Source: Pseudomonadales bacterium
GTDB taxonomy: Bacteria > Patescibacteriota > Microgenomatia > UBA1400 > PJMF01
Length of the DNA stretch: 64,000 nt
Reading direction: 5' to 3'
Assembly: GCA_020632255.1 (NCBI GenBank)
Contig: JACKFX010000006.1
Span: 13,399 to 77,398 of the forward strand
This document shows, one piece after another, positions 1 to 64,000 of this stretch (positions within the stretch are counted from its first letter, which is position 1; each line of letters opens with the position of its first letter). The translations under genes and the position numbers were made by a program. The notes beneath the pieces are model-generated. The model made no database searches. It was not told the origin of the DNA and was given only the letters and a program-made list of their open reading frames with translations.

Positions 1-1052
1 CTGGTTGCATAACGTAGTCTTTGCCTTCAAGGCGCTGCTTACCCTTCTCTTTGGTGCCCTTCCAGCCACCAAACTCGAGGAAATCGGCATACGAAACAAC
101 TTTGGCTTTAATAAATTTCTTTTCAAAGTCTGTATGAATCACGCCTGCCGCTTGGGGAGCCAGCGTGCCTTGCTTAATCGTCCACGCACGTACCTCAACC
201 TCACCAGCAGTTAAGTAGGTTTGCAGACCCAGTTGTTCAAAGGCTTTGGCAATCAGGCGCTCCAACCCACTTTGTTTGAGCCCAAGTTCTTCTAAAAACA
301 GAGCCGCATCTTCATCGGCAAGTGCAGATACTTCGGCTTCAATTTTGGCAGAAATAATCACAATTTGATCGGCATGGACTTCAAGCATATCGGCATATTT
401 TGTCGTGGCTGCAGCTTGCTGGCCAACTTCGGACTCATCAACATTGACCACATAAATGGTTTTTTTCGCCGTAAGCAAACCCAAATCTCGACCAACGGCT
501 TTTTTCTCTGGGGTATCAAGCACATTGGCAACAGGAGTACCTTCTCGGGCTGCAGCTTGCATTTCTTCAATCACACTCCATCTAAAAAGAAGATCTTTGT
601 CTTTGGTGGCTTTAGGAGCCTTTTGTTTTTCGAGCGTAGCTAAATCTGCAAGCAACAACTCTGTTTCGATGGTTTCTTTGTCTGAAAGTGGGTCAACACT
701 ACCCTCACGCAACACCGAGTCATCGGTAAATCCGCGCACGACGTGACAAATTAAATCAACTTCGCGAATGTTGGCTAAAAATTGGTTTCCGAGCCCTTCT
801 CCTTGAGAAGCACCTTTAACCAAACCAGCAATGTCAACAAACTCAACAGTAGCTGGCTTAATGACTGTTGTGCCAACTTTTTCTGCTAAGACAGCTAAAC
901 GTTCATCCGGCACGGGCACAATTCCGGTATTTGGATCGATGGTAGCAAATGGATAGTTGGCAGCCAACGCAACTTGGCGCTTTAGAAGCGCGTTAAAAAG
1001 TGTGGACTTGCCCACATTTGGTAAACCGACGATTCCGACTGAGAGTGACATA
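1..1052 (-). CDS. ychF: Ribosome-binding ATPase YchF (Obg-family GTPase). The 3' end of the gene runs off the window start, so it is partial.
   Basis: The reverse-complement of 1021-1052 reads MSLSVGIVGLPNVGKSTLFNAL with a G1 P-loop. Downstream segments match YchF and the TGS domain (DxxGLVxGAS, VRAW-like). The six-frame track shows no stop because the ORF exits the window. Confidence 0.85.
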
Positions 1053-1095
1053 GATCTGTATTTTACCAGGTTTATGCAAAACTATGGAGACAAAG

Positions 1096-1713
1096 TTACT
1101 GCTTCACAGGCTGTGGAGCTAACTGTGGATTTGACATACTACGTTTTTTCGTCACCCACCACTGGGCAACTTTGAGTGCTACAAACGCACCATTAATCAA
1201 AATAAACTTGGCGTACTCCCCTTCTGCCTTGGCCGCATGAAACGTTGCCAGTGGCAACACCACATACGCAAGCATCTGGACTTTTTTCCAGTTACGTTTG
1301 AGTATACGCTGCGAAAAATTATTTGATGTCAGGCCCAAAATCCACATACCTGATCCTGCAATTGCTCCCCAAATAAGAAATCCCTTTGGATTAAGCACAA
1401 AATCAATCGATAATCCTCGACCTAAAAACATACCCATTGAGTGAGCAAGATACAACCAAAAACTGGCAACACCAATTTCTCTGCGGAACGTCATAGCTTG
1501 AGCTAACAGTGGTTGTACTAGGGGGTGTCTGACTAGTACTGAAACTGGCTTTAAAAATAAATTGGCCGCAACCAGATACACGGCCAGCTCTCCAAACTTC
1601 ACAAAGATACTGTCGGTCGCAAGCGTGACTGCAAAAATGACTAAGCTAAGCGGCAAGAAATAAAAACTAGTAAGCTGAATGAGTTTGCGTTGAGTGGGGG
1701 TGACAGTAATCAT
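1096..1713 (-). CDS. Polytopic membrane protein, ferric-reductase-like transmembrane domain (MsrQ/YedZ-like).
   Basis: 205 aa with about six hydrophobic helices and conserved His residues in the helices. The size and pattern resemble YedZ/MsrQ heme-binding subunits. Confidence 0.45.
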   Translation of the reverse strand: MITVTPTQRKLIQLTSFYFLPLSLVIFAVTLATDSIFVKFGELAVYLVAANLFLKPVSVLVRHPLVQPLLAQAMTFRREIGVASFWLYLAHSMGMFLGRGLSIDFVLNPKGFLIWGAIAGSGMWILGLTSNNFSQRILKRNWKKVQMLAYVVLPLATFHAAKAEGEYAKFILINGAFVALKVAQWWVTKKRSMSNPQLAPQPVKQ

Positions 1714-2015
1714 AACGAGATTAGTGTATCACCACCATTGGGATAAAAAAAAGCCCCCTCTCCACATGGGATCATCGGGGGCTTGGATACTACTTTATTT
1801 GGTTGTTTTAACCGCGCTTTTTTGGGCCCCGCTGCTGCAGCTTCACTTCTACGCTTTGAGAAAGTGCTTGGTGAGCAGTCTGATCGGCCACCTTTCGCGC
1901 AAATTTTTCCAGTTTTTTCCGGGGTTTGCTCGAGAATTAGATGTACCTAATCTCGAGCAAGGATGGGATGATATATCCCTGTCCTCTTATTGACCAATAA
2001 TGGCCTCCTTTGACA
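1676..2015. repeat. Copy A of a tandem duplication: promoter-like box, leader with terminator hairpin, and 5' end of the 1096-1713 gene.
   Basis: Roughly 80% identical to 2241-2585 over two blocks. One block holds the hairpin AAGCCCCC...GGGGGCTT plus a T-tract. The other is the ctcgagcaagGATGGGAT...ttgaccaa...ttgacac box. Confidence 0.8.
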
Positions 2016-2240
2016 CTTTCCGGCCGCTCAATACTACTACAGTGTGTCTACTGTTTCTTCAAAAATGAAGAATGAGTATTGAGGGACTTCGTCAACTGCC
2101 CGTAATCGAGCTAGCATCACTCCTCATTTTTGAGCTCGTGATGCTACTCTGCTTTCATTTCCACCCATTGGGGGTGGTGGTGCTTGAGGGCCTCTATTTT
2201 GGTATTGAGATTGCTAAGGCAGAACATAAAAGCTCGCGAG

Positions 2241-2585
2241 CTGAATAAGTTTACGTTGAGTGGGGGTGATAGTTATCATAGCCAGGTTAGTGTATCACCA
2301 CTGTGAAAACAAAAAAAGAAGCCTCCTGTCATTAACTGACTGGGGGCTTGGGTACTACTATTTGGTTGTTTACCGCGCTTTTTTAGCCCCGCTAATGTCG
2401 ATTATAGGAATCACTGCAGAAAACTTCCTGAGGAATCCAAATTGGACTGGGTCTGTCGAGCTCTGTAGCGCATTTTACTTGATTTTTTGGTTTTTGCTCT
2501 TAACATAGTTTAATACCTATTCTCGAGCAAGAATGGGATGAAACATCCCGATCCTTTTGTTGACCAAATTTTGACTTCCTTTGAC
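2241..2585. repeat. Copy B of the tandem duplication. It carries a degenerate pseudo-N-terminus of the membrane protein gene.
   Basis: The minus strand of 2230-2283 encodes MITITPTQRKLIQLASFYVLP, compared with MITVTPTQRKLIQLTSFYFLP in the intact gene. Beyond that point the copy diverges. Flanking conserved blocks are the same as in copy A. Confidence 0.75.
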
Positions 2586-2910
2586 ACAAACCTTGATGGC
2601 GAAAAATCAGTATCTCTTTGCGATGCGTCCTTCGCTCCTCTGCTGGCGCTTGAGCCAGGTGAGGATAGATACTAATTTACAGTCGCTGCCTTTTTTTGAT
2701 CTTTGCCACTATTCATCTAGAACTCGCAACAAAGATCAGTGGTGCATTTTTCCCACCCACTTTCAGCCGAGGTGGTGGCGCTTGCGGGCTCTAAATAACT
2801 TTGGGTCGCTACTCCATAGCCATCTAGCAAACAACCAATTCGAACCACGTATATTCGAGATATACATGATATTGCTTGTATTTTGCTATGAAAAATAACC
2901 TTCAGTTAGA

Positions 2911-3969
2911 CTAGTTTTGCTCTAGTAGAATGGTTTTCCCAGTGCCCTCTAAGTAAATGGGAATTTCCTTTGTGGTTATAATAGAGCCTTCGAAGTTGAC
3001 TTCCAAAAGCAAACCATTCCTAACTGCAGGCTCAAAATACTGGTCAAAGACAAAATTACCCAGCGAGTAGTAAATTGGCGCGCCGGCCACTGTTTCAGAC
3101 TGCTGGATGACATGTGGATGAGAGCCGATGACGATGTCTGCGCCTGCGGACACGAGCCGGCGCGCCAAGCCTTGGTACCGCTCAGACGCTTGTTTTTGGT
3201 ACTCTACCCCCCAATGGGTGTAGACAACAACATAGTCAAACTCACCTGCTTGCACTCGTGTATGCAATTCTTCGACTAACTCATCCTCATCACTCCATAA
3301 AAATTCATTGAAATTCACAAACAAAAACTTCTTCTTCTTAATAGAAAGCTCTAAAAAAGAGTCCTCAAGCCAAGTCTCACCACCGGTGTTTCCCCAATAC
3401 GCAACACCAGCTTCATTTAAAAACTGCTGTGTCTGCAACAAACCCTCAGGACCGAAATTTAAAATATGGTTGTTTCCGAGATTTACCGCAACAAAGTTAA
3501 GCTGTTTCAAAACCGGAGCTACCTGTGGGCTAAACGTAAACAAATAATTGTTCGTACTGCCTACGACAGACCCCACACTCACCGAGTCAAACTCGGTAAT
3601 TGGTCCCTCCAAATTTGCAATTACCCCATCACTAGCTAAAAATAATTCCTTAAGCGGTTCGTCAAAAACTCCCTGATACCCTCCTAAAAAACTACTTTGC
3701 TGACGAATGTGCCGATCAAATTGAAGATCACCCCCAAAGAGCAAAGTAATTGATTCGTCTTCCACTGCGTCAGCTACTTCACCCTCTTGAGTTTCAGGCA
3801 CTTTAAGAACAGGTTCTGGCAAAATTTCAACATTTCCCTGTTTCGGCAGCTGTTCTTGCACATACGAAATACCAAGAACACCAAGTGCAATCAAAATGAT
3901 GCAAATAAGAAGCCAATATCTTGGCTGAGCTTGAGCAATTTTATGGTGTAGCATGTTTTGCGCATACAT
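2911..3969 (-). CDS. capA: CapA-family poly-gamma-glutamate/capsule biosynthesis protein (metallophosphatase fold).
   Basis: Motifs GGDLQFDR, GNNHILNFG, YTHWGVEY, GSHPHV and YSLGNFVFDQ are typical of the PGA_cap/CapA family. It has an N-terminal TM anchor. Its 5' end overlaps the 3' end of the upstream regulator gene. Confidence 0.8.
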   Translation of the reverse strand: MYAQNMLHHKIAQAQPRYWLLICIILIALGVLGISYVQEQLPKQGNVEILPEPVLKVPETQEGEVADAVEDESITLLFGGDLQFDRHIRQQSSFLGGYQGVFDEPLKELFLASDGVIANLEGPITEFDSVSVGSVVGSTNNYLFTFSPQVAPVLKQLNFVAVNLGNNHILNFGPEGLLQTQQFLNEAGVAYWGNTGGETWLEDSFLELSIKKKKFLFVNFNEFLWSDEDELVEELHTRVQAGEFDYVVVYTHWGVEYQKQASERYQGLARRLVSAGADIVIGSHPHVIQQSETVAGAPIYYSLGNFVFDQYFEPAVRNGLLLEVNFEGSIITTKEIPIYLEGTGKTILLEQN

Positions 3970-4354
3970 CACACAGACCAAATATGGTCACGTGGTGATG
4001 CTCTGCAGTATACCCCTTAGGCATTTTTGAGTAGTCTAATTGACACTCAAATGTCTGAATTTTATCACACTGCCGACACACAAAGTGATCGTGGTGATGG
4101 TGGTCAGTATGACGAAGCTCGTAGTACACCTTATCGGTACCAAAGCTATGGCGGCAGACCTGCTGGTCCTCAACCATTTTTTCGATACTGCGGTACACGC
4201 TCGATTTATTAAACGAACGCCCTTGTTTCTCTAACAGCGTCATCAACTCTGGCACCCCAGCGTAGTGCTTTTCCTCGAGTATCGAAGTAATTAGATCTTT
4301 AAGATTTCGCTTTTTGACTGCAGTTTTATGCAACCTGTTTCTAAGAATTCCCAT
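3941..4354 (-). CDS. zur: Fur-family metalloregulator, probably the zinc uptake regulator Zur.
   Basis: 137 aa with an N-terminal winged-helix and C-terminal HHHDH...CxxC...C metal sites. It sits last in a znuA-znuC-znuB operon. Confidence 0.75.
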   Translation of the reverse strand: MGILRNRLHKTAVKKRNLKDLITSILEEKHYAGVPELMTLLEKQGRSFNKSSVYRSIEKMVEDQQVCRHSFGTDKVYYELRHTDHHHHDHFVCRQCDKIQTFECQLDYSKMPKGYTAEHHHVTIFGLCDVCAKHATP

Positions 4355-4355
4355 A

Positions 4356-5192
4356 CTATACTCCTACTCTATCTCGTATTTTTTTGAAAATGACACTCAC
4401 CACAAATATACACCCTGCAAACACAGCAATCACTGCACCTGTTGGTAAATCAAAGCCAACCGAGAGCACGATTCCTCCGAGAACAGAAATCAGCGACACA
4501 ACGGGAGTCAAGAAAAATAATTGCTTGAGCGACCTGGCATGCAAACTAACCACTAACGGTGGAATAATCAAAAAAGCATTAATCAGCACTACTCCTACCA
4601 ACCGTACACCAGATACTACCGTCAAAGCTAACAAAAAGTGGTAAACCAATTCATACACTGGAATATTCAAACCAAGCAATCGAGCCTGATTTTCGTCCAA
4701 AGAAACCAACAGCAACTTCTTTGCCAACAGGGGCAACAAAATAACTACAACAGCCGCTAAACCAAGTAAAAAGAACATGTCGGTTTGGGTCACCGATAAC
4801 AAATTTCCAAACAAAAAACTCAGTAAGTTTGGCTGGTAACCAGGCAAAAGCGAAAATGCGATCACACCCAAACCCATTGAAACTGGTAGTAATAATGCTA
4901 GTAGTGAATCAAAAGAAAACCCTGTCTGTTTACGCAACCATGGCAATAACAGAGACAAAGCTACCGCGTACACGGCCGCCGAAAACAATGGATCCACAGA
5001 GAAAAACAACCCTATTGCCACTCCTGCCAGAGCAGAATGAGCAACTGCATCTCCAAAAAAAGCGGCTTTCCGAATTGAGGTAAACACACCTACAATTCCA
5101 GCCAACAATGCCAGCAACACACCAGCAAGCAACGCTCGCTGAAAAAATGAGAAAGCCAGTAAATCAATGAATTCTTGTACTACTTCTGTCAT
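4356..5192 (-). CDS. znuB: Metal (Zn/Mn) ABC transporter permease, ABC-3 family.
   Basis: 278 aa, about 8 TM helices, typical ZnuB/TroCD hydrophobic pattern. It is adjacent to znuC and znuA. Confidence 0.8.
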   Translation of the reverse strand: MTEVVQEFIDLLAFSFFQRALLAGVLLALLAGIVGVFTSIRKAAFFGDAVAHSALAGVAIGLFFSVDPLFSAAVYAVALSLLLPWLRKQTGFSFDSLLALLLPVSMGLGVIAFSLLPGYQPNLLSFLFGNLLSVTQTDMFFLLGLAAVVVILLPLLAKKLLLVSLDENQARLLGLNIPVYELVYHFLLALTVVSGVRLVGVVLINAFLIIPPLVVSLHARSLKQLFFLTPVVSLISVLGGIVLSVGFDLPTGAVIAVFAGCIFVVSVIFKKIRDRVGV

Positions 5193-5203
5193 ATCCCTCT
5201 GCC

Positions 5204-5989
5204 TTACTCATGATTTCCATGATGATGATCATGGTGGTGATCATGGCCATACATTGTCATGCCGTCCCCATATAATTGCTTAAACGTTGATTGATTCAGA
5301 ACCTGGCTAGGAGCGCCACTACAAACCAAAGTATTTTTGACACAAAACACAGTATCAGCAAATTTCCGTACTAAACCAATCTCGTGAGATGCTAATAAAA
5401 CCGTTACTTTCTGATCTTTTGCCAGCTTCTGCAACAAATCATACATAATTAACTCACCCTCAGCATCAACCCCAGCTTCAGGTTCATCAAGTAACAATAC
5501 TTCAGGTTCATGTACCAAAGCCCGAGCCAGCAACAACCGCTGTACCTGTCCGCCCGATAAATCACCAACCTTCTCAAAGCGTTTCAAACTCAGATCAACT
5601 TGTTCTAACACAGAAACAATCATCCGATTCTTTTCTGCTTTTGTGTGCGAACACGTCACGAGCGCTAACTCAAGAAACTCAGAAACCGTCATTGGCACTG
5701 ACTTATCAATTGGATACCGCTGTGGCACATACCCAACGTGATTTTGAAGCGATGTGAGCGGCTGACCTGCAAATTGAACTTCTCCAACAAACTCTACCAA
5801 GCCAAGCATGGCCTTCATCACTGTTGACTTCCCAGATCCGTTTGGTCCAAGCAGTACGCCAATTTTCCCACGGTCGAGTGAAAATGAAACGTTGCGAACA
5901 ACACTTTCATTTTCATTTGGGTACCTAACCGTCAGCTGCGAAACAGAAATCGCTGGTGACCGGTTGGTTTTTGATTGTGTAGTGGCCAT
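5204..5989 (-). CDS. znuC: Metal ABC transporter ATP-binding protein with a C-terminal His-rich tail.
   Basis: Walker A GPNGSGKST, signature LSGGQ and Walker B LLLDEP. The C-terminus is HDHHHDHHHGNHE. Confidence 0.85.
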   Translation of the reverse strand: MATTQSKTNRSPAISVSQLTVRYPNENESVVRNVSFSLDRGKIGVLLGPNGSGKSTVMKAMLGLVEFVGEVQFAGQPLTSLQNHVGYVPQRYPIDKSVPMTVSEFLELALVTCSHTKAEKNRMIVSVLEQVDLSLKRFEKVGDLSGGQVQRLLLARALVHEPEVLLLDEPEAGVDAEGELIMYDLLQKLAKDQKVTVLLASHEIGLVRKFADTVFCVKNTLVCSGAPSQVLNQSTFKQLYGDGMTMYGHDHHHDHHHGNHE

Positions 5990-5994
5990 AGTAA

Positions 5995-6981
5995 TTAAAA
6001 TGATTCTGAAAGTTGAGTTGCAAAGTGCTCTAAGTTGGCATAATAGTCTGCTGCAAGCGGATCAACATACTCAACTGTAACTCCAAGTTCTGCTGCGACA
6101 GACTCTGCAGTACGAGTGGCAAACTGTTTTTCGAGGAAAATTGCTCCCACTCGATCATCGCTTGCGGTTGAAATCTGCTCTTTAAGTTGTGAGGCTGATG
6201 GCTCTTTACCCTCAACTTCTATATGAACCTGCTTCAAATTAAAATCTCGAGCAAAATAAGAGTAGGCTGGGTGATACACCACAAAGGTACGTCCCCAGTG
6301 CCTGTCAAGTTTTTCGTGCAAAGTTGCAATTAATTGCTCGAGTTTGTTTACCACAACTACAGCATTATCTACATAATACTGAGTATTTGCCTCGTCGACC
6401 TCTTTAAGGGCAAGGACAATTGAAGGTAATTGACGAATTACTAACTCAGGAGATAGCCAAGTATGTGGATCCATATACTCACTTTCATGACCGTGGTCAT
6501 GCTCTTCCTCACCTTCGTGCATCTGTTCATCTTCAGTATCCTCTTCTTCCTCGTGAGCATGAGCATCTTCCCCTTCTTCCTCATCACCATGGCTGTGCTC
6601 CACAAACGGCATCAGTTCTGACTCAGTCAGCGCATCATTGAGGTGAATAATTTTTTGATCAGGGTTATTTTCAATCAAAGTCTGTTCAATTTTATCTTCG
6701 AACGAAAAATCTCCGTTAAAAATAACTACATCAGCATCGCTCAGACGTTTCATTTCTTGAGGGGATGGCTCGTATGTTTCTGGACTGTAACCGGCAGGCA
6801 CAACACTAAAAACGCTGCCTTTATCGCCCACAATTTCTGAAACAAGCCCTTCATATGGCGGGATACTCACCGCAACTTCAAGACCTGTCTCACTGGGCTT
6901 TTGAGACAACGTACAAGCCGACAACAAGAGACCTGAAAAAATAACTGCTACAAATAAAAGGAATGTGTGTTTTAGTCTCAT
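5995..6981 (-). CDS. znuA: Metal ABC transporter substrate-binding lipoprotein (ZnuA/TroA family) with an acidic His-rich loop.
   Basis: Lipoprotein signal ...LLLSAC. The HSHGDEEEGEDAHAHEEEE...HDHGHE loop is typical of ZnuA. An alternative GTG start at 7002 is possible. Confidence 0.85.
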   Translation of the reverse strand: MRLKHTFLLFVAVIFSGLLLSACTLSQKPSETGLEVAVSIPPYEGLVSEIVGDKGSVFSVVPAGYSPETYEPSPQEMKRLSDADVVIFNGDFSFEDKIEQTLIENNPDQKIIHLNDALTESELMPFVEHSHGDEEEGEDAHAHEEEEDTEDEQMHEGEEEHDHGHESEYMDPHTWLSPELVIRQLPSIVLALKEVDEANTQYYVDNAVVVVNKLEQLIATLHEKLDRHWGRTFVVYHPAYSYFARDFNLKQVHIEVEGKEPSASQLKEQISTASDDRVGAIFLEKQFATRTAESVAAELGVTVEYVDPLAADYYANLEHFATQLSESF

Positions 6982-7015
6982 AGTAGCGGTACTGTACCAC
7001 ACCCCCTCAAATAAA

Positions 7016-7028
7016 GCAACATTGTTGC
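7016..7028. promoter_or_regulatory. Candidate Zur/Fur-type operator (palindrome) immediately upstream of znuA.
   Basis: GCAACAtTGTTGC is a 6-1-6 inverted repeat in the 30-nt gap upstream of the znuA start. Confidence 0.35.
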
Positions 7029-7035
7029 AATAGTA

Positions 7036-7227
7036 CTATTCCCGTGAAGGAATTAAAATCCAACACAAAAGGTACGGAATTAAACCTGGCAAACCACCGG
7101 GGAGTAACAGCAATACCCAGACAATTCGTACCAACGTCACATCAACCTTAAAGTAGTTTGCAAACGCTGCTGCAACGCCTAAGAAAACTTTGTTATTTTT
7201 TGGGATTTCCAATTTTCTGTGTGCCAT
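7036..7227 (-). CDS. PspC-domain small membrane protein.
   Basis: 63 aa, KVFLGVAAAFANYFKVDVTLVRIVWVLLLL...LIPYLLCWILIP matches the PspC domain pattern. Confidence 0.6.
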   Translation of the reverse strand: MAHRKLEIPKNNKVFLGVAAAFANYFKVDVTLVRIVWVLLLLPGGLPGLIPYLLCWILIPSRE

Positions 7228-7332
7228 AACGTATATAGTATCGCAAGAAAGCAGGTCTCTCGCAAGCCACTGTTTTCTTAAGATCTGTTTCTTGGGATCT
7301 GGAATTCAGAGAAAATATCGTATAATGCTACT

Positions 7333-8184
7333 ATGCACATCAAGAAAGCTCTCATCACGGCAGCCGGACTCGGCACTCGGTTCCTGCCTATCACCAAAAC
7401 TCTCGAAAAGGAAATGCTCCCTGTCTACAACAAACCCGTTATTGATTATCTGGTTGATGACTGCATTGCTGGTGGCATCAGTGAGTTTGTTGTGGTAGTT
7501 AATCAAATGAGTACTCAAGTTGAAGAGTACTTCAGTCCCAAACCACAACTGATAGCACATCTCAAAAATCTAGGCAAACATAAAGCGGCAGAACAACTTG
7601 ACCATCTTCACGAAAAAGCCATCTTTACATTTTTAGTCCAAGACCCTTCACTAGGGTATGGAACGGCTGTTCCCCTTTTGACTGCCAAAGATCACCTCGT
7701 AGATGAAGATGCTTTTTTAGTCTTGATGGGAGATGATTTTTTGTATAACGGCGAACGCTTTAGTGAAACCAACGTGATGGTTAACCATTTTCTTGAGGCC
7801 CACAAAGAAACCGATGCTCAAGGATTAGTTACCTGTATTGAGCGGCCTGAAAGCGATCTCCACAAATATGGTATCGCCAAAGTTCACACCCAAAAGGGAC
7901 TTGCCTACCTCGATACTTTAGTCGAAAAACCTGCTCCAGGAACTGCGCCATCTAGCTTGGCAAACATTAGCAAATATATTTTTACTCCAACCGTGTTTGA
8001 AATTGTACAATCCCAAGTGCCAAATGCTACATCTGGCGAACTCTATATCACCGATACTGCTACCCTACTTGCAAAGCAAGCTCCTGTGACAATCTACACC
8101 CCACAAAGTGAGTATCTTGACTGTGGAACACCAGATTCCTGGCATCGAGCTAACGTTGTAGTTGCTAAATCTAAACTTTCTTAA
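7333..8184 (+). CDS. galU: UTP--glucose-1-phosphate uridylyltransferase (GalU-type sugar nucleotidyltransferase).
   Basis: N-terminal AAGLGTRFLPITK motif, 283 aa. Confidence 0.8.
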   Translation: MHIKKALITAAGLGTRFLPITKTLEKEMLPVYNKPVIDYLVDDCIAGGISEFVVVVNQMSTQVEEYFSPKPQLIAHLKNLGKHKAAEQLDHLHEKAIFTFLVQDPSLGYGTAVPLLTAKDHLVDEDAFLVLMGDDFLYNGERFSETNVMVNHFLEAHKETDAQGLVTCIERPESDLHKYGIAKVHTQKGLAYLDTLVEKPAPGTAPSSLANISKYIFTPTVFEIVQSQVPNATSGELYITDTATLLAKQAPVTIYTPQSEYLDCGTPDSWHRANVVVAKSKLS

Positions 8185-9592
8185 CTACCTGACCATCAGC
8201 AGTATCTTCAACGCTGTATCCTTTTTGAGCAATTTCGTCTCTCAGCCGATCGGACTCCTGCCAATCTTTGTTATTTCGAGCTACCTCACGTTGAGTCATC
8301 AACGCAGAAACGCCATCTGGGATATCTCTTGGTTTGTTTCGATACTCTTCTACAAGTGCCGAAAAATCAAACCCAAGAATCTTATCCATTTCTTGTAGCA
8401 CTGTTTTCATCTCTGCAGCTGAAAGTCCAAATTTAACCATTTCCCAGAGCACCGCAACAGCAGTCGCAGTATTCAAATCATCGGCGATGGCATTTTCAAA
8501 ACGGGTCATAAACAACTTGGCTTCACTAGAAAGTGCAGTGCGCTCAACCAACTCAGCGTCCCAAACTGCGTCTAAGTGACCAATCAACTTATCAAGCGCT
8601 TTCTGCGTTCCTGCGAGCGTATTCCAAGTAAAATTAAGTTCACTCCTGTAGTGAGAACCCAAAAAAAGTAGCCGAAGTGCCTTTGGCTGATAGCCACGCT
8701 TGATCACGTCATCAATAGTGTAGAAATTTCCCAAAGACTTACTCATCTTCTCGCCCTCAATTCGGAGGAAGTTGTGGTGCACCCAATAGTGCACAAAAGG
8801 AACTTCGCCTGTAGCTGCCTCAGCTTGGGCGATCTCATTTGTGTGATGCACTGGAATGTGGTCAATGCCACCCGTGTGAATATCAATTGAATTACCAAGA
8901 TACTTCATGCTCATGGCACTACACTCGACATGCCAGCCTGGGAAGCTGCGCTCGTGCCAAGGGCTTGGCCAAACCATAGCCCGGTTTTCACCTTCGCGCT
9001 CGAATTTCCAAAGCGCGAAATCCGTAGGATTTCGCTTCCCAGCAATCATCTCTACGCGGGCACCTTCCTTTAATTTTTCAATATCAAGACGAGCCAACTT
9101 GCCATAATCATCAAGTTTGGAAGTGTCAAAATAGACTCCATCGCCTTTAATTACGTAGGTATACCCTTTTTCCTCAAGGGTCTTTACCATCTCAAGTTGT
9201 TCATCAATGTGCTCGGTGGCACGGCATGACACATCAGGGCGGAGATTGCCCATCTTGTCCATACTCATAAAGAAGTAGTCTTCAAACTTGTGGGCAATGT
9301 CGTATACAGACTCGCCATACTTTTTGGCCCCTTTTTCAAGCTTATCCTCACCTTCATCGGCATCAGAAGCAAGGTGGCCAACGTCGGTAACATTCTGCAC
9401 AAACTCAACTTCGTACCCAGCATAGCGCAGCGCACGAATCAGCACATCATCCATGGTATATTTGCGAAGATGTCCAAGGTGAGTGAAATCATACACCGTT
9501 AATCCACACGCATAGAGACTCACCTTTGGTGGGTGTTGTGGTTCAAACGCCTCCACGGAGCGACTCATGGTGTTATACAGGTTCATGTTCAT
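8171..9592 (-). CDS. cysS: Cysteine--tRNA ligase.
   Basis: HLGH (HIGH) and KMSKSLGN motifs, with zinc-binding Cys residues. The start is taken at MNMNLYNT; the ORF could extend to 9616. Confidence 0.9.
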   Translation of the reverse strand: MNMNLYNTMSRSVEAFEPQHPPKVSLYACGLTVYDFTHLGHLRKYTMDDVLIRALRYAGYEVEFVQNVTDVGHLASDADEGEDKLEKGAKKYGESVYDIAHKFEDYFFMSMDKMGNLRPDVSCRATEHIDEQLEMVKTLEEKGYTYVIKGDGVYFDTSKLDDYGKLARLDIEKLKEGARVEMIAGKRNPTDFALWKFEREGENRAMVWPSPWHERSFPGWHVECSAMSMKYLGNSIDIHTGGIDHIPVHHTNEIAQAEAATGEVPFVHYWVHHNFLRIEGEKMSKSLGNFYTIDDVIKRGYQPKALRLLFLGSHYRSELNFTWNTLAGTQKALDKLIGHLDAVWDAELVERTALSSEAKLFMTRFENAIADDLNTATAVAVLWEMVKFGLSAAEMKTVLQEMDKILGFDFSALVEEYRNKPRDIPDGVSALMTQREVARNNKDWQESDRLRDEIAQKGYSVEDTADGQVVKKV

Positions 9593-9665
9593 AGTTTTGC
9601 TTTCTGATGTGTGCACTTCTGGTTATAAATCAAGGACGGGCTCCCCTTCAAGATACAAAAAAACC

Positions 9666-9690
9666 GACTTGGAGTCGGTCTGGCACACGA
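9666..9690 (-). terminator. Rho-independent terminator after the Q-rich gene.
   Basis: Minus strand reads CCGACTCCAAGTCGG followed by TTTTTTTG. Confidence 0.5.
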
Positions 9691-9790
9691 AAAACTCTCC
9701 AAGTAGGTTCTACTTGAGATTGCAACAACAAGTTGTGTGTGTTTTTAAATGCATAGGTGCAGTATACCAAACTTTTTCGAGAAAAGTCTC

Positions 9791-10408
9791 TTAATTAATA
9801 TCTCCAGGCCCACTCATTTTTTTGCGTTTATCCTGAAGCATCTGAGTTGCCTGCTTTTTCTTACTTCCGCCACCAGGACCTTGTGCGCCCTTTTGAGGGC
9901 TGCTGGGCATAATCACCTCGCTACTGGCGGCCTCATCCTCTTGTTTTCTCCGTGCAGCCTCTTCTTCCATCATCTTTTTACGTTGCTGTTCCTTCTGAAA
10001 TCTTTCTTGAACATATCTCTGCTGCTGCTCATCAAGATTTTGAAAATTTTGATGCACCGTCTTAAGTTTTTGCTGCTCCTCCGGGGTCATAGTTTTGGGA
10101 TCAAACCCAAACCATGTGGCAAAACTAAAGAACTCTTTAAGACCCACCACAACATCACTGCCCATTCGCTTCACCTCTTCACCAATGGTTCCCATCTCCC
10201 GAGGTTGTTGCTGTTGTGATTTCTGTGCGGCTGCCTGAGCCATCTGTTGAGGCGAAATAGTTCCACTCTGCTGTGCTTGGGCTTTGGCACCCATTGCCTG
10301 CTGCAAAGCAGCCTCATCCATATGTTCCGAGAGTCCTCCTGGAGCAGCATTAAAACCGCCACCGGGGCGCATCTGCATTCCACTGGGATTTGGTCCACCT
10401 GGTTTCAT
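9791..10408 (-). CDS. Hypothetical Gln/Gly/Lys-rich low-complexity protein.
   Basis: The ORF reaches 10621, but its upper part overlaps the upstream ORF. The Met at 10408 gives a 13-nt intergenic gap. The product is Q/E/K-rich, coiled-coil-like. Confidence 0.4.
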   Translation of the reverse strand: MKPGGPNPSGMQMRPGGGFNAAPGGLSEHMDEAALQQAMGAKAQAQQSGTISPQQMAQAAAQKSQQQQPREMGTIGEEVKRMGSDVVVGLKEFFSFATWFGFDPKTMTPEEQQKLKTVHQNFQNLDEQQQRYVQERFQKEQQRKKMMEEEAARRKQEDEAASSEVIMPSSPQKGAQGPGGGSKKKQATQMLQDKRKKMSGPGDIN

Positions 10409-10421
10409 AAAATAATCCTGC

Positions 10422-10790
10422 TTATACTTTGTCGTGATCCAGCTGGGTGATCTCAAACCCATCACTTGCTTGCTGTTTCTGTTCTGATTCTGCGGCTGCT
10501 TCTTCTTGCTGCTGCACACGAGCTTGGTACTGTGGAGTATCTTTAATTGTCTGTAAGAGCTCTTTTTGTTTTTCAAGTTGCTGAGCATCAACCTGAGCCT
10601 GCTCAGCCTGTTTCTGCTCAAACTCTATTCGTTTTTGTTCGAGTTCTTCTTCAGTGAGTTCAGCGGGCTTAGCTGGGTCTGTTTTCGCCCCGCCAGCACC
10701 ACTGCCACCTCCGCTATCCTTAAGGAGTTCCTCAAGAACGTCAAGTGGATTCTTATCATCTGATTTGGTTTGTTGTGCGTCGTCTGCCAT
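10422..10790 (-). CDS. Hypothetical acidic Gln/Glu-rich protein.
   Basis: Start MADDAQQTKSDD is preceded by GAAGG. The product is E/Q-rich and coiled-coil-like. It may be one gene with 9791-10408, split by a frameshift. Confidence 0.4.
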   Translation of the reverse strand: MADDAQQTKSDDKNPLDVLEELLKDSGGGSGAGGAKTDPAKPAELTEEELEQKRIEFEQKQAEQAQVDAQQLEKQKELLQTIKDTPQYQARVQQQEEAAAESEQKQQASDGFEITQLDHDKV

Positions 10791-10887
10791 CTTTGGATAC
10801 CTTCTCTTACTACTTGTGGAGGAGGGAGCTCTTGGCTTCCCTCCTCCACAATACGCTACTTTACCTATAGAAATCAAGTTCGAGCGA

Positions 10888-11253
10888 CTACATCACCGCC
10901 GGATCGGCATCAACTAAATCAGCATCCGCCTCCACTTTATGCTTTCTGTACACTGTTTGCTTTCGCTCGTAGTGTTTTCGCAACTGCCGCACAGCTCCTG
11001 AAGTTGCATCAACAATAGCGTCGTACATATTCACAGCTCGTTTGGTGATAACAATGTTCTTACCTGGAATTTCAATCAAGAAAGTGACCATATTTGAGAG
11101 CGGATCATTGGACTTTTTCTCAACTGTCTCAAGATGCACACGAACTTGTGTGGCATTCTTATTGAGCTTGACGAGTTTGCGAGTTTGTTTTTCGATAAAG
11201 GAACGAAGTGCGCTCGTTACTTTCATACGTTTGGACTCGACAATTACTGTCAT
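10888..11253 (-). CDS. hpf: Ribosome hibernation promoting factor / ribosome-associated inhibitor (HPF/RaiA/YfiA family).
   Basis: MTVIVESKRMKVTSALRSFIEKQTRKL...QVRVHLETVE...NMYDAIVDATSGAVRQLRKHYERK. An AAAGGGG RBS precedes the start. Confidence 0.8.
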   Translation of the reverse strand: MTVIVESKRMKVTSALRSFIEKQTRKLVKLNKNATQVRVHLETVEKKSNDPLSNMVTFLIEIPGKNIVITKRAVNMYDAIVDATSGAVRQLRKHYERKQTVYRKHKVEADADLVDADPAVM

Positions 11254-11499
11254 AGTACCCCTTTCCATCTCACTTGACGTGAGACTCTTTACTTCAGCAT
11301 GCCCACAACATACAAAAAACCGCCCTTCCTCAAAGAGGAATTGCGGCAACACAGAGTATGTTGTGAGACTTGCGTCATCTATGTATAGAGTAACAAATAA
11401 AACCAAAAGATCAAGAAATCAGAGTAGTGCTCTACTACTCAAAAAATAGTTACATTTTGAAGTTAAATGATATTGTTTGCCCCAAGAAAACAAGGGAAT

Positions 11500-12117
11500 T
11501 TACAATTTTCGGCGACCTTCAAGTGCTCGTGAGAGCGTCATGCCATCGGCATACTCAATGTCAGCACCAATTGGCAACCCATGACCAATTCGACTGACAG
11601 TCACCCCCCCATTACCAGTTTTTCCTTGCTGCTCTAAATATTCAGTAATATAGAGTGCCGTTGCCTCACCTTCCATAGTTGGATTAGTGGCCAAGACAAC
11701 TTCTTCAACCTCATCCAGGCGTTTCACTAAGTCATGCAAGTACAACTGATCCGGACCAATATTATTAAGCGGAGCGATCACTCCATGCAGTACATGATAA
11801 CGGCCTTTGAATGCGCCTGAGCGCTCAATTGCCAACACATCCAACGGTTGTTCGACCACACACAGCATGGTTTCATCACGGCCTTCATCGGCACACACTG
11901 GACAAGGGTTTGTCTCACTAACATTGTGACAAACCTCACATAACACCGTATTCTTTTTGAGCTTCAACAGATTCTCTGCAAAACTTTGTAGCTCATGGTC
12001 TGGATTATGGAGTAAATAAAACACTAAGCGTTGGGCAGATTTTGGCCCAACACCTGGTAATTTTTCAAAACTAGTGACGAGATCACTGACAGCTCGGGGT
12101 AACTTGATTCCACTCAT
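11500..12117 (-). CDS. recR: Recombination protein RecR.
   Basis: MSGIKLPRAVSDLVTSFEKLPGVGPKSAQRL, a C4 zinc finger (CEVCHN...CPVC), and Toprim. Confidence 0.9.
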   Translation of the reverse strand: MSGIKLPRAVSDLVTSFEKLPGVGPKSAQRLVFYLLHNPDHELQSFAENLLKLKKNTVLCEVCHNVSETNPCPVCADEGRDETMLCVVEQPLDVLAIERSGAFKGRYHVLHGVIAPLNNIGPDQLYLHDLVKRLDEVEEVVLATNPTMEGEATALYITEYLEQQGKTGNGGVTVSRIGHGLPIGADIEYADGMTLSRALEGRRKL

Positions 12118-12239
12118 AACTCTCACATCCTACTAGGAATTTTACCTTCTGCCAAGAAAGAACTTACTTTTTCTTTCCTTGAATCGCAGCTCTAACTGTT
12201 CTAATCAGAGAGCTTACTCTACCCACGTCCGTTTCTCTG

Positions 12240-12998
12240 TTATATGCATAGGGTCTAGTGAAGATTAGAGCGGATTTTCTCCCAAATTTCTGAGCAATAA
12301 TTTGTACAAATCATCATTACGATGGTTCCATCTCCATTCACTTTCTTTTAAGTGTACCAAAAATTTGTCTTTTCGTACACCATTTTGTTTTCTCATTCGT
12401 CTTTTGCAGAAGCTCCAGAACGATTCAATTCCGTTGATGTGTGATTTTCCCCTGACAAACTCATCTTTTGAATGATACACACGATAATGTTTAAAATTTT
12501 TGATGTCAATCAAACCGTCATAGCTTTTCCAACCGTCAGTATGGACTGTTGTTTCATCCAAAACTTTTCCTTGTAATATAGGTAAAATATTCTCTTTATC
12601 CGCATTTGAAATTATTTGTGTATAAACATTCCCACCTCGTTTCAAAATACCAAGCACAAGTACTTTTTGACCTGCTCCACGACCTCTTTTTCCTCTTATT
12701 CTTCGTGGTCCAAAGTAGCTCTCATCTACCTCAACTTCTCCTGAAAATGGTTGCTCATTTTCAAGCAGGCTCACCACTCTTTTTCTAAGTTTTTGAAAGA
12801 TATCATTCACACTTCTACGAGAAATGCCTGAGATTTCAGCTGTTACATATGTGTCCAAATCTTGTACAAAACACTTCAAAATTTGTCGAAAAATATGCTC
12901 TGAGAGTCGTGAGTATTTTGAATATCTATTTTTCATCGGTCTAGCAACCATATTAGCACCTTTTTAGTCGCTAATCTTCACTAGACCCATGCATATAA
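12240..12998. mobile_element. Complete small insertion sequence of the IS1595 family.
   Basis: Terminal inverted repeats TTATATGCATAGGGTCTAGTGAAGATTAG (12240-12268) and CTAATCTTCACTAGACCCATGCATATAA (12971-12998) differ by one indel. They enclose a single transposase ORF. No clear target-site duplication was seen. Confidence 0.8.
12265..12951 (-). CDS. IS1595-family (ISXO2-like) DDE transposase.
   Basis: 228 aa with ...SYFGPRRIRGKRGRGAGQK...DGWKSY... and an N-terminal HTH-like region. Confidence 0.85.
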   Translation of the reverse strand: MVARPMKNRYSKYSRLSEHIFRQILKCFVQDLDTYVTAEISGISRRSVNDIFQKLRKRVVSLLENEQPFSGEVEVDESYFGPRRIRGKRGRGAGQKVLVLGILKRGGNVYTQIISNADKENILPILQGKVLDETTVHTDGWKSYDGLIDIKNFKHYRVYHSKDEFVRGKSHINGIESFWSFCKRRMRKQNGVRKDKFLVHLKESEWRWNHRNDDLYKLLLRNLGENPL

Positions 12999-14429
12999 AT
13001 TGAAACTATCAAGCTCATCACTAAATTTCTCTTGAGCAACCGCCACAAAATCAGACAGCGAGTACCCTACAGATCCAAGCAATCCAGGCTGATCTCTATC
13101 ACCTAAAAACGGAATAACCTGCTCGAGGAACATAATCTCGCGCTGACAAAATTGAGACATCCGTGAATCAGGCGATTTTTGTAAAGCTCCTAGAGCTTTT
13201 CTCACTTTTTCCTCAACCGAGACTGTTCTTCCCTGAATACTATCCAAATAGAGTTTCAGGGCACCATTGTAACCAGCGGCACGTGAGATTGCGTGCTCTA
13301 CCAACTGATCAAGACTTCTAATTTCATCAGACTCTAGATCATTTTCATTACTTCTCTTGGCAATAAAATCGATAAAATGAAAAATCGTTTCTTCAATTGG
13401 AATGTTCTGTGGATTAACTAAAGAATCATCTTTTGAAAAGTAGCGGTACTCGTGATTAAACTCAAACTGAATAAGTGGCGGCTCAATGCCGAGTGAATGT
13501 GCAATAAGATCTGGCATACTCTCATGTAAGTCTTGATGATGGGTAGCCCACCGACCAATGTCATGCAACAACATGCGCACCTTCATTCTGTTCACGTCGA
13601 TGTTTCTATACGTCCCATCTTCTTGTCGAAGATACCCAAACGCTTTCTCTGGTAACACCTGCCCTGTCTGATTGGCTTGGTCAATCACTCTATTCATATG
13701 TGTGGTTAACTCCTCGGCAAACAATGGAGCCAACAAAACATGAGTACTTAAACGATGATAAAAGTTAATTTCTTGAGGAGTGTGCCCATCAGCGTCAAAT
13801 GCCTGAGGGTCAGTATCACGATAGTAGTACCTAACTTCATCCGAGGCATCTCCAGGCTGTTTCTTGTATGCAAACATCTCATCCCATTTTGGGTAGAGAT
13901 ACATATTGGTACCTGCTGGATACCCGTAGCCTTCCACTTGTTGGTTTTGATAGGCTCGAATCGCCTGCGACGATTCTCCATAGTTAGCGAGGACCTCATC
14001 TGGGATACCTTTTGCCAGTGGACTTAAATTGAGAATCACCTGACGAACTTTTTCAACTGTTACATCAGAAACTGCAACATCACTCCCTTCATTAAGAATC
14101 TCGGTATCTCCAAGGGCTTTTTTTAACTCGGCAGCAATATACTCAGTTCGTGCCAGAACCGATAAACACGCTTCTTTCCCATATTTCTCGAGTAATACAT
14201 CGCCATTCTTATCTTTAATTGGGCGCTTTGAACCATCTGAATTTCGTACATATCCAAAAATATCTTCAAGATGCTCCTGGGCAACCCTAAATGTTTCTTC
14301 TGGAGGAACGTCGTCTAAAAACTCAAAACCTTCTCTCTCGGTTTTTTCATCAGGGTTTTTATAGCCTAGATCAGAAGAAGGTTGATCGGCTCGCTCTTTT
14401 ATCGGCATACATTGATTGCATTCTAACAA
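12981..14429 (-). CDS. HD-domain (metal-dependent phosphohydrolase-like) protein of unknown function. Its C-terminus is altered by the IS insertion.
   Basis: 482 aa with an H..(LLHDIGRW)..H..D HD-superfamily motif. The last five codons (LYAWV*) lie inside the IS right inverted repeat. Confidence 0.55.
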   Translation of the reverse strand: MLECNQCMPIKERADQPSSDLGYKNPDEKTEREGFEFLDDVPPEETFRVAQEHLEDIFGYVRNSDGSKRPIKDKNGDVLLEKYGKEACLSVLARTEYIAAELKKALGDTEILNEGSDVAVSDVTVEKVRQVILNLSPLAKGIPDEVLANYGESSQAIRAYQNQQVEGYGYPAGTNMYLYPKWDEMFAYKKQPGDASDEVRYYYRDTDPQAFDADGHTPQEINFYHRLSTHVLLAPLFAEELTTHMNRVIDQANQTGQVLPEKAFGYLRQEDGTYRNIDVNRMKVRMLLHDIGRWATHHQDLHESMPDLIAHSLGIEPPLIQFEFNHEYRYFSKDDSLVNPQNIPIEETIFHFIDFIAKRSNENDLESDEIRSLDQLVEHAISRAAGYNGALKLYLDSIQGRTVSVEEKVRKALGALQKSPDSRMSQFCQREIMFLEQVIPFLGDRDQPGLLGSVGYSLSDFVAVAQEKFSDELDSFNLYAWV

Positions 14430-14438
14430 AAGTATTCA

Positions 14439-15083
14439 CTACAACTTAAGCACTGATTTTGTCTTCTCCCAAAGAGCTTCTTCAACAGCTTCTAAAGACT
14501 GAGAGGCATCAATAATGTGCCAACGACCAGTATCATCAGATTTTGCCAATTCTAAGTACGCATCGCGGACCTTAACGTGGAACTTATTTCCTTCCATATC
14601 TAGGCGGTCAACCTTGCCAGATTCCACTCTTCGCTGCAAACCAACTTCGAATGGTAAATCAAGCAAAAAAGTTACATCTGGAACCGTTTCTTTTGTTGAA
14701 ATAGCATTGAGTTTCTCTATCATATCTTTCCCGAAACCTCGAACCATACCTTGGTACACAACCGAGCTATCACGAGAACGATCCATTATCACAACCTTGC
14801 CAGCTTCGAGCGAAGGTAAGACAATTTCGCGATAGATTTGAGCCCGAGCTGCTTGGAACAATAACACTTCAGTGGTGAAAGCGATACCAATATTTTTGGA
14901 AGACAACACCACATCACGAATCTGCTCACTAATAACCGTACCCCCGGGTTCACGAAGAGCCACCACATCTTTCCCAGCTTTGGTGATACGATCTCGAAGT
15001 CGCACGATTTGAGTAGTCTTACCACCACCCTCACCACCTTCGAGAGTAATCAAAAAACCTGGTTGTGATGTAACTGCTGACAT
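14439..15083 (-). CDS. tmk: Thymidylate (dTMP) kinase.
   Basis: P-loop LEGGEGGGKTT, DRS... and a LID region. Confidence 0.9.
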   Translation of the reverse strand: MSAVTSQPGFLITLEGGEGGGKTTQIVRLRDRITKAGKDVVALREPGGTVISEQIRDVVLSSKNIGIAFTTEVLLFQAARAQIYREIVLPSLEAGKVVIMDRSRDSSVVYQGMVRGFGKDMIEKLNAISTKETVPDVTFLLDLPFEVGLQRRVESGKVDRLDMEGNKFHVKVRDAYLELAKSDDTGRWHIIDASQSLEAVEEALWEKTKSVLKL

Positions 15084-15181
15084 AGTCTGGTGTCCTTACT
15101 TGTTGTTTGTTGTGATTTGATACGAGCGGTAATTCTGAGTATACAGAACTTCTCTAAGTTTTCCCATTAGATTGGAGAAGT

Positions 15182-15928
15182 TCATACATTTCCCTTTGCC
15201 TTCTCTAACTCAGTTCTGAGTGCAATCTTCCCTACTTGGGAAGTGAGGTTGTACTCAAGCACTGTTAAGTTTGTCTCAGATTGAGTCCAGTCAACGAGCT
15301 GTTGATAGTGGGGCTGCCAATCACTCGGCAGTAAGGTTCGATTCACAGCCTTTCGAATCATTCGAGTTCCTCGCTCAAGATGCTGATACTTTCGGAGTAC
15401 TTCTTCATCACGAAGTTGACGACCAAGAACTGGACAAAATGCTGTGTACAGCTCCGGCGGTCGATTACGAAGTACTTTGTCAACTGTCCGCTGCATCTGT
15501 TCAAAAATAATGTATCCATTTGGCATGTGTATGCCAACTGATGCAAGGCGAGCAATTACTTCTGGAACAGCACGGTATGGATCGTCCATGGAATCCATAA
15601 TGACGGGACCGAGTTGATCAAGCGCTGCAGAATGACTACCGTACCCATTCGCCGTATGTAGAGTGCTCATCATGTCGATATGCTGAGCATTCCTCTGAAC
15701 CCAAGAGTAAAAGAACACGCCCACATCATTAAGCTCATCTTCACTGCGAACACGATTATACCGATCTGTTCCATATAAATCTTGTTCTGCTTCGTACTCA
15801 ACTAACTCACCTACAGCAAGCGACAATAAAAAATCTGGCGGAGCAAAGCGATCGACTTCTTCAAGCAAATCTAATACTTGACGCATAGCTCTTACTCTTG
15901 ATCTGGCTTCTAGAGCTGGATGCGACAT
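15182..15928 (-). CDS. Hypothetical protein, 248 aa, translationally coupled to the upstream gene.
   Basis: Its ATG overlaps the upstream stop (TAATG). No motif recognised. Confidence 0.5.
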   Translation of the reverse strand: MSHPALEARSRVRAMRQVLDLLEEVDRFAPPDFLLSLAVGELVEYEAEQDLYGTDRYNRVRSEDELNDVGVFFYSWVQRNAQHIDMMSTLHTANGYGSHSAALDQLGPVIMDSMDDPYRAVPEVIARLASVGIHMPNGYIIFEQMQRTVDKVLRNRPPELYTAFCPVLGRQLRDEEVLRKYQHLERGTRMIRKAVNRTLLPSDWQPHYQQLVDWTQSETNLTVLEYNLTSQVGKIALRTELEKAKGNV

Positions 15929-16968
15929 TATGTGAGTGTTCCCTCAAATACTGTTACTGTGTAGCCATGTTGGGCTGCTAAGACATCCATTTCATCTCGT
16001 TGTGCTCCAACGATCAATTCAAGCAGTGCAAGTACTTGCACCCCTATCATATGTGCATAAGCAAATTGCTCAAGCGCGAGCTCCGCTTCTTGATTTGGTT
16101 GATTTCTATCTGTCACAGCTTTAATTGTTTCGGTAGGAATGATATCTTCAACTGCATTTGCAAGGAGCTCAACTGTATTAGCAAGATATGTTTGAATCTG
16201 TTGCCAAGCCCCACCTAAACCAGCATCCATATACACCTCTAAGTACTCTTGCATTTCCTGTGTGACTTCCTGAAATATTTCTAGTTGTGCCGTATACAAC
16301 ACTTGGTCGATAGCATTGAGAACCGCAACACCAGACACATGACCCAAAGTAGCCCCAACCTCAAAAACAACTTCTTTATACCAGGCAGCAAAATCCTCTA
16401 TAGATGTCCAACTAGCCACTTCTCCATCTTCTGCTGCAACTTGTGCTTCAATCGATCGCTTATAGTTGACTGGTTTACCCATTTTGATGGCTCCTTCAAC
16501 CGAGACAAAATTTGAAGAGGTTCCCACCACATCACTTGAAATAACCAAAATGCTTTCTCCTGCAAATTCTTCACCAAAACGCCTGACTTTATTTACTGCC
16601 TCTTTAACAGGGTTGTCATTATCATCTGACTCATCAATCTGGGGATATGCCCAAACCGGGACCCCCTCAAACTCCCCAAGCTGAAGTGCATGCGTTAAAG
16701 CCAAGTCTCCATTGTAGATGTAGGTATTAAAGTACTCCTGAATTTCTTCAGGAGTTTGCAACCCAGCCATACCCGGGCCCTTAATTTGGAGATTGAGATT
16801 TGCTAGATGATCAAATGAAAAATCATGCAAAGCCCACGAAAAAATTACTGCTTTGCGCACGCTAGAAGTAGCGAAAATGACCTTATCTGGCCGCTCGCCA
16901 CGCCATACAGATTCATGCTCTGAAACACCAAAATGCTGACGGATTTCACGACGAACCAACTGAGACAT
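15928..16968 (-). CDS. Hypothetical protein, 346 aa, first gene of the tmk-containing operon.
   Basis: Long clean ORF with a 1-nt stop/start overlap with the next gene. No motif recognised. Confidence 0.5.
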   Translation of the reverse strand: MSQLVRREIRQHFGVSEHESVWRGERPDKVIFATSSVRKAVIFSWALHDFSFDHLANLNLQIKGPGMAGLQTPEEIQEYFNTYIYNGDLALTHALQLGEFEGVPVWAYPQIDESDDNDNPVKEAVNKVRRFGEEFAGESILVISSDVVGTSSNFVSVEGAIKMGKPVNYKRSIEAQVAAEDGEVASWTSIEDFAAWYKEVVFEVGATLGHVSGVAVLNAIDQVLYTAQLEIFQEVTQEMQEYLEVYMDAGLGGAWQQIQTYLANTVELLANAVEDIIPTETIKAVTDRNQPNQEAELALEQFAYAHMIGVQVLALLELIVGAQRDEMDVLAAQHGYTVTVFEGTLT

Positions 16969-17106
16969 ACGTTACAATAAAACCACAACATCTTGTGCTC
17001 ACGCAACCCGTAAATCACCACATTTAGGGTGATATCACAGTTGAAAAAAAGACATATGGGCACAAAAAGCAGTATTGAACACTAAATGTGTATCTGCTGA
17101 AAAAAG

Positions 17107-17553
17107 CTACTTTCGGCCTGTAGTTCCGTAGCCCCCACGGTCAACGCCATCGAGCTCATCTTTTTCTGTAAGTCGTACATGATTTTGTGCCAAAATGAGC
17201 ATCTGCACAACGCGCTCAGCACGTTCGATAACTACATCTTTTTTAGTGAAGTTAAACACTGCGGCTTTATATTCATCATTCGGCCCACGGAAATCATAAT
17301 CTCCCACACCAATGCCATTGGCCAACATGAGGCCATGCTTATGCAACGAGCTACGAGCTACCACTAATGCCCAGTATCCTTCGGGTAATTCTAGAGCAAT
17401 ATTGAGGGGAATGTAACCTACTGATCCAGCTGGGATATACACTTCTTCCCGGGCATACAAATCGAATGCGGCTGCTCCAGAGGTTTTATATTCTGGGACC
17501 GGCAGCGATTTGTCGAAGCGCTTAAACACTACTTCTAATGGCTTTTTACTCAT
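17107..17553 (-). CDS. dut: dUTP diphosphatase.
   Basis: dUTPase motifs (AGFDL-like GAAAFDL, RSSL, RGGYGTTG). Confidence 0.9.
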   Translation of the reverse strand: MSKKPLEVVFKRFDKSLPVPEYKTSGAAAFDLYAREEVYIPAGSVGYIPLNIALELPEGYWALVVARSSLHKHGLMLANGIGVGDYDFRGPNDEYKAAVFNFTKKDVVIERAERVVQMLILAQNHVRLTEKDELDGVDRGGYGTTGRK

Positions 17554-18067
17554 GGATCACCTCGTATTCATGTACTTTTGTTTGGTCTGAAAGGTCGTAA
17601 ACCTTCGTGAGTCGAACATTGACATCAACTGGAGCATTAAAGAGTCGCACCCCATCACCAAAAATAACTGGCTCGTAGGTGAGAAGTAAACGATCAATGA
17701 CTCCGGCTTGTAAAAACATCGTATAGACTGAGGTGCCTCCACAAATAAGGAGCTCTTCAACACCTTCTTCGGCTAAGCGAGCAACCAAGCTGGCTGGCTC
17801 TTCTGAAACAACTTCTATTTCATTTCCATGCGGATTCTCTACTCCTACACGACTGCTGTAGACATACATTTTTCGGTCTGAAAGTTTTCGATTAAAAGTT
17901 GCAAAAGTCTTTGAGCCCAAAACCATCTGACCAATCTCTTTGGAAACCTTGGCAAAAAAAGCGCCATCCTCTCTACTCGTCCACCTGGTAGATAAATGAG
18001 CATCATTTTGACCAATATAGCCATCTGCTGTCAGTGCTGCGATAAGGGTTACTTTGATAGATTTCAT
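17546..18067 (-). CDS. folA: Dihydrofolate reductase family protein (FolA / RibD-C-like).
   Basis: About 174 aa, IAALTADGYIG...LICGGTSVY pattern. It lies in the thymidylate cluster. Confidence 0.65.
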   Translation of the reverse strand: MKSIKVTLIAALTADGYIGQNDAHLSTRWTSREDGAFFAKVSKEIGQMVLGSKTFATFNRKLSDRKMYVYSSRVGVENPHGNEIEVVSEEPASLVARLAEEGVEELLICGGTSVYTMFLQAGVIDRLLLTYEPVIFGDGVRLFNAPVDVNVRLTKVYDLSDQTKVHEYEVIHE

Positions 18068-18119
18068 AGTCACTACTCTACCACAGATTCGAGAGCAAAA
18101 CGATTTGAGGTGTGCTAGG

Positions 18120-18686
18120 ATGGTTTTTATGAATGAAGAAAAGATGGTTTCTAGTTACGACAAAATTGCTGATATTGCCAACGCTTACCGTAAACTCGGC
18201 AAAAAAATCGTCTTAACACAAGGATCATTCGACATGCTCCACATCGGTCATGGCCGCTACTTAACCACTGCCAAAACCTACGGCGATGTCTTATTCGTTG
18301 GAATTGATTCTGATGAAAAGATTAGGCACCGTAAAGGCCCCGACCGTCCAGTAGTACCAGAGGAAGAACGTCTCGAAATGGTTACCTACATCTCTGCAGT
18401 CGATCACGCTATTGTCAAAGAACTTGGACAGCCAAAGTGGGAATTAATTAAACGAATTAAGCCAGATGTACTTATTGCCACCAAAGAAACATATACTTCA
18501 ATCCAAATCAAACAACTTGAGAAAATTTGTGGTAAAGTTATCGTGCTTGAACCAATGGCAACCACTTCGACGAGCGCCAAACTACGTTTGGTACAGATGG
18601 GTATGGCTAAGAAAATCAGCAAAACCCTTTCAACCAGAATCATTGCCACGATGGAAGACGTGATTGAAGAATTAAAGGCACTCTAA
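18120..18686 (+). CDS. Cytidylyl/adenylyltransferase-like nucleotidyltransferase (HxGH class, RfaE-domain-II / CTP-transferase-like).
   Basis: GSFDMLHIGHGRYL (HxGH). The ORF extends to 18054; the start was chosen at the first Met beyond the folA start. Confidence 0.6.
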   Translation: MVFMNEEKMVSSYDKIADIANAYRKLGKKIVLTQGSFDMLHIGHGRYLTTAKTYGDVLFVGIDSDEKIRHRKGPDRPVVPEEERLEMVTYISAVDHAIVKELGQPKWELIKRIKPDVLIATKETYTSIQIKQLEKICGKVIVLEPMATTSTSAKLRLVQMGMAKKISKTLSTRIIATMEDVIEELKAL

Positions 18687-19496
18687 ATGACCGATACTAT
18701 TGTCTACATTCCTGCTCTGCACGCCGGAATTCTACAATTCCTGTCAGAAAGTGATGGTACTGTGTGGGTACTTGGTTCAGATGTTATTTCCCTCATTGAT
18801 GAAGAATTTGATTATCTCCGAAAAGAAATCAGAGCACTGAAACCAGAAGATTCTCTCACAGCTGTAACAGCAGTTCTACCGTCTCGAAATTGCAAACTCC
18901 TTACAACTACTGAACTCAAAAAACTCAACACAAAAACGACTTCCCTTCTTCTTCCACAGGAAGATATCTTTTCATGGCTTTACGAAACACATCTCCCCCA
19001 TGCCAAAATATCATTCTCGACTACTTTCCTCAGATGGAACCGCTCAAACACACTCGAAACACACAAGCCAAACACTCCAATCGCAGAAACATTTGCCGTG
19101 GCTAACCAAAGCAGCGACTGGTGGCGTCAAGTCGGTTGTGCACTCGTGAAAGACGGCACAATTATTAATACTGCCTTCAATCATCACCTACCCTCACCAT
19201 ATACTCCTTACATCGATAGCGATCCTCGGAACAGTTTTCATAAAGGAGAACATATCGACCTCTCAACTGCTATTCATGCTGAGGCTGCTCTGATTGCCGA
19301 TGCAGCACGCAAAGGTATTTCTCTTGAGAATGCCGAGCTCTATGTAACAACCTTTCCTTGCCCTGTATGTGCTAAACTAATCGCGGCAAGTGGCATTAAG
19401 AAACTCTATTTTTCTGAAGGGTACAGCATGCTCGATGGCGAAACAGTTCTTAGCCAGGCAGGCGTAAAAACTCACAAAATATCAGAACCAAAGTAA
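18687..19496 (+). CDS. dCMP/cytidine deaminase-family protein with a ~125-aa N-terminal extension of unknown function.
   Basis: The C-terminal half has HAEAALIADAAR...PCPVCAKLI (CDA zinc site). Nothing was recognised in the N-terminal half. Confidence 0.75.
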   Translation: MTDTIVYIPALHAGILQFLSESDGTVWVLGSDVISLIDEEFDYLRKEIRALKPEDSLTAVTAVLPSRNCKLLTTTELKKLNTKTTSLLLPQEDIFSWLYETHLPHAKISFSTTFLRWNRSNTLETHKPNTPIAETFAVANQSSDWWRQVGCALVKDGTIINTAFNHHLPSPYTPYIDSDPRNSFHKGEHIDLSTAIHAEAALIADAARKGISLENAELYVTTFPCPVCAKLIAASGIKKLYFSEGYSMLDGETVLSQAGVKTHKISEPK

Positions 19497-19523
19497 CACA
19501 TTTGTGATATACTTATTTCCACT

Positions 19524-19790
19524 ATGTTCGGCTTAAAACCCTCCCCAGAAATTCGTGCACAATCAACGGTTCGCCGTGCAGAAGTGCAAACAAGCACAGA
19601 CATCGAAGGTTCACTCCGACGCTCGGTAGTTGCTCTCCTCGTTTCCTTTTACTCTGGAAAAGATGCCCTTCATCACAATCAGGACGCAATTAAACTTCCA
19701 AACATCGACACACAACTAGAAACTCTCCTAGAAAACTATCCGCAAGTTGCCCAAGCTATCTTGGAAAAGATTGCTTCTCTGAAGCAATAA
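19524..19790 (+). CDS. Hypothetical small protein (88 aa).
   Basis: ORF only. Confidence 0.3.
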   Translation: MFGLKPSPEIRAQSTVRRAEVQTSTDIEGSLRRSVVALLVSFYSGKDALHHNQDAIKLPNIDTQLETLLENYPQVAQAILEKIASLKQ

Positions 19791-19793
19791 AAT

Positions 19794-20246
19794 CTATCTT
19801 GATTTTCCCACTTTGACCCGAACCGGCTCATACCCTTCGGCATCAATATCTGGCTGAATAAACTGCGCGTGCAAATGATGCACACTGCCCGCAGAATAAT
19901 TTGTGTCTCCAAAGCGCATGACAAAGCCACCGCCTGGAACGTTAAAATGTTTAGACGCCCATTGAAAAACTTCGATCAATTCTCGCCCAGCTTCGGGATC
20001 TACTTCAGTGAGGTGCTCGGCATGCTCCTTATAAATTGCCAAAAGATGAACTTTGGTGTTCTTATATGGCCAACGGTTGTAGGTTAACAGCCAGTACTTG
20101 CCATCAAACAAGGTTTCTTCTGTCTGATGTTCAACAAAGTTCACAAGGCAGAACGGACACTTTCCTGTTGCAACAATTTTGCGCATAACTTGACGCTGTT
20201 CTTCAACACGAGAGTTATCAAGATCAACAACAGCTTTTTTTGTCAT
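19794..20246 (-). CDS. HIT-family nucleotide hydrolase/transferase.
   Basis: Histidine triad SVHHLHAQFI near the C-terminus and CxxC at the N-terminus. Confidence 0.7.
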   Translation of the reverse strand: MTKKAVVDLDNSRVEEQRQVMRKIVATGKCPFCLVNFVEHQTEETLFDGKYWLLTYNRWPYKNTKVHLLAIYKEHAEHLTEVDPEAGRELIEVFQWASKHFNVPGGGFVMRFGDTNYSAGSVHHLHAQFIQPDIDAEGYEPVRVKVGKSR

Positions 20247-20262
20247 AGCATCTTTCCGAAAT

Positions 20263-21180
20263 CTAAATCGCCACTGGTATATCCCACATGCCTTTATGTG
20301 GATGATAATCGGTTAGTTTGAAGTCCTCTACTCTAAAGTCAAAGAGATCTTTTTTTTCCTTATTCATTCGCATGGTTGGCAGGGTTTTTGGTTCTCGTTC
20401 AATCAACTCTTTGACATGAGCTAATTGATCGACATAAATGTGTGCGTCACTAAAACTATGCACATACTCATAGGCTTCGTAGCCAGTGACCTGTGCAATC
20501 ATCATCGTCAACGCTGCGTATTGGGCCAAATTCGCGGGTAATCCAACCGGAGTGTCACTGCTCCGTTGGAACATATGCAGCGTTAATTTCCCATCAATGA
20601 TACGGATATGAATCCACCCATGACAGGGACAGACAACTACTTTTTGTTGCTTGCCGGTGACGCGAATCGTATACTGCGGAATCCAAGGCGAGATGAAGTG
20701 CGTGCGCAGGTGCGGCCGCTCTTTGATCTGCTGGATAATGTTTTCGAACTGGTTAAACGTAGAACCTTCGGCAGTTGGAAAATCATGAAAGGCCGCACCA
20801 TAGCTACCCGGACCCATGTCTCCCGATTCCAATCCACGCTTGGCACACTTGTCGTCTGTCACCCAAGAGTGCCACCAGTCACAGCCGTATTGCTGCAACT
20901 CTTCTTGAGTGCGAGCGCCATTGATAAATCCAATGATCTCCCCTATGGCCTGCCCCCAAATACGTTTACTAATTTTTCGCTCAGTTATAATCGGAAAACC
21001 ATTTGCCAGTTTGAAGTGAAGTGGCTTTGGCCCAATTAACGTCAATGCATCAACTCCTTGCTGAGAAGGTGTACGAACACCATTTTCAACAATTGATGAA
21101 AGTAGCTCTCGATATTGAGTATCTGGGGTCTTCTCTACTGTTTGTGAAATTGATTTTGTGGACGTTGTTTTTGGCATCAC
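20263..21180 (-). CDS. thyA: Thymidylate synthase (ThyA).
   Basis: CPCHGW...FQRSSDTPVGLPANLAQYA...DAHIYVDQ motifs. Confidence 0.9.
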   Translation of the reverse strand: MMPKTTSTKSISQTVEKTPDTQYRELLSSIVENGVRTPSQQGVDALTLIGPKPLHFKLANGFPIITERKISKRIWGQAIGEIIGFINGARTQEELQQYGCDWWHSWVTDDKCAKRGLESGDMGPGSYGAAFHDFPTAEGSTFNQFENIIQQIKERPHLRTHFISPWIPQYTIRVTGKQQKVVVCPCHGWIHIRIIDGKLTLHMFQRSSDTPVGLPANLAQYAALTMMIAQVTGYEAYEYVHSFSDAHIYVDQLAHVKELIEREPKTLPTMRMNKEKKDLFDFRVEDFKLTDYHPHKGMWDIPVAI

Positions 21181-21202
21181 CCACTGTTATATCGTAAAAC
21201 GC

Positions 21203-21772
21203 TTATTGTTTGTAGAGTTGATGTTTGTCAATGTACTCGGCAATAGCCTGAGGTACATATTCAGCAATTGAGTCACCATTTTTGACTGCATCTCTAATCT
21301 CAGTAGAAGAGACAGTAACTTCATCCATATCATGCAGTCCAACCATAAAAGGATATAAGTTTTCAAGTGGATACCCTTTGCGGGGATACATATAAAACGT
21401 AAAATCAGATAGTTTTGGATGACCTTCCAAAAATGCATCAAAACGAGAAATGTACTCTGAACCCATGATCCATGAAAACTCAAAATCTGGAAACTTTTGG
21501 CTGAAGTACTTTAGGGTGGGATAAGTAAAACTTACATCGAGATATTCCGCAATTTGTTGATTTTCACCAAGAACCATCCTGAGCATGGCTACTCGGTGCT
21601 CATAGGCAGCAAGCACTTCTTTACCATATTTTTCTGCCCAAGGATGCTTGAACACGGGTACAAACCAAACCTCGTCAATGAAATCCGTCGCCACCACACT
21701 GGCAACTTGTACATGACCATTGTGTACTGGATCGAAAGCTCCCCCAAACAAGGCAACGCGTTTTTTAAGCAT
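21203..21772 (-). CDS. nadD: Nicotinate-nucleotide adenylyltransferase.
   Basis: GGAFDPVHNGH (HxGH) and ISSTEIR. Confidence 0.85.
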   Translation of the reverse strand: MLKKRVALFGGAFDPVHNGHVQVASVVATDFIDEVWFVPVFKHPWAEKYGKEVLAAYEHRVAMLRMVLGENQQIAEYLDVSFTYPTLKYFSQKFPDFEFSWIMGSEYISRFDAFLEGHPKLSDFTFYMYPRKGYPLENLYPFMVGLHDMDEVTVSSTEIRDAVKNGDSIAEYVPQAIAEYIDKHQLYKQ

Positions 21773-21786
21773 GAGTGACTTCTGAA

Positions 21787-23976
21787 CTATTTTTTTGTAG
21801 TTGCAGCCTTTTTCTTTGTGGTTTTTTTAGTTGATGATGCCTTTGTTGATGAAGATTTCTTTCGACTTTCAAGCCATTTTTTCTTACGCTCCACACGTTC
21901 TTCTTGCTGCTTTGTCCATTCTGCTTTGGTCACCTTCATACCTTTTTCTGGCTTCTTCCATGAAGCCCAGTCACATTCTGGATAGCGATCACAACCAAAA
22001 AATGACTTTCCCCACCGTGAGTTCTTGACAATGACGTCGCCTTCTTGGCACAGTGGGCACTTCACACCCTCAACTGTTTCGTTAATGTTCTCGGTAAATT
22101 TACAATCTGGGAAACGATTGCAACTTTTAAATTTTCCAAAGCGGCCGGTTCGGATAACCAACATTCCACCATCGGTAGCATTACAATCAGGACACTTTTC
22201 TCCTGTTTCCTCGACAGGAATTTGTTTGCGCTCGGCAGAATCAGTGACTTTATCAATTTTTTTGCTCAGCGGTTTGTAAAAGGTCTCAACTACCTTCTTC
22301 CATTCTTTTTTGCCAAGAGCAATTCGGTCTAAGTCTTCCTCCATCTCGGCGGTGAACTCATACTCCATAAACTCTGGGAAGTTCTCCATGAGAAAGTCAG
22401 TGACTGTCAATCCAACTGCAGTGGTAAAAAATCGCTTCTCTTTTCGCTCAACATACCCTCTGTCAACTATTACAGAAATAATTGACGCGTAAGTACTTGG
22501 ACGACCGATACCTCTTTTCTCGAGTTCTTTAATCAAAGAAGCATCATTGTAACGTGCGGGTGGCTGGGTAAACTTCTGCATAAAGGTGCTATCAGAATGG
22601 TAGAGAGCCTCACCGGTTGCAACTTCGGGCAGCAGTGTATCTTCTCTATTTGGAAAAAGTGCAGTCCATCCATCAAATTTCATGACTGAACCATTTGCTT
22701 TGATCTCACCACTTTTAATTTTTTCTGTCTTTTTAGAAGGTTTAAAAGTAATAGTCACCGTTGTTTGAGCATAGACAGCATCTTCCATTTGACTGGCAAC
22801 ATAGCGATTCCAAATCAAAGAGTATAATTTGGCATGCTGTTCAGTAAACTTACCACTTTTGGCGATAATGTCTCTGCCTACAATACCAATTTCAGTCACA
22901 CGAATTGCTTCGTGAGCTTCTTGAGCATTCTTACTTTTCGTACTGAATAGTCGAGGTTTTGATGGTAAATAGTTTTCTCCGTAAGAAGACTGAATATACT
23001 CACGAGCCATATTAATTGCTTGATCTGAAAGGTTTGTAGAGTCAGTTCTATGGTAGGTAATTAAACCTTCTTCATAGAGACCCTGCGCCAACTGCATCGT
23101 TTTTTTACCACTATATCCAAATGTTGTTGCAGATTTCTGTTGCAGCGAAGAAGTTGTGAAAGGGGGCAAACTCTTACGTTTGCGCTCTTTCTTTTCTACA
23201 TCAGTAATCGTGTACTCTGCAGATGGAATAATCTTTTTTAACTCAGCTACATCTGCTTCTTTTTTAGGAGCAAATTTTTTACCGTCAAGTTTCTGAACTT
23301 TTCCGAGAATGATTCCGTCTGGAATGTTATCAAGTACTTTACCTTCTTCATATACTTTTGAAGCTCTCTTTTCTTTCGAGAGAGCGACATCTACTTCCCA
23401 ATATTCTTCTGGTTTAAATGCCTCGATCTCACGTTCACGCTCAGCGAGAAGTCTGAGCGCAACTGATTGAACACGCCCTGCAGATAATCCACGGCGAATT
23501 TTCTTCCATAAGACTGGTGAGACTTTATATCCCACCAAGCGATCCAAAACACGGCGTGCTTGCTGTGCATCTACTAAATCCATGTTGAGTGTAGTAGGTT
23601 TCTCAATTGCTGCTGTTACTGCAGACTTAGTAATTTCATGAAACGTAGCCCGTCTATACTCGATTTTTTTGCCAAGTTCCTTATCTTCTGTAAGTAAGTG
23701 CTTAATATGCCAAGCAATTGCTTCTCCCTCTCGGTCAGGGTCAGTTGCTAAATAAATAATATCAGCATTCTTAGCTTCATTCTTGAGTTTTGTAAGTACT
23801 TTCTTCTTGTCGGCGTTTACCTCATAGGTTGGCTCGAGTGTATCTTCGTCTACCCCCAAGCCACTTTTAGGCAAATCTCGGATATGACCTACTGATGCTT
23901 CAACTCGAAAATCTTTTCCCAAGTAACCGCTTAACTTCCGGGCCTTAGTTGGTGACTCAACAATAACTAGCTGCAT
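21787..23976 (-). CDS. topA: DNA topoisomerase I.
   Basis: Toprim start MQLVIVESPTKARKL, catalytic Tyr region and several C-terminal C4 zinc ribbons. Confidence 0.95.
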   Translation of the reverse strand: MQLVIVESPTKARKLSGYLGKDFRVEASVGHIRDLPKSGLGVDEDTLEPTYEVNADKKKVLTKLKNEAKNADIIYLATDPDREGEAIAWHIKHLLTEDKELGKKIEYRRATFHEITKSAVTAAIEKPTTLNMDLVDAQQARRVLDRLVGYKVSPVLWKKIRRGLSAGRVQSVALRLLAEREREIEAFKPEEYWEVDVALSKEKRASKVYEEGKVLDNIPDGIILGKVQKLDGKKFAPKKEADVAELKKIIPSAEYTITDVEKKERKRKSLPPFTTSSLQQKSATTFGYSGKKTMQLAQGLYEEGLITYHRTDSTNLSDQAINMAREYIQSSYGENYLPSKPRLFSTKSKNAQEAHEAIRVTEIGIVGRDIIAKSGKFTEQHAKLYSLIWNRYVASQMEDAVYAQTTVTITFKPSKKTEKIKSGEIKANGSVMKFDGWTALFPNREDTLLPEVATGEALYHSDSTFMQKFTQPPARYNDASLIKELEKRGIGRPSTYASIISVIVDRGYVERKEKRFFTTAVGLTVTDFLMENFPEFMEYEFTAEMEEDLDRIALGKKEWKKVVETFYKPLSKKIDKVTDSAERKQIPVEETGEKCPDCNATDGGMLVIRTGRFGKFKSCNRFPDCKFTENINETVEGVKCPLCQEGDVIVKNSRWGKSFFGCDRYPECDWASWKKPEKGMKVTKAEWTKQQEERVERKKKWLESRKKSSSTKASSTKKTTKKKAATTKK

Positions 23977-24072
23977 GAATAAAGGTTACTTTCTGTGTTA
24001 CTTGCTCTGAACATGTTCTACTCTATCAAATGGAACGAGAAACTACAAAGATGCAATCTTCAGCCCACTGTG

Positions 24073-25227
24073 CTACTGATTTAGATACCAGAGTATACCA
24101 TCTTTGACAAGCTCTCCCCTAATTTCCATCTGAGCAACAGCAATCAAAACCTCCTTAAGCGTCACCTCAGTTGCTGCCGCCAACTGCTCGACTGTCGCCG
24201 GTCCCTCATTCACAAATCGAGCAATAGCAGCTGAAAGCGAGCCATCATCAATCCCTTGGATAGGCGCCGTTCTCAGCCCTTCTTCTTGAGGTATTTTTCC
24301 CAACACTTCTGCAACCTCGTATCCTGATGTCAGCAGGGTTGCCCCCTGGTTAATAAGCCATTTTGTTCCTTCGCTATAGGGGTTAGTAATAGCACCTGGG
24401 ACGGCGAAAATTGCGCGGCCGTTCTCGGCCGCGCAAATCGCTGTCGAGTGACTACCACTCCGCTGAGCTGCCTCAGTCACTACTACTGCTTTGCTGAGTC
24501 CTGCAATAATTCTATTTCTTTCAACAAAATATCCTGGACGTGGCTCTGTAGCAGGTGCATATTCACTGACAACTGCACCTCCCCGTAAAAGAATTTCTTG
24601 CCTCAAACTTCTCATTCTTTCTGGATATGCATGCTCAAATCCATATCCCAACACCGCCACTGTTTTACCACGGCAAGACAGAGCTTCTCGATGAGCACAC
24701 TCGTCTACCCCATACATACATCCAGAAACGATTACAAAAGCATCACCCACAAGTTGTCGAGTTATTGTTTTGGTGATCAGAGCTCCATATCCAGTCATTT
24801 TCCGAGACCCCACTACTGCCACCATTTCCTTCGACAACAAACGCACATCTCCCTGAACATACAGCACCAGTGGTGGATCATCACAGCTATATAACTGAAC
24901 AGGAAACTCTTCTGATCCCATAATTATGACCGAAGCATTTGATTTCTTTGCTTCCCGAAGAGTTGATATGTAAAATTGTTCGATTTCAGATATTTTTGGC
25001 AATTTATCAATATTTTTAAATAATATTAAAAAGGACTTTTGCGCACTCCCCCACTCCCAAATAGCATCGGGTTTGATTTGGTTGTTAAGTATTTCCACCA
25101 ACATAGCGATAACACTTCTCCTCCCAATACCAGGAAGAGAGAGTAAGTACAAAATTAACCATTGATGCCATGGTTGGCAATTACGAAATGAATCGAGTGA
25201 GTGCATACACTGCAATCTATACGACAA
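24073..25227 (-). CDS. dprA: DNA processing protein DprA (Smf).
   Basis: AVVGSRKMTGYG...VIVSGCMYGVDECAHREAL...VVTEAAQRSGSHSTA. The true start may be an internal Met. Confidence 0.85.
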   Translation of the reverse strand: MSYRLQCMHSLDSFRNCQPWHQWLILYLLSLPGIGRRSVIAMLVEILNNQIKPDAIWEWGSAQKSFLILFKNIDKLPKISEIEQFYISTLREAKKSNASVIIMGSEEFPVQLYSCDDPPLVLYVQGDVRLLSKEMVAVVGSRKMTGYGALITKTITRQLVGDAFVIVSGCMYGVDECAHREALSCRGKTVAVLGYGFEHAYPERMRSLRQEILLRGGAVVSEYAPATEPRPGYFVERNRIIAGLSKAVVVTEAAQRSGSHSTAICAAENGRAIFAVPGAITNPYSEGTKWLINQGATLLTSGYEVAEVLGKIPQEEGLRTAPIQGIDDGSLSAAIARFVNEGPATVEQLAAATEVTLKEVLIAVAQMEIRGELVKDGILWYLNQ

Positions 25228-25260
25228 GACTGACAGGAACTGTAATCACTCCCAAAGAAA

Positions 25261-27222
25261 CTATTCCTCCGGAAACTCCCCATGCATCCAATCAAAAATG
25301 AACTTGGCTACAGGGGCCGCATCTCGAGAGCCTTCTTTAAATGGCTGAGCGTCATCACTTTCAACTAACGTCACAATTACAAGATTTTTGGGGTACTCTT
25401 CCACAAAATGTTGGCTCCAAATCTGGTACAACTCTGAGAGTGAGTAATCTTCAGCTCGACGCTTTTTTATCTCCTCGAAGGGCACTTCTTCCTGAACATT
25501 AATCTCCATAGTTTCTGCAGACCCAGTTGCTTCTTCAGTCTCGACTATATCTACCTCATCACTATTTTCGCTCTGTGCTCTCGCTGTATTTTTCATCTCA
25601 GTAGTGACCGAGAAAAACATCGAAAACCATCCATGCGTCTTTTTATAACCACGCTCATCTGCAATGCCAAACTCTGATGTACCCGTTTTACACGCCACTG
25701 CCCCCTTAGCAACCTCTTCGTAAGCCGAGAGTCCTTCTGTGCGATACTGCTGATTGTACTCAAAAAAAGGATATGCCGTACCTCCCGTAGAACAAGCATC
25801 AAGCATCCCCTCAACAACGAGCTCTATATTCTCTTCAGACATGCTGAGTTCAGAGCAAGTAGCGTCAGTCGATGATTTTTCAATAACCCTAGGAGCACAT
25901 CGGGAGGCATGGTTCGCAAATGCCTGTGTTGCAGAAGCTACCTGCAACGGCGAAACTAACACATCACCCTGACCAATACCCATATGGAATGTGTTTCCCA
26001 GATACCATTTTTCACCGATGGTTTGCTCTTTCCAGATTGGTGTGGGAACAAGACCAGCGGCCTCACCGTACAACTCGATTCCGGTTTTTTGTCCGTAACC
26101 AAAAAGCTGTGCATACTCACCCAGCTTAATAGGACCAACCCACTCGGCTGTTTTGTAAAAAAAGATATCATTGCTCCGTGCGATCGAGCGAACCACATTA
26201 ATATCACCCTCTACTCTACCGTACTGCGTGTAGTACCAGTTTGCATAACTATACTCACCAACATCAAGTACCCCTTCGTCTCGCACAGTGGTCGATTCCT
26301 CAAGTTTTTCCTCTTCCAAACCAGCAATAGCAGTAACTAATTTGAATACTGATCCTGGTGGATACAGTCCTGCCACAGCCCGATTAAAAAAAGGCTTGAG
26401 AGGATTTGAAAAATATGCAGAAACTTTTTTTCGCCGGATAAGTTCATCGGCTGCGGTAATGCCGGTCTGGCTGAGTAGTGTTGCATCATAGGACGGAGCA
26501 TTCACAATAGAAAGCACTTCACCTGTGTCACTGTCCAAAATCACCACAGAGCCGCGCTGATCACCAAGTGCCCGATATGCAACTTCTGACAAGTAGGGAT
26601 CTATTGTCGTCTGTATATCCTTACCAGGAACTCCTAAAACAGAATCGAGTGTGCGCTGTTTTTTACCTAAAGCATTAATTTCGTACGTCGTTGTGCTTGG
26701 CTGACCACGTAGCTCCTGATCATACACGAGTTCCAAACCCATCTTCCCAACACTCGCACTGATAGGAATTCCAGGCTCCTTTTCGAGCTCTTCAGCGGTA
26801 ACTTTGCTCACATATCCCAACACATGAGAGGTGGAGTTTGGGAACAAATAAAAACGTTCTATATCAAAATCAACAGCATCGAGTGCTTTGGTCATCTCAA
26901 CAAGCGCCTCTGAGTGTGATATTGCCTGACGTTGTGAGTACAGTGACTCTCGATCATCAAGCTTATAGTACTTAGGAACATTGACCACTAACGGATCCCC
27001 AAAGCGATCAAAAAATACTCCTCGTTGCGCTGCACCATACCGAGTGTAAAAACGATTTCCATCCGCCTTCAATCTAAAAAAATCGCCACGCATCACCTGT
27101 AAATCAAACAATCGTACAAACAGTAAGGCAAACAAACTACTTGCCACAACTAGAAAAAGCGCTTGAGGCAGTGAAATCATCGCTGCCCGCCATGTTTTAA
27201 GTGGACTAAATACGTTTTTCAT
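25261..27222 (-). CDS. mrdA: Penicillin-binding protein 2 (elongasome transpeptidase) with an acidic C-terminal extension.
   Basis: SxxK (PGSVFKLV) and KTGT motifs. It sits next to mreD, mreC and mreB. Confidence 0.85.
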   Translation of the reverse strand: MKNVFSPLKTWRAAMISLPQALFLVVASSLFALLFVRLFDLQVMRGDFFRLKADGNRFYTRYGAAQRGVFFDRFGDPLVVNVPKYYKLDDRESLYSQRQAISHSEALVEMTKALDAVDFDIERFYLFPNSTSHVLGYVSKVTAEELEKEPGIPISASVGKMGLELVYDQELRGQPSTTTYEINALGKKQRTLDSVLGVPGKDIQTTIDPYLSEVAYRALGDQRGSVVILDSDTGEVLSIVNAPSYDATLLSQTGITAADELIRRKKVSAYFSNPLKPFFNRAVAGLYPPGSVFKLVTAIAGLEEEKLEESTTVRDEGVLDVGEYSYANWYYTQYGRVEGDINVVRSIARSNDIFFYKTAEWVGPIKLGEYAQLFGYGQKTGIELYGEAAGLVPTPIWKEQTIGEKWYLGNTFHMGIGQGDVLVSPLQVASATQAFANHASRCAPRVIEKSSTDATCSELSMSEENIELVVEGMLDACSTGGTAYPFFEYNQQYRTEGLSAYEEVAKGAVACKTGTSEFGIADERGYKKTHGWFSMFFSVTTEMKNTARAQSENSDEVDIVETEEATGSAETMEINVQEEVPFEEIKKRRAEDYSLSELYQIWSQHFVEEYPKNLVIVTLVESDDAQPFKEGSRDAAPVAKFIFDWMHGEFPEE

Positions 27223-27691
27223 GTACTGAATCTGTAACTACCTGATGCTCCCAGTGATACGACTGTGTCATTCCTCGAAAAACGACTCTTCGCACCCAAA
27301 TAATAATCACGATCATCTGAATACAAAAACTCACTACTACCTCTAACTGAATGACCACACCGGCAATTAAACTCAGTGTAGCCGCTTGAACCAGAGATAC
27401 ATAGACATACTCCCAACTTCTAACCTGCAGTGATCGATTTCTTCTCAGTGCTAGAAAAAGTACACCTGCGCTAAAAACCGAAGTTGTCACAAGTGGGTTG
27501 ATCATGTACAACGAAGCTAATAAGATCGCAAAGAAAACCAGTGCTAATATCTGGAAGAAAACATTTTTTGAACCAACTAAATGATGAAACAAAAGAATTG
27601 AAAGAAGCGGTAAACCAGCAACCTTCTCAAGAACCATAATCAAACTTATCAATACGATGGAAAAAAGTAGAGATACTGGAGAACTTTTCAT
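27206..27691 (-). CDS. mreD: Rod shape-determining protein MreD (small polytopic membrane protein).
   Basis: 161 aa and fully hydrophobic, positioned after mreC. Confidence 0.5.
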   Translation of the reverse strand: MKSSPVSLLFSIVLISLIMVLEKVAGLPLLSILLFHHLVGSKNVFFQILALVFFAILLASLYMINPLVTTSVFSAGVLFLALRRNRSLQVRSWEYVYVSLVQAATLSLIAGVVIQLEVVVSFCIQMIVIIIWVRRVVFRGMTQSYHWEHQVVTDSVHEKRI

Positions 27692-28483
27692 TTACCACAC
27701 CTCCACCACTAACTCATCATAAAAGGATACGTATTGCTCGATCACAGCTTCTTTGGTCGGAGCACTTGGAGCACTCATGATTTTACCAATCTTTCCCACA
27801 AACATATTTTTTCGAATTCCCTCCTGGCCCAAAGTAAAAACACGCTCACCCTCAGTAATTTCGATTTCACGAGGGATATGTTTCATAATCACTGATCGTC
27901 CATTCCCAATAATTACCCCTTCGACTCCTGACTCGGTTCTCACTAACACTGGAAAATCATAATTTTGAGAAAGTAGTGTTACTCTTGATTGATCTCGATA
28001 CACTTCTGATACGATTCCAACGAGCGTGCCAGATATCACCACAGCTCGATTGGGGAAAATACCATCTTCCTCTCCTGCGCTGATAGCTGGGTATGCTAAA
28101 GATACAATTGGGGTGGTCACACTCACGGTATCAAGTGTGCGATCACTATTTTCTAACAAAGCTCTAAGTGCTTTATTTTCTGCCTCGACATATTCTAAAT
28201 CTGATACTCGTGCATGCAGTAAACTTACTTCTGTTGATAAATTATGTATTGTTTCTTCTTTCCGAACCCCAGAAAAAAAACTTTCAAACGGAAATGTAAG
28301 AACCGAAACCACTTCAGAACCAACTTGCAAAAGAGGCCTGGACCCAAAAAGTACGGTGTTCTGGATTGCATCATACATTGCAGTGAGTTGCATCAAGCCA
28401 ACTAGCAACAAAGGAAATACAACCATACTTACATATCTGGTTGAACCAGTAACTGCTCGAAAGCCCTTATCTTTCTGTTTCAT
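27692..28483 (-). CDS. mreC: Rod shape-determining protein MreC.
   Basis: N-terminal TM anchor, coiled coil and beta-rich C-terminal domain. The ORF extends to 28522. Confidence 0.65.
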   Translation of the reverse strand: MKQKDKGFRAVTGSTRYVSMVVFPLLLVGLMQLTAMYDAIQNTVLFGSRPLLQVGSEVVSVLTFPFESFFSGVRKEETIHNLSTEVSLLHARVSDLEYVEAENKALRALLENSDRTLDTVSVTTPIVSLAYPAISAGEEDGIFPNRAVVISGTLVGIVSEVYRDQSRVTLLSQNYDFPVLVRTESGVEGVIIGNGRSVIMKHIPREIEITEGERVFTLGQEGIRKNMFVGKIGKIMSAPSAPTKEAVIEQYVSFYDELVVEVW

Positions 28484-29516
28484 GCTGTCCAATATACAAT
28501 GCCAAACTCTTACACACATCAAGCTGAGATTGAGTACTCATTCGAACTGGCGTAGAAAAGGTAGTCTCAAGTAACTCACGCATACCTGCCATCGCACTCA
28601 ATCCTCCAGTAATAAACACCCCACTTTCGAGTGTTTCAGCAACCAAGTGCGCAGGCACTGTCGAGAAAAAATACTGTAATTCATCTAATAACTCTTCGAC
28701 AAAGAAACTAAAAGTATCTGTGAAGTCCTCAGAAGAAATAATCACTGTTTTTCCGGCCTGAGTAACAACATCCTTGCCTCTAACAGTCATTTTGATTGGC
28801 TTTAACCGAGATCCTCCCGTTACAAACGGTGCCAGCGTACAGATTTCTTGTTTAATTGTCTCGGCAATCTGCCAACTGATTTCAATATTGTGCTGTAAAC
28901 GAACCTGTCGCTGAACCGCTTCTGTAAAAAGCACTCCCCCCATCGCAAAATCATGAGTCTGAATCACCTCATCTAGAGTAAAAATGACCGCCTCGCTCTT
29001 CTGTCCACCTAAGTCAAAGTAACAAAACGTTTCTTTTTTACCTTTTCCACCCACTCCATCTAACAAGACATCAGATTCTGCAACCAACCGACATGATCGA
29101 AAGCCTGCCGCTGCAAATACATCTTGGTAAACTTGTTGCTGCACTGGCGAAAGCACGGTTGGTACCACAACCACTACCGAGAATCCAACTAACTTTGTAA
29201 GCGATTCGACAGCAACTTTTTGCAGTAGTGCCTCCAAAAAGAGGGATGCCATCTTATCTGAGACAAACTCCCCTCCTACCATTGGAAAGATAACTTCAAA
29301 CTTGTCAGATACTTTCCCGAGTAACGAAACAGCTTTACTGCCAATCGCAACTACATCTCGAGTACGAGCATGAACAGCTATACACGTTGGTTCTTGATGT
29401 ACTATTTTTCCCTTGTGCATCAATCGTGTAGTAGTTGATCCCACATCGAACAACAAAGGGTACTGTGTCGTCGAAAATACTGGCAATGCTGATAATACTG
29501 CACCTACTCTGCTCAT
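28467..29516 (-). CDS. mreB: Actin-like rod shape protein MreB (divergent).
   Basis: Positional matches to MreB boxes: DVGSTTT, EPTCIAV, VPTVLSPVQQQVYQDVFAAAG, DLGGQKSEAVIFTL and FITGGLSAMAGMRELL. Confidence 0.75.
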   Translation of the reverse strand: MSRVGAVLSALPVFSTTQYPLLFDVGSTTTRLMHKGKIVHQEPTCIAVHARTRDVVAIGSKAVSLLGKVSDKFEVIFPMVGGEFVSDKMASLFLEALLQKVAVESLTKLVGFSVVVVVPTVLSPVQQQVYQDVFAAAGFRSCRLVAESDVLLDGVGGKGKKETFCYFDLGGQKSEAVIFTLDEVIQTHDFAMGGVLFTEAVQRQVRLQHNIEISWQIAETIKQEICTLAPFVTGGSRLKPIKMTVRGKDVVTQAGKTVIISSEDFTDTFSFFVEELLDELQYFFSTVPAHLVAETLESGVFITGGLSAMAGMRELLETTFSTPVRMSTQSQLDVCKSLALYIGQHETER

Positions 29517-29621
29517 GTGCGTAGAATACCTCACCTTACCGGGATTACACAAGCCCAGTCATACACAAACAAAATACTACTGTATTGAAAAGTGTTCAAA
29601 GAAAAAAAGTGCAGTGAATTC

Positions 29622-30143
29622 TTAGAGTGAATTTAATGTATCGGCGGCTAAAGCCCACGAGCCCTCATGTATGTATGATTCAGCCTGCATACACATCTCA
29701 AGTTTCTGTGGATCATTGACGTAAAGCGTCTTTAAACTTTCGACTCTTTCTCTGAAGAGATCAGCTTTCAGTCTAACAGCTTTATCAACCATAATTTCTT
29801 CAAGGTCTGGAATAAGTTCTTCGAGATACTCGATAATTTTTTCTTGTGTTTCAATAGAAAGATTTGCACTGGATCCCCCAATGATGTCTTTGAGTTTTTG
29901 ATGCTCTGAATCAAGAATCAGCAAAGCCACATCATTCTCGAGAAAATCTTCCCAAATAACCTGTTGGAGATCATCTAGGAAACGTGATTTCTCTTCTTCT
30001 GTTCCATCGGTAACACCAAGTAACGAAAAAATATTTTGATCTTCTAACAACTGACTTCGAGATTCATCTGCGGGCTGGGGTGCTACTGGAGCACCAGCGC
30101 CAGGTGCTGGAGAAGTGTAGTCGGTAACGTAAGAATCGTTCAT
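29622..30143 (-). CDS. Hypothetical acidic cytoplasmic protein heading the mreBCD-mrdA operon.
   Basis: 173 aa, D/E-rich, no TM segment. Confidence 0.4.
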   Translation of the reverse strand: MNDSYVTDYTSPAPGAGAPVAPQPADESRSQLLEDQNIFSLLGVTDGTEEEKSRFLDDLQQVIWEDFLENDVALLILDSEHQKLKDIIGGSSANLSIETQEKIIEYLEELIPDLEEIMVDKAVRLKADLFRERVESLKTLYVNDPQKLEMCMQAESYIHEGSWALAADTLNSL

Positions 30144-30249
30144 AATGGCAGGCTATTATTTTAACTACTATTATAGTATAGTTTTTTTAGTAACTCTGCA
30201 AGAGTTAGGTGCCGGATCAGAATAGTTTGAAATGATGTATACTGACACC

Positions 30250-32409
30250 ATGTCTAAGAAATCTAGTCTATTCACCCCTCAAAACATCCTACTTTTTTTA
30301 TTCTACTCACTTTTTTTTCTCACTCCTCTCTATTTTCGATTTATAACCGAAGAACTTTTTGAGTTCAATAAGATGATCTTGGTGTACGGCTTCACCACCC
30401 TGATTTCTGCCACCTGGATTATTCGAATGGTACTAGAAAAAAAAGTACTACTCTCACGATCAAAACTTGATCTGCCACTAATGGCTTTTTTGGGCATTCA
30501 GTTCCTAGCATCCATTATTTCGCTTCACCCACGAACCTCATTCCTTGGGTACTATTCGCGATTCCACGGGGGCTTCCTCTCCACTCTCAGCTTTGTTAGC
30601 TTGTACTACGCTTTCATCAGTAACTTCGATAAAAAACACATTACTCAACTTTTAATCGCCTTCTTTAGTAGCGCAAGTCTTGTCTCAATTTGGGGTATCT
30701 TCGAACATTTTGGTCACTCCCTTAGCTGCGTCGCACTCAACAATACTTTCGATGTTTCTTGCTGGGTTCAAGACGTGCAAAATCGTGTCTATGCTTCTCT
30801 GGGTCAACCAAACTGGATGGCAGCTTTTTTAATTGGGATTATACCTGTAGCGCTTGCACTCGTGCTAACAAAAACCAAACGCGTGGGAGAGAGAATGCTG
30901 CTTTTTAGTACATTAACGCTTAGTCTCCTTGCACTCTACTACACCAAATCTCGATCCGGATTTTTGGGCCTAGCTGCTGGTCTGGGAGCATTTCTCTTGA
31001 TCGGAACACTATTCTGGCAAAAAACAAAAAAACAATCTCCTATCACCGCATCACAACTCAAAGCTGCTGGGTTAAGCCTTGTTATTTTTCTCGCCACAGC
31101 ACTAGTAACGGGGACGCCTTACACTCCATCTCTCAAAGAACTCACCTCAGAACCTAGCCCCGCGGCAGAAACAGACCCTCAACAAGTCGTCAATCGACTT
31201 GACATTGGAGGTACTGACTCTGGTGAAATTCGAAAAATTGTCTGGCAAGGTGCAATCGATGTTTGGAAACGGTATCCAATTTTAGGATCAGGTGTAGAAA
31301 CGTTTGCCTACAGTTACTACGCAGATAGACCAGTAGAACACAATACTGTTTCGGAGTGGGACTTCTTGTACAACAAAGCACACAACGAACTCTTAAACTA
31401 TCTGGCAACCACTGGGCTAGCAGGACTTCTCTCTTACCTGGCAGTTTGGATGACCATGGCAGTTCTGGTTATTAAGATGGTACTCACAACAAAAAAAATG
31501 GAAACCGATCATATCTTGGTGATTGGATTAACTGCCGGAATTGGAGCCATGTTTGTTTCGAACTTTTTTGGTTTTTCTACTGTTACCATCAGTCTTCTTA
31601 TGTATGCCTTCTTGGCAATGATTGCTCTGCTCACCGACTCAACTTGGCCATCAAAAACAACTTCAGCAAAAAAGCATACACCACATACTTCTCAGGGATT
31701 AGATGGAAGCCAGTACATGGCAATTACATTCATCTCAATCGTTACCATTTTCGCACTGGCAAAAATTTCGAGTTATTGGTCTGCAGACGTGCATTACGCA
31801 AGAGCAAAGACTCTTCTCAAATCTGGCGACTACGAAAGTGGTATTGCTCAGATGCAAACAGCAATTCAAAAATCCCCAAAAGAAGCCCTCTTTTATGATA
31901 CCTTCTCGGTAGAACTCGCCAACATTGCTGTCGCACTAGCAGAGCAACAAGAAACAACTGCGGCCGCACAAATTGCTCAATCTGCAATTGCGATGAGTGA
32001 CACTGCCATTCAACTCAACAACGCCCACCTCAACTTCTACAAAACACGAACTCGTATGTTCATCACCCTGTCACAAATTGAACCCCAATTGTTGACCAAG
32101 GCTCAAGAAACGCTGATTGCAGCAATTCAAAGATCACCAACTGATCCCAAACTGTACTACAACCTCGGAGTGGTCGAAAGTAGCCTTGGTAGCGTCGAAA
32201 CAGGAATATCATATCTAGAAAAGGCCGTTGAACTCAAACCCGACTACCCATCTGCTCGCCTCCAACTTGGAAAAGAGTACGCCGAGAACCAGCGATTTGC
32301 AGAAGCAAAACAGCAATTCGAGTTCATCCTAGCCAACATTGATCCACAAAACGTCGCTGCTCAGCAACAACTTGAACTCATTGCCACAGCTTCGGCAAAA
32401 ACGGAATAA
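30250..32409 (+). CDS. O-antigen ligase (Wzy_C)-like polytopic membrane protein fused to C-terminal TPR repeats.
   Basis: About 12 TM helices followed by TPR-like helical repeats (YYNLG..., LKPDYPSARLQLGKEYAE...). The ORF extends to 30232. Confidence 0.6.
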   Translation: MSKKSSLFTPQNILLFLFYSLFFLTPLYFRFITEELFEFNKMILVYGFTTLISATWIIRMVLEKKVLLSRSKLDLPLMAFLGIQFLASIISLHPRTSFLGYYSRFHGGFLSTLSFVSLYYAFISNFDKKHITQLLIAFFSSASLVSIWGIFEHFGHSLSCVALNNTFDVSCWVQDVQNRVYASLGQPNWMAAFLIGIIPVALALVLTKTKRVGERMLLFSTLTLSLLALYYTKSRSGFLGLAAGLGAFLLIGTLFWQKTKKQSPITASQLKAAGLSLVIFLATALVTGTPYTPSLKELTSEPSPAAETDPQQVVNRLDIGGTDSGEIRKIVWQGAIDVWKRYPILGSGVETFAYSYYADRPVEHNTVSEWDFLYNKAHNELLNYLATTGLAGLLSYLAVWMTMAVLVIKMVLTTKKMETDHILVIGLTAGIGAMFVSNFFGFSTVTISLLMYAFLAMIALLTDSTWPSKTTSAKKHTPHTSQGLDGSQYMAITFISIVTIFALAKISSYWSADVHYARAKTLLKSGDYESGIAQMQTAIQKSPKEALFYDTFSVELANIAVALAEQQETTAAAQIAQSAIAMSDTAIQLNNAHLNFYKTRTRMFITLSQIEPQLLTKAQETLIAAIQRSPTDPKLYYNLGVVESSLGSVETGISYLEKAVELKPDYPSARLQLGKEYAENQRFAEAKQQFEFILANIDPQNVAAQQQLELIATASAKTE

Positions 32410-32454
32410 ACTTGAAAAAAAACCGATCCTAGGAGACAATACGGACCTAAAAGT

Positions 32455-33021
32455 ATGAAGATTGTAACCATACCACACGAATCACTCCGCAGGGAAACTG
32501 AACTTGTCACCGACGTTGATAAGAAACTACTCAACTTTGTTCGTGATCTCCAAAAAACCCTCAAAAACAAAAAAAATCCTCAAGGGGTCGGCTTAGCTGC
32601 ACCACAAGTTGATAAAGGCTGGGCTATCTTTACCACACTATTGGACACGGTTCATGGTGCACTCGAACAGCGCATTTTTATCAATCCCAAAATAATTGAT
32701 GCTTCGGACGAGCTCATCACCGGACCAACTTCTGAAGAAGCTCAATTAGAAGGTTGTCTATCTATGCCAGGTTTATATGCTCCCGTGCTCCGTCACGAAT
32801 GGACAACCTTTACTTTCCAAACTATTGAAGGTACAGAACTTATCGAACACACCGAGACCTTTCATGACTTCGCATCTCGAGTCATGCAACATGAACTCGA
32901 CCACCTCCATGGCATCCTTTTCACCGACCGTGCACTCGAAGATGGCCTACCTGTCTATAAAGAAAATATCATTACCAAACAACTAGACGAAATTGACCCG
33001 GAGTTACTTTCACTTTTTTAA
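32455..33021 (+). CDS. def: Peptide deformylase.
   Basis: GVGLAAPQV, EGCLSMPG and HELDHL motifs. Confidence 0.9.
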   Translation: MKIVTIPHESLRRETELVTDVDKKLLNFVRDLQKTLKNKKNPQGVGLAAPQVDKGWAIFTTLLDTVHGALEQRIFINPKIIDASDELITGPTSEEAQLEGCLSMPGLYAPVLRHEWTTFTFQTIEGTELIEHTETFHDFASRVMQHELDHLHGILFTDRALEDGLPVYKENIITKQLDEIDPELLSLF

Positions 33022-33026
33022 GATCT

Positions 33027-33977
33027 ATGAAACCATACACTATAGCCATAGCCGGAACTACTCACCGTACTGTATTGTGTGCAGAAGCACTTCAAAAGGA
33101 TGCTCGTTTCACAATTCCATGGATCCTCACACCAACTCCTAAACCAGTTGGACGAAAAAAAGTGATAACTCCTTCTCCTCTACACAGTTTTGGGGAAGAC
33201 AACGACATCCCAGTCGTCATAGTTGAAAATAAAATCACTCCAGAGTTACTCCAAGAAGTACAGTCCTTTGGGGAAATCGACTTCCTTCTAGTTGTAGATT
33301 TCGGCTATATTGTCCCACGATCACTCTTAGTTTTACCAAGTATTGCTCCGCTCAATATTCACCCTTCAAAACTCCCCGATTGGCGCGGCAGCTCACCTGG
33401 CCAATTTGCTTTGTTGTATGGTCAAACACAGTCTGCGATCACGCTCATGCACATGAACTCACTCCTCGATCAAGGCCCGATCATCTCTCAACGTGCATTT
33501 GTTATTGAACAAAGCTGGAATGCAGAAGACTACTACCACCATGCATTCTCGCTCCTTGCACCACAGCTTGCAGACCTCATTATCGAGTACGCTCGAACTC
33601 GAGAAGAATCAAAACAACCATTTGAACCAACCACAAAAATCGCCCACCGAATCCAAAAAAATGATTCCTTTATTCCATGGGAAAACATCAAATCGAGCCT
33701 CGGCGGGGAAAACCCACCATCACTTTCAGAACTATCGCCACTTCTTCGAGATGCTCAGGCGGCACACCCTCACTTCGCAAGTCTTGTTGTTGCAGCAACC
33801 AAGGCCTTCACACCTTGGCCTCATGTCTGGACACTCATTACCACCTCTCAAGGTAAAAAGCGTATGCAGATTCATGATGCAAATCTGGATGGAAACAAAC
33901 TTGTTTTGAGCACTGTACAAATTGAAGGTCAATCATCTGCTCAGTTCAACCAAGTCAAGAATACTATTCTGGACTAA
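33027..33977 (+). CDS. fmt: Methionyl-tRNA formyltransferase.
   Basis: NIHPSKLPDWRGSSP motif with a C-terminal domain. Confidence 0.85.
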   Translation: MKPYTIAIAGTTHRTVLCAEALQKDARFTIPWILTPTPKPVGRKKVITPSPLHSFGEDNDIPVVIVENKITPELLQEVQSFGEIDFLLVVDFGYIVPRSLLVLPSIAPLNIHPSKLPDWRGSSPGQFALLYGQTQSAITLMHMNSLLDQGPIISQRAFVIEQSWNAEDYYHHAFSLLAPQLADLIIEYARTREESKQPFEPTTKIAHRIQKNDSFIPWENIKSSLGGENPPSLSELSPLLRDAQAAHPHFASLVVAATKAFTPWPHVWTLITTSQGKKRMQIHDANLDGNKLVLSTVQIEGQSSAQFNQVKNTILD

Positions 33978-33995
33978 TTCTCGTATCTCAAAAAA

Positions 33996-34040
33996 CAGCA
34001 CAAAAGAAACCCGAGTAGATCGGGTTTCCTAAATTCGCAA
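33996..34040 (-). terminator. Rho-independent terminator downstream of rpmB.
   Basis: Minus strand reads GAAACCCGATCTACTCGGGTTTC followed by a TTTTGTGCTGTTTTTT run. Confidence 0.5.
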
Positions 34041-34062
34041 CTGATGTGTACTACCGTATGAA

Positions 34063-34281
34063 CTATTTCTCTTCTGGCTTGGTCCAATGAGAAGTCATAC
34101 CGGCTTTTTTAAGCATACGAAGTACCTTGGTTGGTACACGCATTTTCTGCTTAGCGCCTTCAGATACAACCGTCACAGTGTGAAGATTGTATTTGAATGC
34201 TCTCTTGCTACGATTTTTAGCATGAGAAACTTTATTACCAGTATGTGCTGTTCGTGGGTATTTGAACGTAAAACTTGACAT
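34063..34281 (-). CDS. rpmB: 50S ribosomal protein L28.
   Basis: ...TGNKVSHAKNRSKRAFKYNLH...VSEGAKQKMRV... Confidence 0.8.
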   Translation of the reverse strand: MSSFTFKYPRTAHTGNKVSHAKNRSKRAFKYNLHTVTVVSEGAKQKMRVPTKVLRMLKKAGMTSHWTKPEEK

Positions 34282-34553
34282 AACAGACTGTGATTGTAAC
34301 ACCAGATTCATTTTTTTTCAAACAGTAATCTGTTGTCAGCTTCTTTTTCAGTTACACTCCTGAATAAGTCGCTTCTATGATCAGACTATACAAAACACTA
34401 CGTTAACCCTCAAATAATCTGTGTAGCCTTCACAAAACACTGAAGGGCAAGCTGACAACAAATTTGTGCCACAATGTGTCACAGAATGAATAAGAAATGA
34501 TAAGAATTACAACTGGCAAACAAGAATCATGACTGCTATACTGGCCGTCAGTT

Positions 34554-35186
34554 ATGCTCTTACAAACACTTTTTGAGAACCCAATCATCTTCTTTCTGAA
34601 TGTTGCTGGTCTGGTAGTTGCACTGACTATTCATGAGTTTGCCCACGCCTTCGTGGCAGACAAACTTGGTGATCCAACTCCAAAATACCAAGGCCGCGTT
34701 ACACTCAATCCTATGGCACACCTTGACCCCCTCGGAACTTTAGCAATCTTAATAGTTGGATTTGGTTGGGGCAAGCCAGTACAGTTCGATCCGTTTAACC
34801 TGAAAGAACCAAAGCGTGACACCGCATTAATTGCCCTAGCCGGACCTGCTAGCAATATACTTTTGGCAATTCTTTTGGGAATTGGGTTGAGCCTACTACC
34901 TGCCACTGGCGTCCTAGCGCCGATATTGGCTCGGTTTATGGTTTTTACTCTCTACATCAATGTGATGCTGGCTATTTTTAACCTGGTGCCAGTGTATCCA
35001 CTTGATGGTTCAAAAATTTTCGAAGCGCTCTTGCCACCAGACACTGCACTGGCCTACGAGCAATTTATGCATCGATATGGTTCAATTGTTTTACTCATGC
35101 TGATTGTGCCCTGGTCTGGAACTTCTGCAGTCTCAACACTCATTAGTCCAATCATCAACTTTATCGTTACTCTTTTGATTTTCTAG
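34554..35186 (+). CDS. Site-2 protease family (M50) zinc metalloprotease, membrane-embedded.
   Basis: HEFAHAF (HExxH) in a TM helix and LDGS in a later helix. Confidence 0.8.
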   Translation: MLLQTLFENPIIFFLNVAGLVVALTIHEFAHAFVADKLGDPTPKYQGRVTLNPMAHLDPLGTLAILIVGFGWGKPVQFDPFNLKEPKRDTALIALAGPASNILLAILLGIGLSLLPATGVLAPILARFMVFTLYINVMLAIFNLVPVYPLDGSKIFEALLPPDTALAYEQFMHRYGSIVLLMLIVPWSGTSAVSTLISPIINFIVTLLIF

Positions 35187-35192
35187 AAAAAT

Positions 35193-35810
35193 CTATACAA
35201 GCGGTAACACTTCTTCAAGAGAGTGAATTGTTGCAAAAATAGGGTGATTTTCTTCTGTTTTTCTATTGATCCAAACACCCCCAACCTCGATCGGCAGAGT
35301 TTCGAGATACTCTACTTTATCATCGATAACTATTGAAGGTTGTGAAAGCTTTGCAAGCACCTCAGGAGCTTGCTTTCTGCGAGCAATTACAATTTCTGAA
35401 GGTTCTAAATAATCACTGAGTCCAGTAAAGGTAATTTTGTTGGTCTGGAAATCTGTATACCCCTCAGAGTATACCCCCATCTGAATTCCTCGATCAGAAA
35501 GCTCTCTAACTAACGGCATCACATCTGAGAACAACATATCTCGGTATAGCTCTGGCTTTTCAAATAACCCCTGAATTACATGTTCTGGAGCAGTGCCTCC
35601 AACGTGAGCATATGTTGTTGCTAAAAAAGATGCGAATGCTTGGTACTGAAAATCGGTACTTTTTTCAAGATTTCCGAAATACTCATTTTCGGTTTGCTGA
35701 ATTTCTTCGAGTGGAACCCCCAAGAGTTCTTCAAGCTGAGGATCAATCCGGGTTTTCTTAAACAAATGAGTGGTAAATACGGTAGAATCTATATCGAAAT
35801 ATACTAACAT
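35193..35810 (-). CDS. HAD-superfamily hydrolase.
   Basis: DxDxT motif FDIDSTVF; the ORF extends to 35861. Confidence 0.7.
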   Translation of the reverse strand: MLVYFDIDSTVFTTHLFKKTRIDPQLEELLGVPLEEIQQTENEYFGNLEKSTDFQYQAFASFLATTYAHVGGTAPEHVIQGLFEKPELYRDMLFSDVMPLVRELSDRGIQMGVYSEGYTDFQTNKITFTGLSDYLEPSEIVIARRKQAPEVLAKLSQPSIVIDDKVEYLETLPIEVGGVWINRKTEENHPIFATIHSLEEVLPLV

Positions 35811-35826
35811 AGAACCATTGTACCTC

Positions 35827-36474
35827 ATGTCCACACAACATCCAAAAGTGCTTACGCTCACCTTAGGTGAACTCGATACAAACTGCTACATCGCATGGTG
35901 TCCCGAAACCCGAGAAGCAGTTATCATTGACCCAGCCGATGCAGGAGATGTAATTGCAGAAGAAATCGTTCGTAACAATCTCAAACCCACGGCGATTCTA
36001 CTTACGCATGGCCACTTTGACCACGTTCTTGGCTTACTCACACTGCGGCTTACCTTTGATGATATTCCTATTTTCTTACATCAAGATGACCTTTTCCTAA
36101 TCAAAGACGCTCAAAAAAGTGCCGAGTACTGGCTCAAGCATGAGGTAGATCCCGTGCCATCTCCAACACACAAACTCACTCCTGCAGCAATCTTTTCTTT
36201 TGGAAATTGTTCGCTGTCAACTCTCCCCACCCCTGGACACACACCTGGAAGTGTCAGTTTTGTTTCTGAAGTTGCCGAAGACGACATCCGAATTTTTTGT
36301 GGAGATACTGTCTTTGCGGGTGGCGTGGGTCGCACGGATTTTAAGTACTCAAGTGCACTAACTCTCGAGAAGTCACTGTCATGTCTGATGGAATTTCCAA
36401 TAGATACTCTCCTCTACCCTGGTCACGGACCAACTACCACAGTTGCACGCGAGCAGAAAAACCTCGGCTACTAG
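35827..36474 (+). CDS. MBL-fold metallo-hydrolase (glyoxalase-II-like).
   Basis: THGHFDHV (HxHxDH) with later His/Asp ligands. The ORF extends to 35770. Confidence 0.8.
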   Translation: MSTQHPKVLTLTLGELDTNCYIAWCPETREAVIIDPADAGDVIAEEIVRNNLKPTAILLTHGHFDHVLGLLTLRLTFDDIPIFLHQDDLFLIKDAQKSAEYWLKHEVDPVPSPTHKLTPAAIFSFGNCSLSTLPTPGHTPGSVSFVSEVAEDDIRIFCGDTVFAGGVGRTDFKYSSALTLEKSLSCLMEFPIDTLLYPGHGPTTTVAREQKNLGY

Positions 36475-37265
36475 CGACGAAACACCTTCATGAGTTTAGA
36501 AAGTAACTGAGTATAGACTTTCAAGTACAGTGGTTGAGACACTTTCTTGGTCAAACTTCTCTTCAAGCCTGCACGACGATGGAGTTGTAAGAATTCCTCC
36601 ACACAGATCTGATGAAACGCCGCAGGCGTGAGTTCTTGTTTTGTAAAACGACGACATCCTCCAGCATACGTAACAAACCTCATCTGCATCATCTCCCACC
36701 TATTTATTGTAAACAACACAGGCACATCTGGTGTTAATAATCTTGTGACCCCTTTTCTGAACCACACTTTTCTAACGTGTTGCCCGCCGTACGGCGCGAG
36801 AACAACAATAGTTCCTGGTGTAGCTACAGCTTTTTCTGCTGCCTCCATATACTCTTTGTTTACCTGGTGCATTTCCTCATTTGTTGCACCAGTGAAATCT
36901 GTAACTTTTAGGTCGGTGTACCCAAACTCTTCTTTGCGATACACAAGAAGCAAACCAAACACACTTTTGAGTTGCTTCAGGAAATGAAACCAAAAAACAC
37001 TGTAGTAGAAAGATGCGGCAATTGGCAACAGTGCTCTTTTGACTTGGGGTTGGCGCAAACAGAGTGTCTCTGTGGCAAAAATGTCAACAACACCAGGATG
37101 AGCATCTAACACAACGCCTCCAGTCTTTTCTACAGAGTCCATAAATAATCCAAAGTTGGCTTGAGTTATTTGGTCGTCACTCAATACTGAACGTGTGAAA
37201 ATACGACCATATGGAGTGCCAAAATATCGAGAATCGTTAATTTTGCTTAAAAATTTTTTATTCAT
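36471..37265 (-). CDS. Hypothetical protein (264 aa).
   Basis: Clean ORF, no motif recognised. Confidence 0.4.
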   Translation of the reverse strand: MNKKFLSKINDSRYFGTPYGRIFTRSVLSDDQITQANFGLFMDSVEKTGGVVLDAHPGVVDIFATETLCLRQPQVKRALLPIAASFYYSVFWFHFLKQLKSVFGLLLVYRKEEFGYTDLKVTDFTGATNEEMHQVNKEYMEAAEKAVATPGTIVVLAPYGGQHVRKVWFRKGVTRLLTPDVPVLFTINRWEMMQMRFVTYAGGCRRFTKQELTPAAFHQICVEEFLQLHRRAGLKRSLTKKVSQPLYLKVYTQLLSKLMKVFRR

Positions 37266-37417
37266 ACATACGATTAATTTGAACTTTTTGATTATTTTTA
37301 GTACTCTTATTGTTTTTTGCCTAAACTGAGCTCATAAAACGAAAGAAAACCGAATCTCTATACTTGTGCTCTGACCTCACTATACGATATTTTGATACGT
37401 GTAGACTAGTAGAAACG

Positions 37418-37447
37418 AAATCAGCCGGGCGCAAGCGCCCGGCTGAG
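37418..37447 (-). terminator. GC-rich hairpin terminator downstream of the small secreted-protein gene.
   Basis: CAGCCGGGCGC-AAG-GCGCCCGGCTG is an 11-bp stem. On the minus strand it is followed by ATTTCGTTTCT. Confidence 0.5.
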
Positions 37448-37694
37448 AAACTACACCTAATCGAGACGGATGCTTTCAGGAGCGAATGGACGCTGCTGGA
37501 TGCCACCTGACGAAAACTAACACTCGAGGCACAACATGAGGGGATCAACCAATGGCTTGATTCTCACTGGTTCTGCCGTTACTTTGGCTATGGTAACGGC
37601 AGTCGGGTCGCAGGACCCAAACTCCTGTTGAGGTCTCCACCAGTTGAGGTAAGTTTCAACTGGATACTTCAGACATTATTCCATCACAGTTATG

Positions 37695-38003
37695 TTACCG
37701 TATGGAGACATACCGTGATGGGTACATTCCTGAAAATTTTACATTATTCTGGGCACTGTCCCAGGTATGGGACAGTGTCACGTTGGACGAGTCGACAATT
37801 GTCAACTCACCAACCGAATTTTCATCAACTTCCTGTGGCGCCCCCGGAAAAACTACTAGTGCATTGAGAGCACCGTCTGATAGGCAGATGTGAGACAGCC
37901 TTGGCCCCGCAGGGATCTCGGCTCTCACCGACTGCGTCAAGTTGCAAAAGATCGGCGCTACAAAAACGAGAAATAAGAAGAAACGCATGTATGTTGCCTT
38001 CAT
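37695..38003 (-). CDS. Small secreted/exported hypothetical protein (102 aa).
   Basis: Strong RBS AGGAGG 5 nt before the ATG. N-terminal signal peptide MKATYMRFFLFLVFVAPIFC...VRAE. Confidence 0.6.
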   Translation of the reverse strand: MKATYMRFFLFLVFVAPIFCNLTQSVRAEIPAGPRLSHICLSDGALNALVVFPGAPQEVDENSVGELTIVDSSNVTLSHTWDSAQNNVKFSGMYPSRYVSIR

Positions 38004-38247
38004 TTTTCCTCCTGCTTTTCTGTGGATGACGCACAGGCCTCAAACTTACTGTTGCATGTGCGTCATCACGAGTGGTGTGTTAAAGATCGCACATTTTGAG
38101 AGCCATTGCTCTCTGATGTACTGTTGAAGTCAAGTATACAATCTAAACATCGATAAATCAATGAAATATTTCACATAGGGGTTTTGATATTTCTAGTCGG
38201 CAAAATGAATGGTGAATGGTACAATTGTGAACAACAAGATGCGTAGT

Positions 38248-38318
38248 AGGGCCGTAGTTCAGCGGTAGAATAGAGGTCTCCAAAACCTTTGACGGGGGTT
38301 CGATTCCCTCCGGCCCTG
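38248..38318 (+). tRNA. tRNA-Trp (anticodon CCA).
   Basis: Cloverleaf: acceptor AGGGCCG/CGGCCCT, D-arm GTTC/GAAT, anticodon stem GAGGT/ACCTT with loop CTCCAAA, T-arm GGGGG-TTCGATT-CCCTC, discriminator G. It closely resembles bacterial tRNA-Trp. Confidence 0.9.
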
Positions 38319-38333
38319 CAAAATCCTATAATA

Positions 38334-38362
38334 TTGACTTTTGCGCTATTCATTGCTATAAT
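38334..38362 (+). promoter_or_regulatory. Consensus sigma70-like promoter downstream of tRNA-Trp. Likely the ancestral secE-nusG promoter, now separated from those genes.
   Basis: TTGACT, a 17-bp spacer, then TATAAT. Confidence 0.5.
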
Positions 38363-38409
38363 CACTGAAGTTTAAAATCATATTTTCTAGATCACAGGAG
38401 ATCAGATGA

Positions 38410-39150
38410 AAAAGAAACAAAGGCAGACTGTCAAGCGCTCTTTTCATAGACAGTGAGTTAAGATAGTTGGCGTGGAATTTAGAGGGCGGCATTTCAGAGC
38501 AGAGTGGATTCTTTCGTGGTTGTAGCTGTAAAGTGTGGTGGATGGCTTCTAGAAAATGTCCAGTATCTTCAAAGTGGTCAAATTCTAGACCTAAATCAGT
38601 CTTAAAGTTGTTGTAAAAGCTCTAGTAGCCGTTCTCCGAGGAGAGGCCTTGGCACTCATGGAAACTGTTACTCCAAAATTCTTTACTAAATCTGTGTAAT
38701 CCTGGCTGGTATATTCCGCTCCTTGGTCTGTGTGGACAAATGTTGGTTTTGGAAATCTCGGTTTACTAAGCCATCTACAAAGGCTTGCATAACCAGATTT
38801 TTGTCGTGTCTTTGGGAAACCTGCCATCCCACAATTTCTCTGGTAAATACGTCATAAAAGTAGCTAGGATAGAAAGCTTTCCTTAAATGGCAAGTACGTA
38901 AAATCTCCCACCCAAGTGTGGTTTGGCAAGATTGGACAGCTTCCTTTATCTCATTCTGGTATGGAGCTGGTTTTCTTTGCTCGTCCCGGCTTCTCCATCT
39001 GGCTTTTCTCTTGTATGGCTTAAGCCATACTTGTGCATTAATCAATGCTCTTTTTCCTACGCCAAGCTCAATGGAGATTCTTCGGTAGCCATAGCTCGCT
39101 TGTTAGAACTGAGCCCCAAAGGCTTCTATCTGCTCTTGAGCACAGCATCT
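38410..39150 (-). pseudogene. Degenerate IS3/IS481-family (rve integrase-core) transposase, disrupted by multiple frameshifts and stops.
   Basis: Fragments in different frames: HTDQGAEYTSQDYTDLV..GVTVSMS (DDE core), YNHERIHSAL (C-terminal signature) and a possible OrfA/OrfB junction-like ...SLWGSVLTSEL. No intact ORF. Confidence 0.75.
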
Positions 39151-39222
39151 TTATGCTCCTGTACAAAATCTTTTATACAACCATTGCCTGAAACACGAAA
39201 ATATCTGCTACTACATTCTTGG

Positions 39223-39951
39223 CTATCTCTGAAACTTCTTGCTACAAAGATCTCGCTGTTTCACTTCTTTTTTTTTTGTTATTACACTGCTTTCCCCCAT
39301 ATCTTGGGTACCCAATTCTAGTAAATCAGTTTCTCCATGTCCCCCAACGAGTACTACATCTAAGTCTGTTTCTGGATATTCACTCTTTAAAAGTTTCATT
39401 CTCAAGTAGACATCAATACCGTTTCCTGCCTCAATGATATTGAAATTAAGCTTCTGTGATGCTCCTAAAAGTTCTGCAAAAGTTTCTTCATCTTCATAAA
39501 AAACACCGGCACGATCTGCATAAGGGTATATTAACGTGACGGTAGGAGCTGCAGGATCACGATTCAAAAATCTATGAAATACTTCAATAGGATATCTGCC
39601 AAAGTGACAAACACCATAATTGCTATGTATCTTTTCTAAAACCTCTGGTCCATACTGTTCTCTAAGAATAGAAATTGTTGTAACATTTCTTTCTAAATTA
39701 GAAATATCATAAGATAAACCTAATGCCCCCTTTTCCCATGCCTCAGCTAACAGATCTGCATCTAAGATGTCCGAACTAAATGGGACGGCATACACTTGTT
39801 TAATTAATTCTCTCTTTGCAGGTTGTGACAGAATTTGCATATAGTTATGTAAGACGTTAAGCACTGTTTCTTTATCTTCTTGTTCTCTTAAACGACTCAA
39901 AATTCTCAGTAGTCTTTGTTGAACCTCAACTCCACGATCACCTTCAAGCAT
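39223..39951 (-). CDS. Hypothetical protein (242 aa), island cargo.
   Basis: Clean ORF. No confident motif (VVLVGGHGETD noted). Confidence 0.4.
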   Translation of the reverse strand: MLEGDRGVEVQQRLLRILSRLREQEDKETVLNVLHNYMQILSQPAKRELIKQVYAVPFSSDILDADLLAEAWEKGALGLSYDISNLERNVTTISILREQYGPEVLEKIHSNYGVCHFGRYPIEVFHRFLNRDPAAPTVTLIYPYADRAGVFYEDEETFAELLGASQKLNFNIIEAGNGIDVYLRMKLLKSEYPETDLDVVLVGGHGETDLLELGTQDMGESSVITKKKEVKQRDLCSKKFQR

Positions 39952-40013
39952 AGGTTGAACAAATATTGGGGCATGTAATACTAGACTTGCTAATAACTCT
40001 TGATTATCAGCAA

Positions 40014-40481
40014 CTAAGGATTCAATTTTTGAGCTACAGCTGAACTGACATCAGAATCTAAATACCCGTACAAGTAATCAAGGATAGCTAAATACGATGG
40101 TATCAACTCAGTGTACTTTACTGGATCAAACAACACTAAATAATTAACATTAGACGACAAAATAGATTCTACTCTTTGAATAATTTCAAAACTAATATTA
40201 GAAGTCTGCAAATGAGCGGTGAGAATTGCTAGTGAAGGTACTAATTCTGTTAATAGCTCTGTATGTGCGAACGCAAACTTAATTTTATCTTGGTTTTTTT
40301 CTAAATATCTGCTTAAACCAGGTAAGACTTTTTCTGAACTTTGTGATGCTTGCAAGCTTCTAGATAACTCTGAAAGTTTGTTAACAATTTCTAATGACTG
40401 CTCCCATTGTTCGGAATGCAAATCATATCTACCATCTAAGGTCAAATCGTCTGCCGAATATCTTGTTTCTGTCATACACAA
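40014..40481 (-). CDS. Hypothetical protein (155 aa), island cargo.
   Basis: Clean ORF. It lies 62 nt from the next ORF in a different frame. Confidence 0.4.
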   Translation of the reverse strand: MCMTETRYSADDLTLDGRYDLHSEQWEQSLEIVNKLSELSRSLQASQSSEKVLPGLSRYLEKNQDKIKFAFAHTELLTELVPSLAILTAHLQTSNISFEIIQRVESILSSNVNYLVLFDPVKYTELIPSYLAILDYLYGYLDSDVSSAVAQKLNP

Positions 40482-40518
40482 ATCATACAGACACTTTCTG
40501 GATATTTCATCTCAAGAT

Positions 40519-40546
40519 AGGTTCTAACATCCTTCACTAGCCCCTG
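40519..40546 (+). repeat. Island direct repeat, copy 1 (tRNA-Trp 3'-end-like att/promoter-proximal motif).
   Basis: AGGTTCTAACATCCTTCACTAGCCCCTG, consensus aGGTTCTaACATCnTTCACTAgyCCCTGCA. Confidence 0.7.
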
Positions 40547-40619
40547 TATTTTTTATTTCTCTTGAATTTTAAAGGTGGCATCAACACATTACATCGTGTT
40601 TTTATACTATAATCTATTC

Positions 40620-41453
40620 ATGAACGACTTTTCGAAAAACGCTCCTCCTTCAGCAGATGTTTTGAAAGCATTTGGTATCTCAGATGAAGCTATTCTATTA
40701 CCTGGTGGCGAAGGCACATCATATCGAGCTGGAGATATTGTTCTTAAACCAACACAAAACAATGCTGAATCAGCCTGGATAGCTACTACGCTTTCCTCTA
40801 TCAATCAAGATGGTTTTAGAGTTACTCAGCAAGTAAAAACAACCACTGGAGAGTGGGTGTCTGATGGTTGGCAAGCATTTCGCTACTTAAAAGGAAAATA
40901 CATAAAAGGTAGATGGGAAGAAAAAATAGATATTTCCAGAAAATTTCACGGAGCACTCTCGACTATAGAAAAACCAAATTTTATCGGAACTAGACAAACA
41001 CCTTGGGAAGTTGCCGACTCAGAGATCTGGGGTAGTAATCAAATAACATTTGACCAGCAGCTACAAAAAGTGACCAATCCTCTTCTAGCTGTTAAACAAG
41101 ATATCTTTCCTACCGAGCAACTAATCCATGGAGACATAACAGGGAACATTCTATTTTCAGAGTCTCTGTCACCTGCAATTATCGATTTTTCTCCCTATTG
41201 GAGACCAGCGGAGTATGCAACAGCAATACTCATTGTTGATGCACTAGTTTGGGAGGGTGCTGCTGATTCATTATTTTCTAAACTTGAAAATACTTGGGTA
41301 AATAATCAATTGCTCATACGTGCTGCGCTATGGAGGATAAAAACTTCTGAACTATTCTCTCAGAGAAAACTGAAAGACTTAAAAAATGAGGCTAGTGCGT
41401 ATGCTCACTTTGTTGATGTGCTCTTAAAAAGAATTAGTCATGAAAGAAAATAG
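40620..41453 (+). CDS. Aminoglycoside/choline-kinase-like phosphotransferase (APH family) protein.
   Basis: ATP-binding Lys region GDIVLKP, catalytic LIHGDITGNILF (HGDxxxxN) and IIDFSPY (DFG-like). The ORF extends to 40575. Confidence 0.65.
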   Translation: MNDFSKNAPPSADVLKAFGISDEAILLPGGEGTSYRAGDIVLKPTQNNAESAWIATTLSSINQDGFRVTQQVKTTTGEWVSDGWQAFRYLKGKYIKGRWEEKIDISRKFHGALSTIEKPNFIGTRQTPWEVADSEIWGSNQITFDQQLQKVTNPLLAVKQDIFPTEQLIHGDITGNILFSESLSPAIIDFSPYWRPAEYATAILIVDALVWEGAADSLFSKLENTWVNNQLLIRAALWRIKTSELFSQRKLKDLKNEASAYAHFVDVLLKRISHERK

Positions 41454-41484
41454 GTTCTCACATCGTTCACTAACTAATCCTGCA
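41452..41484 (+). repeat. Island direct repeat, copy 2.
   Basis: AGGTTCTCACATCGTTCACTAACTAATCCTGCA, followed by TTGATA...TATATC promoter-like boxes. Confidence 0.65.
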
Positions 41485-41536
41485 AAAAAATAATCCCGAT
41501 ATTGATAACTTGAAATATTCTGCTATATCTTGAGAG

Positions 41537-42229
41537 ATGTCAAAAACTGAAAACAGTGTGTATGTTATTTCTTCAGTCAGGGGTGTCTCTGAACTAGAAA
41601 GAACAGAAATTGCGCAACATATAAGAAACTTGCGTCAGTCGGGAGAAGAAGTATTTGATCCGTATTTAGACGCACCTCAAACTGATACAAGCGGTCTTGC
41701 AATAATACTCGCAGAATTGAATTTCTTGGTAAAGCTGTCAGAGTCTAGTGATCTTGGAAGGGTTGATATTTTTTGGAATCATACAAGTGAGGGTTCAAGG
41801 GTAGATGTTGGGATGGCTATAGCCTTAAACCTAAGGATTAATCTGGTTAAAATTTTTAATGAGAATGAGAGCTCTTCTCCCCAACTTGTGTTGCGACTTA
41901 TTACCGAAATCTGTGAGCTTCAGGAAATGGGTAACTGGCCACCACAAAAACGAAAAGAAATTAGCCCTGATCTTGCCAAAACACTCAGATATTTAGATGA
42001 AATAAAAAACTCTGAGCAAATATCAATTAATTGGAATTCATTGGATTCAGAAGAAGCTGAATTTCAGAGATTAATCTTGGGTTTGTCGCTGGGGACAATG
42101 GGTAAAAGAAACAAAAATTTAAAAATAACAATAAGAGATGTTGATGGGTATGTTGACCCCGATGTAAAAAGTTATCCTAATGCAATTTCGGCACTAAATA
42201 CATTACTGACAACTGAAAATGGGTTCTAA
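41537..42229 (+). CDS. Hypothetical protein with an N-terminal TIR-like / nucleoside-deoxyribosyltransferase-like (flavodoxin-fold) region.
   Basis: SVYVISSVRGVSELERTEIAQHIRNLRQSGEEVFDPYLD resembles the TIR betaA-alphaA-betaB pattern (xVFISxRGxD...L...G..VFxD). This is tentative. Confidence 0.4.
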   Translation: MSKTENSVYVISSVRGVSELERTEIAQHIRNLRQSGEEVFDPYLDAPQTDTSGLAIILAELNFLVKLSESSDLGRVDIFWNHTSEGSRVDVGMAIALNLRINLVKIFNENESSSPQLVLRLITEICELQEMGNWPPQKRKEISPDLAKTLRYLDEIKNSEQISINWNSLDSEEAEFQRLILGLSLGTMGKRNKNLKITIRDVDGYVDPDVKSYPNAISALNTLLTTENGF

Positions 42230-42250
42230 CATCTTTCACTAGTCCCTGCA
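42221..42250 (+). repeat. Island direct repeat, copy 3; it overlaps the stop codon of the preceding gene.
   Basis: GGGTTCTAACATCTTTCACTAGTCCCTGCA. Confidence 0.7.
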
Positions 42251-42346
42251 GAGTCATGAAATACCCTATTTATCATCTTAATGTTTTAGATTTTTCTAGT
42301 AAAAATAGTATTCCATTTAAAGGTTCGCTGGTTTACAATTAATGCT

Positions 42347-43039
42347 ATGAATGAACAAAATACTTTTTTTGATACTGGTAGCCAACCTTTTGATATCTTA
42401 AGTCATATGAACATAATTGAACATATTCAGAAGAAGATGGAAAAATTCAATGTTTCTGAAAGAGCTGAGTGGTATAAAAATATATTAAAGCGCATGCTAG
42501 GTATTTTTGATGAAATGGATGGACAAAAAATCACCCTTGATATGCAACAATTGTTTGAGAAATTATACACTGAAACTGATTTAACTGGTACTTCTACGAA
42601 TTGTAATAATTCAATTATCGGCAATATTCAGCGAACTGGTAATGAGCAACTTCAAAAATGTTTTCTACTAGCTACGATTGAAGACGCGTCCAATGATACT
42701 AACTCAAAAAATCAATTTTCTCCTGATATTCCACAGTTAGATAAAAATGTGGTTAGACAAAATGCTCAGAATATGGGAGTTGTGCAGATGGAATTGCATA
42801 GGGTGCTAAGATATTGGTTAACTCCTTTATCACCAGAGAAGCGCAAAGATTACTTCAAGCGACTCTATCAATTGACAGATTTTGACGAGAATGAATCAGA
42901 TACAAAATCTAAAGAGCAATTAGTGAATACAAGTGGATCAACGTGTGCATATGAATTTCTTGTCGCCTGGCGTAGGTTTGGTAGTGAAACATTAAATAGC
43001 AAGCTAATTAATGTTATTGAATCTCCAAGTGATATTTAA
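42347..43039 (+). CDS. Hypothetical protein (230 aa), island cargo.
   Basis: Clean ORF, AT-rich codon usage distinct from the core genes. Confidence 0.4.
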   Translation: MNEQNTFFDTGSQPFDILSHMNIIEHIQKKMEKFNVSERAEWYKNILKRMLGIFDEMDGQKITLDMQQLFEKLYTETDLTGTSTNCNNSIIGNIQRTGNEQLQKCFLLATIEDASNDTNSKNQFSPDIPQLDKNVVRQNAQNMGVVQMELHRVLRYWLTPLSPEKRKDYFKRLYQLTDFDENESDTKSKEQLVNTSGSTCAYEFLVAWRRFGSETLNSKLINVIESPSDI

Positions 43040-43059
43040 TTTTCTTATCCAAAATAATT

Positions 43060-43292
43060 TCTTAAGAGTGAACAATCTCTTCGGCTACAAAAAGCCGGAG
43101 CTTCATGCATGAGGACTAATCGCCCTCAATACTTACTTTCGTAAGTATGCAAGACATTCTCATTTAGCCTCCGGCTTAAACTACGCTATTCATCCCTAGG
43201 CTTGAAACGTAGGGTTTTCTGTATTGGAGGAACAAAACGGTATTAAGCCCTCGAAGCTATGGGCTTAAATATCCGATTGCGCTTGATAGAAA
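43060..43292. ncRNA. Candidate structured noncoding RNA or DNA element (unknown class).
   Basis: Several nested helices visible by eye. AAGCCGGAG...CTCCGGCTT is a 9-bp long-range stem. Hairpins include CGGCT-ACAAAA-AGCCG, ATACTTAC-TTTC-GTAAGTAT, CCCTA-GGCTTGAAACG-TAGGG and AAGCCC-TCGAAGCTAT-GGGCTT. The region has no ORF. Confidence 0.35.
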
Positions 43293-43294
43293 CC

Positions 43295-43324
43295 GAGTTC
43301 TAACATCCTTCACTAATCCCTGCC
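43295..43324 (+). repeat. Island direct repeat, copy 4.
   Basis: GAGTTCTAACATCCTTCACTAATCCCTGCC. Confidence 0.7.
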
Positions 43325-43393
43325 GACCATGTGGTGATGAAATTACGAGTTACTCTTCCCAAGAAAAATAGTTTTAAAATATTCGAAAAAATC

Positions 43394-43837
43394 TCATTCT
43401 GGAAAAACAATTACATTGATTGGTCTAGCATCAGAAGCTATCAAATCTTCAATTCTTAATCCTGCTTGAATTGCGTTTAGACCTGATTTTATGGCATCAA
43501 AATGTATTAGGATCAATTTTAAATGCTCCTCATTTTGCAAGTCTATTGGATCTTTACGTGCTGGACTATCACCCCATGCCATACCTTTTAATGCAACTGA
43601 AACCGATCCAATCGCAAGCCTATTAGAAACAACTGCACTAAACTCGATTAACATAGTGTATGATCCTCCCTTAAAACACTCTTTTTGGGCTGTTATTTTC
43701 CCAACATGCATGTTGGCCGCTGGTTCTGCAGTTAGTTTTACGGTAAAGCCTGCATCTCCTAGCTTATCTTGTAGCCATTCTGCAGATTTCATGGCCATTG
43801 ATTCAGGACTGTGATCTGCGAACCTTTCATCAATCAT
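43394..43837 (-). CDS. Hypothetical protein (148 aa), island cargo.
   Basis: Start MIDERF has the RBS AAGGAAGAGAG. The ORF extends to 43951. Confidence 0.45.
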   Translation of the reverse strand: MIDERFADHSPESMAMKSAEWLQDKLGDAGFTVKLTAEPAANMHVGKITAQKECFKGGSYTMLIEFSAVVSNRLAIGSVSVALKGMAWGDSPARKDPIDLQNEEHLKLILIHFDAIKSGLNAIQAGLRIEDLIASDARPINVIVFPE

Positions 43838-44022
43838 ATGTGTTCTCTCTTCCTTTTTATATTTTATATGAAGAATAGGGTAATTAGAAATGAGTGTCAA
43901 GAATCCTAATTGGCTTATTTCATTATTGAATATGGGAAAATCCTCCCACATAAAAACCGTTACTTTTGGTAGCTTTCATACTATCGTCGTTTCATTGAGA
44001 GTTCTAGATCAAATAGTTATAT

Positions 44023-44052
44023 AGGTTCTCACATCATTAACTAGCCCCTGCA
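44023..44052 (+). repeat. Island direct repeat, copy 5.
   Basis: AGGTTCTCACATCATTAACTAGCCCCTGCA, followed by AAACCATAAG. Compare CCCTGCAAAATCCTATAA after tRNA-Trp. Confidence 0.7.
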
Positions 44053-44112
44053 AAACCATAAGTCCACTCTTCCCGCTTTACCAGAGTACATTCCGTGTGC
44101 TATTTTTAAGAT

Positions 44113-44580
44113 ATGAACGAAAACATCCCCACGCTTAAACAAGAAACCCTTGCATTTATGCGGAACATGCCGATTATGTCGGCAGCAATTAACGGCACTC
44201 CTCCTGTCTCGACAATTCTCCTCTTCGCGATTGATGATGATTTCACCATGTACTTTGCTGCCCTCAGCAACAGCTATAAAGCCAAAGCTCTCGAGAAAGA
44301 TTCAGGTTTTTCATTCTCAATTTGGGAACATGATAAGATGTATATACAAGCAAGTGGAAATGCACAGTTACTCCAAGATCCAGAAGAGATCGATGCTACA
44401 ATCGACAAACTAGCAACGGCAGCTTTGGGTATTGAAAACTTCTGGCCACCTGTTTTACAAATAAAAGGTCAGGATTATCAAGTCTATAGACTTGATCTTA
44501 ATTGGATTAGAATTCGCAGTCTTTCAGACAAAACACTTGTCGAAAAAACTAGTAAATTTGTGGAAGTACCCCTAAAATGA
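44113..44580 (+). CDS. Pyridoxamine 5'-phosphate oxidase-like FMN-binding split-barrel protein.
   Basis: LKQETLAFMRNMPIMSAAINGTPPVSTILLFAIDDDFTMYFAALSNSYKAKALEKD follows the PNPOx-like pattern. Confidence 0.6.
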   Translation: MNENIPTLKQETLAFMRNMPIMSAAINGTPPVSTILLFAIDDDFTMYFAALSNSYKAKALEKDSGFSFSIWEHDKMYIQASGNAQLLQDPEEIDATIDKLATAALGIENFWPPVLQIKGQDYQVYRLDLNWIRIRSLSDKTLVEKTSKFVEVPLK

Positions 44581-44945
44581 ACAAAAATCTCTTGATCGTT
44601 GAAGATGACCTATTTTTAGGTAAGCTGACTGTAAAAAAACTCGAAATGGAAGGCTTCACTGTCACTTTCCTCAACGACGGCAGTTCTGTCCATGACGAAG
44701 CAAAGCGACTACAACCAGCCGCAATCTTACTCGATATTATCATGCCAAACAAAGATGGTTTTGAGGCACTCTCAGAATTAAAAGGCGACGACGCGACCAA
44801 AAAAATTCCTGTGATCGTTCTGTCAGCACTCAGTGATGAGAAAGACAAGAAAAAAGCAAAAGACCTTGGAGCAGAGTCATTTTTTGTTAAATCTGACGTA
44901 GAACTTTCTGATATTGCTAAGTATGTTAAAAAAATTGCAAGCTGA
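44577..44945 (+). CDS. Stand-alone response-regulator receiver (CheY-like) domain protein.
   Basis: LLIVEDD, a phospho-acceptor Asp in LLDIIMP and a conserved Lys. There is a 4-nt ATGA overlap with the upstream gene. Confidence 0.75.
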   Translation: MNKNLLIVEDDLFLGKLTVKKLEMEGFTVTFLNDGSSVHDEAKRLQPAAILLDIIMPNKDGFEALSELKGDDATKKIPVIVLSALSDEKDKKKAKDLGAESFFVKSDVELSDIAKYVKKIAS

Positions 44946-45203
44946 TTAAATTTATCATACATTTTATACACTATTCACCAGACTTAGCTCTGTTTTGCAA
45001 ATCGGTGCTAAATGCTAGCTAAGTCTTTAATCTCTCATACATTTTTTGTATATGGTTGAACTAATGCGCTCTGATCATCAGATGTCACTGCCTCACGAAT
45101 TGCTTCAGTGGCATACATACGTCTACTAATCCTCTCTTCAATTGAGAGAAGCATACTACTATCGATTCTTTCTGTTTATCGTTAAAGCAGCTATACTGTT
45201 CCT

Positions 45204-46520
45204 ATGCCAGAACTTTTCGACCCCTTCCTCGTAAAAAGTCTCAAAGAGGACAAAGCGTATTTAGAGACAACTACCGTTCCAATCATCACTGTCTCTAGTA
45301 GTTATCGCGAAGACCTCAAAGAAATGCACGGCTTTCCTGCCAAAGATGACACCCCTGACATTGTTTTTTCTCGGGCCCACTACTCTATGGCTCTCGCAGT
45401 AGGTATGGCAGCATGGGGAAAGAAGATGGATCCAAAAAAGGCCTGGATTCTTGATCCAACTAACTATGTTTCAAAAAAGGACTGGGGTTCAATTGTCTTT
45501 ACTGAGGAAGTTGGTAAATTAATTGCACGACATGATGTACTAAAAACTCTTAAAGCTTTCATCGATAGGTTTGGTCGCAATAAACTTCCTATTTTGGAAA
45601 GCATCACTCCACCACTGTTGTATGTCACCGAAAAAATTTCAGGTCCAATTTTATCGTTCCACATTGCTGCTGGAAACATTTTAGCACCACTCGGAAAAAC
45701 AGTAGTACAAGTGATTACCGATCCGCATGTTCGTGATGAATATGTGACCAATGCTTTCCGCAAAAATATGTATTTTTGTGTCTTTGATGAGAACACGAAA
45801 ACAGAGTTCCTCGAGAAAGCCGCATTAATGGGGGTAAAAGCGGATCCAAAACGAGTTTTCGTTACCGGTGCCCCGATTGATCCACGAACACTTGCAGCAA
45901 AACAAAAAAAGAACCCCTATCGTAGTGGTGTTCTCAAACTGTGTCTCACAACCGGCGGACTCGGAACGAACAAACGCGAACTATTGGAAGTAGTTGAACA
46001 ACTCTTACCCGAACTGCGCAAACAAAATCGCAGTTTGGGATTGGTTGTGTACTGCGCAACCCACGAAGACATTTATAAAGAAGTGGTAAAACTCGCGAAA
46101 GAAAAGCGCGTTGCAGTGGGTGCAGAAACAGACAAATCAGCCGCACTTCGTGTGCTCTATCATCCTCAAATCGTGGATGCAAATGAGAAACTTCAACAAC
46201 TTGCATTCCCTTGGGCACACGGCTTCATTACCAAACCTTCTGGAGACATGGCGTATGATGCCGCAGCATCTGGAAGCTTTGTGCTCACTCTCGATGAGTG
46301 GGGACCTTGGGAAGTGCATATCCGAGAAATATTCGAACAGAAACAAATTAGTCGCAGACTCGTACTCGAATCAGTTGTTCCTCAACTTGAAAGTTTGCGC
46401 AGCGCCAAAGGTCAACAACGTTCCTGGATTGAGCAAGCTATGCTCAATGCCGATGCGCTACCAAGCGCGCTTACCCATGGCGCAAAGCATATTGTTGAGG
46501 TGGTAAAAAATGTTAGTTAA
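45204..46520 (+). CDS. GT-B glycosyltransferase-like protein (MurG/MGDG-synthase/UgtP-like GT28 C-terminal domain).
   Basis: FITKPSGDMAYDAAASGSFVL resembles the ITKPGGxTxxEALAxGxPMI box of GT28 enzymes. Assignment is by eye only. Confidence 0.45.
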   Translation: MPELFDPFLVKSLKEDKAYLETTTVPIITVSSSYREDLKEMHGFPAKDDTPDIVFSRAHYSMALAVGMAAWGKKMDPKKAWILDPTNYVSKKDWGSIVFTEEVGKLIARHDVLKTLKAFIDRFGRNKLPILESITPPLLYVTEKISGPILSFHIAAGNILAPLGKTVVQVITDPHVRDEYVTNAFRKNMYFCVFDENTKTEFLEKAALMGVKADPKRVFVTGAPIDPRTLAAKQKKNPYRSGVLKLCLTTGGLGTNKRELLEVVEQLLPELRKQNRSLGLVVYCATHEDIYKEVVKLAKEKRVAVGAETDKSAALRVLYHPQIVDANEKLQQLAFPWAHGFITKPSGDMAYDAAASGSFVLTLDEWGPWEVHIREIFEQKQISRRLVLESVVPQLESLRSAKGQQRSWIEQAMLNADALPSALTHGAKHIVEVVKNVS

Positions 46521-46540
46521 CTATATATAACTAACTAAAA

Positions 46541-46568
46541 AAAGGCTGCAATATGCAGCCTTTTTTGT
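46541..46568. terminator. Bidirectional rho-independent terminator between the GT-like gene (+) and rpmG (-).
   Basis: AAAAAGGCTGCAATATGCAGCCTTTTTT is a symmetric hairpin with A/T tracts on both sides. Confidence 0.65.
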
Positions 46569-46588
46569 TTCTTCGTAATAATGAGCAA

Positions 46589-46789
46589 TTATTTAAGCTT
46601 TTTAGCTTGCTTGTGCTCAGTGTGTTTGCGGCACTTGTTACAGTACTTGTTGATTGGGAAGGTAGCTTCGCCAGCTTGTTTTTTAAGCTGCTCATTGTTT
46701 TTGTTCATTGAGGTGATGTAACCAAAGTTATCACACTCGCTACACTTTAAACCAATATGTTGTCGTGGACCTTTTTTCTTGCTTGCCAT
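46589..46789 (-). CDS. rpmG: 50S ribosomal protein L33.
   Basis: C4 zinc ribbon CSEC...CNKCRKHTEHKQ, 66 aa. Confidence 0.8.
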   Translation of the reverse strand: MASKKKGPRQHIGLKCSECDNFGYITSMNKNNEQLKKQAGEATFPINKYCNKCRKHTEHKQAKKLK

Positions 46790-47026
46790 ATCTACTTTCT
46801 GTATCTTAATTCAAGATGAGTATAAACGTTTTACAAGATAAAAATAGTTATAATTTTGCATATATTTGTGAGTTTTTGAAGGCTCATTTGTATGATAGTA
46901 GCCGTAGCTACTTGATTACAAATGGAACGCTCAAAAACGCCAAATAGATGTAAAAGAATGCTATTTTTTATTTTGCAAGGCGTTTATTATATCAAAGTTA
47001 TTAGGCTTAGTAAATAAGCCTTTGTG

Positions 47027-47100
47027 AGCCACCTCGGGGATTCGAACCCCGGACCTACGGTTTACAAAACCGTCGCTCTAACCAGCTGAGCTAAGGTGGC
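47027..47100 (-). tRNA. tRNA-Thr (anticodon TGT).
   Basis: The reverse complement folds with acceptor GCCACCT/AGGTGGC, anticodon stem ACGGT/ACCGT, loop TTTGTAA and T-loop TTCGAAT. Confidence 0.85.
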
Positions 47101-47127
47101 AACTGTACCTCCTGCCAAAAAGCAGGG

Positions 47128-47209
47128 TGCCAGGTGTAGGATTCGAACCTACGAAGGCTGAGCCAACAGATTTACAGTCTGTCCTCGTTGACCACTTGAG
47201 TAACCTGGC
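47128..47209 (-). tRNA. tRNA-Tyr (anticodon GTA), class II with a long variable arm.
   Basis: Acceptor GCCAGGT/ACCTGGC, 3-bp D-stem, anticodon loop CTGTAAA, variable arm TGGCTCAGCCTTC, T-arm GTAGG-TTCGAAT-CCTAC, discriminator A. Confidence 0.85.
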
Positions 47210-47291
47210 ACTATGTTTTGTTAAGAACGGTACAAATTATATCCTGAATCTAGAAACTAAACCAGACTAAGAACCCGATTCGCACATCGTG

Positions 47292-47363
47292 AGCCGAAGA
47301 CGGGAATCGAACCCGTGACCCCCATCTTACCAAGATGGTGCTCTACCACTGAGCCACTTCGGC
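47292..47363 (-). tRNA. tRNA-Thr (anticodon GGT).
   Basis: Acceptor GCCGAAG/CTTCGGC, anticodon stem CCATC/GATGG, loop TTGGTAA and T-loop TTCGATT. Confidence 0.85.
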
Positions 47364-47483
47364 ATTTTTTCAATCAGCAACTGTGCAAAACACAAGGCTT
47401 GTAGTGTACTACACGATCTCTAAAATCTCAATTGAAAACGAGAGTTATATTGTACTAAATCTCTGTTCTTTTCTACAAGGGGA

Positions 47484-47518
47484 AAGAAGAAAATGCGCGG
47501 CTTTAAAAAGCCGCGCAT
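47484..47518 (-). terminator. Rho-independent terminator downstream of the 47546-48364 gene.
   Basis: ATGCGCGGCTTT-AAAA-AGCCGCGCAT is an 11-bp stem. On the minus strand it is followed by TTTCTTCTTT. Confidence 0.55.
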
Positions 47519-47545
47519 ACATACATCTATTTCAAACTGTTCAAT

Positions 47546-48364
47546 CTACGAACGAAGCTCAACTGGCCAGAATTGATCTCTAGCCATTACACTGAACTCA
47601 ATTCCTCTTGATGCAGACACAACTTTGAACTCCCCAACTGGGTCATAGGTGTCGCCATCCGGCCACAGCACTGGCTCTTGTCCAAATGCTCCAGCCAAAA
47701 AAATCAGTAAGTCTACTGGATTTGGTGTAAGTAAGTCAAAATGGATTTTTTCTGGTGCATCAACTTTTCCAGGAAAAAATTGGTGTTCAACATACACAAC
47801 CCCATTGGGTGCCCTGCCATCGACAATATCAACTGGCAAGTACAAACGTTGGTGATCATCAGCCGGCCTATTTAATATATCTGTCTGATTCTGCCGTGCA
47901 TATGCAATAGCCGCATCCCACATCGCATCCTCACTACCATGTCGATATCCGACATGGTGAAGACTAACGTCATTCAGCATTGCATACACTAAAGTAGCAG
48001 CAATCACACGATCAACCTCTTGAGGAAGTCCTGAAATAGCAGCTGCCAAATCATCAAATAAGACACCCCCCATCCAACCATATGATTTAACATAATCCTG
48101 GAAAGGCGTAACAGCAAAGCGATTAGTCTGTCGCTCTCTCGAGGCGACAATCAGCTCTCCAAACTTTCCATAGGCAATACCCGATACAGTAGGATCACTA
48201 AGTGATCCTCCCAAAGGTTGCCCAATGGCGATCGTCCCAAGTTGCTCATCAATGTACCCCAGTACCCCGTATGAAACGGGAAATGCTGGGTGTCCAAAAA
48301 CTTGCAACATTTGAAAAAGTAAATCTCCCAGATCAATACCTCGTTGTAACTCTTTTGTATCCAT
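47546..48364 (-). CDS. Hypothetical protein (273 aa).
   Basis: The start MDTKEL is preceded by GGAGG. The ORF extends to 48595, with a possible signal-peptide-like MTKGLLYILLLF start. Confidence 0.45.
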   Translation of the reverse strand: MDTKELQRGIDLGDLLFQMLQVFGHPAFPVSYGVLGYIDEQLGTIAIGQPLGGSLSDPTVSGIAYGKFGELIVASRERQTNRFAVTPFQDYVKSYGWMGGVLFDDLAAAISGLPQEVDRVIAATLVYAMLNDVSLHHVGYRHGSEDAMWDAAIAYARQNQTDILNRPADDHQRLYLPVDIVDGRAPNGVVYVEHQFFPGKVDAPEKIHFDLLTPNPVDLLIFLAGAFGQEPVLWPDGDTYDPVGEFKVVSASRGIEFSVMARDQFWPVELRS

Positions 48365-48744
48365 GGTTCCTCCATTTGGATATAGCTTGATTTGAAATAA
48401 ATTAACGAATAACAGCAAAATGTATAACAAGCCTTTTGTCATACTTTCACTGCAAGTGCTGTATTGTAGCATAAAAAGAATGATGCAGAGGGAAATAAAG
48501 TAAACAAAAACAGCCCTGCGTGAGAGGTGAACGATTCCCGGAGGAACCAAGTGGGTAGGAAGCACACTACTCCTCGGAGCAGAGCGACAATCCATAACCC
48601 GTTTATGAAGTGTTCAGGAAAACTCTTCAACCTCTCACGCAGGGCTGTCTTTTAATGTTCTAGATTCCTTTCGGAATTTCGTTCAGTTGTATCTTAAGTA
48701 TACAACAGTTCTTTTCAACTCAAAATATGAGTAAAGACCTCACT

Positions 48745-49629
48745 TTAGCTCAGTTCTTTGACCCACTCTGATACCTTTTCTCCATATTTTTCTTGATCGA
48801 GGACAAACTTTAGATGAGCTTTGAAGTAGTTTTCTGGATCACCAGTAGTCATCCACTCTCCTTTAGTTTTACCAACTAAGATTCGCTTGGTTTTAGCAAC
48901 TTGGGTAATTGCATCTACTGTCCAAAGTTCATTGTCTTTTCCAGTATTACTTGGAACGAGATACTGCATCACATCTGGAGTCAATAAGTAGCGACCGTAT
49001 GAGCCTAGGCGAGATGGTTCTGTTCCTTTGTTTGGTTTTTCAACAATATAGTCAAGATCTGTACTCGAATCTGCTTTAAATTTTATGATTCCATACTTAT
49101 GTACCACATCTAAACTAACTTCTTGAGACATGATAATTCCAGAAACATCTGGATTGGCTTCATACAAATCTACCATTGTCTTAGCATCTCGTTGAGCGCC
49201 AAAAATAATGTCATCACTATACATAACCAAGAAAGCTTCCTCCCCATCAATAAATCGTTGAGCTGATGCCACTGGAGAGCCATTCCCATATGGTAAACTT
49301 TCATCCTGAGTAATCACCACAATTTTTGGAAAATCCAACACATGTTGGACTGGCTCGTAGCGATCCTCTTTTCCCTGTGCTGCCAGTTGTTTACGAATAC
49401 GGTTTACATTGTTATTAAAGTAGTCTTCATACACTGGCTTGCCCTCTGGAGTAGCCACAATAATAATTTCTTCAATGCCCGCTTCAGCACACTCTTCAAC
49501 GATAAACTGCATAATTGGCTTGTTTCCGAGAGGAAGCATACCTTTTGGTACTGTCTTGGTGATTGGCAGATAACGACTCGCGAAACCAGCGTCAGTTATG
49601 ATCGCTTTTCTAACTCGTTTTTCGTGCAT
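48745..49629 (-). CDS. Second GalU-type UTP--glucose-1-phosphate uridylyltransferase paralog.
   Basis: ITDAGFASRYLPITKTVPKGMLPL is the same family motif as the 7333-8184 gene, but the sequence is divergent. Confidence 0.75.
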   Translation of the reverse strand: MHEKRVRKAIITDAGFASRYLPITKTVPKGMLPLGNKPIMQFIVEECAEAGIEEIIIVATPEGKPVYEDYFNNNVNRIRKQLAAQGKEDRYEPVQHVLDFPKIVVITQDESLPYGNGSPVASAQRFIDGEEAFLVMYSDDIIFGAQRDAKTMVDLYEANPDVSGIIMSQEVSLDVVHKYGIIKFKADSSTDLDYIVEKPNKGTEPSRLGSYGRYLLTPDVMQYLVPSNTGKDNELWTVDAITQVAKTKRILVGKTKGEWMTTGDPENYFKAHLKFVLDQEKYGEKVSEWVKELS

Positions 49630-49881
49630 AAGATCTCCTTAGTGATCGTTGTACTATTCGTATACGTCTATTGTACACGGTTTGATGAGTAAAGTTGAAA
49701 ACCAAGTTTTTAGCCTGGAGCATCATGTTTCAATGCTCTAAACATCACACTTTTTCATACATTGTAGCATTTTTTTGTCTATTCCACTCATTTTTTAAGC
49801 ACAACTTGATTAAATTGCTCAAAAATTCAGACTAAACATTCCTAAAAAAATCAGGTAGTATGTATGTGAGCATACTAACTA

Positions 49882-50859
49882 GTGCGCACATTTATGGCAA
49901 AACATCCACAGCAAACCTCTCCTCTTCAGACCCTGATGCAAGCTACCAGTGATTTTCTAGTTGGCTTTAGTGTCTTCTTGATTATTTCTGGTTTAATTGG
50001 AACTGTGTTTGTGCTTCAAGACTTACAAGAGAATACGTCTCAAGATGTCCGTTCAGATGCAAGTACTGCCACACCACAAGTAGAAATTGCGACAACCGAG
50101 CCGATCTGCCAAACGCTCGATGTCTGTCTTTCCGAAGCCATCGAAGGTCAAACTCAATCTTGTAGTCCTACAGAAATATGTGAAATCCCTCCAGGTTGTT
50201 ACCTCGAAACGATTAGCTGCTTCAGAGAACCATGTGACGTAGATCCTCAAGTTGTTATCTGTCCAGAAAGACTTGATGATATCTTCTTCGCAGATATCAC
50301 AGAACTCGACTCACCTCGCTTCTACACAGATGAAGCCATGACACAAGAAGTATCAGAAGAAAGCCTTGAAGAAGGCAATCGCTACTTCATCAAATCACAA
50401 ATTGAGGTACAAAATGTGGTCAAAAATAGTCTGCCTTCGGACCTTTCTTTTAGTATACGAATGAAAGTTAATGAATCACTTGACTCAGTGAAGCTAGCAA
50501 AATACAACATGCTAACTGAACACCGTGACGGCTACGCCGATATTCTTTCGGGACCTTTTACCGCTAAAAGAAACAACATCGTTGCCTACGAAGTTGGTTC
50601 ACATGATAATAATGGCAACATCCTCATCCCAGAAACAAATTACGACAACAACAAACACCTACACACCTTTTCCGCACAAGCTTGTGCAAACAATCCAGAT
50701 TTAAATAATGATAACAAAGTCGATCTTCGAGACTTCTCCATTCTCAGCCGAGAATTCTTCAAAACAGGCACTAACACTCCAGCAGATATCAACTGTGATG
50801 GAACCGTCAATATTCTTGATTACTCGATCTTAGCAACCAACTTTAGTGTCACAAAATAA
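49882..50859 (+). CDS. Membrane-anchored/secreted protein with a C-terminal type-I dockerin-like module.
   Basis: N-terminal TM/signal segment. The C-terminus has two calcium-binding-loop repeats: DLNNDNKVDLRDFSIL... and DINCDGTVNILDYSILATNF. Confidence 0.6.
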   Translation: MRTFMAKHPQQTSPLQTLMQATSDFLVGFSVFLIISGLIGTVFVLQDLQENTSQDVRSDASTATPQVEIATTEPICQTLDVCLSEAIEGQTQSCSPTEICEIPPGCYLETISCFREPCDVDPQVVICPERLDDIFFADITELDSPRFYTDEAMTQEVSEESLEEGNRYFIKSQIEVQNVVKNSLPSDLSFSIRMKVNESLDSVKLAKYNMLTEHRDGYADILSGPFTAKRNNIVAYEVGSHDNNGNILIPETNYDNNKHLHTFSAQACANNPDLNNDNKVDLRDFSILSREFFKTGTNTPADINCDGTVNILDYSILATNFSVTK

Positions 50860-50870
50860 AGGTACAAAGC

Positions 50871-52598
50871 ATGAAAAAAACAACTCGCTCATTCTTACAA
50901 AAACCTTCTACAACTGGAGTTCTCATTGGGGTATTGGTAGTTGCCTTTAGTGTCGTCGGATTACTCTTAGTCCAAACTCCGCTTGAGCAACCTCAAGACG
51001 TACGTCGTCAAGCTTCTATTGATAGAGGTCAAGTAACTGTTTCACATAGTGTTCAGCCAAGTGAGCTGTCTGTTGGCCAAACCAATACAGTCATGCTTTC
51101 AGTCAATACTGCAGGCGTACCCACTGACGGTATTCAAGTTCTTTTCAATGTCGTCACCGACACCTTCGACAGTATGACCGCAGATATTGTTACTGATGGC
51201 GGTCTTCAAGCTGCAGGAACACAAATTGAGCGCACTCAAGATGGCTTCTTGGTTCAAGCACTCGCCCTACCTGCCACAATTGGGCAACCATTTGTAACTA
51301 CTGGAGATATCTCACTTGTTTTTCTTAGGATGAGCTTCACCCCCACAAAATCCGGCACAATTGCCTTTAACTTTGACCGAGAGGAATCGATCTCCATTCT
51401 CCATGGGAGCAATCCCCTCGAGGACAAACTTAACCATATCAGCCCCTTCACTTTGACTGTCACCGAGGACGGTGATCCCGAAACTTCATCATCTCCATCT
51501 CCGACAGTAACTCCAACTCCCACCCCATCACCTTCTCCATCGCCAGATGCAGTTGGTGGTATTCAAGTTGTAAGTTGTAATCAAGAATGTTCAAGCAATG
51601 CCGAGTGTAGTGTCAATCAACGCTGTTACAACGTTGACGGCACAAACCGCTGTCGCTTAGCAGTCAATCCAACTAACGATCGATGTATTACTGCCGACGT
51701 TGGACCAAACTACAGCTGTAACCACGGTTGTGCAGACACAAATGAGTGTGTAGCTGGTCTTACTTGCTGGTACAACCAATGTCGAAACCCACTTAATGTC
51801 GAAAGCACCAGCTGTGCTGAATTAACACAAACCCAAACTGAAAGTCTTGCTGCTAATTGTAACGCCAGTTGTGAAAGCAATAACGATTGTGACATCAACC
51901 TACGTTGCTACAACGGAGCATGCCGCTTGGTAACTAACCCAAGTAGTTCGACCTGTAGCGCAGCAACTTCTAAAACCATTTCATCTGTTTACTCTACTCC
52001 AAAAGGTGGAGCTCCATCAGAAATCATGGAAAAAACAGATTCGACTAAAACTGCGACCTCAGCAGCAAACGATTCTCCATCGCCTGTAACGACACCACTG
52101 CCAGCTACTGAAGTCACTGAAGAAACCACGACTGGCATGACACTTGAAGACACTCCAGTTTCAGAAAACGAAACTGCACTCGACGTGTTGATGACGATGA
52201 TGAAGAGTCCAGACTCTGCGCTGCCACTCATTATCATCGGATCTGGTATTGGGTTGCTTATCCTGTCTCTAATCATTATTGGCGTGCGCCACATGACAGG
52301 TGGCAGCGCAAGTCCTGCCCCAAGCCGCACTGCAACACCAACCACCACACCAACCCCAAAGCCACAGCCGGTTGTCAACCGCACTGACTTGGGTACGCCA
52401 TTAACAACAGCACGCAACATGACTACTCCAACTGCAAGTATGCCAACCCAGCACAGCCTGCAAACGCAGTCAGTTGCTGCACAAGGCATGCCTCCAGCTG
52501 CCACCCAACCAAGTGCAAGTGGCCAATCAAGCATGCTGCAACGTATGAAGGATAAAGGAATTTCTGCACCACAGACACCTTCCAAGACACAAAAATAA
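50871..52598 (+). CDS. Surface protein with an N-terminal signal anchor, a cohesin-like beta domain, a Pro/Thr linker, three 6-Cys repeats, a TM helix and a P/T/Q-rich tail.
   Basis: The cohesin-like block is TVMLSVNTAGVPTDGIQVLFNV...ISLVFLRMSFTPTKSGTIAFNFD. The repeats are CNQECSSNAEC...C, CNHGCADTNEC...C and CNASCESNNDC...C. The TM helix is LPLIIIGSGIGLLILSLIIIGV. Confidence 0.45.
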   Translation: MKKTTRSFLQKPSTTGVLIGVLVVAFSVVGLLLVQTPLEQPQDVRRQASIDRGQVTVSHSVQPSELSVGQTNTVMLSVNTAGVPTDGIQVLFNVVTDTFDSMTADIVTDGGLQAAGTQIERTQDGFLVQALALPATIGQPFVTTGDISLVFLRMSFTPTKSGTIAFNFDREESISILHGSNPLEDKLNHISPFTLTVTEDGDPETSSSPSPTVTPTPTPSPSPSPDAVGGIQVVSCNQECSSNAECSVNQRCYNVDGTNRCRLAVNPTNDRCITADVGPNYSCNHGCADTNECVAGLTCWYNQCRNPLNVESTSCAELTQTQTESLAANCNASCESNNDCDINLRCYNGACRLVTNPSSSTCSAATSKTISSVYSTPKGGAPSEIMEKTDSTKTATSAANDSPSPVTTPLPATEVTEETTTGMTLEDTPVSENETALDVLMTMMKSPDSALPLIIIGSGIGLLILSLIIIGVRHMTGGSASPAPSRTATPTTTPTPKPQPVVNRTDLGTPLTTARNMTTPTASMPTQHSLQTQSVAAQGMPPAATQPSASGQSSMLQRMKDKGISAPQTPSKTQK

Positions 52599-52843
52599 TC
52601 AGAAAAAACTCCCTAAAAAGTGGTAAAAAAGATCGTGAAGTTAGGGTATTTCAAAAATCGATGTTATTTGTTACAATACTTGCCTATGAACTCACTGCAA
52701 AACTCCAATCAGTTTACTTTTAGTTCTATTTTGGCACAACAAGTTTTTTCTTCTTTCTCAAGTAGTCAAAACTACTATCGGCATCAGAAAAAACTGTTCT
52801 GCTCAAAATATACTCAAAAATTAAATCTTACTGGAGTTTCACA

Positions 52844-53029
52844 ATGAGTTCGTTCAAACCTGCACAGTACTTTAAAGAAGTTGCTCGCGAAGTCAAGAAA
52901 GTTTCTTGGCCATCTAGAGAACAAACACAAGAAAAGACACTGCTCGTGCTTACCGTCAGTATTATTATTGGATTGTACATCGGTGTACTCGACTTTGTGT
53001 TCTCAAAGTTACTCGCAGCTTTGGTCTAA
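52844..53029 (+). CDS. secE: Preprotein translocase subunit SecE.
   Basis: 61 aa with a single C-terminal TM helix, KEVAREVKKVSWPSREQ, positioned before nusG. Confidence 0.8.
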   Translation: MSSFKPAQYFKEVAREVKKVSWPSREQTQEKTLLVLTVSIIIGLYIGVLDFVFSKLLAALV

Positions 53030-53088
53030 AAATTACAGGAAAAAATTGGTATATACAACTGCCCAAGTAGGTTGGCACGAAAAAAATT

Positions 53089-53700
53089 ATGACAGACAAC
53101 ACACCAACACCACCAGAAGTTCAAGAAGTTAAGATCCAAACCCCAAACTTGATCAAGGTTTCTGACGCTGAAAACCGTAAAGCTCGCTGGTATGTCGTTC
53201 ACGCCTACTCTGGTCACGAAAACAAAGTTGCTGAAGCACTCAAACAACGTGCAGAAACTCTCAACTTGACCGATAAAATCCTCGGAATCCTCATTCCAAC
53301 TCAAGAAAAAATTCAAATTAAGCGCGGAAACCGCAAGACAGTCAGTGAAAAAATCTTCCCAGGATACATGCTGGTGCAGATGGAACTCACTGACGACTCA
53401 TGGTTAGCTGTTCGCACTACTCAAGGTGTGACAGGCTTTGTCGGTGTTGGTAACAAGCCAACTGCCCTTCCAAAACACGAAGTTAAAGCAATCATGAAGT
53501 ACATGACTCAGGCTGCTCCATCATACAAGGCAGATTATGTCGAAGGTGAAGCTATCCGTATCGTCGATGGTCCTTTCAACGACTTCCTCGGTACTGTCAA
53601 CTCTATCAACGAAGAAAAGGGTCAAGTTGAAGTCTTGGTCAACATCTTTGGTCGCGAAACCCCAGTGGTTCTCGACTTCTTACAAGTAAAGAAAGTATAA
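53089..53700 (+). CDS. nusG: Transcription termination/antitermination factor NusG.
   Basis: NGN domain (WYVVHAYSGHENKV) and KOW motif (GEAIRIVDGPFNDFLGTV). Confidence 0.9.
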   Translation: MTDNTPTPPEVQEVKIQTPNLIKVSDAENRKARWYVVHAYSGHENKVAEALKQRAETLNLTDKILGILIPTQEKIQIKRGNRKTVSEKIFPGYMLVQMELTDDSWLAVRTTQGVTGFVGVGNKPTALPKHEVKAIMKYMTQAAPSYKADYVEGEAIRIVDGPFNDFLGTVNSINEEKGQVEVLVNIFGRETPVVLDFLQVKKV

Positions 53701-53741
53701 GCACTCCATAACAGGACAGAAATAAAACGGAAACACGTATT

Positions 53742-54167
53742 ATGGCAAAAAAAATAATTAACATCCTCAAACTCAACCTCCCAGCTGGTACTGCAACTCC
53801 AGCTCCTCCAGTTGGACCTATTCTTGGTCAGGCTGGTATCAACATGATGGACTTCTTGAAGCAATACAACGCTGCCACTCAAGATAAAAAAGGTCAAACC
53901 ATCCCTGCTGAAATCACTGTCTATGCAGACCGTTCATTTACTTTTGAACTCAAGCTGCCTCCAGTTTCAGCTATGATCAAGCAAGCACTCAAACTCAAAG
54001 CTGGTAGTTCTACTACTGGTCGCCAGGTTGTCGGAACTCTCACTCAAGCCCAGCTTCGTGAGATCGCTACCGAAAAACTTCCAGACCTCAATACCAACGA
54101 TGTTGAAGCAGCTATGAAAACTGTTGCCGGTGCTGCTCGCAGTATGGGTGTTAAAATTGCTGAGTAA
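53742..54167 (+). CDS. rplK: 50S ribosomal protein L11.
   Basis: PAGTATPAPPVGPILGQAGINMMDF motif. Confidence 0.95.
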   Translation: MAKKIINILKLNLPAGTATPAPPVGPILGQAGINMMDFLKQYNAATQDKKGQTIPAEITVYADRSFTFELKLPPVSAMIKQALKLKAGSSTTGRQVVGTLTQAQLREIATEKLPDLNTNDVEAAMKTVAGAARSMGVKIAE

Positions 54168-54240
54168 GCAACGTCTTACTCACCCAAAATTGTATATTAG
54201 TAGTTACTTATACCCCGCTTAGACGGAATTAAGGAGATAT

Positions 54241-54954
54241 ATGGGATCAAAGAAAAATGTCGACATGTCTCAGTCAGAAACTGAAGTCAAGATAGTCGAA
54301 TCTACCCAACCAGAAGAAGAAGGAACTGTTACCGAAACTTCAGTTGCAGCTCCAAAAAAAGAAACTCGTGGTCGCAGCAAGAAGTATGTTGCTGTTCGCT
54401 CACAAGTCGATAAAACTAAGGTCTACGACCCGTTTTCAGCTATCGAGTTAGTTAAGAAGCTCTCTTACAGTGCTTTCGACGGAACTATTACCGTTGACGC
54501 AGTCCTTAGAGAAGTTGGAGCAGTTGGGAAACTCACCCTTCCTCACTCAACCGGCAAATCTGTAAAGGTTGCCATCGTTGATGACGCTCTCATTGCTGAG
54601 ATTGAGGCAGGAAACATCGACTTCGATTTTCTCGTCACTACTCCACAGTTCATGCCAAAATTGGCTAAACACGCTCGTGTGTTAGGTCCTCGTGGATTAA
54701 TGCCAAATCCTAAAAACGGAACTGTCACTGGTAACCCAGAACAAAAGAAAGCTGACCTCGAAAAAGGTGAACTTACCATTAAAACTGAGAAAAAGCGCCC
54801 CGTTATTCACGTAACAATTGGAAAAGTCTCTCAAGACACCAAAGAACTCGTTGAAAACTACAAGGCACTTATCAAGTTCCTCGGAATCAAAGTAACTAAA
54901 ACAACCATTTCAGCTACGATGAGCCCTGGTGTAAAGATTGATTTTAAAGGCTAA
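54241..54954 (+). CDS. rplA: 50S ribosomal protein L1.
   Basis: The pattern is typical of L1, with an N-terminal extension. Confidence 0.9.
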   Translation: MGSKKNVDMSQSETEVKIVESTQPEEEGTVTETSVAAPKKETRGRSKKYVAVRSQVDKTKVYDPFSAIELVKKLSYSAFDGTITVDAVLREVGAVGKLTLPHSTGKSVKVAIVDDALIAEIEAGNIDFDFLVTTPQFMPKLAKHARVLGPRGLMPNPKNGTVTGNPEQKKADLEKGELTIKTEKKRPVIHVTIGKVSQDTKELVENYKALIKFLGIKVTKTTISATMSPGVKIDFKG

Positions 54955-55023
54955 GTTACCAAACTGGCAGCTTACAATAATAAAAAAGGGCATTTAAAAA
55001 ACATGTTCTTTTTGCAAGTCAAA

Positions 55024-55380
55024 CTAGTGTTCTTTATTATTGGAAATCGAACCCTCGACACCAATATCTCTAAGACTAATTTCTTTAGTAATTCTATGCA
55101 TAACTTGCTCAATAGTTAACTCAGAAGTGTCAACAATTTTTGCACTATTTGAAACTGTCATCGGCGAGACAACGCGCTCTGAATCCTTGCTATCTCGAGC
55201 AAGGATCGCGTTAAGAACTTCTTCATATGAAATTGAATGCTGTTGTTCCACCAGCTGAGCATGTCTTCGCTGTGCTCTGACTTCTGCAGAAGCTACTAAA
55301 AAGAAACTATTTTGAGATTCTGGAAATACATTCACTGCTAAATCTCTGCCAGTAAACACAATCTTTCCTTCGTGTTCCAT
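55024..55380 (-). pseudogene. cmk: Cytidylate kinase, C-terminal half only (N-terminal P-loop/NMP-binding half absent).
   Basis: GRDLAVNVFPES..FLVASAEVRAQRR...ARDSKDSERVVSP...VDTSELTIEQV aligns to Cmk residues ~105 to the end. Only 97 nt lie upstream before a divergent gene, and no P-loop ORF occurs in any frame. Confidence 0.6.
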
Positions 55381-55405
55381 TGCAACTTCTCTTAATTTTG
55401 CGGTT

Positions 55406-55434
55406 GACTTATAGGATATTTTCGATAAAATTCA
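55406..55434 (+). promoter_or_regulatory. Sigma70-like promoter for the 55478 gene.
   Basis: TTGACT, 17 bp, then TAAAAT. Confidence 0.4.
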
Positions 55435-55477
55435 ATAATTACACATCAAATATGTACGATTAATTGGGAAAATCAGT

Positions 55478-56728
55478 ATGAAAAGATGTATAGAATCATA
55501 CCAGTCTGAGCACCGAGCACTAAACCATCGAGGGAAAAACGCTGTCTTAGCCACAAAAGAGTATCTGAAAGAATATGCACTTACTCAAATTGAGGTAGCT
55601 GATTCACAAACAAACTGGGCCACCAATAGTCGTCCAGTTGTAGAACTCAACAATTTTCGTAGTACTGACACTACTGCTGAGCAGCGCTTCTTTCAACCAA
55701 TTATTCCCAGTAAAATAATTGATGAATCAACAGAATCATCATATAACTCTGAAGTAACACACTCAGACCAAATGGATATTAATGCGCTCTACCTTTCCTT
55801 GCTTGGTATACTAGCTGGGGAAATTCCAGTTGATGCCGAATTCAAAGAAACACTGTTAGACAGAGCCTCAGCACTACTTTTTGGTGAAGCTAGCATTGCT
55901 CACTTTGCTGTTCAAAGCAATTTAAACCAAGCATACAACTCACTTTACCCTAACGGACTAAAATATGTTGACGCTGGAAAACTCGACCATTACGTGCTCA
56001 CCGCACAATCTTTCTACGCAATTCTGGCAAACCGTGGTGTCCCAACTGTAGATATTCATGACTTTGTACACCATGCTGCACAATTTCGACAGTGGCCTGA
56101 ATTTTATATTCCACTTTATAACATTGCTGCACTAATTAATGATGCATTACGTGAAGATGACATCAATAACAACACACCTCTCTATAAAGTAAAGCAACTG
56201 GTAAGCTTTATCTCTTTTGCTACTGCCGAATACTCAATAGTGGCAGATGGTAATCCTCAAAATAATTATAGTTTTGGTTGTTTACTCTACCAATATCCAA
56301 GAAAAAGTCCCATGAGCCAGGTAAACCTATTAACAGATGGTGTTAGCCCCAGAGAATTTACTCACTGGAACAGCGTTCGAGCGCTAATGTCGCTCCAACG
56401 TCGAGTTCTTGAGGCTCGCCACTTGTTTGGAAATGATATTCACTGGTTAAACCAACTTGGATACCAGCTTCCAGAGCAGTATCATCCTACTCTTTCTAAA
56501 AATGGTAAAACACTTCATGAACCACTCAGACATGTTCCAAGAGAACATCAGCTCGACTTTGGTGGCCTTCGCTTTCCTGATGGACCAATTGATTTATTCG
56601 AAAATGCAACCACTTTGCTACTAAGTGAAGTTCAACACCCCGCTCTGCTACATGCACTTCCACAAACTTCCCAAAGTACCCTCGAAGAATGGACAGAAGT
56701 ACTGAGAACACAGTATGGAAAAAATTAA
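55478..56728 (+). CDS. Hypothetical protein (416 aa).
   Basis: Clean ORF, no motif recognised. It overlaps the next gene by 14 nt. Confidence 0.45.
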   Translation: MKRCIESYQSEHRALNHRGKNAVLATKEYLKEYALTQIEVADSQTNWATNSRPVVELNNFRSTDTTAEQRFFQPIIPSKIIDESTESSYNSEVTHSDQMDINALYLSLLGILAGEIPVDAEFKETLLDRASALLFGEASIAHFAVQSNLNQAYNSLYPNGLKYVDAGKLDHYVLTAQSFYAILANRGVPTVDIHDFVHHAAQFRQWPEFYIPLYNIAALINDALREDDINNNTPLYKVKQLVSFISFATAEYSIVADGNPQNNYSFGCLLYQYPRKSPMSQVNLLTDGVSPREFTHWNSVRALMSLQRRVLEARHLFGNDIHWLNQLGYQLPEQYHPTLSKNGKTLHEPLRHVPREHQLDFGGLRFPDGPIDLFENATTLLLSEVQHPALLHALPQTSQSTLEEWTEVLRTQYGKN

Positions 56729-57389
56729 CCGCACCAAACCACTTCTTGAACAAATGAAGTGGCAGCCAACACAAAAAAAAGAATACCTAGAACCAAAAAG
56801 AAAAAAATGTATTCTTTTCGCAGGGCCATCATGTGCTGGAAAAACAACCTTAATCACGCAATTACTTTCTGCTGATACTCGGTTAGCAATTCCGCATCAA
56901 GTAACTACTCGTGCTCAAAGAGCTGGATACACTGATAAAAGCACTGTATCGACAGCAGAGTTTGCTCAGCTTGAAGCTGGCAACGATTTCTTTCACAAAG
57001 GCACAAGTTATGGCAACCTGTGTGGGACACTCAAATCTTCAGTCGAAAATCTAGTTCGGAGCGAAAAAATCCCAGTTTTAGATTTCCCGTTAGCACTTAT
57101 ACCAGAACTAAAAGCTGCCAATCCTGACTTTGAGTTTATTGTTTTCTACATTCTGCCAAAAACACTTCAAGAGTGGTACCAAAGAATGGTGGCAACTGAA
57201 CGAAATTCTTTCACCCGACTTAAAGCATCACTGTCGGAATTCCATCAAATTTTAGCACATGACCAACAAGATACTATGATAATCATAGAAAATGGTGATA
57301 ATGCCCAAAACACTGCGCTTCAAAAAATACAGCAGGTAATTGAATCTTATCTTGCCGATACTGGTGACAATGCATCAAGTGTTGAGTAG
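56715..57389 (+). CDS. Guanylate-kinase-like P-loop NMP kinase.
   Basis: GPSCAGKTTL P-loop, TTRAQRAGYTD (Gmk TTRxxRxGE-like) and ...FFHKGTSYGNLCGT (Gmk YGT-like). Confidence 0.6.
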   Translation: MEKINRTKPLLEQMKWQPTQKKEYLEPKRKKCILFAGPSCAGKTTLITQLLSADTRLAIPHQVTTRAQRAGYTDKSTVSTAEFAQLEAGNDFFHKGTSYGNLCGTLKSSVENLVRSEKIPVLDFPLALIPELKAANPDFEFIVFYILPKTLQEWYQRMVATERNSFTRLKASLSEFHQILAHDQQDTMIIIENGDNAQNTALQKIQQVIESYLADTGDNASSVE

Positions 57390-57810
57390 TAATCTTTAAC
57401 CAACAACGAAAAAAGCGGGTGCGCTTGATCTAACGGTAAGTCAGCTAACGAAAACCAAGACAGCTGAATTAGTTTGTGAGGTTCATTGTTTAGTACTGCA
57501 TCTCGATCAACCAATACCAGGTATTCGAATGTAATCCAATGAGAATCTGAATTCACATTTTCACGAACTCCTAGCAACTGTGTATCTCGGGCACTAACCC
57601 CATACTCCTCTCCCAGCTCTCTCTTCAAAGCTTGGGCTGATGTTTCACCAACAGCAATTTCGCCTGATCCAGGATCCCACAGACCATGATTATCTCGAGT
57701 GTTTTCACCTCTAAGAGACATTAAAAACTGCCCAGCACCATCATGACAGAGAAAAACTACATTAGCTGAAATTGATTGATATTTAGTACGAAGACTTTTC
57801 ACTTTTTCAC
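57347..57810 (-). CDS. NUDIX hydrolase.
   Basis: NUDIX box GSGEIAVGETSAQALKRELGEEYGV. The ORF extends to 57928, overlapping thrS, so the true start is uncertain. Confidence 0.65.
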
Positions 57811-59591
57811 TTCTTCTGCGCAATCTCTGAAACAACTTGTGCCACAAAATCCTTAAGAGCAACAACATTTTGCTCTTTGGTGTCACGTCTGCGAACCGCA
57901 ACTGCGCCATCGGCCTGCTCTTTTTCACCTACAACTAACATGTAAGGGATTTTTTCCAGCTGTGCGTGGCGAATCTTTGCCTGCAAACGCTCGGCACGTT
58001 CATCTAAGTGCACACGCACGTTGTGACGTTGAAGCTCATTGGCAACTTCTCCAGCGTACTCAAGATATTTATCAGAAATTGGCAAAACGCTGACTTGAGT
58101 TGGAGACAACCAGACTGGGAATTTACCCGCATAGTGTTCAATCAGGAAAGCAATACTGCGCTCGATGGCTCCAATCGATGAGCGATGTATCACAATTGGC
58201 TGTTCTTCCTCGCCTGCTTCATTGATGTACTTAAGATCAAAACGCTGTGGCATCACAAAGTCATACTGCACAGTAAAGGCAGTGTCTTCTTTACCGTTAA
58301 CATTACGCATCTGGATATCAATCTTTGGACCGTAGAAGGCTGCTTCACCTTCGGCTTCGACATAGGCTGCGTCACGTTCGACCAAAACCTGGCGTAAGAC
58401 ATCTTCAGCAAAATCCCATGAGGCATCATCTTTGAAGTACTTCTTTTCGTCACTGCGATCACCAAGTGATAAACGGTACGAATAGTTTTTACCTTTTTCG
58501 AGCCCGAAGACATCGGAAGAAATGTACTCAATGAGATCCAAAACTCCGTTGATCTCGGCTTTTGCTTGTTGCTTGGTACAAACAATATGAGCATCTGCTA
58601 AGCAGAAACTACGAACACGAATCAGTCCAGACAACTCCCCAGATCGCTCGTAGCGATAGAGCTTGGCTAATTCGGCGATACGCATTGGCAACTCTTTGTA
58701 TGAGTGTGGAGTAGATGAATATAACTCAAAATGATGCGGACAAGTCATTGGCCGGAGCATGTACTCTTCTTCATCTATCTCGATCGGCGCGTACATGCTG
58801 TCTTTATAGTATGGATAGTGACCAGACTTTCTGTAGAGGTCCAAATTAGCGATGTCTGGAGTAATCACATGACTGTAACCTCGACGAATTTCTTCATCTG
58901 TAATAAAGCGCTCAAGCTCTCTGCGAATTGTGGCACCCTTCTCTGTCCAAAGAGGAAGACCTTTCCCAATGGTGTCTGAGAAAACAAACAGTCCGAGATC
59001 TTTTCCAATTTTTCGGTGATCACGTTCTTTGGCTTCCTCACGCATCTGAAGATTTTCTGTAAGTTCTTCTTTGCTAAAGAATGCGGTTCCATAAATACGA
59101 GTCAACATTTTATTTTCCTCACTGCCACGCCAATAGGCACCCGCAAGCGAGAGTAACTTGAAGAAACGTAATTCCTTCTTTGGATTATCGATGTGTCCAC
59201 CTCGGCAGAGGTCTTCAAACTCTCCAGATTTGTAAAGAGTCAGCGTTTGGTTTTCGCCAGCAAGTTCTCTAATGAGTTCTGATTTGTATTCGTTATTTTT
59301 GTAGATTGCCAACGCTTCTTGAGCGTCAACGACTCGGTGTTCGAAACCGTTCCAGTCTTTAACGAGCTCTTTCATTTTTTGCTCAATTTTTTGCAAATCT
59401 TTTTCTGAAATTGGCTCTACAAAATCAAAGTCGTAGTAAAAACCATCATCTGTTGAAGGGCCGATGGTTGGTTTTGCATCTGGGTAGATCTCGAGAACTG
59501 CAGCCGCAAGTAAGTGTGAGGCTGAGTGGCGAAGAGCCGCTAAGTCTTCGAGTGAATAGGCTTTCTGATTGTCGTGGTTATGTTCTGACAT
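57807..59591 (-). CDS. thrS: Threonine--tRNA ligase.
   Basis: Class II motifs, TGS/editing N-terminus and HRSSIGAIERSIAFLIEHYAGKFPVWLSP in the anticodon-binding region. Confidence 0.9.
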   Translation of the reverse strand: MSEHNHDNQKAYSLEDLAALRHSASHLLAAAVLEIYPDAKPTIGPSTDDGFYYDFDFVEPISEKDLQKIEQKMKELVKDWNGFEHRVVDAQEALAIYKNNEYKSELIRELAGENQTLTLYKSGEFEDLCRGGHIDNPKKELRFFKLLSLAGAYWRGSEENKMLTRIYGTAFFSKEELTENLQMREEAKERDHRKIGKDLGLFVFSDTIGKGLPLWTEKGATIRRELERFITDEEIRRGYSHVITPDIANLDLYRKSGHYPYYKDSMYAPIEIDEEEYMLRPMTCPHHFELYSSTPHSYKELPMRIAELAKLYRYERSGELSGLIRVRSFCLADAHIVCTKQQAKAEINGVLDLIEYISSDVFGLEKGKNYSYRLSLGDRSDEKKYFKDDASWDFAEDVLRQVLVERDAAYVEAEGEAAFYGPKIDIQMRNVNGKEDTAFTVQYDFVMPQRFDLKYINEAGEEEQPIVIHRSSIGAIERSIAFLIEHYAGKFPVWLSPTQVSVLPISDKYLEYAGEVANELQRHNVRVHLDERAERLQAKIRHAQLEKIPYMLVVGEKEQADGAVAVRRRDTKEQNVVALKDFVAQVVSEIAQKK

Positions 59592-59804
59592 GTTGTTTTC
59601 CTTCTAGTGTAGTATAAAGTATAAGTTTTAATTTTTCGAATCGGTTTCTAGAGCTGTACCCCTAAAACCAAATAAGCTCCCCCCACGTGGGAGAGCCGCC
59701 GTTTTTGTCACGAGACCACTCTTCCCTACATGAGGGTGGTAGTAGTGGTTGTGGTGGATTTTTGATAATTGTGCATATTTTTTCCAGGCAAAGTATATCA
59801 CATA

Positions 59805-60068
59805 TTACTCTGATTGATGAAATAAGCTCGATCTGCGAGCTCCAATTTGATCAAACCAATCGTCCTCGTCTTTTTCGTTAATTGCAATACCAATTGCAGC
59901 ACCTATATCCAGATAGTAGTTTAAAATACCAGCTGAAACAAAATCATCAGGACCATATCCAGCCACGCCGGCAAACACAACCGAATAAGTTGGTTGAGTG
60001 TCTTCAGGCCTCATTATTTCAAGAAATAACGCATAATCCTGACCTGGTCTTAATTCTGCTAAATTCAT
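59805..60068 (-). CDS. Hypothetical small acidic protein (87 aa).
   Basis: ORF only. Confidence 0.3.
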   Translation of the reverse strand: MNLAELRPGQDYALFLEIMRPEDTQPTYSVVFAGVAGYGPDDFVSAGILNYYLDIGAAIGIAINEKDEDDWFDQIGARRSSLFHQSE

Positions 60069-60215
60069 ATTTTTGTATCTTTTTATTTATACGGTTTTTT
60101 AAGAAAAAACGAGAAGTTTGAGTTGGGTTGCGCCAGGCAAAATGCCTGGCGCAACTCATCTAACCAACTTTTTCCCTTTCCCTAGTTATTATTTTTTTAC
60201 TCATACTTACTGGAG

Positions 60216-60425
60216 CTACTCTTCTTCTTCCTCAAGGTACGTGCTCCGTTCTTGAACAGGAAGTTGCTTGAAGGCAATACGACTGGCAGTAGCATCAAAC
60301 CACATGAGATCCTTATGAATCTTGAGGGTTGAGGCTAATGCCTGTAATCCTTCAGCTGAGTATGGCAATTCGTCGCCAACTTTCATACTTCCTTTCCTGA
60401 CACGCTTATTTTGTACTATCTCCAT
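60216..60425 (-). CDS. Hypothetical small protein (69 aa) with a poly-Glu tail.
   Basis: ORF only. Confidence 0.3.
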   Translation of the reverse strand: MEIVQNKRVRKGSMKVGDELPYSAEGLQALASTLKIHKDLMWFDATASRIAFKQLPVQERSTYLEEEEE

Positions 60426-60646
60426 TTTTATAAGAAAAAACCTCCCGTTTTAGGAGGTTGCGCGTGTCTCTTTGTTTTGTTTGTCTACTCTTAGACGTCA
60501 ACAGCGCAACCCACCCAGTTGGTAAGTTGAATCATGTGACGCTTGGTGAAACAAACAAAGCTGTTCATACGTCTTGAACTATACAACACATCAAAAAAAC
60601 ACGCAATATGTAATTGGTGTGCACTATTTTCACAAACTAACTTCCT

Positions 60647-61969
60647 GTGCAGGATGATATACTAAAGCGAATGTCTGTTGAAGTAGTTACACATCCACAA
60701 TTCATAGAAAAAAAAATTCCCGAGAATAATCTTGTTCAGGAATTTATTAATAAGCTTGAAAGCAAATCAGAAACCTCGGCATTACATCTTGAGAAGAGAA
60801 AAGTTCAACTCGTTTCTCGGCTTTTTAATAAAGTGCGAGAAAAACTTTCTGTTACAAAGTTAGTAACTGCTCCCTCTCAACTTAAGGTTAGAAAAAATAA
60901 TGAAGATCTCACCAAAACCCAAGGGGAAAGAGTTGTGTACCAAAGCGAGGGGGAACGATCCGTCCTCACACGTAGCCTCCGCAAAGAACTTCATGACATC
61001 TTAGTTGGTACTCCCAAAAAAGAAAAAGCACAGCGAAGAGAAATTCTTGACAGAGCCCATGAGCTCGATAGAATTGGTGCTGAGTTCCTCAAGCAATCAG
61101 AAGTCGCCGTCGATTTAGGTGAATATGGCGAACAAAAGTCCCGCTTCACTGTCCTTCATGCTCCAGAGCATAAACGCGAACTCAACCTACCTCCAGTTGT
61201 TCTGATTGGAGGAATCTCAAATGACCTCGACCCCGTAGCTGGACTGGCTCAGGCCTTGGCTGAATCTGGAAGAGATGTTATTGTAATCGCATACCCAGAG
61301 TCCACTCTGGGTTCAATCACTCCAAAATTTGCAGAAAACTGTGCCGCTGATCCCGGATTTACAGCCCACGCCGAATACTTCCGTCAAGCCATCGAAAGCA
61401 TCAAAGCTCACATTGATGTCGATCTCAGCTCTTTCGAGTTGTGGTCTCACTCAACCGGAGGGCCAATTACTGCCCAGATGCTCAAAGACCCTAGCTTCCA
61501 AGCACAGGTGAAAAATGCTGTTATGCTCTCGCCTGCAGCTGCTGTTGATCAAAGTATGCTCAAGTTTGGGACCGGGGTACTTAAAGAAATTGCGCGAGAT
61601 ATCAAACCAGAAAAATTTGCCCTCCTAACTCGGTACTCACTGGTAATGGGGCGACGCGAAAGCAAAGATCTTCAAGCAAAAGAAAAAGGGGCCGTCTTTG
61701 GCTCACTATTAACTGCTATCAGGAAACGCTACCCTTCCTGGACCTCGGTTAGTGCCCAAGAAGGTGGTAAAACTGTCTTCTACTCGGGCGGTAAAGATAC
61801 CCTTACCTACACCGGCCAAGCTCCTGAGCTCGGAACCGGAGAAAATCAGTATAGAATCGATCAAGAAGACGGCAGCCACCTGACTGCATTAGTACAGCCT
61901 CGCACCGTTATTTCAAAGGTTGATGCTATCCTGCATCCTGAAGTTACACATGACTTCTTACTGAACTAA
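60647..61969 (+). CDS. Alpha/beta-hydrolase fold protein with a ~170-aa N-terminal extension.
   Basis: Nucleophile elbow LWSHSTGGP (GxSxG) in a hydrolase-like C-terminal domain. Confidence 0.55.
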   Translation: MQDDILKRMSVEVVTHPQFIEKKIPENNLVQEFINKLESKSETSALHLEKRKVQLVSRLFNKVREKLSVTKLVTAPSQLKVRKNNEDLTKTQGERVVYQSEGERSVLTRSLRKELHDILVGTPKKEKAQRREILDRAHELDRIGAEFLKQSEVAVDLGEYGEQKSRFTVLHAPEHKRELNLPPVVLIGGISNDLDPVAGLAQALAESGRDVIVIAYPESTLGSITPKFAENCAADPGFTAHAEYFRQAIESIKAHIDVDLSSFELWSHSTGGPITAQMLKDPSFQAQVKNAVMLSPAAAVDQSMLKFGTGVLKEIARDIKPEKFALLTRYSLVMGRRESKDLQAKEKGAVFGSLLTAIRKRYPSWTSVSAQEGGKTVFYSGGKDTLTYTGQAPELGTGENQYRIDQEDGSHLTALVQPRTVISKVDAILHPEVTHDFLLN

Positions 61970-61977
61970 TTTCTTGA

Positions 61978-64000
61978 CTACTGTAAATGCATCCCGGTAT
62001 CACCACTCAGTATACGACGCACAGTTGTTGCCGACAGCTGTCTCGAATGTTTCAATATCAATCCCTCTAGACCAAATTTCCTGATGTAAGGAAGCGCTAT
62101 TTTAGATCTATCAACCATGCTCATTAAATCGATCAAACTAGCCATACTTAGTAGTCCCTTTGCAAAATTCACTAAATCCATTGATATACCAAATCTAATT
62201 GAGAGCTCTTCCATCTTTTTTACTAAAAAATTGAGCGATGGAACAGGTCCATCAAACGCTAACTCTTGAGCAATGCTACGCTTGCTAACCGCAACTAACA
62301 GCTCAATCTGAGCCTGCCTTTTTGAAGCATCTTCTTCACTATCCTCTGTTTTTTCCGAAAGTAATGCTTGCATCTTATTTTTGCATCTTGTATATAAAAG
62401 CTCTGTCAATAAATTAATAGAAAGCCTATCAAGTGCCAGTGTTAACACCATCAACTCGCGCTTTTCTTGCCAAGAATCAGCAATACCTACCTGACCATGA
62501 TCGATCACCGTAATTTTGGGATCGCCAGTATCCTCAATACTAACAAAAATATTTGCTGCGTGCTCATCTGTATGATAAATACCTAAGGTAAATACCTGCT
62601 CGAAGTAGTCTGATAGAACTGTAATTGCGATTTTTCTCAAATCAATTTTTTTATATTCTGGAGGCACGTTTTCACCCTTCATTATTTTTAAGAGCGAATA
62701 GCCAGGAGCCATCTCCATTTCTAAATGCTCTGGTGAACGATGTACCAACGCAGGAACAGCAACCCCGTTATCTAGACGTAATGCACGAAGTCTAGACATG
62801 ACACGAATGTTTGATGATTCTGTCAAAATAAACAGTTCTTCTTCCACCATCTCGATAATTTGAGAAAATATTTCGGATACATCAATATCAATGTTGATCA
62901 TTTTTTCTTCAATAAGTACCTTAATTACCTCTAAAAATGCGGTTTTCTCATGCTCAAGATCATTCATCACACCATCGTTGAGCACTTTGATAACATGTTT
63001 GCAACTTTGCTCTGGTGTATCGACATCTCGATCCATAAGCTGATACACTGTTGCTGTAGAGGCGGCACCTGCTAATGGTCCAATTCCAGCATAAGCATCT
63101 TTTCTACCTTGATTTACTAGAATGTCTCGAACGTAAAATTTACTAGCTGGCCTACCTGATTCCTTTGCAACAGAGGCCATATCTTGCATATGAGGTGGAA
63201 GTAATTTTTCCATCTGCAATAACTTTTTACCTAAAATAAATTCATATAACACATCAACAAAAACATGCTCCCATACAAACTCGCTGCCTGCATATTTTTG
63301 CTTTGCCTTAGCAAGCAAAACCAATACTTCTATCCGATCTTCACCAGGAAGATTGAGCAAAAAAGCATAAGCAGCTTTTTCTAATACTTGCTGTGATTGT
63401 GCAATACGATCATCCAATGCTTCTTCCTGAATACTTTCAACCAATTTATGAATAAGCTGTTCACCATACTTTGCAAAAAATTTGTCTGACATTAAGCCCT
63501 GATTAGTTAACGAAAAATTAGATATCAAGTCTACCAACTCATCAGCATCAAGCTGTGCAAGAGCCTGCTGTAGCGTTTCATCATTTTGTAAAGCCAGGAG
63601 CTCTTCTTTCCATTCTTCTGTACCGATAAACCCTGAAACACCAAGCTCCTTAAGCATGCTTGTTGGCTGTATCAGTTGCTCATCCACAGAAGAATAAAAT
63701 AACCAGGTTAAAAAGGCAATATCCCTGGTGGCTTCTTTGCCAAGTGGAGACCTTATTTTCTCTGTAGACTCTGGGAATGCACTTGATAAATAAGACTCAG
63801 CCAGCTCTAAATCATCCCATGTTGTATATGCATGAGTAAGCAACTTATTAATTATTTTATCTCTATACAAACTTGGTGGAAAAATACTATCAAGAAAATC
63901 TAACTGTTCTTCCAACGTTGCTTGGCGTGCTTGTAACTCTTCCATTCCCTGCGCATACTTTTCTTGCATTTCGATGCGTAATGCAATTTCTTGCCCCAAA
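61978..64000 (-). CDS. ABC1/UbiB(AarF)-family atypical kinase-like protein; its 5' end runs off the window.
   Basis: IYHTDEHAANIFV (UbiB HxDxHPGN-like) and VIDHGQVG (DFG-like). The ORF continues past the window end, where the first in-frame codon is TTG. Confidence 0.55.
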   Translation of the reverse strand, partial: LGQEIALRIEMQEKYAQGMEELQARQATLEEQLDFLDSIFPPSLYRDKIINKLLTHAYTTWDDLELAESYLSSAFPESTEKIRSPLGKEATRDIAFLTWLFYSSVDEQLIQPTSMLKELGVSGFIGTEEWKEELLALQNDETLQQALAQLDADELVDLISNFSLTNQGLMSDKFFAKYGEQLIHKLVESIQEEALDDRIAQSQQVLEKAAYAFLLNLPGEDRIEVLVLLAKAKQKYAGSEFVWEHVFVDVLYEFILGKKLLQMEKLLPPHMQDMASVAKESGRPASKFYVRDILVNQGRKDAYAGIGPLAGAASTATVYQLMDRDVDTPEQSCKHVIKVLNDGVMNDLEHEKTAFLEVIKVLIEEKMINIDIDVSEIFSQIIEMVEEELFILTESSNIRVMSRLRALRLDNGVAVPALVHRSPEHLEMEMAPGYSLLKIMKGENVPPEYKKIDLRKIAITVLSDYFEQVFTLGIYHTDEHAANIFVSIEDTGDPKITVIDHGQVGIADSWQEKRELMVLTLALDRLSINLLTELLYTRCKNKMQALLSEKTEDSEEDASKRQAQIELLVAVSKRSIAQELAFDGPVPSLNFLVKKMEELSIRFGISMDLVNFAKGLLSMASLIDLMSMVDRSKIALPYIRKFGLEGLILKHSRQLSATTVRRILSGDTGMHLQ

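Follow-up and report, generated by a model that had tools for sequence, protein, structure and literature searches.

A putative gene-cassette array anchored at the 3' end of tRNA-Trp in a bacterium of the candidate phyla radiation

Background

What occupies the interval between tRNA-Trp and secE in this genome, and by what process was it assembled? The window (the whole stretch of DNA that was analysed, 64 kb in length) belongs to a member of the candidate phyla radiation (CPR). A reading made from the sequence alone had taken the entire 14.5 kb between the two genes for an island organised by direct repeats. This extent was too wide. Only ~38.32-45.1 kb is variable, while 45.2-52.8 kb is conserved backbone with the same order in relatives (a GT-B enzyme, rpmG, tRNA-Thr/Tyr/Thr, an NTP-transferase, and a 575-aa protein). 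The GT-B-like enzyme, which had been counted as cargo, is part of this backbone and a core gene in relatives.

Sequence features of the window

The tRNA-Trp gene and the dead IS3-family relic described earlier were both recovered, as was the promoter behind the tRNA, which gave an 11/12 match in a promoter scan (Table 1). The last bases of the tRNA-Trp segment, CCCTGCA (38314-38320), are proposed as the primary attachment core, comparable to attI or attB. Homology between the 5' remnant of the first cassette (GC 0.326) and a cassette that follows motif 3532 in the related locus L039 begins directly after these bases. The adjoining IS3 relic (GC 0.421) took the place of part of the array: in the strain variant L012, 100% identity to the window begins only at 39275, and another cassette end and motif occupy the relic's place.

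Table 1 Features of the variable region next to tRNA-Trp in the window
Feature	Position	Strand	Remarks
tRNA-Trp(CCA) gene + 2 nt	38248..38320	+	ARAGORN; Rfam 67.6 bits; gene proper 38248-38318/9
First-cassette 5' remnant	38321..38460	+	TTGACT-17-TATAAT 38334-38362 and small-ORF start; cut off by IS relic
Decayed IS3-family (rve) transposase relic	38461..39274	-	Pfam rve E=0.002; frameshifted DDE fragments ...REIVGWQVS... and ...FVHTDQGAEYTS...
Cassette remnant, two reverse-oriented ORFan genes 39223-39951 and 40014-40481	39275..40548	.	ends in motif copy 1 (40517-40548, ...CCCCTGTA)
Kinase-like gene cassette, gene 40620-41453	40549..41484	+	ends in motif copy 2 (41450-41484)
230-aa ORFan cassette, gene 41537-42229	41485..42250	+	ends in motif copy 3 (42219-42250)
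Second 230-aa ORFan cassette, gene 42347-43039	42251..43324	+	ends in motif copy 4 (43293-43324, ...CCCTGCC)
Reverse-oriented 185-aa ORFan cassette, gene 43394-43951 (-)	43325..44052	.	ends in motif copy 5 (44021-44052)
Distal variable segment without terminal motif	44053..45100	+	PNPOx-like gene 44113-44580 and receiver-domain gene 44577-44945 (Pfam)

The five ~30-nt direct repeats of the sequence-only reading were confirmed (consensus (A)TAGGTTCTMACATCnTTCACTAGyCCCTGCA). All share one orientation, and their GGTTCT starts lie at 40520, 41453, 42222, 43296, and 44024. No further copy was detected by nhmmer in the 64-kb window outside 40.5-44.1 kb, shuffled windows gave 0 matches, and exact-pattern matches in contigs of 0.34-1.19 Mb were confined to one region, that of tRNA-Trp, which speaks against the reservation that the repeat might be a generic element found genome-wide. 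Dispersed repeats of the REP, BIME, or MITE kind were rejected on the same distribution. A further "degenerate copy" that had been placed before secE (52691-52706) went undetected by a 68-copy profile even at E<=10; it has only CACTGCAAAA in common with the motif and is probably due to chance. The GC content of 38320-45100 is low (0.372, against 0.432 upstream and 0.419 downstream).

Across loci, the site measures ~30-45 nt and reads (A)TAGGTTCKAACATCSTTCACTAGYCCCTGC(C)A, its last 7-8 bases exactly matching those that end the tRNA-Trp gene. The resemblance to the tRNA-Trp 3' end that had been reported stood for these bases, which are specific to tRNA-Trp, but not for the repeat as a whole: overall likeness is weak (semi-global score 5, matched in 264 of 5000 shuffles), and the window's tRNA-Tyr outscores tRNA-Trp through generic T-arm likeness. 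The short motif showed no stable fold on either strand (minimum free energy 0 or -0.4 kcal/mol, no better than shuffles) and no match in Rfam, and its consensus read through has no dyad symmetry.

Stop codons are present in all three frames of the site, so that any entering reading frame is closed. In the window, the TAG stop of the kinase-like gene is the first triplet of motif copy 2, which carries a 3-nt insertion, and the gene 41537-42229 stops at a TAA inside GGTTCTAAC; an ORF stop codon lies within the site in 24 of 70 motif copies. The repeats adjoin the 3' ends of the preceding genes and thus, contrary to the earlier view, do not serve the following genes as promoter modules; the island has no excess of promoter-like sites (22 observed, 19.7 +/- 4.5 expected). 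Rather than forming a "tRNA 3' end plus promoter" unit, the repeat closes each cassette at its 3' end, and a common cassette start, AWATCCTATAAT, occurs in only a minority of cassettes.

The kinase-like gene belongs to the TIGR02569 family, with weak fructosamine-kinase/APH likeness. The two ORFans of 39275..40548 had no match in Pfam, PADLOC, or NCBIfam; the first is truncated in the window and has 323 aa in L012. A homologue of the 185-aa ORFan (52% identical) lies within the L039 island. The distal segment is absent from L039, L040, and L041, and its right edge falls within 44946-45203, where the intergenic DNA is not conserved. This segment, like 3.9-9.9 kb of L039, is a part of a variable region from which the motif is absent.

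Comparison with related loci

The motif was found in ~30 non-redundant loci of Pacebacteria, Woesebacteria, Nealsonbacteria, and Saccharibacteria, always co-oriented, and is nearly invariant across CPR genomes of several phyla. In 30 representative loci, 83 copies were counted, all in one orientation within each locus, at a median spacing of 841 nt (range 350-3275 nt). A CRISPR array, with 25-50-nt non-coding spacers, was rejected on this spacing and on the genes present in each interval. In 10 lineages whose loci extend far enough upstream, the array begins at the 3' end of tRNA-Trp, which immediately precedes it on the same strand (window, L004/28/36, L008/29/37, L009/41, L015, L020, L022, L039, L045, and L046). 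With respect to the conserved backbone, arrays are found in either orientation. For the gene that diverges from tRNA-Trp in relatives, an AF2 model (pLDDT 79) has a GT-B glycosyltransferase fold, with MGD1 and MurG as its best matches in Foldseek. The cargo across arrays consists of ORFans, RelE/ParE-type and PIN toxin-antitoxin pairs, and Fic/Doc, HD, kinase-like, and acyltransferase-like proteins. All data are metagenome assemblies, in which repeat-rich arrays may be mis-assembled (for example, a perfect 1732-bp tandem duplication in L009).

The content between tRNA-Trp and the backbone varies among relatives. L043 and L044 have the same backbone and lack the motif, and the site in L044 is empty. 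In different samples of one lineage (L002/L025/L030), arrays are identical in order, and turnover may therefore be slow.

That the repeats bound mobile units of one or two genes tied to the tRNA-Trp 3' end, as had been proposed, was borne out by cross-genome comparison. Positions 41485-42250 of the window are 97-98% identical to a cassette of HK-STAS-PATE-15 (L011/L041) that lies in a different context; the identity with L011 (about 98.5%) opens immediately behind one CCTGCA and stops at the next, and the sequences on either side, the upstream site among them, are unrelated. Homology also ended at this point, with offsets of 0, +1, +3, or -4 nt relative to the motif end, in the pairs L002 and L008, L005 and L020, L007 and L009, and L002 and L011. 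At the protein level the transferred cassette is 98% identical, as against 61% for GT-B, 73% for the NTP-transferase, and 82% for NusG between the same genomes, and it has moved horizontally between them. A cassette that has a short motif before it in L002 has a tRNA-Trp 3' copy before it in L011, and the first cassette of the window is preceded by tRNA-Trp itself but its homologue in L039 by a motif; these three kinds of left boundary are interchangeable.

The 7-8-nt core co-varies with the tRNA-Trp end across lineages (GCA versus GCCA). The paired sequences are ..GGCCCTGCA / ..GTCCCTGCA in the Pacebacteria type, ..ACCCCTGCA / ..GCCCCTGCA in the Nealsonbacteria type, and ..CCCCTGCCA / ..GCCCTGCCA in the Saccharibacteria type, in which CCA is encoded. 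Longer copies of the tRNA-Trp 3' end (19 nt, exact, GATTCCCTYTGGCCCTGCA), with identity beginning in the T loop, lie inside the arrays of L008, L009/L041, L034, and L045, and in relatives a conserved ~150-nt arm-like segment precedes them, whereas the repetition in the window is limited to the 7-nt core. An ORF-less "module 2" of relatives contains a 15-bp, acceptor-stem-like helix between GGGGTCGATAGGTGAATT and a tRNA-like end; compensatory changes in support of this helix were not found. The conserved part of the cassette site lies wholly on one side of the inferred crossover, an arrangement uncommon among the core sites of simple tyrosine or serine recombinases.

Proposed mechanism and alternative explanations

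Searches with Pfam, NCBIfam, and motif regular expressions (including box-II) found no recombinase in the 64-kb window or in ~45 related loci, in agreement with the earlier remark that no tyrosine recombinase lies nearby, and neither a circular cassette nor an alternative junction was observed. Because no recombinase was found beside any array, the enzyme is hypothetical. These negatives weigh against the reading that follows, as do the stable array order within one lineage, the one-sided site, the relatives and segments that lack the motif, and the possible mis-assembly of arrays. On the sequence comparisons above, 38.32-45.1 kb is probably a chromosomal gene-cassette array anchored at the tRNA-Trp 3' end and worked by site-specific recombination with an unlinked recombinase. 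The unit, ~0.35-3.3 kb in length, comprises one or two genes, usually their own upstream region, and the conserved 3' site. As we infer the chemistry, the circular intermediate, and the enzyme, a recombinase encoded elsewhere in the genome, most likely of a tyrosine recombinase type targeting extreme tRNA-gene 3' ends, would exchange strands inside the short 7-8-nt core. A circular cassette would insert at the tRNA-Trp end or at any existing site, and any cassette could be excised through recombination between flanking cores. The IS3 element later destroyed the tRNA-proximal part of the window's array.

Classical accretion is an unlikely source of this arrangement. The arrays would then be the residue of many integrase-carrying islands or prophages at tRNA-Trp, the repeats would be leftover attL and attR, and no cassettes would move today. 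Recurrence of the 19-nt copy and the ~150-nt arm-like segment in arrays is typical of tRNA-targeting integrases, and low GC and an IS relic suit an old island. However, not one integrase or integrase fragment occurs among >80 units in ~45 loci, and the median unit is too small ever to have held an integrase together with cargo. Moreover, the short motif is a distinct sequence and not a decaying tRNA copy, and a single-gene unit has recently moved, with exact boundaries, from one genome to another.

An equally doubtful account would have modules swapped by RecA-type homologous recombination after natural transformation, the motif being a functional element such as a 3'-UTR/terminator-associated tRNA-like RNA tag. 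In its favour, no recombinase was found, ~30 nt is close to the minimum for homologous exchange, DprA and RecR are encoded in the genome, and the motif in relatives is often followed by an intrinsic terminator. However, a cassette does not bring its upstream motif along, although that motif differs along its whole length, and this confines the crossover to the last ~7 nt. Against the account stand also the co-variation of the core with the tRNA-Trp end, the start of arrays exactly at a tRNA end that has only those 7-8 nt in common with the motif, and the lack of a stable fold or Rfam match for an RNA tag.

A single-strand or RNA-mediated process, using a HUH/Y1-type enzyme or reverse transcription that is primed on tRNA-Trp-like ends or uses them as its template, is more improbable still, although it would account for the one-sidedness of the site, whose conserved sequence is all 5' of the junction. 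The helix of module 2 and the 19-nt identity from the T loop are compatible with it, and stop codons within the site could fit site addition to transcripts. No reverse transcriptase, HUH enzyme, or TnpA gene was found in or near the arrays, however; the short motif forms no hairpin, the helix lacks compensatory changes, and the presence of arrays in either orientation to the backbone speaks against a need for one particular replication strand. A regulatory repeat between genes, ancestral, non-mobile, and conserved with its neighbours, appears extremely improbable and already contradicted, since, despite the stable array order across samples of one lineage, gene content between the repeats is almost wholly different in relatives with the same backbone, identical units lie in different neighbourhoods, and the L044 site is empty.

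Relation to known systems

The probable cassette array shares several properties with sedentary chromosomal integrons and CALINs (attC clusters without an integrase): a one-directional series of small, mostly single-gene units, each ended by a conserved recombination site with its boundary at a short core inside the site, a fixed primary insertion point at one end, cassettes that recur in different arrays, and cargo mainly of ORFans and toxin-antitoxin pairs. Unlike in integrons, no IntI-type tyrosine recombinase gene is adjacent and divergent to the tRNA-Trp array, the primary site is a tRNA gene 3' end and not attI, and cassettes appear to carry their own upstream regions. Integron attC sites are imperfect inverted repeats of 57-141 nt that fold as an R''-L''/L'-R' hairpin, whereas the sites here are ~30-45 nt, non-palindromic, and unfolded (dG 0), with CCCTGC(C)A boundaries in place of the GTTRRRY core. 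Since the short site does not fold, the array is not an integron, and the earlier denial of a classical integron was correct as regards IntI, the attC hairpin, and the core.

Since distant relatives have this site in the same layout, the arrays look like an undescribed integron-like gene-capture system; no description of a tRNA-Trp cassette platform was found in the literature. The case is evenly balanced that many CPR bacteria (Microgenomates, Parcubacteria, Saccharibacteria) share an integron-analogous platform evolved independently of integrons, with a tRNA-Trp 3' landing site, a tRNA-derived non-hairpin tag of ~30-45 nt, and an unlinked recombinase, which may belong to a new family or be a housekeeping enzyme of the host. 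If so, the ORF-less module 2, which looks derived from tRNA-Trp, could be an accessory site or RNA of the system.

Integrative elements at tRNA 3' ends include cases of tandem accretion with integrase-less, cis-mobilisable elements. Elements of this kind, which use tyrosine recombinases to target tRNA 3' ends, also include the tycheposons of Prochlorococcus (bioRxiv 10.1101/2020.12.28.424599). As in such elements, insertion here is at the end of a tRNA gene that is left intact, cargo builds up beside the tRNA, direct repeats of the tRNA end lie at the borders (here the 7-8-nt core at every cassette end), and integrase-less satellite units are presumably mobilised in trans. In contrast to them, the units are single genes rather than elements of many kb, the arrays of ~45 loci have no integrase within or beside them, the common repeat, a conserved sequence in its own right, has only 7-8 nt in common with the tRNA, and several CPR phyla have this one site conserved among them.

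Xer-dependent modules (the pdif modules of Acinetobacter plasmids and IMEX elements) are small gene modules with ~28-30-bp sites and a recombinase that is not module-encoded; pdif sites consist of two 11-bp arms around a 6-bp spacer (28 bp) and alternate in orientation. The arrays resemble them in having small gene units bounded by ~30-bp sites, with the recombinase not encoded within. A Xer/dif-type module was rejected for the repeats, which are all direct, without dyad symmetry, and tied to the tRNA end. In the reverse complement of the motif, only ATGTTA recalls a XerD arm.

Repeat copies and distribution of the motif

All evidence was comparative and was drawn from metagenome assemblies; the features concerned are collected in the table below. 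The five co-oriented copies of a direct repeat that had been seen downstream of tRNA-Trp were all recovered on the forward strand, with start-to-start distances of 933, 769, 1074, and 728 nt. A 68-copy profile search of the 64 kb matched these five copies and nothing else, and shuffled sequence gave zero matches. The repeats adjoin the 3' ends of the genes preceding them: copy 2 opens with the TAG stop of the gene at 40620-41453 as its first triplet, and the gene at 41537-42229 stops at a TAA within GGTTCTAAC of copy 3. As read from the sequence, the consensus ATAGGTTCTAACATCCTTCACTAG contains TAG, TAA, and TAG, one per reading frame.

Scanning one genome per species for the exact pattern returned 11 stretches, all of them (11/11) in CPR assemblies, namely Saccharibacteria, Pacebacteria, Nealsonbacteria, Woesebacteria, and 'Pseudomonadales'-labelled MAGs with CPR gene content, and the same scan of metagenomes gave 25 additional stretches. 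When mismatches were tolerated, 83 copies (70 unique) were counted across 30 representative loci, within each of which the copies share one orientation, at a median spacing of 841 nt (range 350-3275 nt). An ORF of at least 60 codons ends within the site in 24 of the 70 unique copies, and the conserved block is sharply edged, some subfamilies having 12-40 further conserved bases upstream. The possibility that the repeat occurs genome-wide, which the sequence-only reading had named as a refutation, was not borne out, since matches in the 0.34-, 1.08-, and 1.19-Mb contigs were confined to one region. No match to the motif or to the tRNA-Trp 3' end was found in IMG/VR viral contigs, none by blastn against GenBank phages and PLSDB plasmids, and only tRNAs by Rfam in the window and four array loci; the searchable literature, which is incomplete, gave nothing relevant on the motif or on integrons, cassettes, or tRNA-Trp in CPR. 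The source MAG and the related loci L007, L009, and L011 bear the NCBI label 'Pseudomonadales bacterium', with gene content and nearest homologues of Pacebacteria/Woesebacteria (CPR), and the label is probably a taxonomic mis-assignment.

Features of the window and of related loci (L numbers), with the ends shared by tRNA-Trp and the motif
Feature	Location	Strand	Remark
tRNA-Trp(CCA)	window 38248-38318	+	tRNA gene
Repeat copies 1-5	window, GGTTCT starts 40520, 41453, 42222, 43296, 44024	+	~30-nt direct repeat downstream of tRNA-Trp
438-aa gene	window 45204-46520		adjoins rpmG and the tRNA-Thr/Tyr/Thr cluster in all cases; no Pfam or PDB sequence match
Pacebacteria type			tRNA-Trp end ..GGCCCTGCA; motif end ..GTCCCTGCA
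Nealsonbacteria type			tRNA-Trp end ..ACCCCTGCA; motif end ..GCCCCTGCA
Saccharibacteria type			CCA encoded; tRNA-Trp end ..CCCCTGCCA; motif end ..GCCCTGCCA
Module 2 copies	L009:3184-3367; L011:208-391, 1797-1979; L034:1177-1366, 2923-3102; L008:1644-1807
Module 2 copy	L045:9186-9370	-
Module 2 5' block			GGGGTCGATAGG; partner of tRNA-Trp-like end in 15-bp pairing
tRNA-Tyr 3' end and downstream bases	window 47125-47210	-	TAGGTTCGAATCCTACACCTGGCACCCTGC
1732-bp tandem duplication	L009:3358-6822 (= L041 4144-7608)		two cassettes and module 2
DprA gene	window 24073-25227
RecR gene	window 11500-12126
IS1595/ISXO2-type DDE transposase gene	window 12265-12951	-	in 1-kb GC dip (0.369)
482-aa ORF	window 12981-14429		no family match
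Diverged tandem copies	window 1652-2567		two copies; repeat families D2 and D4
23-nt inverted repeat	window 48506-48528 and 48630-48652		arms 101 nt apart
349-aa ORF	window 47546-48595	-

Extent of the variable region

The source MAG, in which the region lies on a 79.5-kb contig, is related to Pacebacteria and Woesebacteria. In relatives the gene order runs from an MBL hydrolase, a 264-aa gene, and tRNA-Trp through a variable stretch to a 438-aa gene and rpmG, followed by tRNA-Thr/Tyr/Thr, an NTP-transferase, a ~575-aa protein, secE, nusG, rplK, and rplA. Because the remaining order is common to relatives, only 38.32-45.1 kb is variable, and the 14.5-kb island between tRNA-Trp and secE proposed in the sequence-only reading was drawn too wide. 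The expected base-composition shift was found, GC being 37.2% for 38320-45100 against 43.2% before and 41.9% after. Content of the variable stretch differs almost wholly between relatives: L044 has a convergent housekeeping gene 16 nt after tRNA-Trp and no motif (an empty site), L043 carries a PIN/Phd pair and no motif, and the array of HK-STAS-PATE-15 covers 16 kb or more and has no fewer than 14 motifs. The strain variant L012 matches window 39275-47081 at 100% identity; upstream of 39275, a further cassette end and a motif occupy the place of the frameshifted IS3-type transposase relic that in the window lies between tRNA-Trp and the first repeat.

The segment comprising tRNA-Trp and the array (window 38248-45100) is inverted in the window and L039 relative to L041, L043, L044, L045, and L046, where tRNA-Trp and the GT-B gene are divergently oriented and the array points in the opposite direction. 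This GT-B gene, which encodes the 438-aa protein and had been counted as cargo, is a core gene in the conserved order of relatives; its product shows high conservation across Microgenomates, with 921 homologues at E<1e-20. In relatives it occupies the place of an integron integrase, divergent to the tRNA, and it was rejected as a recombinase on account of its fold and conserved backbone position: the predicted structure (pLDDT 79) has MGD1 and MurG as best matches, and the protein is thus, as modelled, of the GT-B glycosyltransferase fold. The 264-aa gene upstream of tRNA-Trp has just three homologues, all on short contigs.

Core shared with tRNA-Trp

Wherever upstream sequence suffices, tRNA-Trp lies just upstream of the array on the same strand (window, L004/L028/L036, L008/L029/L037, L009/L041, L015, L020, L022, L039, L045, and L046). 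The reported resemblance of the repeat to the tRNA-Trp 3' end held for its final part: the last 7-8 bases, CCCTGC(C)A, are the tRNA's own end and co-vary with it across lineages. Over the full motif the similarity is weak: 264 of 5000 shuffles reached the alignment score, and what the 5' half shows is a generic T-arm likeness. The tRNA-Tyr 3' end with its downstream bases is closer to the site in the window than tRNA-Trp is, scores as high occurring in just 2 of 5000 shuffles. Specific derivation from tRNA-Tyr was rejected because the high score was not repeated in other lineages, and this likeness was treated as T-arm likeness plus chance since the CCCTGC tail shows no conservation among relatives. 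A tRNA-like match at 55042-55075, within a coding region, was set aside as chance.

An ORF-less unit of ~183 nt between two CCCTGCA cores, termed module 2, occurs in L008, L009/L041, L011, L034, and L045, with none in the window. Each copy comprises a terminator, ~130 conserved nt, and GATTCCCTYTGGCCCTGCA, which reproduces the final 19 nt of tRNA-Trp exactly. RNAalifold paired the 5' block GGGGTCGATAGGTGAATT with this tRNA-like end over 15 bp, in the manner of an acceptor stem; compensatory changes in the helix were absent among the copies, and a CCACAT/ATGTGG helix was rejected as unsupported by other copies. Module 2 could represent an arm-type attachment site, a pseudogene derived from a tRNA, or an RNA.

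Cassette boundaries and transfer

The window cassette at 41485-42250, which holds a 230-aa gene, is also present in HK-STAS-PATE-15 at ~98.5% DNA identity, extending from directly after the CCTGCA of the upstream site to the CCTGCA of the downstream site, while the upstream sites and every flank differ. These boundaries imply that the site moves with the gene it follows and place the exchange point within the core or immediately behind it. The cassette has moved horizontally, because the two genomes are not close (backbone protein identities of 61% for GT-B, 73% for NTP-transferase, and 82% for NusG). Other shared units (L002~L008, L005~L020, L007~L009, and L002~L011) end 0, +1, +3, or -4 nt from the motif end, and a toxin-antitoxin unit shared by a Pacebacteria and a Woesebacteria contig shows 92% identity. 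Left boundaries are of three kinds, the short motif, a tRNA-Trp 3' copy, and the tRNA itself; one unit comes after the short motif in L002, but in L011 it comes after a tRNA-Trp 3' copy, and the truncated first unit of the window (38321-38460) directly follows tRNA-Trp, its L039 homologue following a motif, with homology starting at the end of CCCTGCA in both.

About one-sixth of cassettes start with AWATCCTATAAT right after the core (e.g. window 38321-38332, L039:3568, L009:3368, and L002:2689). Together with the motif-internal TTCACT 16-17 nt upstream it forms a -35/-10-like pair spanning the junction, possibly serving as a junction promoter or as a right-arm binding site. The HK-STAS-PATE-15 array also contains a perfect tandem duplication of a 1732-bp block, which is either real or an assembly artefact. 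No circular short contigs were found, nor was any excision product seen.

Recombinase search and proposed mechanism

The statement that no tyrosine recombinase is present was upheld for the window by domain and motif searches, and the wider search for a cognate integrase likewise returned none. Pfam, NCBIfam, and PADLOC searches on ~75 proteins gave no recombinase, regexes for tyrosine, serine, and IS110-type motifs had no match over all loci, and neither the window nor ~45 related loci yielded a tyrosine or serine recombinase, a reverse transcriptase, or an HUH enzyme. A recurrent ~450-aa array protein considered as a transposase turned out to be Fic/Doc.

One and the same 7-8-bp core stands at the end of the tRNA and of each unit, the break-points fall within it, and the arrays, strictly co-oriented, lie exclusively downstream of one tRNA gene. 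Judged from sequence, this combination bears the signature of conservative, site-specific recombination over a short overlap, and it matches what is known of integrases targeting the extreme 3' ends of tRNA genes. The conserved 22-40 nt left of the core would serve as a recombinase-binding arm on each circular cassette, and the putative recombinase would have to act in trans. Homologous recombination between motif copies is less likely, as it explains neither crossovers confined to ~7 nt nor the tRNA link. Also less likely is the decay of ordinary integrase-bearing islands, which would leave unexplained both units of 350-1300 nt and the cross-phylum conservation of a non-tRNA motif. Routes through single strands or RNA are less likely given arrays in both orientations relative to the backbone and no candidate enzyme found.

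Integron attC sites fold into hairpins and have a GTTRRRY core, and dif-like sites have dyad symmetry, whereas the short motif gave no structure on either strand and has neither that core nor that symmetry; it therefore fails the defining tests for attC and dif, in agreement with the earlier view that this is not a classical integron attC array. The array works in the manner of an integron and of tRNA-anchored accretion, but on the features that define them it belongs to neither.

How CPR bacteria, with their tiny genomes and few recognised mobile elements, acquire accessory genes is little known. If true, a cassette platform conserved at one tRNA gene would provide a concrete, testable route of gene flow across CPR phyla, mark the seat of strain-specific functions (toxin-antitoxin pairs, Fic proteins, kinases, and many ORFans), and represent a second, independently evolved answer to the problem that integrons solve. 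Being short, sharply defined, and conserved, the site is usable at once as a probe for metagenome cassettes and for the missing recombinase. Genes for DprA and RecR are present in the window and therefore probably indicate natural-transformation machinery, which bears on cassette entry into the cell.

Other features of the window

The IS1595/ISXO2-type transposase gene is adjoined by the 482-aa ORF. The two diverged tandem copies share 79-85% identity with a period of ~566-570 nt, and the 23-nt inverted repeat, whose arms are 96% complementary, sits at the 5' end of the 349-aa ORF.

What the first reader, a model, noticed from the sequence alone, without database searches (positions are those of the whole stretch)
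39223..46520. Cargo of the cassette array: candidate signalling/defence-like gene set (APH-like kinase, TIR-like protein, PNPOx-receiver pair, ORFans)
The genes between repeats are unrelated to each other and to core metabolism. They are an APH-family kinase (HGDxxxxN catalytic loop), a protein whose N-terminus resembles a TIR/deoxyribosyltransferase fold, three ORFans, a PNPOx-like FMN protein translationally coupled (ATGA overlap) to a lone receiver domain, and a GT-B glycosyltransferase-like gene. TIR-like and kinase domains are recurrent in antiphage and signalling islands. Single-gene cassettes behind identical promoter modules suggest interchangeable accessory functions.
Basis: inference. 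Interest (0 to 1): 0.55.

Follow-up and report, generated by a model that had tools for sequence, protein, structure and literature searches.

The report
tRNA-anchored gene-cassette array and its cargo
The region holds small, unrelated accessory genes stored as swappable cassettes behind a tRNA-Trp gene, in an integron-like array that recurs across ultra-small (CPR/Patescibacteria) bacteria, and nothing in its cargo looks like an antiviral defence system.

Summary
The ORFs and the repeats are real. Five copies of a 30-nt direct repeat lie at 40514-44053, all on the + strand (0 of 100 shuffles reach five). The repeat is not a promoter module. It is a cassette-end site made of a constant 20-nt module, GGTTCTAACATCnTTCACTA, plus a 7-12-nt tail that copies the 3' acceptor end of the upstream tRNA (tRNA-Trp here). 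The same module follows tRNA-Trp, tRNA-Gly or tRNA-Gln in roughly 40 other CPR contigs.

Cassette D is 97% identical in DNA to a cassette in another genome whose core protein I is only 62% identical. Its neighbours differ, and identity breaks exactly at the tails.

Cargo:
- C is an APH-superfamily (TIGR02569-like) kinase.
- D has a nucleoside 2-deoxyribosyltransferase-like fold and is not TIR.
- A/B is one frameshifted, IS-truncated gene.
- E and F are ORFans.
- G and H are a PNPOx-like protein and a receiver with an ATGA overlap; their cassette status is unsure.
- I is a conserved core neighbour, not cargo, and its GT-B identity is unproven.

PADLOC and PHROGs gave nothing specific. No recombinase gene was found nearby. 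"Interchangeable accessory cassettes" is supported; "defence/signalling island" is not.

The parts
38248..38319 (+). tRNA-Trp(CCA). It anchors the array, and its 3' acceptor end ...GGCCCTGCA is copied in the repeat tails.
   Evidence: ARAGORN and Rfam. tRNA-Trp lies upstream of the same repeat type in L008, L026, L040, L058 and L068.
38400..39274 (-). Remnant of a DDE (rve) transposase/IS. It replaces the tRNA-proximal cassette(s) and the 3' third of gene A.
   Evidence: Pfam rve on fragments 38591-38827 (E 8e-9) and 38686-39045 (E 0.002). L031 is 100% identical to the window only from 39275 rightwards; to the left it carries another cassette end, repeat r0 and a full-length A.
39223..39951 (-). 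Gene A, the C-terminal part of a split A/B gene, truncated here. Full length is 323 aa in L031, L077 and L078. It carries an invariant GGHG...(S/A)C motif.
   Evidence: There is no family hit beyond a weak DUF4347 match on homologue P0275. The AF2 model has low confidence.
40014..40481 (-). Gene B, the N-terminal helical part of the same ancestral gene. It is separated from A by a frameshift near the run CAAAAATTG.
   Evidence: P0275 (508 aa) is a B+A fusion. The frames were read.
40514..40548 (+). Repeat r1: module 40520-40539 plus tail GCCCCTGTA. It ends the A/B cassette.
40620..41453 (+). Gene C, an APH-superfamily (TIGR02569-like) small-molecule kinase. Its stop codon is the TAG of the repeat's flanking ATAGG.
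   Evidence: NCBIfam TIGR02569 E 6e-35, at 120.9 bits below the 136.75 cut-off. There are 121 homologues, many with PF01636 and some named phosphotransferase. HGD..N and IDF are invariant.
41447..41484 (+). Repeat r2: module 41453-41472 plus tail ACTAATCCTGCA, which carries a 3-nt insertion.
41537..42229 (+). Gene D: an N-terminal nucleoside 2-deoxyribosyltransferase-like domain (about residues 5-110) and a C-terminal alpha/beta domain of unknown function. Its stop codon is the TAA inside the module.
   Evidence: AF2 pLDDT 88, pTM 0.89. Foldseek top hits are NDTs with probability 1.0. The PDB profile search gives E 0.015. Among distant relatives, 33 of 48 match Pfam Nuc_deoxyrib_tr.
42216..42250 (+). 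Repeat r3: module 42222-42241 plus tail GTCCCTGCA. It travels with cassette D.
42347..43039 (+). Gene E, an ORFan of 230 aa in the lowest-GC stretch (0.33).
   Evidence: No hit in Pfam, NCBIfam, PADLOC or PHROGs. Its 90% cluster has a single member.
43040..43289 (+). Non-coding tail of cassette E with several hairpins.
   Evidence: RNA fold z = -2.9. No Rfam match. A 53-nt stretch matches the L058 array on the opposite strand.
43290..43324 (+). Repeat r4: module 43296-43315 plus tail ATCCCTGCC.
43394..43951 (-). Gene F, an ORFan of 185 aa, antisense to the array.
44018..44052 (+). Repeat r5: module 44024-44043 plus tail GCCCCTGCA. It is the last detectable copy.
44113..44580 (+). Gene G, a PNPOx-like split-barrel protein (probable). 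It lies beyond the last repeat, so its cassette status is uncertain.
   Evidence: Pfam PNPOx_N E 2.6e-5, at 25 bits below the 28.1 cut-off. NCBI names it a PNPOx family protein. No repeat follows H.
44577..44945 (+). Gene H, a stand-alone receiver (CheY-like) domain whose start overlaps the end of G (ATGA).
   Evidence: Pfam Response_reg E 3e-19. The acidic pocket, phospho-acceptor Asp, Ser and Lys are readable in the sequence.
45204..46520 (+). Gene I, a conserved core neighbour of the tRNA-Trp locus and not cargo. Its function is unassigned.
   Evidence: 62% identical homologues lie directly beside tRNA-Trp in L008 and L026. No family or PDB hit.

Best explanation
Region 39.2-45 kb is the variable part of a tRNA-Trp-anchored, integron-like cassette array of a Patescibacteria (CPR) genome. 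Each cassette consists of its own short 5' leader, one gene (rarely two) and a 3' cassette-end site. That site is a constant 20-nt module, GGTTCTAACATCnTTCACTA, followed by a 7-12-nt tail identical to the 3' acceptor end of the anchoring tRNA.

Inferred mechanism: a site-specific recombinase encoded elsewhere in the genome binds the module. It exchanges strands within the short tail that the cassette end shares with the tRNA 3' end. Circularised cassettes are thereby inserted next to the tRNA, or next to another cassette end, and can be excised or swapped. The tRNA end would play the role of attI and the module plus tail the role of attC.

The cargo is a grab-bag of dispensable accessory genes:
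- an APH-superfamily kinase;
- an NDT-fold N-glycosidase/transferase-like protein;
- a decaying putative His/Cys hydrolase (A/B);
- two ORFans;
- perhaps a PNPOx-like protein with a receiver domain.
It is not a coordinated signalling or defence system.

Shown: the array, the link between tail and tRNA, cassette transfer between genomes with breakpoints at the tails, and the protein family assignments. Inferred: the recombinase and the strand-exchange mechanism.
For: 1. The repeat is real and oriented. Five copies lie on one strand regardless of gene strand.

2. The same module occurs in roughly 40 non-redundant CPR contigs (Saccharibacteria, Nealson-, Pace-, Woese- and Parcubacteria MAGs and metagenomes). 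It always lies downstream of a tRNA and on the same strand.

3. The tail tracks the tRNA. For tRNA-Trp it is g(c/t)CCCTGCA; for tRNA-Gly (a/t)CCCGCT.. or CTCCGCA; for tRNA-Gln CCCGCAGCA. In 11 of 15 arrays the tail shares at least 7 nt exactly with its own tRNA end, against 0.7% of 150 mismatched pairs.

4. Cassette D (window 41448-42250) is 97.4% identical to L028 995-1796. The core protein I of the same two genomes is only 62% identical. Identity begins right after the upstream tail CCTGCAAA and ends right after the cassette's own tail CCTGCA. The upstream modules differ, while the cassette's own module is identical, including the rare ATCTTTC variant. Eight shared bases are too few for RecA-type recombination (established knowledge), which points to a site-specific exchange.

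5. The 60% homologue of C also ends in the module, in a different genomic context.

6. Cassette-like statistics: median spacing is 953 nt, 53 of 66 ORFs are co-oriented, and the module supplies the stop codon in 15 of 49 cases.

7. GC is low in the array, and both flanks are core genes: DprA, PBP2, MreBC, def, fmt on one side and L33, tRNAs, GalU, NusG, L11, L1 on the other.

8. Cargo across 16 arrays is heterogeneous: NUDIX, methyltransferases, Fic, MazF, RelE/RHH pairs, GNAT, HD and many ORFans.
Against: - No recombinase was found. Single-sequence phmmer with XerD and gamma-delta resolvase seeds found nothing in the 64-kb window or in any fetched locus. Pfam on 30 flanking window ORFs shows only housekeeping genes. 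No gene family recurs beside the arrays.
- The site has no dyad symmetry and no ssDNA hairpin. It therefore matches neither a classical tyrosine-recombinase core site nor an attC.
- No circular or empty-site junction was observed.
- Many loci are MAG or metagenome contigs, and some are duplicates of each other.
- G and H have no terminal repeat, so the array's distal end is undefined.
- Two arrays (L037, L067) have tails that do not match the nearest tRNA.
Confidence: 0.6

Rival explanations
1. The repeats are portable homology rather than recombinase sites. CPR bacteria are naturally competent, and cassettes would be exchanged by DprA/RecA-mediated double crossover between the 30-nt repeats after DNA uptake.
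For: A DprA gene lies in the window (24073-25227). No dedicated recombinase was found. The repeats are about 30 nt and direct.
Against: For cassette D the upstream repeats of the two genomes differ at more than 5 positions, and identity starts only at the 8-nt tail. That is too short for RecA recombination. This model explains neither the conservation of a 20-nt module across CPR phyla nor the tail's tracking of the local tRNA.
Confidence: 0.15
2. The array is the debris of repeated integrations of classical integrase-carrying elements into the tRNA gene, as with tycheposons or genomic islets. The integrase modules have been lost, and the repeats are leftover partial-tRNA att sites.
For: Integration at a tRNA 3' end with repeated partial tRNA ends, newer elements pushing older ones outward, is described for tycheposons (10.1101/2020.12.28.424599). 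In L026, L028 and L066 a 190-nt element ends in an exact 20-nt tRNA-Trp 3' end.
Against: The units are 0.4-3.9 kb (median 953 nt), mostly single genes. No integrase fragments appear in any of roughly 40 loci. The repeat is mostly a non-tRNA 20-nt module that stays the same behind Trp, Gly and Gln tRNAs. Ordinary att duplication does not predict that.
Confidence: 0.15
3. The repeat is an expression signal that was copied with the genes. It could be the promoter module the first reader proposed, a terminator, or an RNA-processing or stability element. The array would then be only a cluster of co-regulated accessory genes.
For: Some copies are followed by TCCTATAAT (-10-like) or by a hairpin terminator in L026 and L028. 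80% of ORFs are co-oriented.
Against: Sequence between the repeat and the next start codon is not conserved. The repeat overlaps upstream stop codons. Promoter-like and terminator-like sites are no more frequent than in shuffled sequence. The repeat has no fold and no Rfam match. Orientation is constant even for antisense genes A, B and F. The tail-tRNA identity is left unexplained.
Confidence: 0.05
4. The cargo is a defence or signalling island, with kinase, TIR-like effector and receiver acting together.
For: Related arrays contain Fic (SoFic-like), MazF, RelE and a RecQ/PsyrT-like gene. A/B has a possible His/Cys hydrolase motif.
Against: No PADLOC hit for the window's cargo apart from generic receiver matches. 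D is NDT-fold, not TIR. The genes sit in separate cassettes with independent histories. A/B is frameshifted and truncated. No histidine kinase was found among the window ORFs scanned.
Confidence: 0.05

Closest known systems
Chromosomal integrons and CALINs (attC cassette arrays)
   Same: Arrays of mostly single-gene, co-oriented cassettes. Each ends in a recombination-type site that often overlaps the stop codon. Insertion occurs at one fixed anchor. Cargo is heterogeneous. The same cassette appears in different arrays with breakpoints at the sites.
   Different: The anchor is the 3' end of a tRNA gene, not an attI next to intI. No integron integrase is adjacent. The site is a conserved linear 20-nt sequence plus a tRNA-matching tail, not a weakly conserved imperfect palindrome that folds as ssDNA.
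Tycheposons and other tRNA-targeting integrative islands (Hackl et al., 10.1101/2020.12.28.424599)
   Same: Integration at tRNA 3' ends, tandem accumulation with repeated partial tRNA ends, and cargo that varies between related genomes in streamlined bacteria.
   Different: Those elements are multi-kb and carry their own integrase and replication genes, and their repeats are plain partial tRNAs. Here the units are about 1 kb with no integrase, and the repeat is mainly a non-tRNA module shared by arrays behind different tRNAs.
pdif (Xer) modules of Acinetobacter plasmids (own knowledge, not checked here)
   Same: Small modules, including toxin-antitoxin genes, bounded by short conserved recombination sites and moved by a recombinase encoded elsewhere.
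   Different: pdif sites are 28-bp XerC/XerD dyads in alternating orientation. Here the sites are direct, asymmetric and tied to a tRNA.
APH/choline-kinase-like phosphotransferases (Pfam PF01636; NCBIfam TIGR02569)
   Same: Gene C has the catalytic-loop HGD...N and the IDF metal-binding Asp, both invariant in its family. Its homologues carry PF01636.
   Different: C scores below the TIGR02569 cut-off and has one residue fewer between D and N. Its substrate is unknown, and nothing points to aminoglycoside resistance.
Nucleoside 2-deoxyribosyltransferases, DNPH1 and BcmB (Pfam PF05014 superfamily)
   Same: Residues 5-110 of D adopt this fold. The positions mutated in the deposited C. thermalis NDT structures (Y7, D62, E88) align with invariant Y9, E60 and D90.
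   Different: The two acidic residues are swapped (Glu for Asp at position 60, Asp for the nucleophile Glu at position 90). An extra 120-aa C-terminal domain is present. Pfam does not call D directly.

Membership tests
Integron | IntI tyrosine recombinase gene adjacent to the array | tested here: not met
   phmmer with a XerD seed found no hit in the window or in any fetched locus. Pfam on flanking ORFs shows only housekeeping genes. The seeds were single sequences, so sensitivity is limited.
Integron | attC sites: imperfect inverted repeats (R''-L''/L'-R') that fold as ssDNA hairpins | tested here: not met
   The ten 81-nt ssDNA folds (both strands of the five sites) give MFE -1.2 to -6.1 kcal/mol and z -0.6 to +1.8. 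No local inverted repeats were found.
Integron | Array of short, mostly single-ORF, co-oriented cassettes, each ending in the site | tested here: met
Integron | The same cassette in different arrays, with boundaries at the sites | tested here: met
   Cassette D in the window versus L028. Shared cassette families between arrays.
Tycheposon / tRNA-integrating island | Integration at a tRNA 3' end, leaving repeated partial tRNA ends | tested here: met
   Only the last 7-12 nt of the tRNA are repeated.
Tycheposon / tRNA-integrating island | Element-encoded integrase and replication module | tested here: not met
TIR domain (gene D) | Profile or fold match to TIR, with its catalytic Glu | tested here: not met
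   D has no TIR hit. The Foldseek top 50 contains no TIR. Only 2 of 48 distant relatives touch TIR_2, at E 0.0016.
Nucleoside 2-deoxyribosyltransferase (gene D) | NDT fold | tested here: met
   AF2 pLDDT 88. Foldseek probability 1.0, E 0.009-0.05, against 8pqp, 8pqs, 9emx and others. Profile against PDB E 0.015.
Nucleoside 2-deoxyribosyltransferase (gene D) | Catalytic Glu nucleophile (E88 of the C. thermalis enzyme) | tested here: not met
   E88 aligns with invariant Asp90 in the motif SEGSRVDVGMA. An acidic residue is kept, but it is not Glu.
APH-like kinase / TIGR02569 (gene C) | Profile match above the curated cut-off | tested here: inconclusive
   TIGR02569 E 6e-35, but 120.9 bits against the 136.75 cut-off. 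Pfam gives only Fructosamin_kin at E 0.008. Many homologues carry PF01636.
APH-like kinase / TIGR02569 (gene C) | Catalytic loop HxDxxxxN and the downstream metal-binding Asp | tested here: met
   HGDITGN, one residue shorter than the motif, and IDF. G171, D172, N176, D189 and F190 are invariant in 15 sequences.
Response-regulator receiver (gene H) | Pfam PF00072 above the cut-off and the phospho-acceptor Asp | tested here: met
   69.6 bits against the 30.2 cut-off. LLDIIMP is read from the sequence.
PNPOx-like FMN-binding split barrel (gene G) | Profile match above the cut-off | tested here: inconclusive
   25.0 bits against 28.1 for PNPOx_N; Pyrid_ox_like 23.2 against 28.8; TIGR03618 weak.
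GT-B glycosyltransferase (gene I) | Profile or fold match to a GT-B family | tested here: inconclusive
   No Pfam, NCBIfam or PDB sequence hit.
Known anti-phage defence systems (PADLOC 2.0) | Any cargo protein matching a defence-system model | tested here: not met
   No families for A-G or I. H gives only generic receiver-domain matches.

The most novel reading that the evidence does not exclude
CPR/Patescibacteria possess their own gene-capture system, functionally analogous to integrons but built differently. tRNA 3' ends serve as the insertion site. A conserved linear 20-nt module plus a tRNA-matching tail marks each cassette. An as-yet unidentified recombinase, encoded away from the array, moves cassettes between phylum-level lineages.
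Probability: 0.4. Interest if true: 0.8.

Novelty: new variant of a known kind. Interest (0 to 1): 0.6.

Why it matters
CPR bacteria have tiny genomes and depend on host cells. How they acquire and shuffle accessory genes is poorly understood. A cassette system with a 20-nt signature that can be searched for directly would have three uses:
- mapping their flexible gene pool in any metagenome;
- identifying the responsible recombinase by phylogenetic profiling;
- possibly providing a defined insertion site for genetic work in cultivable Saccharibacteria.

For this finding itself, the practical message is that the cargo should be read as unrelated accessory genes, one of them decaying. It should not be read as a defence island, and the 'TIR-like' label should be replaced by 'NDT-like'.

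Tried and rejected
- **Defence and phage libraries.** PADLOC and PHROGs on all nine proteins gave nothing specific.
- **RNA families.** Rfam, at the gathering threshold and in permissive mode, found only tRNAs and terminator-like noise.
- **Recombinase hunt.** All-against-all clustering of ORFs in about 40 array loci found no recurrent enzyme.
- **HTH + LAGLIDADG-like ORF.** One lies directly upstream of the tRNA in L008 and L002, but in no other locus. I rejected it as a general factor.
- **Phage attP idea.** The module has no match in IMG/VR viral contigs.
- **attC idea.** The sites form no hairpin.
- **tRNA-mimic idea.** The T-arm-like start GGTTC(T)AA cannot form a T-stem, and the variable n position shows no partner (read).
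- **A/B structure.** AF2 of homologue P0275 gave pLDDT 52, with the C-terminal domain below 50, so no fold search was run.
- **Gene I.** Sequence and profile searches against PDB gave nothing.
- **Literature.** No paper holds the motif string. Keyword searches for CPR cassette arrays returned nothing relevant.
- **More distant homologues.** Those of D (51% and 40% identity) and of C (55%) are not next to the repeat.

Full report
**What is in the sequence**

Between 39223 and 46520 there are nine ORFs:
- A, 39223-39951 (-)
- B, 40014-40481 (-)
- C, 40620-41453 (+)
- D, 41537-42229 (+)
- E, 42347-43039 (+)
- F, 43394-43951 (-)
- G, 44113-44580 (+)
- H, 44577-44945 (+)
- I, 45204-46520 (+)

GC falls to 0.33-0.39 between 39 and 45 kb, against about 0.43 in the rest of the window. 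A direct repeat of about 30 nt, consensus aaATAGGTTCTaACATCnTTCACTAgyCCCTGCA, occurs five times with module starts at 40520, 41453, 42222, 43296 and 44024. All copies are on the + strand. Chance expectation is 0.3 copies, and none of 100 shuffles reaches five. A profile built from related copies finds no sixth copy in the 64 kb. A tRNA-Trp gene (38248-38319, +) lies upstream, followed by fragments of an rve-type transposase.

**The repeat is a cassette boundary tied to a tRNA, not a promoter**

Only the 30 nt are conserved. Sequence between the repeat and the next start codon is not. The repeat keeps one orientation although A, B and F are on the other strand. It also overlaps the stop codons of C (TAG of ATAGG) and D (TAA inside GGTTCTAAC).

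Scanning public genomes and metagenomes for the 20-nt core returned 70 stretches of DNA. About a third are unrelated coding sequence (mostly Flavobacteria) or chance matches. The rest are CPR/Patescibacteria contigs labelled Saccharibacteria, Nealsonbacteria, Pacebacteria, Woesebacteria or Parcubacteria, plus MAGs labelled 'Pseudomonadales' from a 'PATE' series. Many of them carry 2-7 copies.

In these loci the constant module GGTTCTAACATCnTTCACTA is followed by a tail that is constant within an array and differs between arrays. Wherever a tRNA gene lies upstream on the same strand, the tail copies the last 7-14 nt of that tRNA. In some loci the copy includes the first bases of the tRNA's 3' flank.
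- tRNA-Trp: CCCTGCA(A)
- tRNA-Gly: (A/T)CCCGCT.., TCCGCACAAAAA, CCCGCACCAAAAG
- tRNA-Gln: CCCGCAGCAAA

Eleven of 15 arrays share at least 7 nt exactly with their own tRNA end. Only 0.7% of 150 mismatched array-tRNA pairs do so.

Spacing between copies has a median of 953 nt (range 393-3860). Of the ORFs inside arrays, 53 of 66 are co-oriented with the tRNA. The module itself supplies the stop codon for 15 of the 49 repeats that have an ORF ending nearby.

**Evidence that cassettes move**

Window 41448-42250 (cassette D with both flanking repeats) is 97.4% identical to L028 995-1796, from genome JACKFW010000001.1. The conserved neighbour protein I is only 62% identical between the same two genomes.

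The neighbours also differ. Upstream of D is kinase C in the window but an unrelated 174-aa ORF with a GSGKS (P-loop-like) motif in L028. Downstream is E in the window and a 190-nt non-coding element in L028.

Base-level alignment shows that identity begins immediately after the upstream tail (CCTGCAAA) and ends immediately after D's own tail (CCTGCA). The two upstream modules differ at several positions. D's own module is identical in both genomes, including the uncommon ATCTTTC variant. The mobile unit is therefore [leader - ORF - module], and the exchange point lies within a 7-8-nt tail.

The closest homologue of C (60% identity, L084) also ends in the module, with its stop codon in ATAGG, in an unrelated context between a metal-repressor gene and dnaG. 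Other cassette families (RelE-like toxin, an HD-domain protein, small proteins, GIY-YIG) recur in arrays of different genomes.

Population variants exist too. Contig L031 is 100% identical to the window from 39275 rightwards. To the left it carries a further cassette end, repeat r0 and a full-length A of 323 aa, where the window has the IS remnant.

**How it most likely works**

The layout is what repeated insertion of circular cassettes at the tRNA's 3' end would produce, with strand exchange in the short segment shared by the tRNA end and the cassette's tail:

tRNA ... tail | cassette ... module + tail | cassette ... module + tail

This is formally the attI x attC logic of integrons. I infer a recombinase that recognises the 20-nt module.

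That enzyme was not found:
- No Xer-like or resolvase-like ORF appears in the window or in any fetched locus. The search used single-sequence phmmer, so sensitivity is limited.
- The 30 other window ORFs scanned with Pfam either match core-gene families or have no match, and none is a recombinase. The families found are PGA_cap, two components of a ZnuA-type ABC metal transporter (ZnuA and ABC-3 families), CysRS, ThyA, TopA, DprA, PBP2, MreC, MreB, an M50 peptidase, a HAD hydrolase, NusG, L11, L1, Gmk and ThrRS. Other calls add Wzy-family, def, fmt and L28 and tRNA-Thr/Tyr/Thr. I read L33, GalU and an MBL-fold hydrolase from the ORF sequences.
- No gene family recurs beside the arrays.
- The module is absent from viral contigs.

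The site has no dyad symmetry and does not fold as ssDNA, so it is not an attC.

Rival explanations are RecA/DprA-mediated exchange using the repeats as homology, debris of integrase-bearing tRNA-targeting elements, and an expression signal. None explains the combination of three observations: a module conserved across CPR lineages, tails that track the local tRNA, and breakpoints in an 8-nt tail. None is formally excluded.

**The cargo, protein by protein**

*C* is an APH-superfamily kinase.
- NCBIfam TIGR02569 gives E 6e-35, below the curated cut-off.
- There are 121 homologues. Many carry precomputed PF01636, and some are named phosphotransferase.
- HGD..N and IDF are invariant.

*D* was modelled with high confidence (pLDDT 88, pTM 0.89).
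- Its N-terminal 105 residues match nucleoside 2-deoxyribosyltransferases (Foldseek probability 1.0), then DNPH1 and BcmB. No TIR appears among the top 50.
- A profile search against PDB agrees (E 0.015).
- Of 48 distant relatives, 33 match Pfam Nuc_deoxyrib_tr and only 2 weakly match TIR_2.
- The residues mutated in the deposited C. thermalis NDT structures (Y7, D62, E88) align with Y9, E60 and D90, all invariant in D's family. An active site is probably kept, but with the acidic residues swapped.
- D also has an additional 120-aa C-terminal domain.

*A and B* are one gene.
- Homologue P0275 (508 aa) fuses them.
- In the window they are separated by a frameshift near the run CAAAAATTG.
- A is further truncated by the IS remnant.
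- An invariant GGHG...(S/A)C pair suggests a His/Cys hydrolase. The only profile hint is DUF4347 at E 0.007, and the AF2 model is unreliable.

*E and F* have no detectable relatives in the four family libraries searched. No broad homologue search was run for them.

*G* is a sub-threshold PNPOx-like protein. *H* is a canonical stand-alone receiver, and the two overlap by ATGA. No repeat follows H, so whether G-H is the last cassette or part of the flank is open.

*I* has no family or PDB match. Its 62% homologues lie directly beside tRNA-Trp in L008 and L026. It is conserved flank, and the GT-B idea remains untested.

**Defence reading**

PADLOC found nothing for A-G or I, and only generic receiver-domain matches for H. 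PHROGs likewise found only receiver matches for H.

Across 68 cassette ORFs from 16 arrays the cargo is heterogeneous. It includes NUDIX (3), methyltransferases (2), Fic (2, SoFic-like), MazF, a RecQ/PsyrT-like helicase, an ABC transporter and others in the family scans. RelE/RHH-like pairs, GNAT-like and HD-like ORFs were read from the sequences. Most ORFs have no assignment. By my own recollection (not checked here), that profile resembles chromosomal integron cargo. It is not a coordinated defence island.

**Comparison with known systems and novelty**

The array works like an integron. It fails two defining membership tests: an adjacent IntI, and attC sites that form hairpins. It shares tRNA targeting and tandem growth with tycheposons (10.1101/2020.12.28.424599), but it lacks their integrase and replication modules, and its repeat is mostly non-tRNA sequence.

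No paper in the searchable library contains the motif, and keyword searches found no description of such arrays in CPR bacteria. That library is limited to open-access PMC and bioRxiv.

I therefore rate the array a new variant of a known kind (site-specific cassette arrays), with an unidentified enzyme. The cargo finding as written is of modest interest. The system that carries the cargo is the more interesting object.

Noticed in passing
L026 3184-3366, 4915-5098, 6647-6830; L028 208-390, 1797-1978; L066 about 2922-3100: A conserved non-coding element of about 190 nt follows some cassette-end repeats. It starts with a hairpin terminator and ends in an exact 20-nt copy of the tRNA-Trp 3' end (GATTCCCTCTGGCCCTGCAA), often followed by TCCTATAAT. 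The L066 copy shows paired changes in one hairpin (ATGC/GCAT to ACAC/GTGT). The RNA fold z is only -1.8, and there is no Rfam or tmRNA match. It is absent from the window.
   Followed up: partly
L008 5122-5853 (+); L002 1163-1825 (-): An ORF with an N-terminal transposase-type HTH and a LAGLIDADG-like motif (YWGEGxK / FWAEGSK) lies directly upstream of the anchoring tRNA, overlapping its 5' end in L008. The two ORFs are 30% identical to each other. No homologue exists in the window or in other array loci.
   Followed up: partly
window 43040-43289: A hairpin-rich non-coding stretch lies between gene E and repeat r4 (RNA fold z -2.9, no Rfam match). Its 53 nt at 43185-43236 match the L058 array (4128-4180) on the opposite strand at 81% identity.
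   Followed up: partly
window 38248-45203 compared with L008 and L026: The tRNA-Trp gene and its array are inverted as a block relative to L008 and L026. There gene I lies divergently next to the tRNA. In the window I abuts the distal end of the array, and the MBL-hydrolase flank abuts the tRNA, as it does in L058.
   Followed up: partly
This is either an alternative recombination junction or an assembly artefact at a contig end.
   Followed up: partly
window 39223-46520 (NCBI proteins MCB9801369-MCB9801373, locus tags H6773_04225 to H6773_04265): The source MAG is labelled 'Pseudomonadales bacterium' in NCBI (contig 79,527 nt). Its closest DNA and protein relatives are Patescibacteria/Saccharibacteria MAGs, so the label is probably a taxonomic mis-assignment, as for HK-STAS-PATE-15.
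   Followed up: no
L084 2060-2175 and 3008-3036: The 60% homologue of kinase C sits as a solitary cassette with no tRNA in the 5.3-kb contig. A good module lies at its 3' end, and two decayed module-like stretches lie upstream (GGTTCCCAAATCATCCAATAAGCCC and CTTCGTTCACTAAGCTATAAT).
   Followed up: partly
window 48506-48528 and 48630-48652: A 23-nt inverted repeat, 96% complementary with arms 101 nt apart, lies at the 5' end of the unassigned 349-aa ORF 47546-48595 (no Pfam hit).
   Followed up: no
window 24073-25227 and 21787-23976: DprA (the DNA-processing protein of natural transformation) lies next to topoisomerase I, 13 kb upstream of the array. This bears on how cassette DNA might enter the cell.
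   Followed up: no

Follow-up and report, generated by a model that had tools for sequence, protein, structure and literature searches.

Could a Patescibacterial cell with a reduced genome display proteins on its surface through a cohesin and dockerin pair? The question is raised by two adjoining genes in a 64,000-nucleotide stretch of DNA (the window), for which a preliminary description, made from the letters alone, had proposed such a pairing. To our knowledge, little is understood of how the CPR (Patescibacteria) organise their surface and attach to or exploit partner cells, and the bulk of their envelope proteins carry the label hypothetical.

Both reported open reading frames are present on the forward strand (+), as are all the features given below for them, at 49882-50859 (325 aa) and 50871-52598 (575 aa). 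We refer to their products as DocP, the dockerin-bearing protein, and CohP, the Cys-rich membrane protein with a cohesin-fold domain. The two are identical to GenBank MCB9801377.1 and MCB9801378.1, respectively (locus tags H6773_04300 and H6773_04305), each labelled 'hypothetical protein'. The genes are separated by an 11-nt spacer (aggtacaaagc, 50860-50870, +), so they are taken to be co-transcribed as an operon. A scan for promoters and terminators across 49500-53200 was uninformative, with counts equal to the shuffled expectation.

DocP ends in a dockerin

The DocP frame opens at GTG 49882, which gives the 325 residues originally reported. That open reading frame stands, but a start at ATG 49894, giving 321 aa, is likelier, given that 321 aa is the length of both the GenBank ortholog and the identical record MCB9801377.1. 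A hydrophobic helix near the N-terminus (residues 25-45, 49954-50016), read from the sequence and placed at residues 14-49 by AF2, is predicted to serve as a signal anchor or as a signal peptide that is not cleaved. It is followed by the juxtamembrane motif QDVRSDA (residues 54-60, 50041-50061), which has a counterpart in CohP, and by a segment with eight Cys (residues 76-127, 50107-50262) that is invariant in 10 homologs. AF2 and Foldseek define the cargo of the protein as an Ig-like β-sandwich at residues about 135-265 (50284-50676), with pLDDT values of 76-93 over most of this region and the CARDB domain 3idu_B as the best Foldseek match (E 4.4e-4).

Dockerin repeats are about 22 residues long, each a helix preceded by a Ca-binding loop that has Asp or Asn at positions 1, 3, 5, 9 and 12; they are related to the EF-hand and adopt the helical F-hand fold. 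The C-terminus of DocP is a dockerin (50698-50844). It comprises two 22-residue Ca-loop/helix repeats, DLNNDNKVDLRD... and DINCDGTVNILD... (residues 273-294 and 302-321), whose starts lie 29 residues apart and which each possess D1, N3, D5, D/N9 and D12. A single match to Pfam Dockerin_1 (PF00404; E 7.7e-8, 32.9 bits, gathering cutoff 22.9) covers residues 273-318 and model positions 3-53 of 57, spanning both repeats; the stretches quoted in the preliminary description fall at residues 273-288 and 302-321. The closest PDB sequence matches of DocP are dockerins, the first being 2y3n_B (E 5e-4), and the Clostridium perfringens dockerin 2jnk is also among them. In the AF2 model this region has helices at 282-295 and 311-314 at a pLDDT of about 44, a value that reflects the alignment of 10 sequences.

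Given the kinship of dockerin repeats to the EF-hand, and weak sub-threshold EF-hand matches in two relatives, the repeats could instead be Ca loops of a generic EF-hand-like sort, which would lend stability to a surface protein and bind no partner. The preliminary description had named this outcome as one that would defeat the pairing, and the pairing survives it. However, no EF-hand family in Pfam matches DocP at E<=1, and Dockerin_1 alone does so, above its gathering score and over both repeats. The repeats are also kept at the extreme C-terminus in every ortholog. In 25 of 26 proteins the distance between their starts is 27-33 residues, with 29 the value for 19 of these, and at locus L031 it is 45; position 11 also tends to match between the two repeats, as described below. 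We regard generic Ca loops as extremely improbable.

Architecture of the membrane protein CohP

Pfam and NCBIfam searches gave no match on the 575-aa CohP, including none to SLH, CBM or glycoside-hydrolase families. The layout proposed from the sequence was nevertheless borne out: an N-terminal helix, a β domain, a Pro/Thr linker, three 6-Cys modules, a TM helix and a tail of biased composition. The basic stretch MKKTTRSFLQK precedes a hydrophobic helix (residues 16-34, 50916-50972) and the motif QDVRRQA (residues 42-48, 50994-51014), in which A48 is conserved in 100%, R45 in 87% and Q42 in 83% of 169 family members. The cohesin-fold domain (residues about 53-199, 51027-51467) has nine predicted β-strands and no Cys, and leads through a Pro/Thr/Ser linker (residues 206-225, 51486-51545) into the three 6-Cys modules (residues 236-272, 283-315 and 330-362; 51576-51956). 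CohP contains exactly 18 Cys, all invariant across 25 homologs. A DUF7107-like signal on these modules is weak in CohP (E 0.59) and significant in relatives. A second TM helix (residues 451-472, 52221-52286) is kept in the homolog alignment, and the 103-aa tail that follows, rich in T, P, S, A and Q (52287-52595), is predicted to be cytoplasmic and holds the conserved terminal motif SSMLQRMKDKGI (52527-52562).

DocP and CohP have in common an N-terminal helix followed by QDxRxxA, which suggests a shared export route. Both proteins may be membrane-anchored if these helices are uncleaved; with cleavage at or after the invariant Ala of the motif, CohP would be of type I, its cohesin distal, and DocP would be soluble. 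We infer the topology of the two proteins; they may be processed at QDxRxxA and may play a part in contact with a host or a substrate.

The N-terminal domain of CohP is modelled with a cohesin fold

Cohesins are nine-stranded β-sandwiches (jelly rolls) of about 140-160 residues that bind dockerins through the 8-3-6-5 sheet, and dockerin binding is Ca-dependent. AF2 predicted the N-terminal domain of CohP as a nine-strand β-sandwich with a pLDDT of 92.3 and a pTM of 0.85. Foldseek against the PDB returned 63 matches at E<=1e-3, and cohesins made up about 45 of the best 50. The strongest was the C. perfringens cohesin 2vo8 (E 1.6e-6, TM 0.70), followed by 6kgd, 2jh2, 1anu and 1ohz; the non-cellulosomal cohesins of C. 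perfringens, together with cohesins of types I, II and III, dominate the matches. The matches are moderate (TM 0.45-0.70, identity 9-18%), and non-cohesin structures were found too, namely CnaA/CLIPPER domains, a pilin N-domain, YcnI and AvmM. On the evidence of the model, the CohP N-terminal domain has a cohesin fold.

The preliminary description had called this domain cohesin-like, and had staked the pairing on its modelling as such a sandwich. At the level of the fold the claim survived, but sequence profiles gave it no support. Pfam Cohesin (PF00963) did not match the isolated domain at E<=10, and was absent from full-length CohP and from 55 distant relatives. A CohP family profile searched against PDB sequences found no cohesin. 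Alignment of the family with a CipA-type cohesin alignment by hhalign gave a probability of 0.3%, which counts as a weak negative because the CipA alignment is shallow and narrow (Neff 1.7). The cohesin-fold sequence family amounts to at least 571 clusters at 50% identity, and the domain is single-copy and N-terminal in 150 of the 150 representatives listed. Conserved residues among the 169 members are A48, G53, T80, G87, Q89, F92, G162, D169, S173, D185 and L187, and conservation concentrates on predicted strands 3 and 8 (G87, Q89, F92, G162, F168 and D169), a placement compatible with, though no test of, a dockerin site on the 8-3-6-5 sheet.

The CnaA-like or CLIPPER domains (DUF11) offer a second interpretation of the same fold, in which the domain would be no socket but a stalk element like those of pilins and fibrillar adhesins, stabilised by an isopeptide bond within the molecule. 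CLIPPER domains are likewise nine-strand sandwiches found in surface proteins (PMC12617251), and the CLIPPER structure 9ifr (E 8e-6, within the top 10) and the N-domain of the pilin CppB (8gsy) are among the best Foldseek matches of CohP. Yet just 2 of the best 50 fold matches are of the CnaA/CLIPPER type. These domains have a conserved Lys and Asn/Asp that form the isopeptide bond plus a catalytic acid, and in stalks they usually occur in tandem, whereas the CohP domain lacks a conserved Lys/Asn/Asp triad, is single-copy and N-terminal without tandem repeats, and has no DUF11/CLIPPER match in Pfam, either in CohP or in 55 relatives. It contains only two Lys in the window's protein, none of them in the first strand. 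We rejected the isopeptide interpretation, since no Lys or Asn is conserved among the 169 members, and consider it very unlikely to be right.

The locus is syntenic in related species

A divergent galU-like nucleotidyltransferase gene (48745-49629, -) is the conserved upstream neighbour of the pair, and secE, nusG, rplK and rplA (52844-54954, +) are the conserved downstream neighbours. The order galU-like gene, dockerin gene, cohesin gene and secE-nusG-rplK-rplA is kept, among 25 distinct GTDB loci (24 of them carrying the label of a different genome), wherever the locus reaches that far, with the exception of locus L030, which ends in further dockerin genes. The preliminary description had placed the genes in a rearranged island; we rejected this because the block is syntenic in these related loci. 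The galU-like gene is indeed a second paralog, 34% identical to the product of 7333-8184, and it scores 191 bits with TIGR01099, under the cutoff. The 'GT-like' label given to the neighbour at 47546-48595 found no backing, as this gene has no Pfam or NCBIfam match.

We collected related loci with a 9-sequence CohP alignment. A gene with a C-terminal dockerin, called independently by Pfam, lies immediately upstream of the CohP ortholog in 17 of the 23 GTDB species loci whose upstream region is intact, so the survey of relatives supported the co-occurrence of the pair. Among the 528 ORFs of the related loci, dockerins occur in this block only. The adjacent dockerin gene is missing in the other 6 loci and also in L008; the complete genome BOKR01000001.1 is one that lacks it. 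In loci of this kind the cohesin-fold domains diverge further, with a median HMM score of 77 compared with 199 elsewhere (Mann-Whitney p 0.002, without correction for phylogeny).

In the relatives' proteins, the portion that precedes the dockerin is anywhere between 125 and 611 aa long, while the dockerin itself is retained. This cargo is of the Beta_helix/DUF1565 type, a Peptidase_M64-like domain, a SASA esterase or a linker only. At locus L028 three cohesin-fold genes stand in tandem, the second of which encodes a cohesin-fold domain and a dockerin in one chain, which we liken to an adaptor scaffoldin. Dockerin_1 is also found on 5 of 55 distant CohP family members.

Recognition positions and co-evolution

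Positions 10 and 11 of the dockerin repeats are the canonical cohesin-recognition positions, with two-fold symmetry between the repeats, and a symmetric signature at these positions is typical of cohesin-binding dockerins. In the family studied here, position 11 differs among lineages (R, S, L, M or A), and in 9 of the 16 non-redundant dockerins both repeats have the same residue there, where 2.9 such cases would be expected (p about 3e-4). This match within proteins points to a selected surface. Position 10 has no between-repeat signal in the family dockerins (L282 and I311 in DocP), and DocP itself is asymmetric at position 11 (R283 vs L312).

Mirror-tree comparison of the cohesin-fold and dockerin domains gave a partial r of 0.47-0.52 when controlling for NusG and L11 (p 2e-4), and that of the Cys modules with the dockerin gave 0.54. 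Because the latter correlation is no weaker, the signal is not specific, and we rejected it as evidence for a cohesin-dockerin interface.

DocP and CohP might be two co-regulated surface proteins that do not bind each other. The CohP domain would then be adhesive or structural, the dockerin would find its partner elsewhere (for example a host protein, a glycan, the Cys modules or another receptor), and adjacency would reflect shared export and regulation. This would agree with the finding that the dockerin covaries as strongly with the Cys modules as with the cohesin-fold domain, with the failure of sequence profiles to link that domain to cohesins, with the 6 or 7 related loci that have CohP without an adjoining dockerin gene, and with the single export route suggested by the common N-terminal helix and QDxRxxA motif. 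Host glycans are also the target that Wang et al. suggest, as speculation, for a dockerin protein of a Saccharibacterium (PMC10633639). It is harder to reconcile with fold neighbours that are specifically cohesins, and not CBMs or generic Ig domains, and with a dockerin that is retained despite varying cargo, always beside a cohesin-fold gene. The existence of adaptor-like proteins that combine a cohesin-fold domain with a dockerin, and the symmetric recognition-position signature, also speak for a binding partnership. On balance we judge the absence of mutual binding to be rather improbable, though an account to be taken seriously.

Discussion

We consider it reasonably probable that DocP and CohP form an operon for a TM-anchored, non-cellulosomal cohesin-dockerin surface display module in Patescibacteria (CPR). 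The conservation of the pair across many related species suggests a plug and socket in the style of the cellulosome, used for surface display. CohP would be an anchoring scaffoldin of minimal form whose N-terminus lies inside the cell, exposing one cohesin-fold domain, a Pro/Thr linker, a disulfide-rich 6-Cys stalk and a Ser/Thr-rich spacer, while the second TM helix would anchor the protein and leave its conserved tail in the cytoplasm. DocP would be exported with its Cys-rich segment, its CARDB-like Ig-fold cargo and its terminal Ca-binding dockerin, which we propose would insert into the cohesin-fold domain of CohP and tether the cargo at the cell surface. In relatives the socket would stay constant and the dockerin-tagged cargo would be swapped, for a β-helix, an M64-like peptidase, a bare linker or several of these together. 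That such a module serves host attachment is speculation.

Comparison with known systems indicates where the proposed display module would stand. The C. perfringens non-cellulosomal pairs (2vo8, 2jh2, 2ozn/2jnk and 2w1n) include the closest fold match of CohP, 2vo8, and resemble DocP-CohP in using a single cohesin and a single dockerin on non-cellulolytic extracellular proteins, with binding a prediction in the present case. Their modules belong to large secreted enzymes and can be identified from sequence, whereas the CohP domain is missed by Pfam and is N-terminal in a two-TM protein with a Cys-rich stalk, and its DocP partner carries a small CARDB-like cargo.

Anchoring scaffoldins, such as OlpA, OlpC and SdbA of C. 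thermocellum and ScaE of R. flavefaciens, capture dockerin-tagged proteins with one or a few surface cohesins, much as CohP is proposed to do, and the scaffoldin structures 3ul4, 4dh2 and 2zf9 are among the CohP fold matches. The likeness to cellulosomal anchoring scaffoldins extends to the swappable cargo and to the cohesin/dockerin adaptor of the CohP and DocP relatives. Cellulosomal scaffoldins, however, use SLH domains or a sortase motif, whereas the anchor of CohP is a TM helix, and unlike theirs its genes are fixed beside secE-nusG in a reduced-genome CPR bacterium. In the cellulosome the dockerins are borne by plant-cell-wall-degrading enzymes and the scaffoldin has a CBM; DocP has a CARDB-like cargo, no cellulases are among the cargos of its relatives, and neither cellulases nor CBM3 occur within the window. 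A cellulosome proper was rejected on these grounds, taken with the lack of SLH, CBM and glycoside-hydrolase matches, the TM anchor and the non-cellulase cargos.

In favour of such a module, expressed cohesin- and dockerin-annotated proteins have been detected by metaproteomics for a MAG of Ca. Shapirobacterales (Microgenomates) (bioRxiv 10.1101/2021.08.21.457207), and a dockerin-domain envelope protein is essential in the cultivated Saccharibacterium Southlakia epibionticum (PMC10633639). These reports were interpreted in terms of a cellulosome or of glycan binding, and differ from ours in describing no conserved dockerin-cohesin operon, fixed site upstream of secE, Cys-rich TM architecture or variable cargo. 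Our literature search found no description of the DocP-CohP operon.

We advance more tentatively, as a possibility open to considerable doubt, that the operon belongs to a lineage-wide Patescibacterial display system lodged beside housekeeping genes. Such a system would comprise a new family of TM-anchored cohesins on a disulfide-rich stalk, encoded immediately upstream of secE-nusG, with interchangeable dockerin cargos (Ig adhesin-like, peptidase or β-helix) for host contact or feeding, and a new N-terminal signal consisting of a hydrophobic helix and then Q-D-x-R-x-x-A.

If the pairing is real, one Patescibacterial lineage would have a two-gene plug and socket as part of its conserved core, traceable by synteny, and this would offer a direct experimental handle in the form of two small domains that can be expressed and assayed for Ca-dependent binding. 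The cohesin family would gain a sequence group missed by current profile libraries, hundreds of hypothetical proteins could be annotated by a rule, and a search for the dockerin tag would list the surface-displayed cargo of each species.

A dockerin protein encoded beside a membrane protein

DocP, a dockerin-bearing protein, and CohP, a Cys-rich membrane protein with a predicted cohesin fold, are encoded side by side on the forward strand, as the preliminary description had stated, by ORFs of 325 aa (49882–50859) and 575 aa (50871–52598) that are separated by 11 nt. Both are annotated as 'hypothetical protein' in GenBank (MCB9801377.1 and MCB9801378.1). The mechanical DocP ORF begins with a GTG at 49882 (feature span 49882–49896), while in GenBank both the identical protein and a 98%-identical DocP are modelled from the ATG at 49894 (MAKHPQQ..., 321 aa). 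Given these models and the sequence context, the ATG is the likelier true start.

Gene content and synteny assign the source organism to the Patescibacteria/CPR, as does the nearest GTDB representative, a 'Candidatus Pacebacteria' MAG from the phylum Minisyncoccota. In GenBank the pair itself comes from a 79.5-kb MAG contig labelled 'Pseudomonadales bacterium', and near-identical copies of both proteins carry the label 'Candidatus Woesebacteria bacterium'. Several related GTDB loci with CohP orthologs are titled 'uncultured Pseudomonadales' (L011, L014, L015, L019, L020, L022, L026, L031 and L033) or 'Vitreimonas sp.' (L032). These titles, like that of MCB9801378.1, denote Proteobacteria, yet the gene order and proteins are of Patescibacteria type, and NusG from the Proteobacteria-titled loci is 76–90% identical to that of the window. 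These bins are probably mislabelled or contaminated.

The dockerin and cargo of DocP

Pfam Dockerin_1 matched DocP residues 273–318 as a single stretch covering both repeats (E 7.7e-8, 32.9 bits, gathering score 22.9 bits) and no EF-hand family matched at E ≤ 1 in the Pfam scan, which bears out the C-terminal dockerin proposed previously. The top PDB sequence matches were themselves dockerins, 2y3n_B (E 5e-4) followed by 4fl4, 2jnk, 2mte and 1daq. Both repeats, whose starts are 29 residues apart, contain a canonical D1-x-N3-x-D5...D/N9..D12 loop and then a hydrophobic helix pattern. C268 (50683–50685), just ahead of the first Ca2+ loop, and C305 (50794–50796), position 4 of the second loop, are invariant in 10 homologs, and a disulfide between them could clamp the dockerin; many distant dockerins also retain the second Cys (DLNCDG). 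No further dockerin or cohesin-fold domains were found elsewhere in the 64-kb window.

Positions 10 and 11 of each repeat in canonical type I dockerins are established as the main cohesin-recognition residues, and a dual binding mode rests on their duplication (reported by Pagès et al. 1997 and Carvalho et al. 2003 and 2007). Across 16 non-redundant dockerins of the family, position 11 varied among lineages (R, S, L, M, A and others) and was the same in both repeats of one protein in 9 of the 16, versus 2.9 expected (p about 3e-4), with little or no repeat-to-repeat match signal at the flanking positions. This identity argues for a selected, putatively two-fold symmetric binding surface over the alternative of generic Ca2+ loops. 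The window dockerin is an exception, with R in one repeat and L in the other, and may by virtue of this asymmetry bind in a single orientation.

N-terminal to the dockerin, DocP consists of a hydrophobic helix (residues 25–45), the motif QDVRSDA (residues 54–60, 50041–50061), an 8-Cys segment and a β-sandwich at residues ~135–265. AF2 modelled most of the sandwich with pLDDT values of 76–93 (whole-protein mean 63), and the closest solved structure is a CARDB domain (3idu_B, E 4.4e-4). The modelled sandwich and this match identify the cargo as an Ig-like module of adhesin type rather than an enzyme.

CohP presents a predicted cohesin fold

No Pfam or NCBIfam family matched CohP, including when its domains were scanned separately at E ≤ 10. 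The sequence bears out the anchor, linker, three 6-Cys modules, TM helix and tail described initially. A basic N-terminus and helix (residues 16–34) lead into the motif QDVRRQA (residues 42–48, 50994–51014) and a Cys-free β domain (residues ~53–199), followed by a P/T/S linker, three 6-Cys modules with a weak DUF7107-like signal, in which all 18 Cys are invariant in 25 homologs, a Ser/Thr-rich spacer, a second TM helix (residues 451–472) and a 103-aa T/P/S/A/Q-rich tail. Basic residues precede helix 1 and follow helix 2, which suggests a cytoplasmic location for both ends and an extracellular one for residues 36–450. The otherwise low-complexity tail closes with the motif SSMLxRxKxKGI(xPP) (residues 553–564, 52527–52562), which is kept among homologs just 30–40% identical overall and suggests an intracellular partner.

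We modelled the β domain with AF2 from a 25-sequence domain alignment, giving a nine-stranded structure (mean pLDDT 92.3, pTM 0.85). Foldseek returned 63 PDB matches at E ≤ 1e-3, and cohesin modules of all types made up about 45 of the top 50, so that the cohesin-like pattern noted earlier is upheld by the model. The matches include C. perfringens cohesins (2vo8, E 1.6e-6, TM 0.70, and 2jh2), C. acetobutylicum CohA2 (6kgd), C. thermocellum 1anu, 1ohz and OlpA/OlpC, R. flavefaciens ScaC and ScaE, and type II cohesins. The few non-cohesin matches were the CLIPPER/CnaA-like 9ifr, the pilin N-domain 8gsy, AvmM, YcnI and an integrin domain. CLIPPER domains rely on a Lys-Asn isopeptide (PMC12617251). 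We rejected this reading since neither Lys nor Asn is conserved among 169 family members, and the domain is single-copy and N-terminal in all 150 family matches listed.

At the sequence level, Pfam Cohesin never matched CohP, the isolated domain or 55 distant family members, the family profile found no cohesin among PDB sequences, and hhalign against a CipA-type cohesin alignment, itself shallow, gave a probability of 0.3%. On the basis of the model, the N-terminal domain of CohP has a cohesin fold and represents a sequence family unrecognised by current libraries; its homology to cohesins is plausible but unproven.

A shared N-terminal motif

In both proteins the hydrophobic helix is followed, after 6–9 residues, by Q-D-x-R-x-x-A, in which Ala is conserved in 100%, Arg in 87% and Gln in 83% of the 169 family members. 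Screening 528 ORFs of the related loci for the helix and motif retrieved, besides the cohesin-fold family itself, just the nearest relatives of the dockerin protein and a truncated ORF (L030:13302–13667); an M64-like dockerin protein (L021:3554–5389) bears the motif too. An Arg three residues before Ala is atypical for signal peptidase I sites, and the motif may serve as a signal for sorting or processing that is specific to the lineage. Cleavage of the helices would place the cohesin at the far end of a type I membrane protein and make DocP a soluble cargo. If the helices stay uncleaved, both proteins would be tethered and interact in cis on one membrane.

The pair lies in a conserved neighbourhood

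When 1.84 billion cluster representatives were searched with a profile (E ≤ 1e-3), the CohP domain family was found in 571 clusters, with the domain at residues ~40–210 in nearly all of the 150 matches listed. A GTDB-wide scan yielded 25 distinct CohP loci, and the homologs keep the entire CohP architecture. Every locus long enough has the same block order: a 438-aa ORF, a variable region, a divergently transcribed galU-like gene, 0–2 dockerin genes, the CohP gene and secE-nusG-rplK-rplA. Thus, the pair resides in a conserved core neighbourhood and not in a rearranged island, as had been proposed. Its variable part is the stretch that separates the 438-aa ORF from the galU-like gene. The supposed GT-like neighbour was also not substantiated: the 349-aa ORF at 47546–48595 has no Pfam/NCBIfam match, and its homologs are restricted to L001 and L012, the two closest loci (36–39% identity).

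Elsewhere, GC content falls to 0.35–0.40 over ~38–46 kb (38248–46000), just downstream of tRNA-Trp (38248–38319), compared to 0.42–0.45 in the rest; this stretch may be an integrated island, apart from the dockerin/cohesin block. A minus-strand tRNA cluster (Thr-TGT, Tyr-GTA, Thr-GGT) is located at 47026–47363, next to the 349-aa ORF. The 245-bp non-coding gap between CohP and secE (52599–52843) contained no tRNA and nothing notable, and a promoter/terminator scan around the pair was uninformative.

A dockerin census, using a locally built HMM and confirmed by Pfam, surveyed the co-occurrence of the pair: of the 23 loci whose upstream region is intact, 17 encode, directly upstream of CohP, a protein with a dockerin at its extreme C-terminus. 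The adjacent gene is absent from L015, L018, L019, L020, L024 and L026, plus L008. Among the 528 ORFs (at least 100 aa, all loci) dockerins are confined to this block. CohP domains are more divergent where the dockerin gene is absent (median HMM score 77 vs 199, p 0.002), a comparison in which the dockerin-less loci may belong to a single clade and the training set of the HMM came mostly from dockerin-bearing lineages. Mirror-tree analysis of the cohesin-fold and dockerin domains gave a partial r of about 0.5 after controlling for NusG+L11 distance; this signal is not interface-specific, since the Cys modules correlate with the dockerin equally well.

Variable cargo and elaborated loci

The dockerin proteins of related loci span 125 to 611 aa, and each carries an export signal at the N-terminus, which in several species is a classical signal peptide. 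Their cargo is CARDB-like and Cys-rich in the window clade, Beta_helix/DUF1565 in L016, Peptidase_M64-like in L021 and a PT linker only in L032. A docking system would be expected to show this pattern of a constant socket beside swappable cargo with dockerin tags. Dockerin_1 was also present on 5 of the 55 distant CohP-family members.

Three consecutive genes in L028 (3558–9017) each start with a helix, QDxRxxA and a cohesin-fold domain. The middle gene (5100–6125, 341 aa) additionally encodes a C-terminal dockerin, as in adaptor scaffoldins, which hints at a multi-tier assembly in this species. In L030 (9047–13264), three extra dockerin proteins downstream of CohP replace secE-nusG; one contains a SASA (sialate O-acetylesterase-like) domain, and these dockerins have a shortened second repeat (…IFDYNELVNNYGK) without a complete Ca2+ loop.

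A proposed model for surface docking

The established elements are the dockerin identity, cohesin fold, architecture, operon spacing and conserved adjacency with variable cargo. From these we infer that CohP would insert in the membrane and present its cohesin-fold domain outside on the PT linker and disulfide-rich stalk. Exported DocP would be tethered to it through putative Ca2+-dependent dockerin–cohesin binding, displaying the CARDB-like module at the cell surface. Fold and genomic evidence favour the docking pair suggested initially, with binding predicted, although its island context was wrong, and we regard the model as a whole as moderately probable. A role in host attachment is speculation.

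The closest functional analogues are the non-cellulosomal C. perfringens cohesin–dockerin pairs and cellulosomal anchoring scaffoldins. In contrast to these, CohP relies for anchoring on a TM helix, not on SLH domains or sortase, and has a Cys-rich stalk and conserved cytoplasmic tail, while the cargo of DocP is not cellulolytic and the module occupies a fixed genomic position beside secE. Earlier work on CPR bacteria detected expressed proteins with cohesin and dockerin annotations in a Microgenomates MAG (bioRxiv 10.1101/2021.08.21.457207), and a cultivated Saccharibacterium has an essential protein with a dockerin domain (PMC10633639). We found no description of the DocP/CohP operon or the CohP cohesin-fold family in the searchable literature. 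The pair is not a new principle, but it gives CPR surface biology a useful lead that can be tested and marks an annotation gap.
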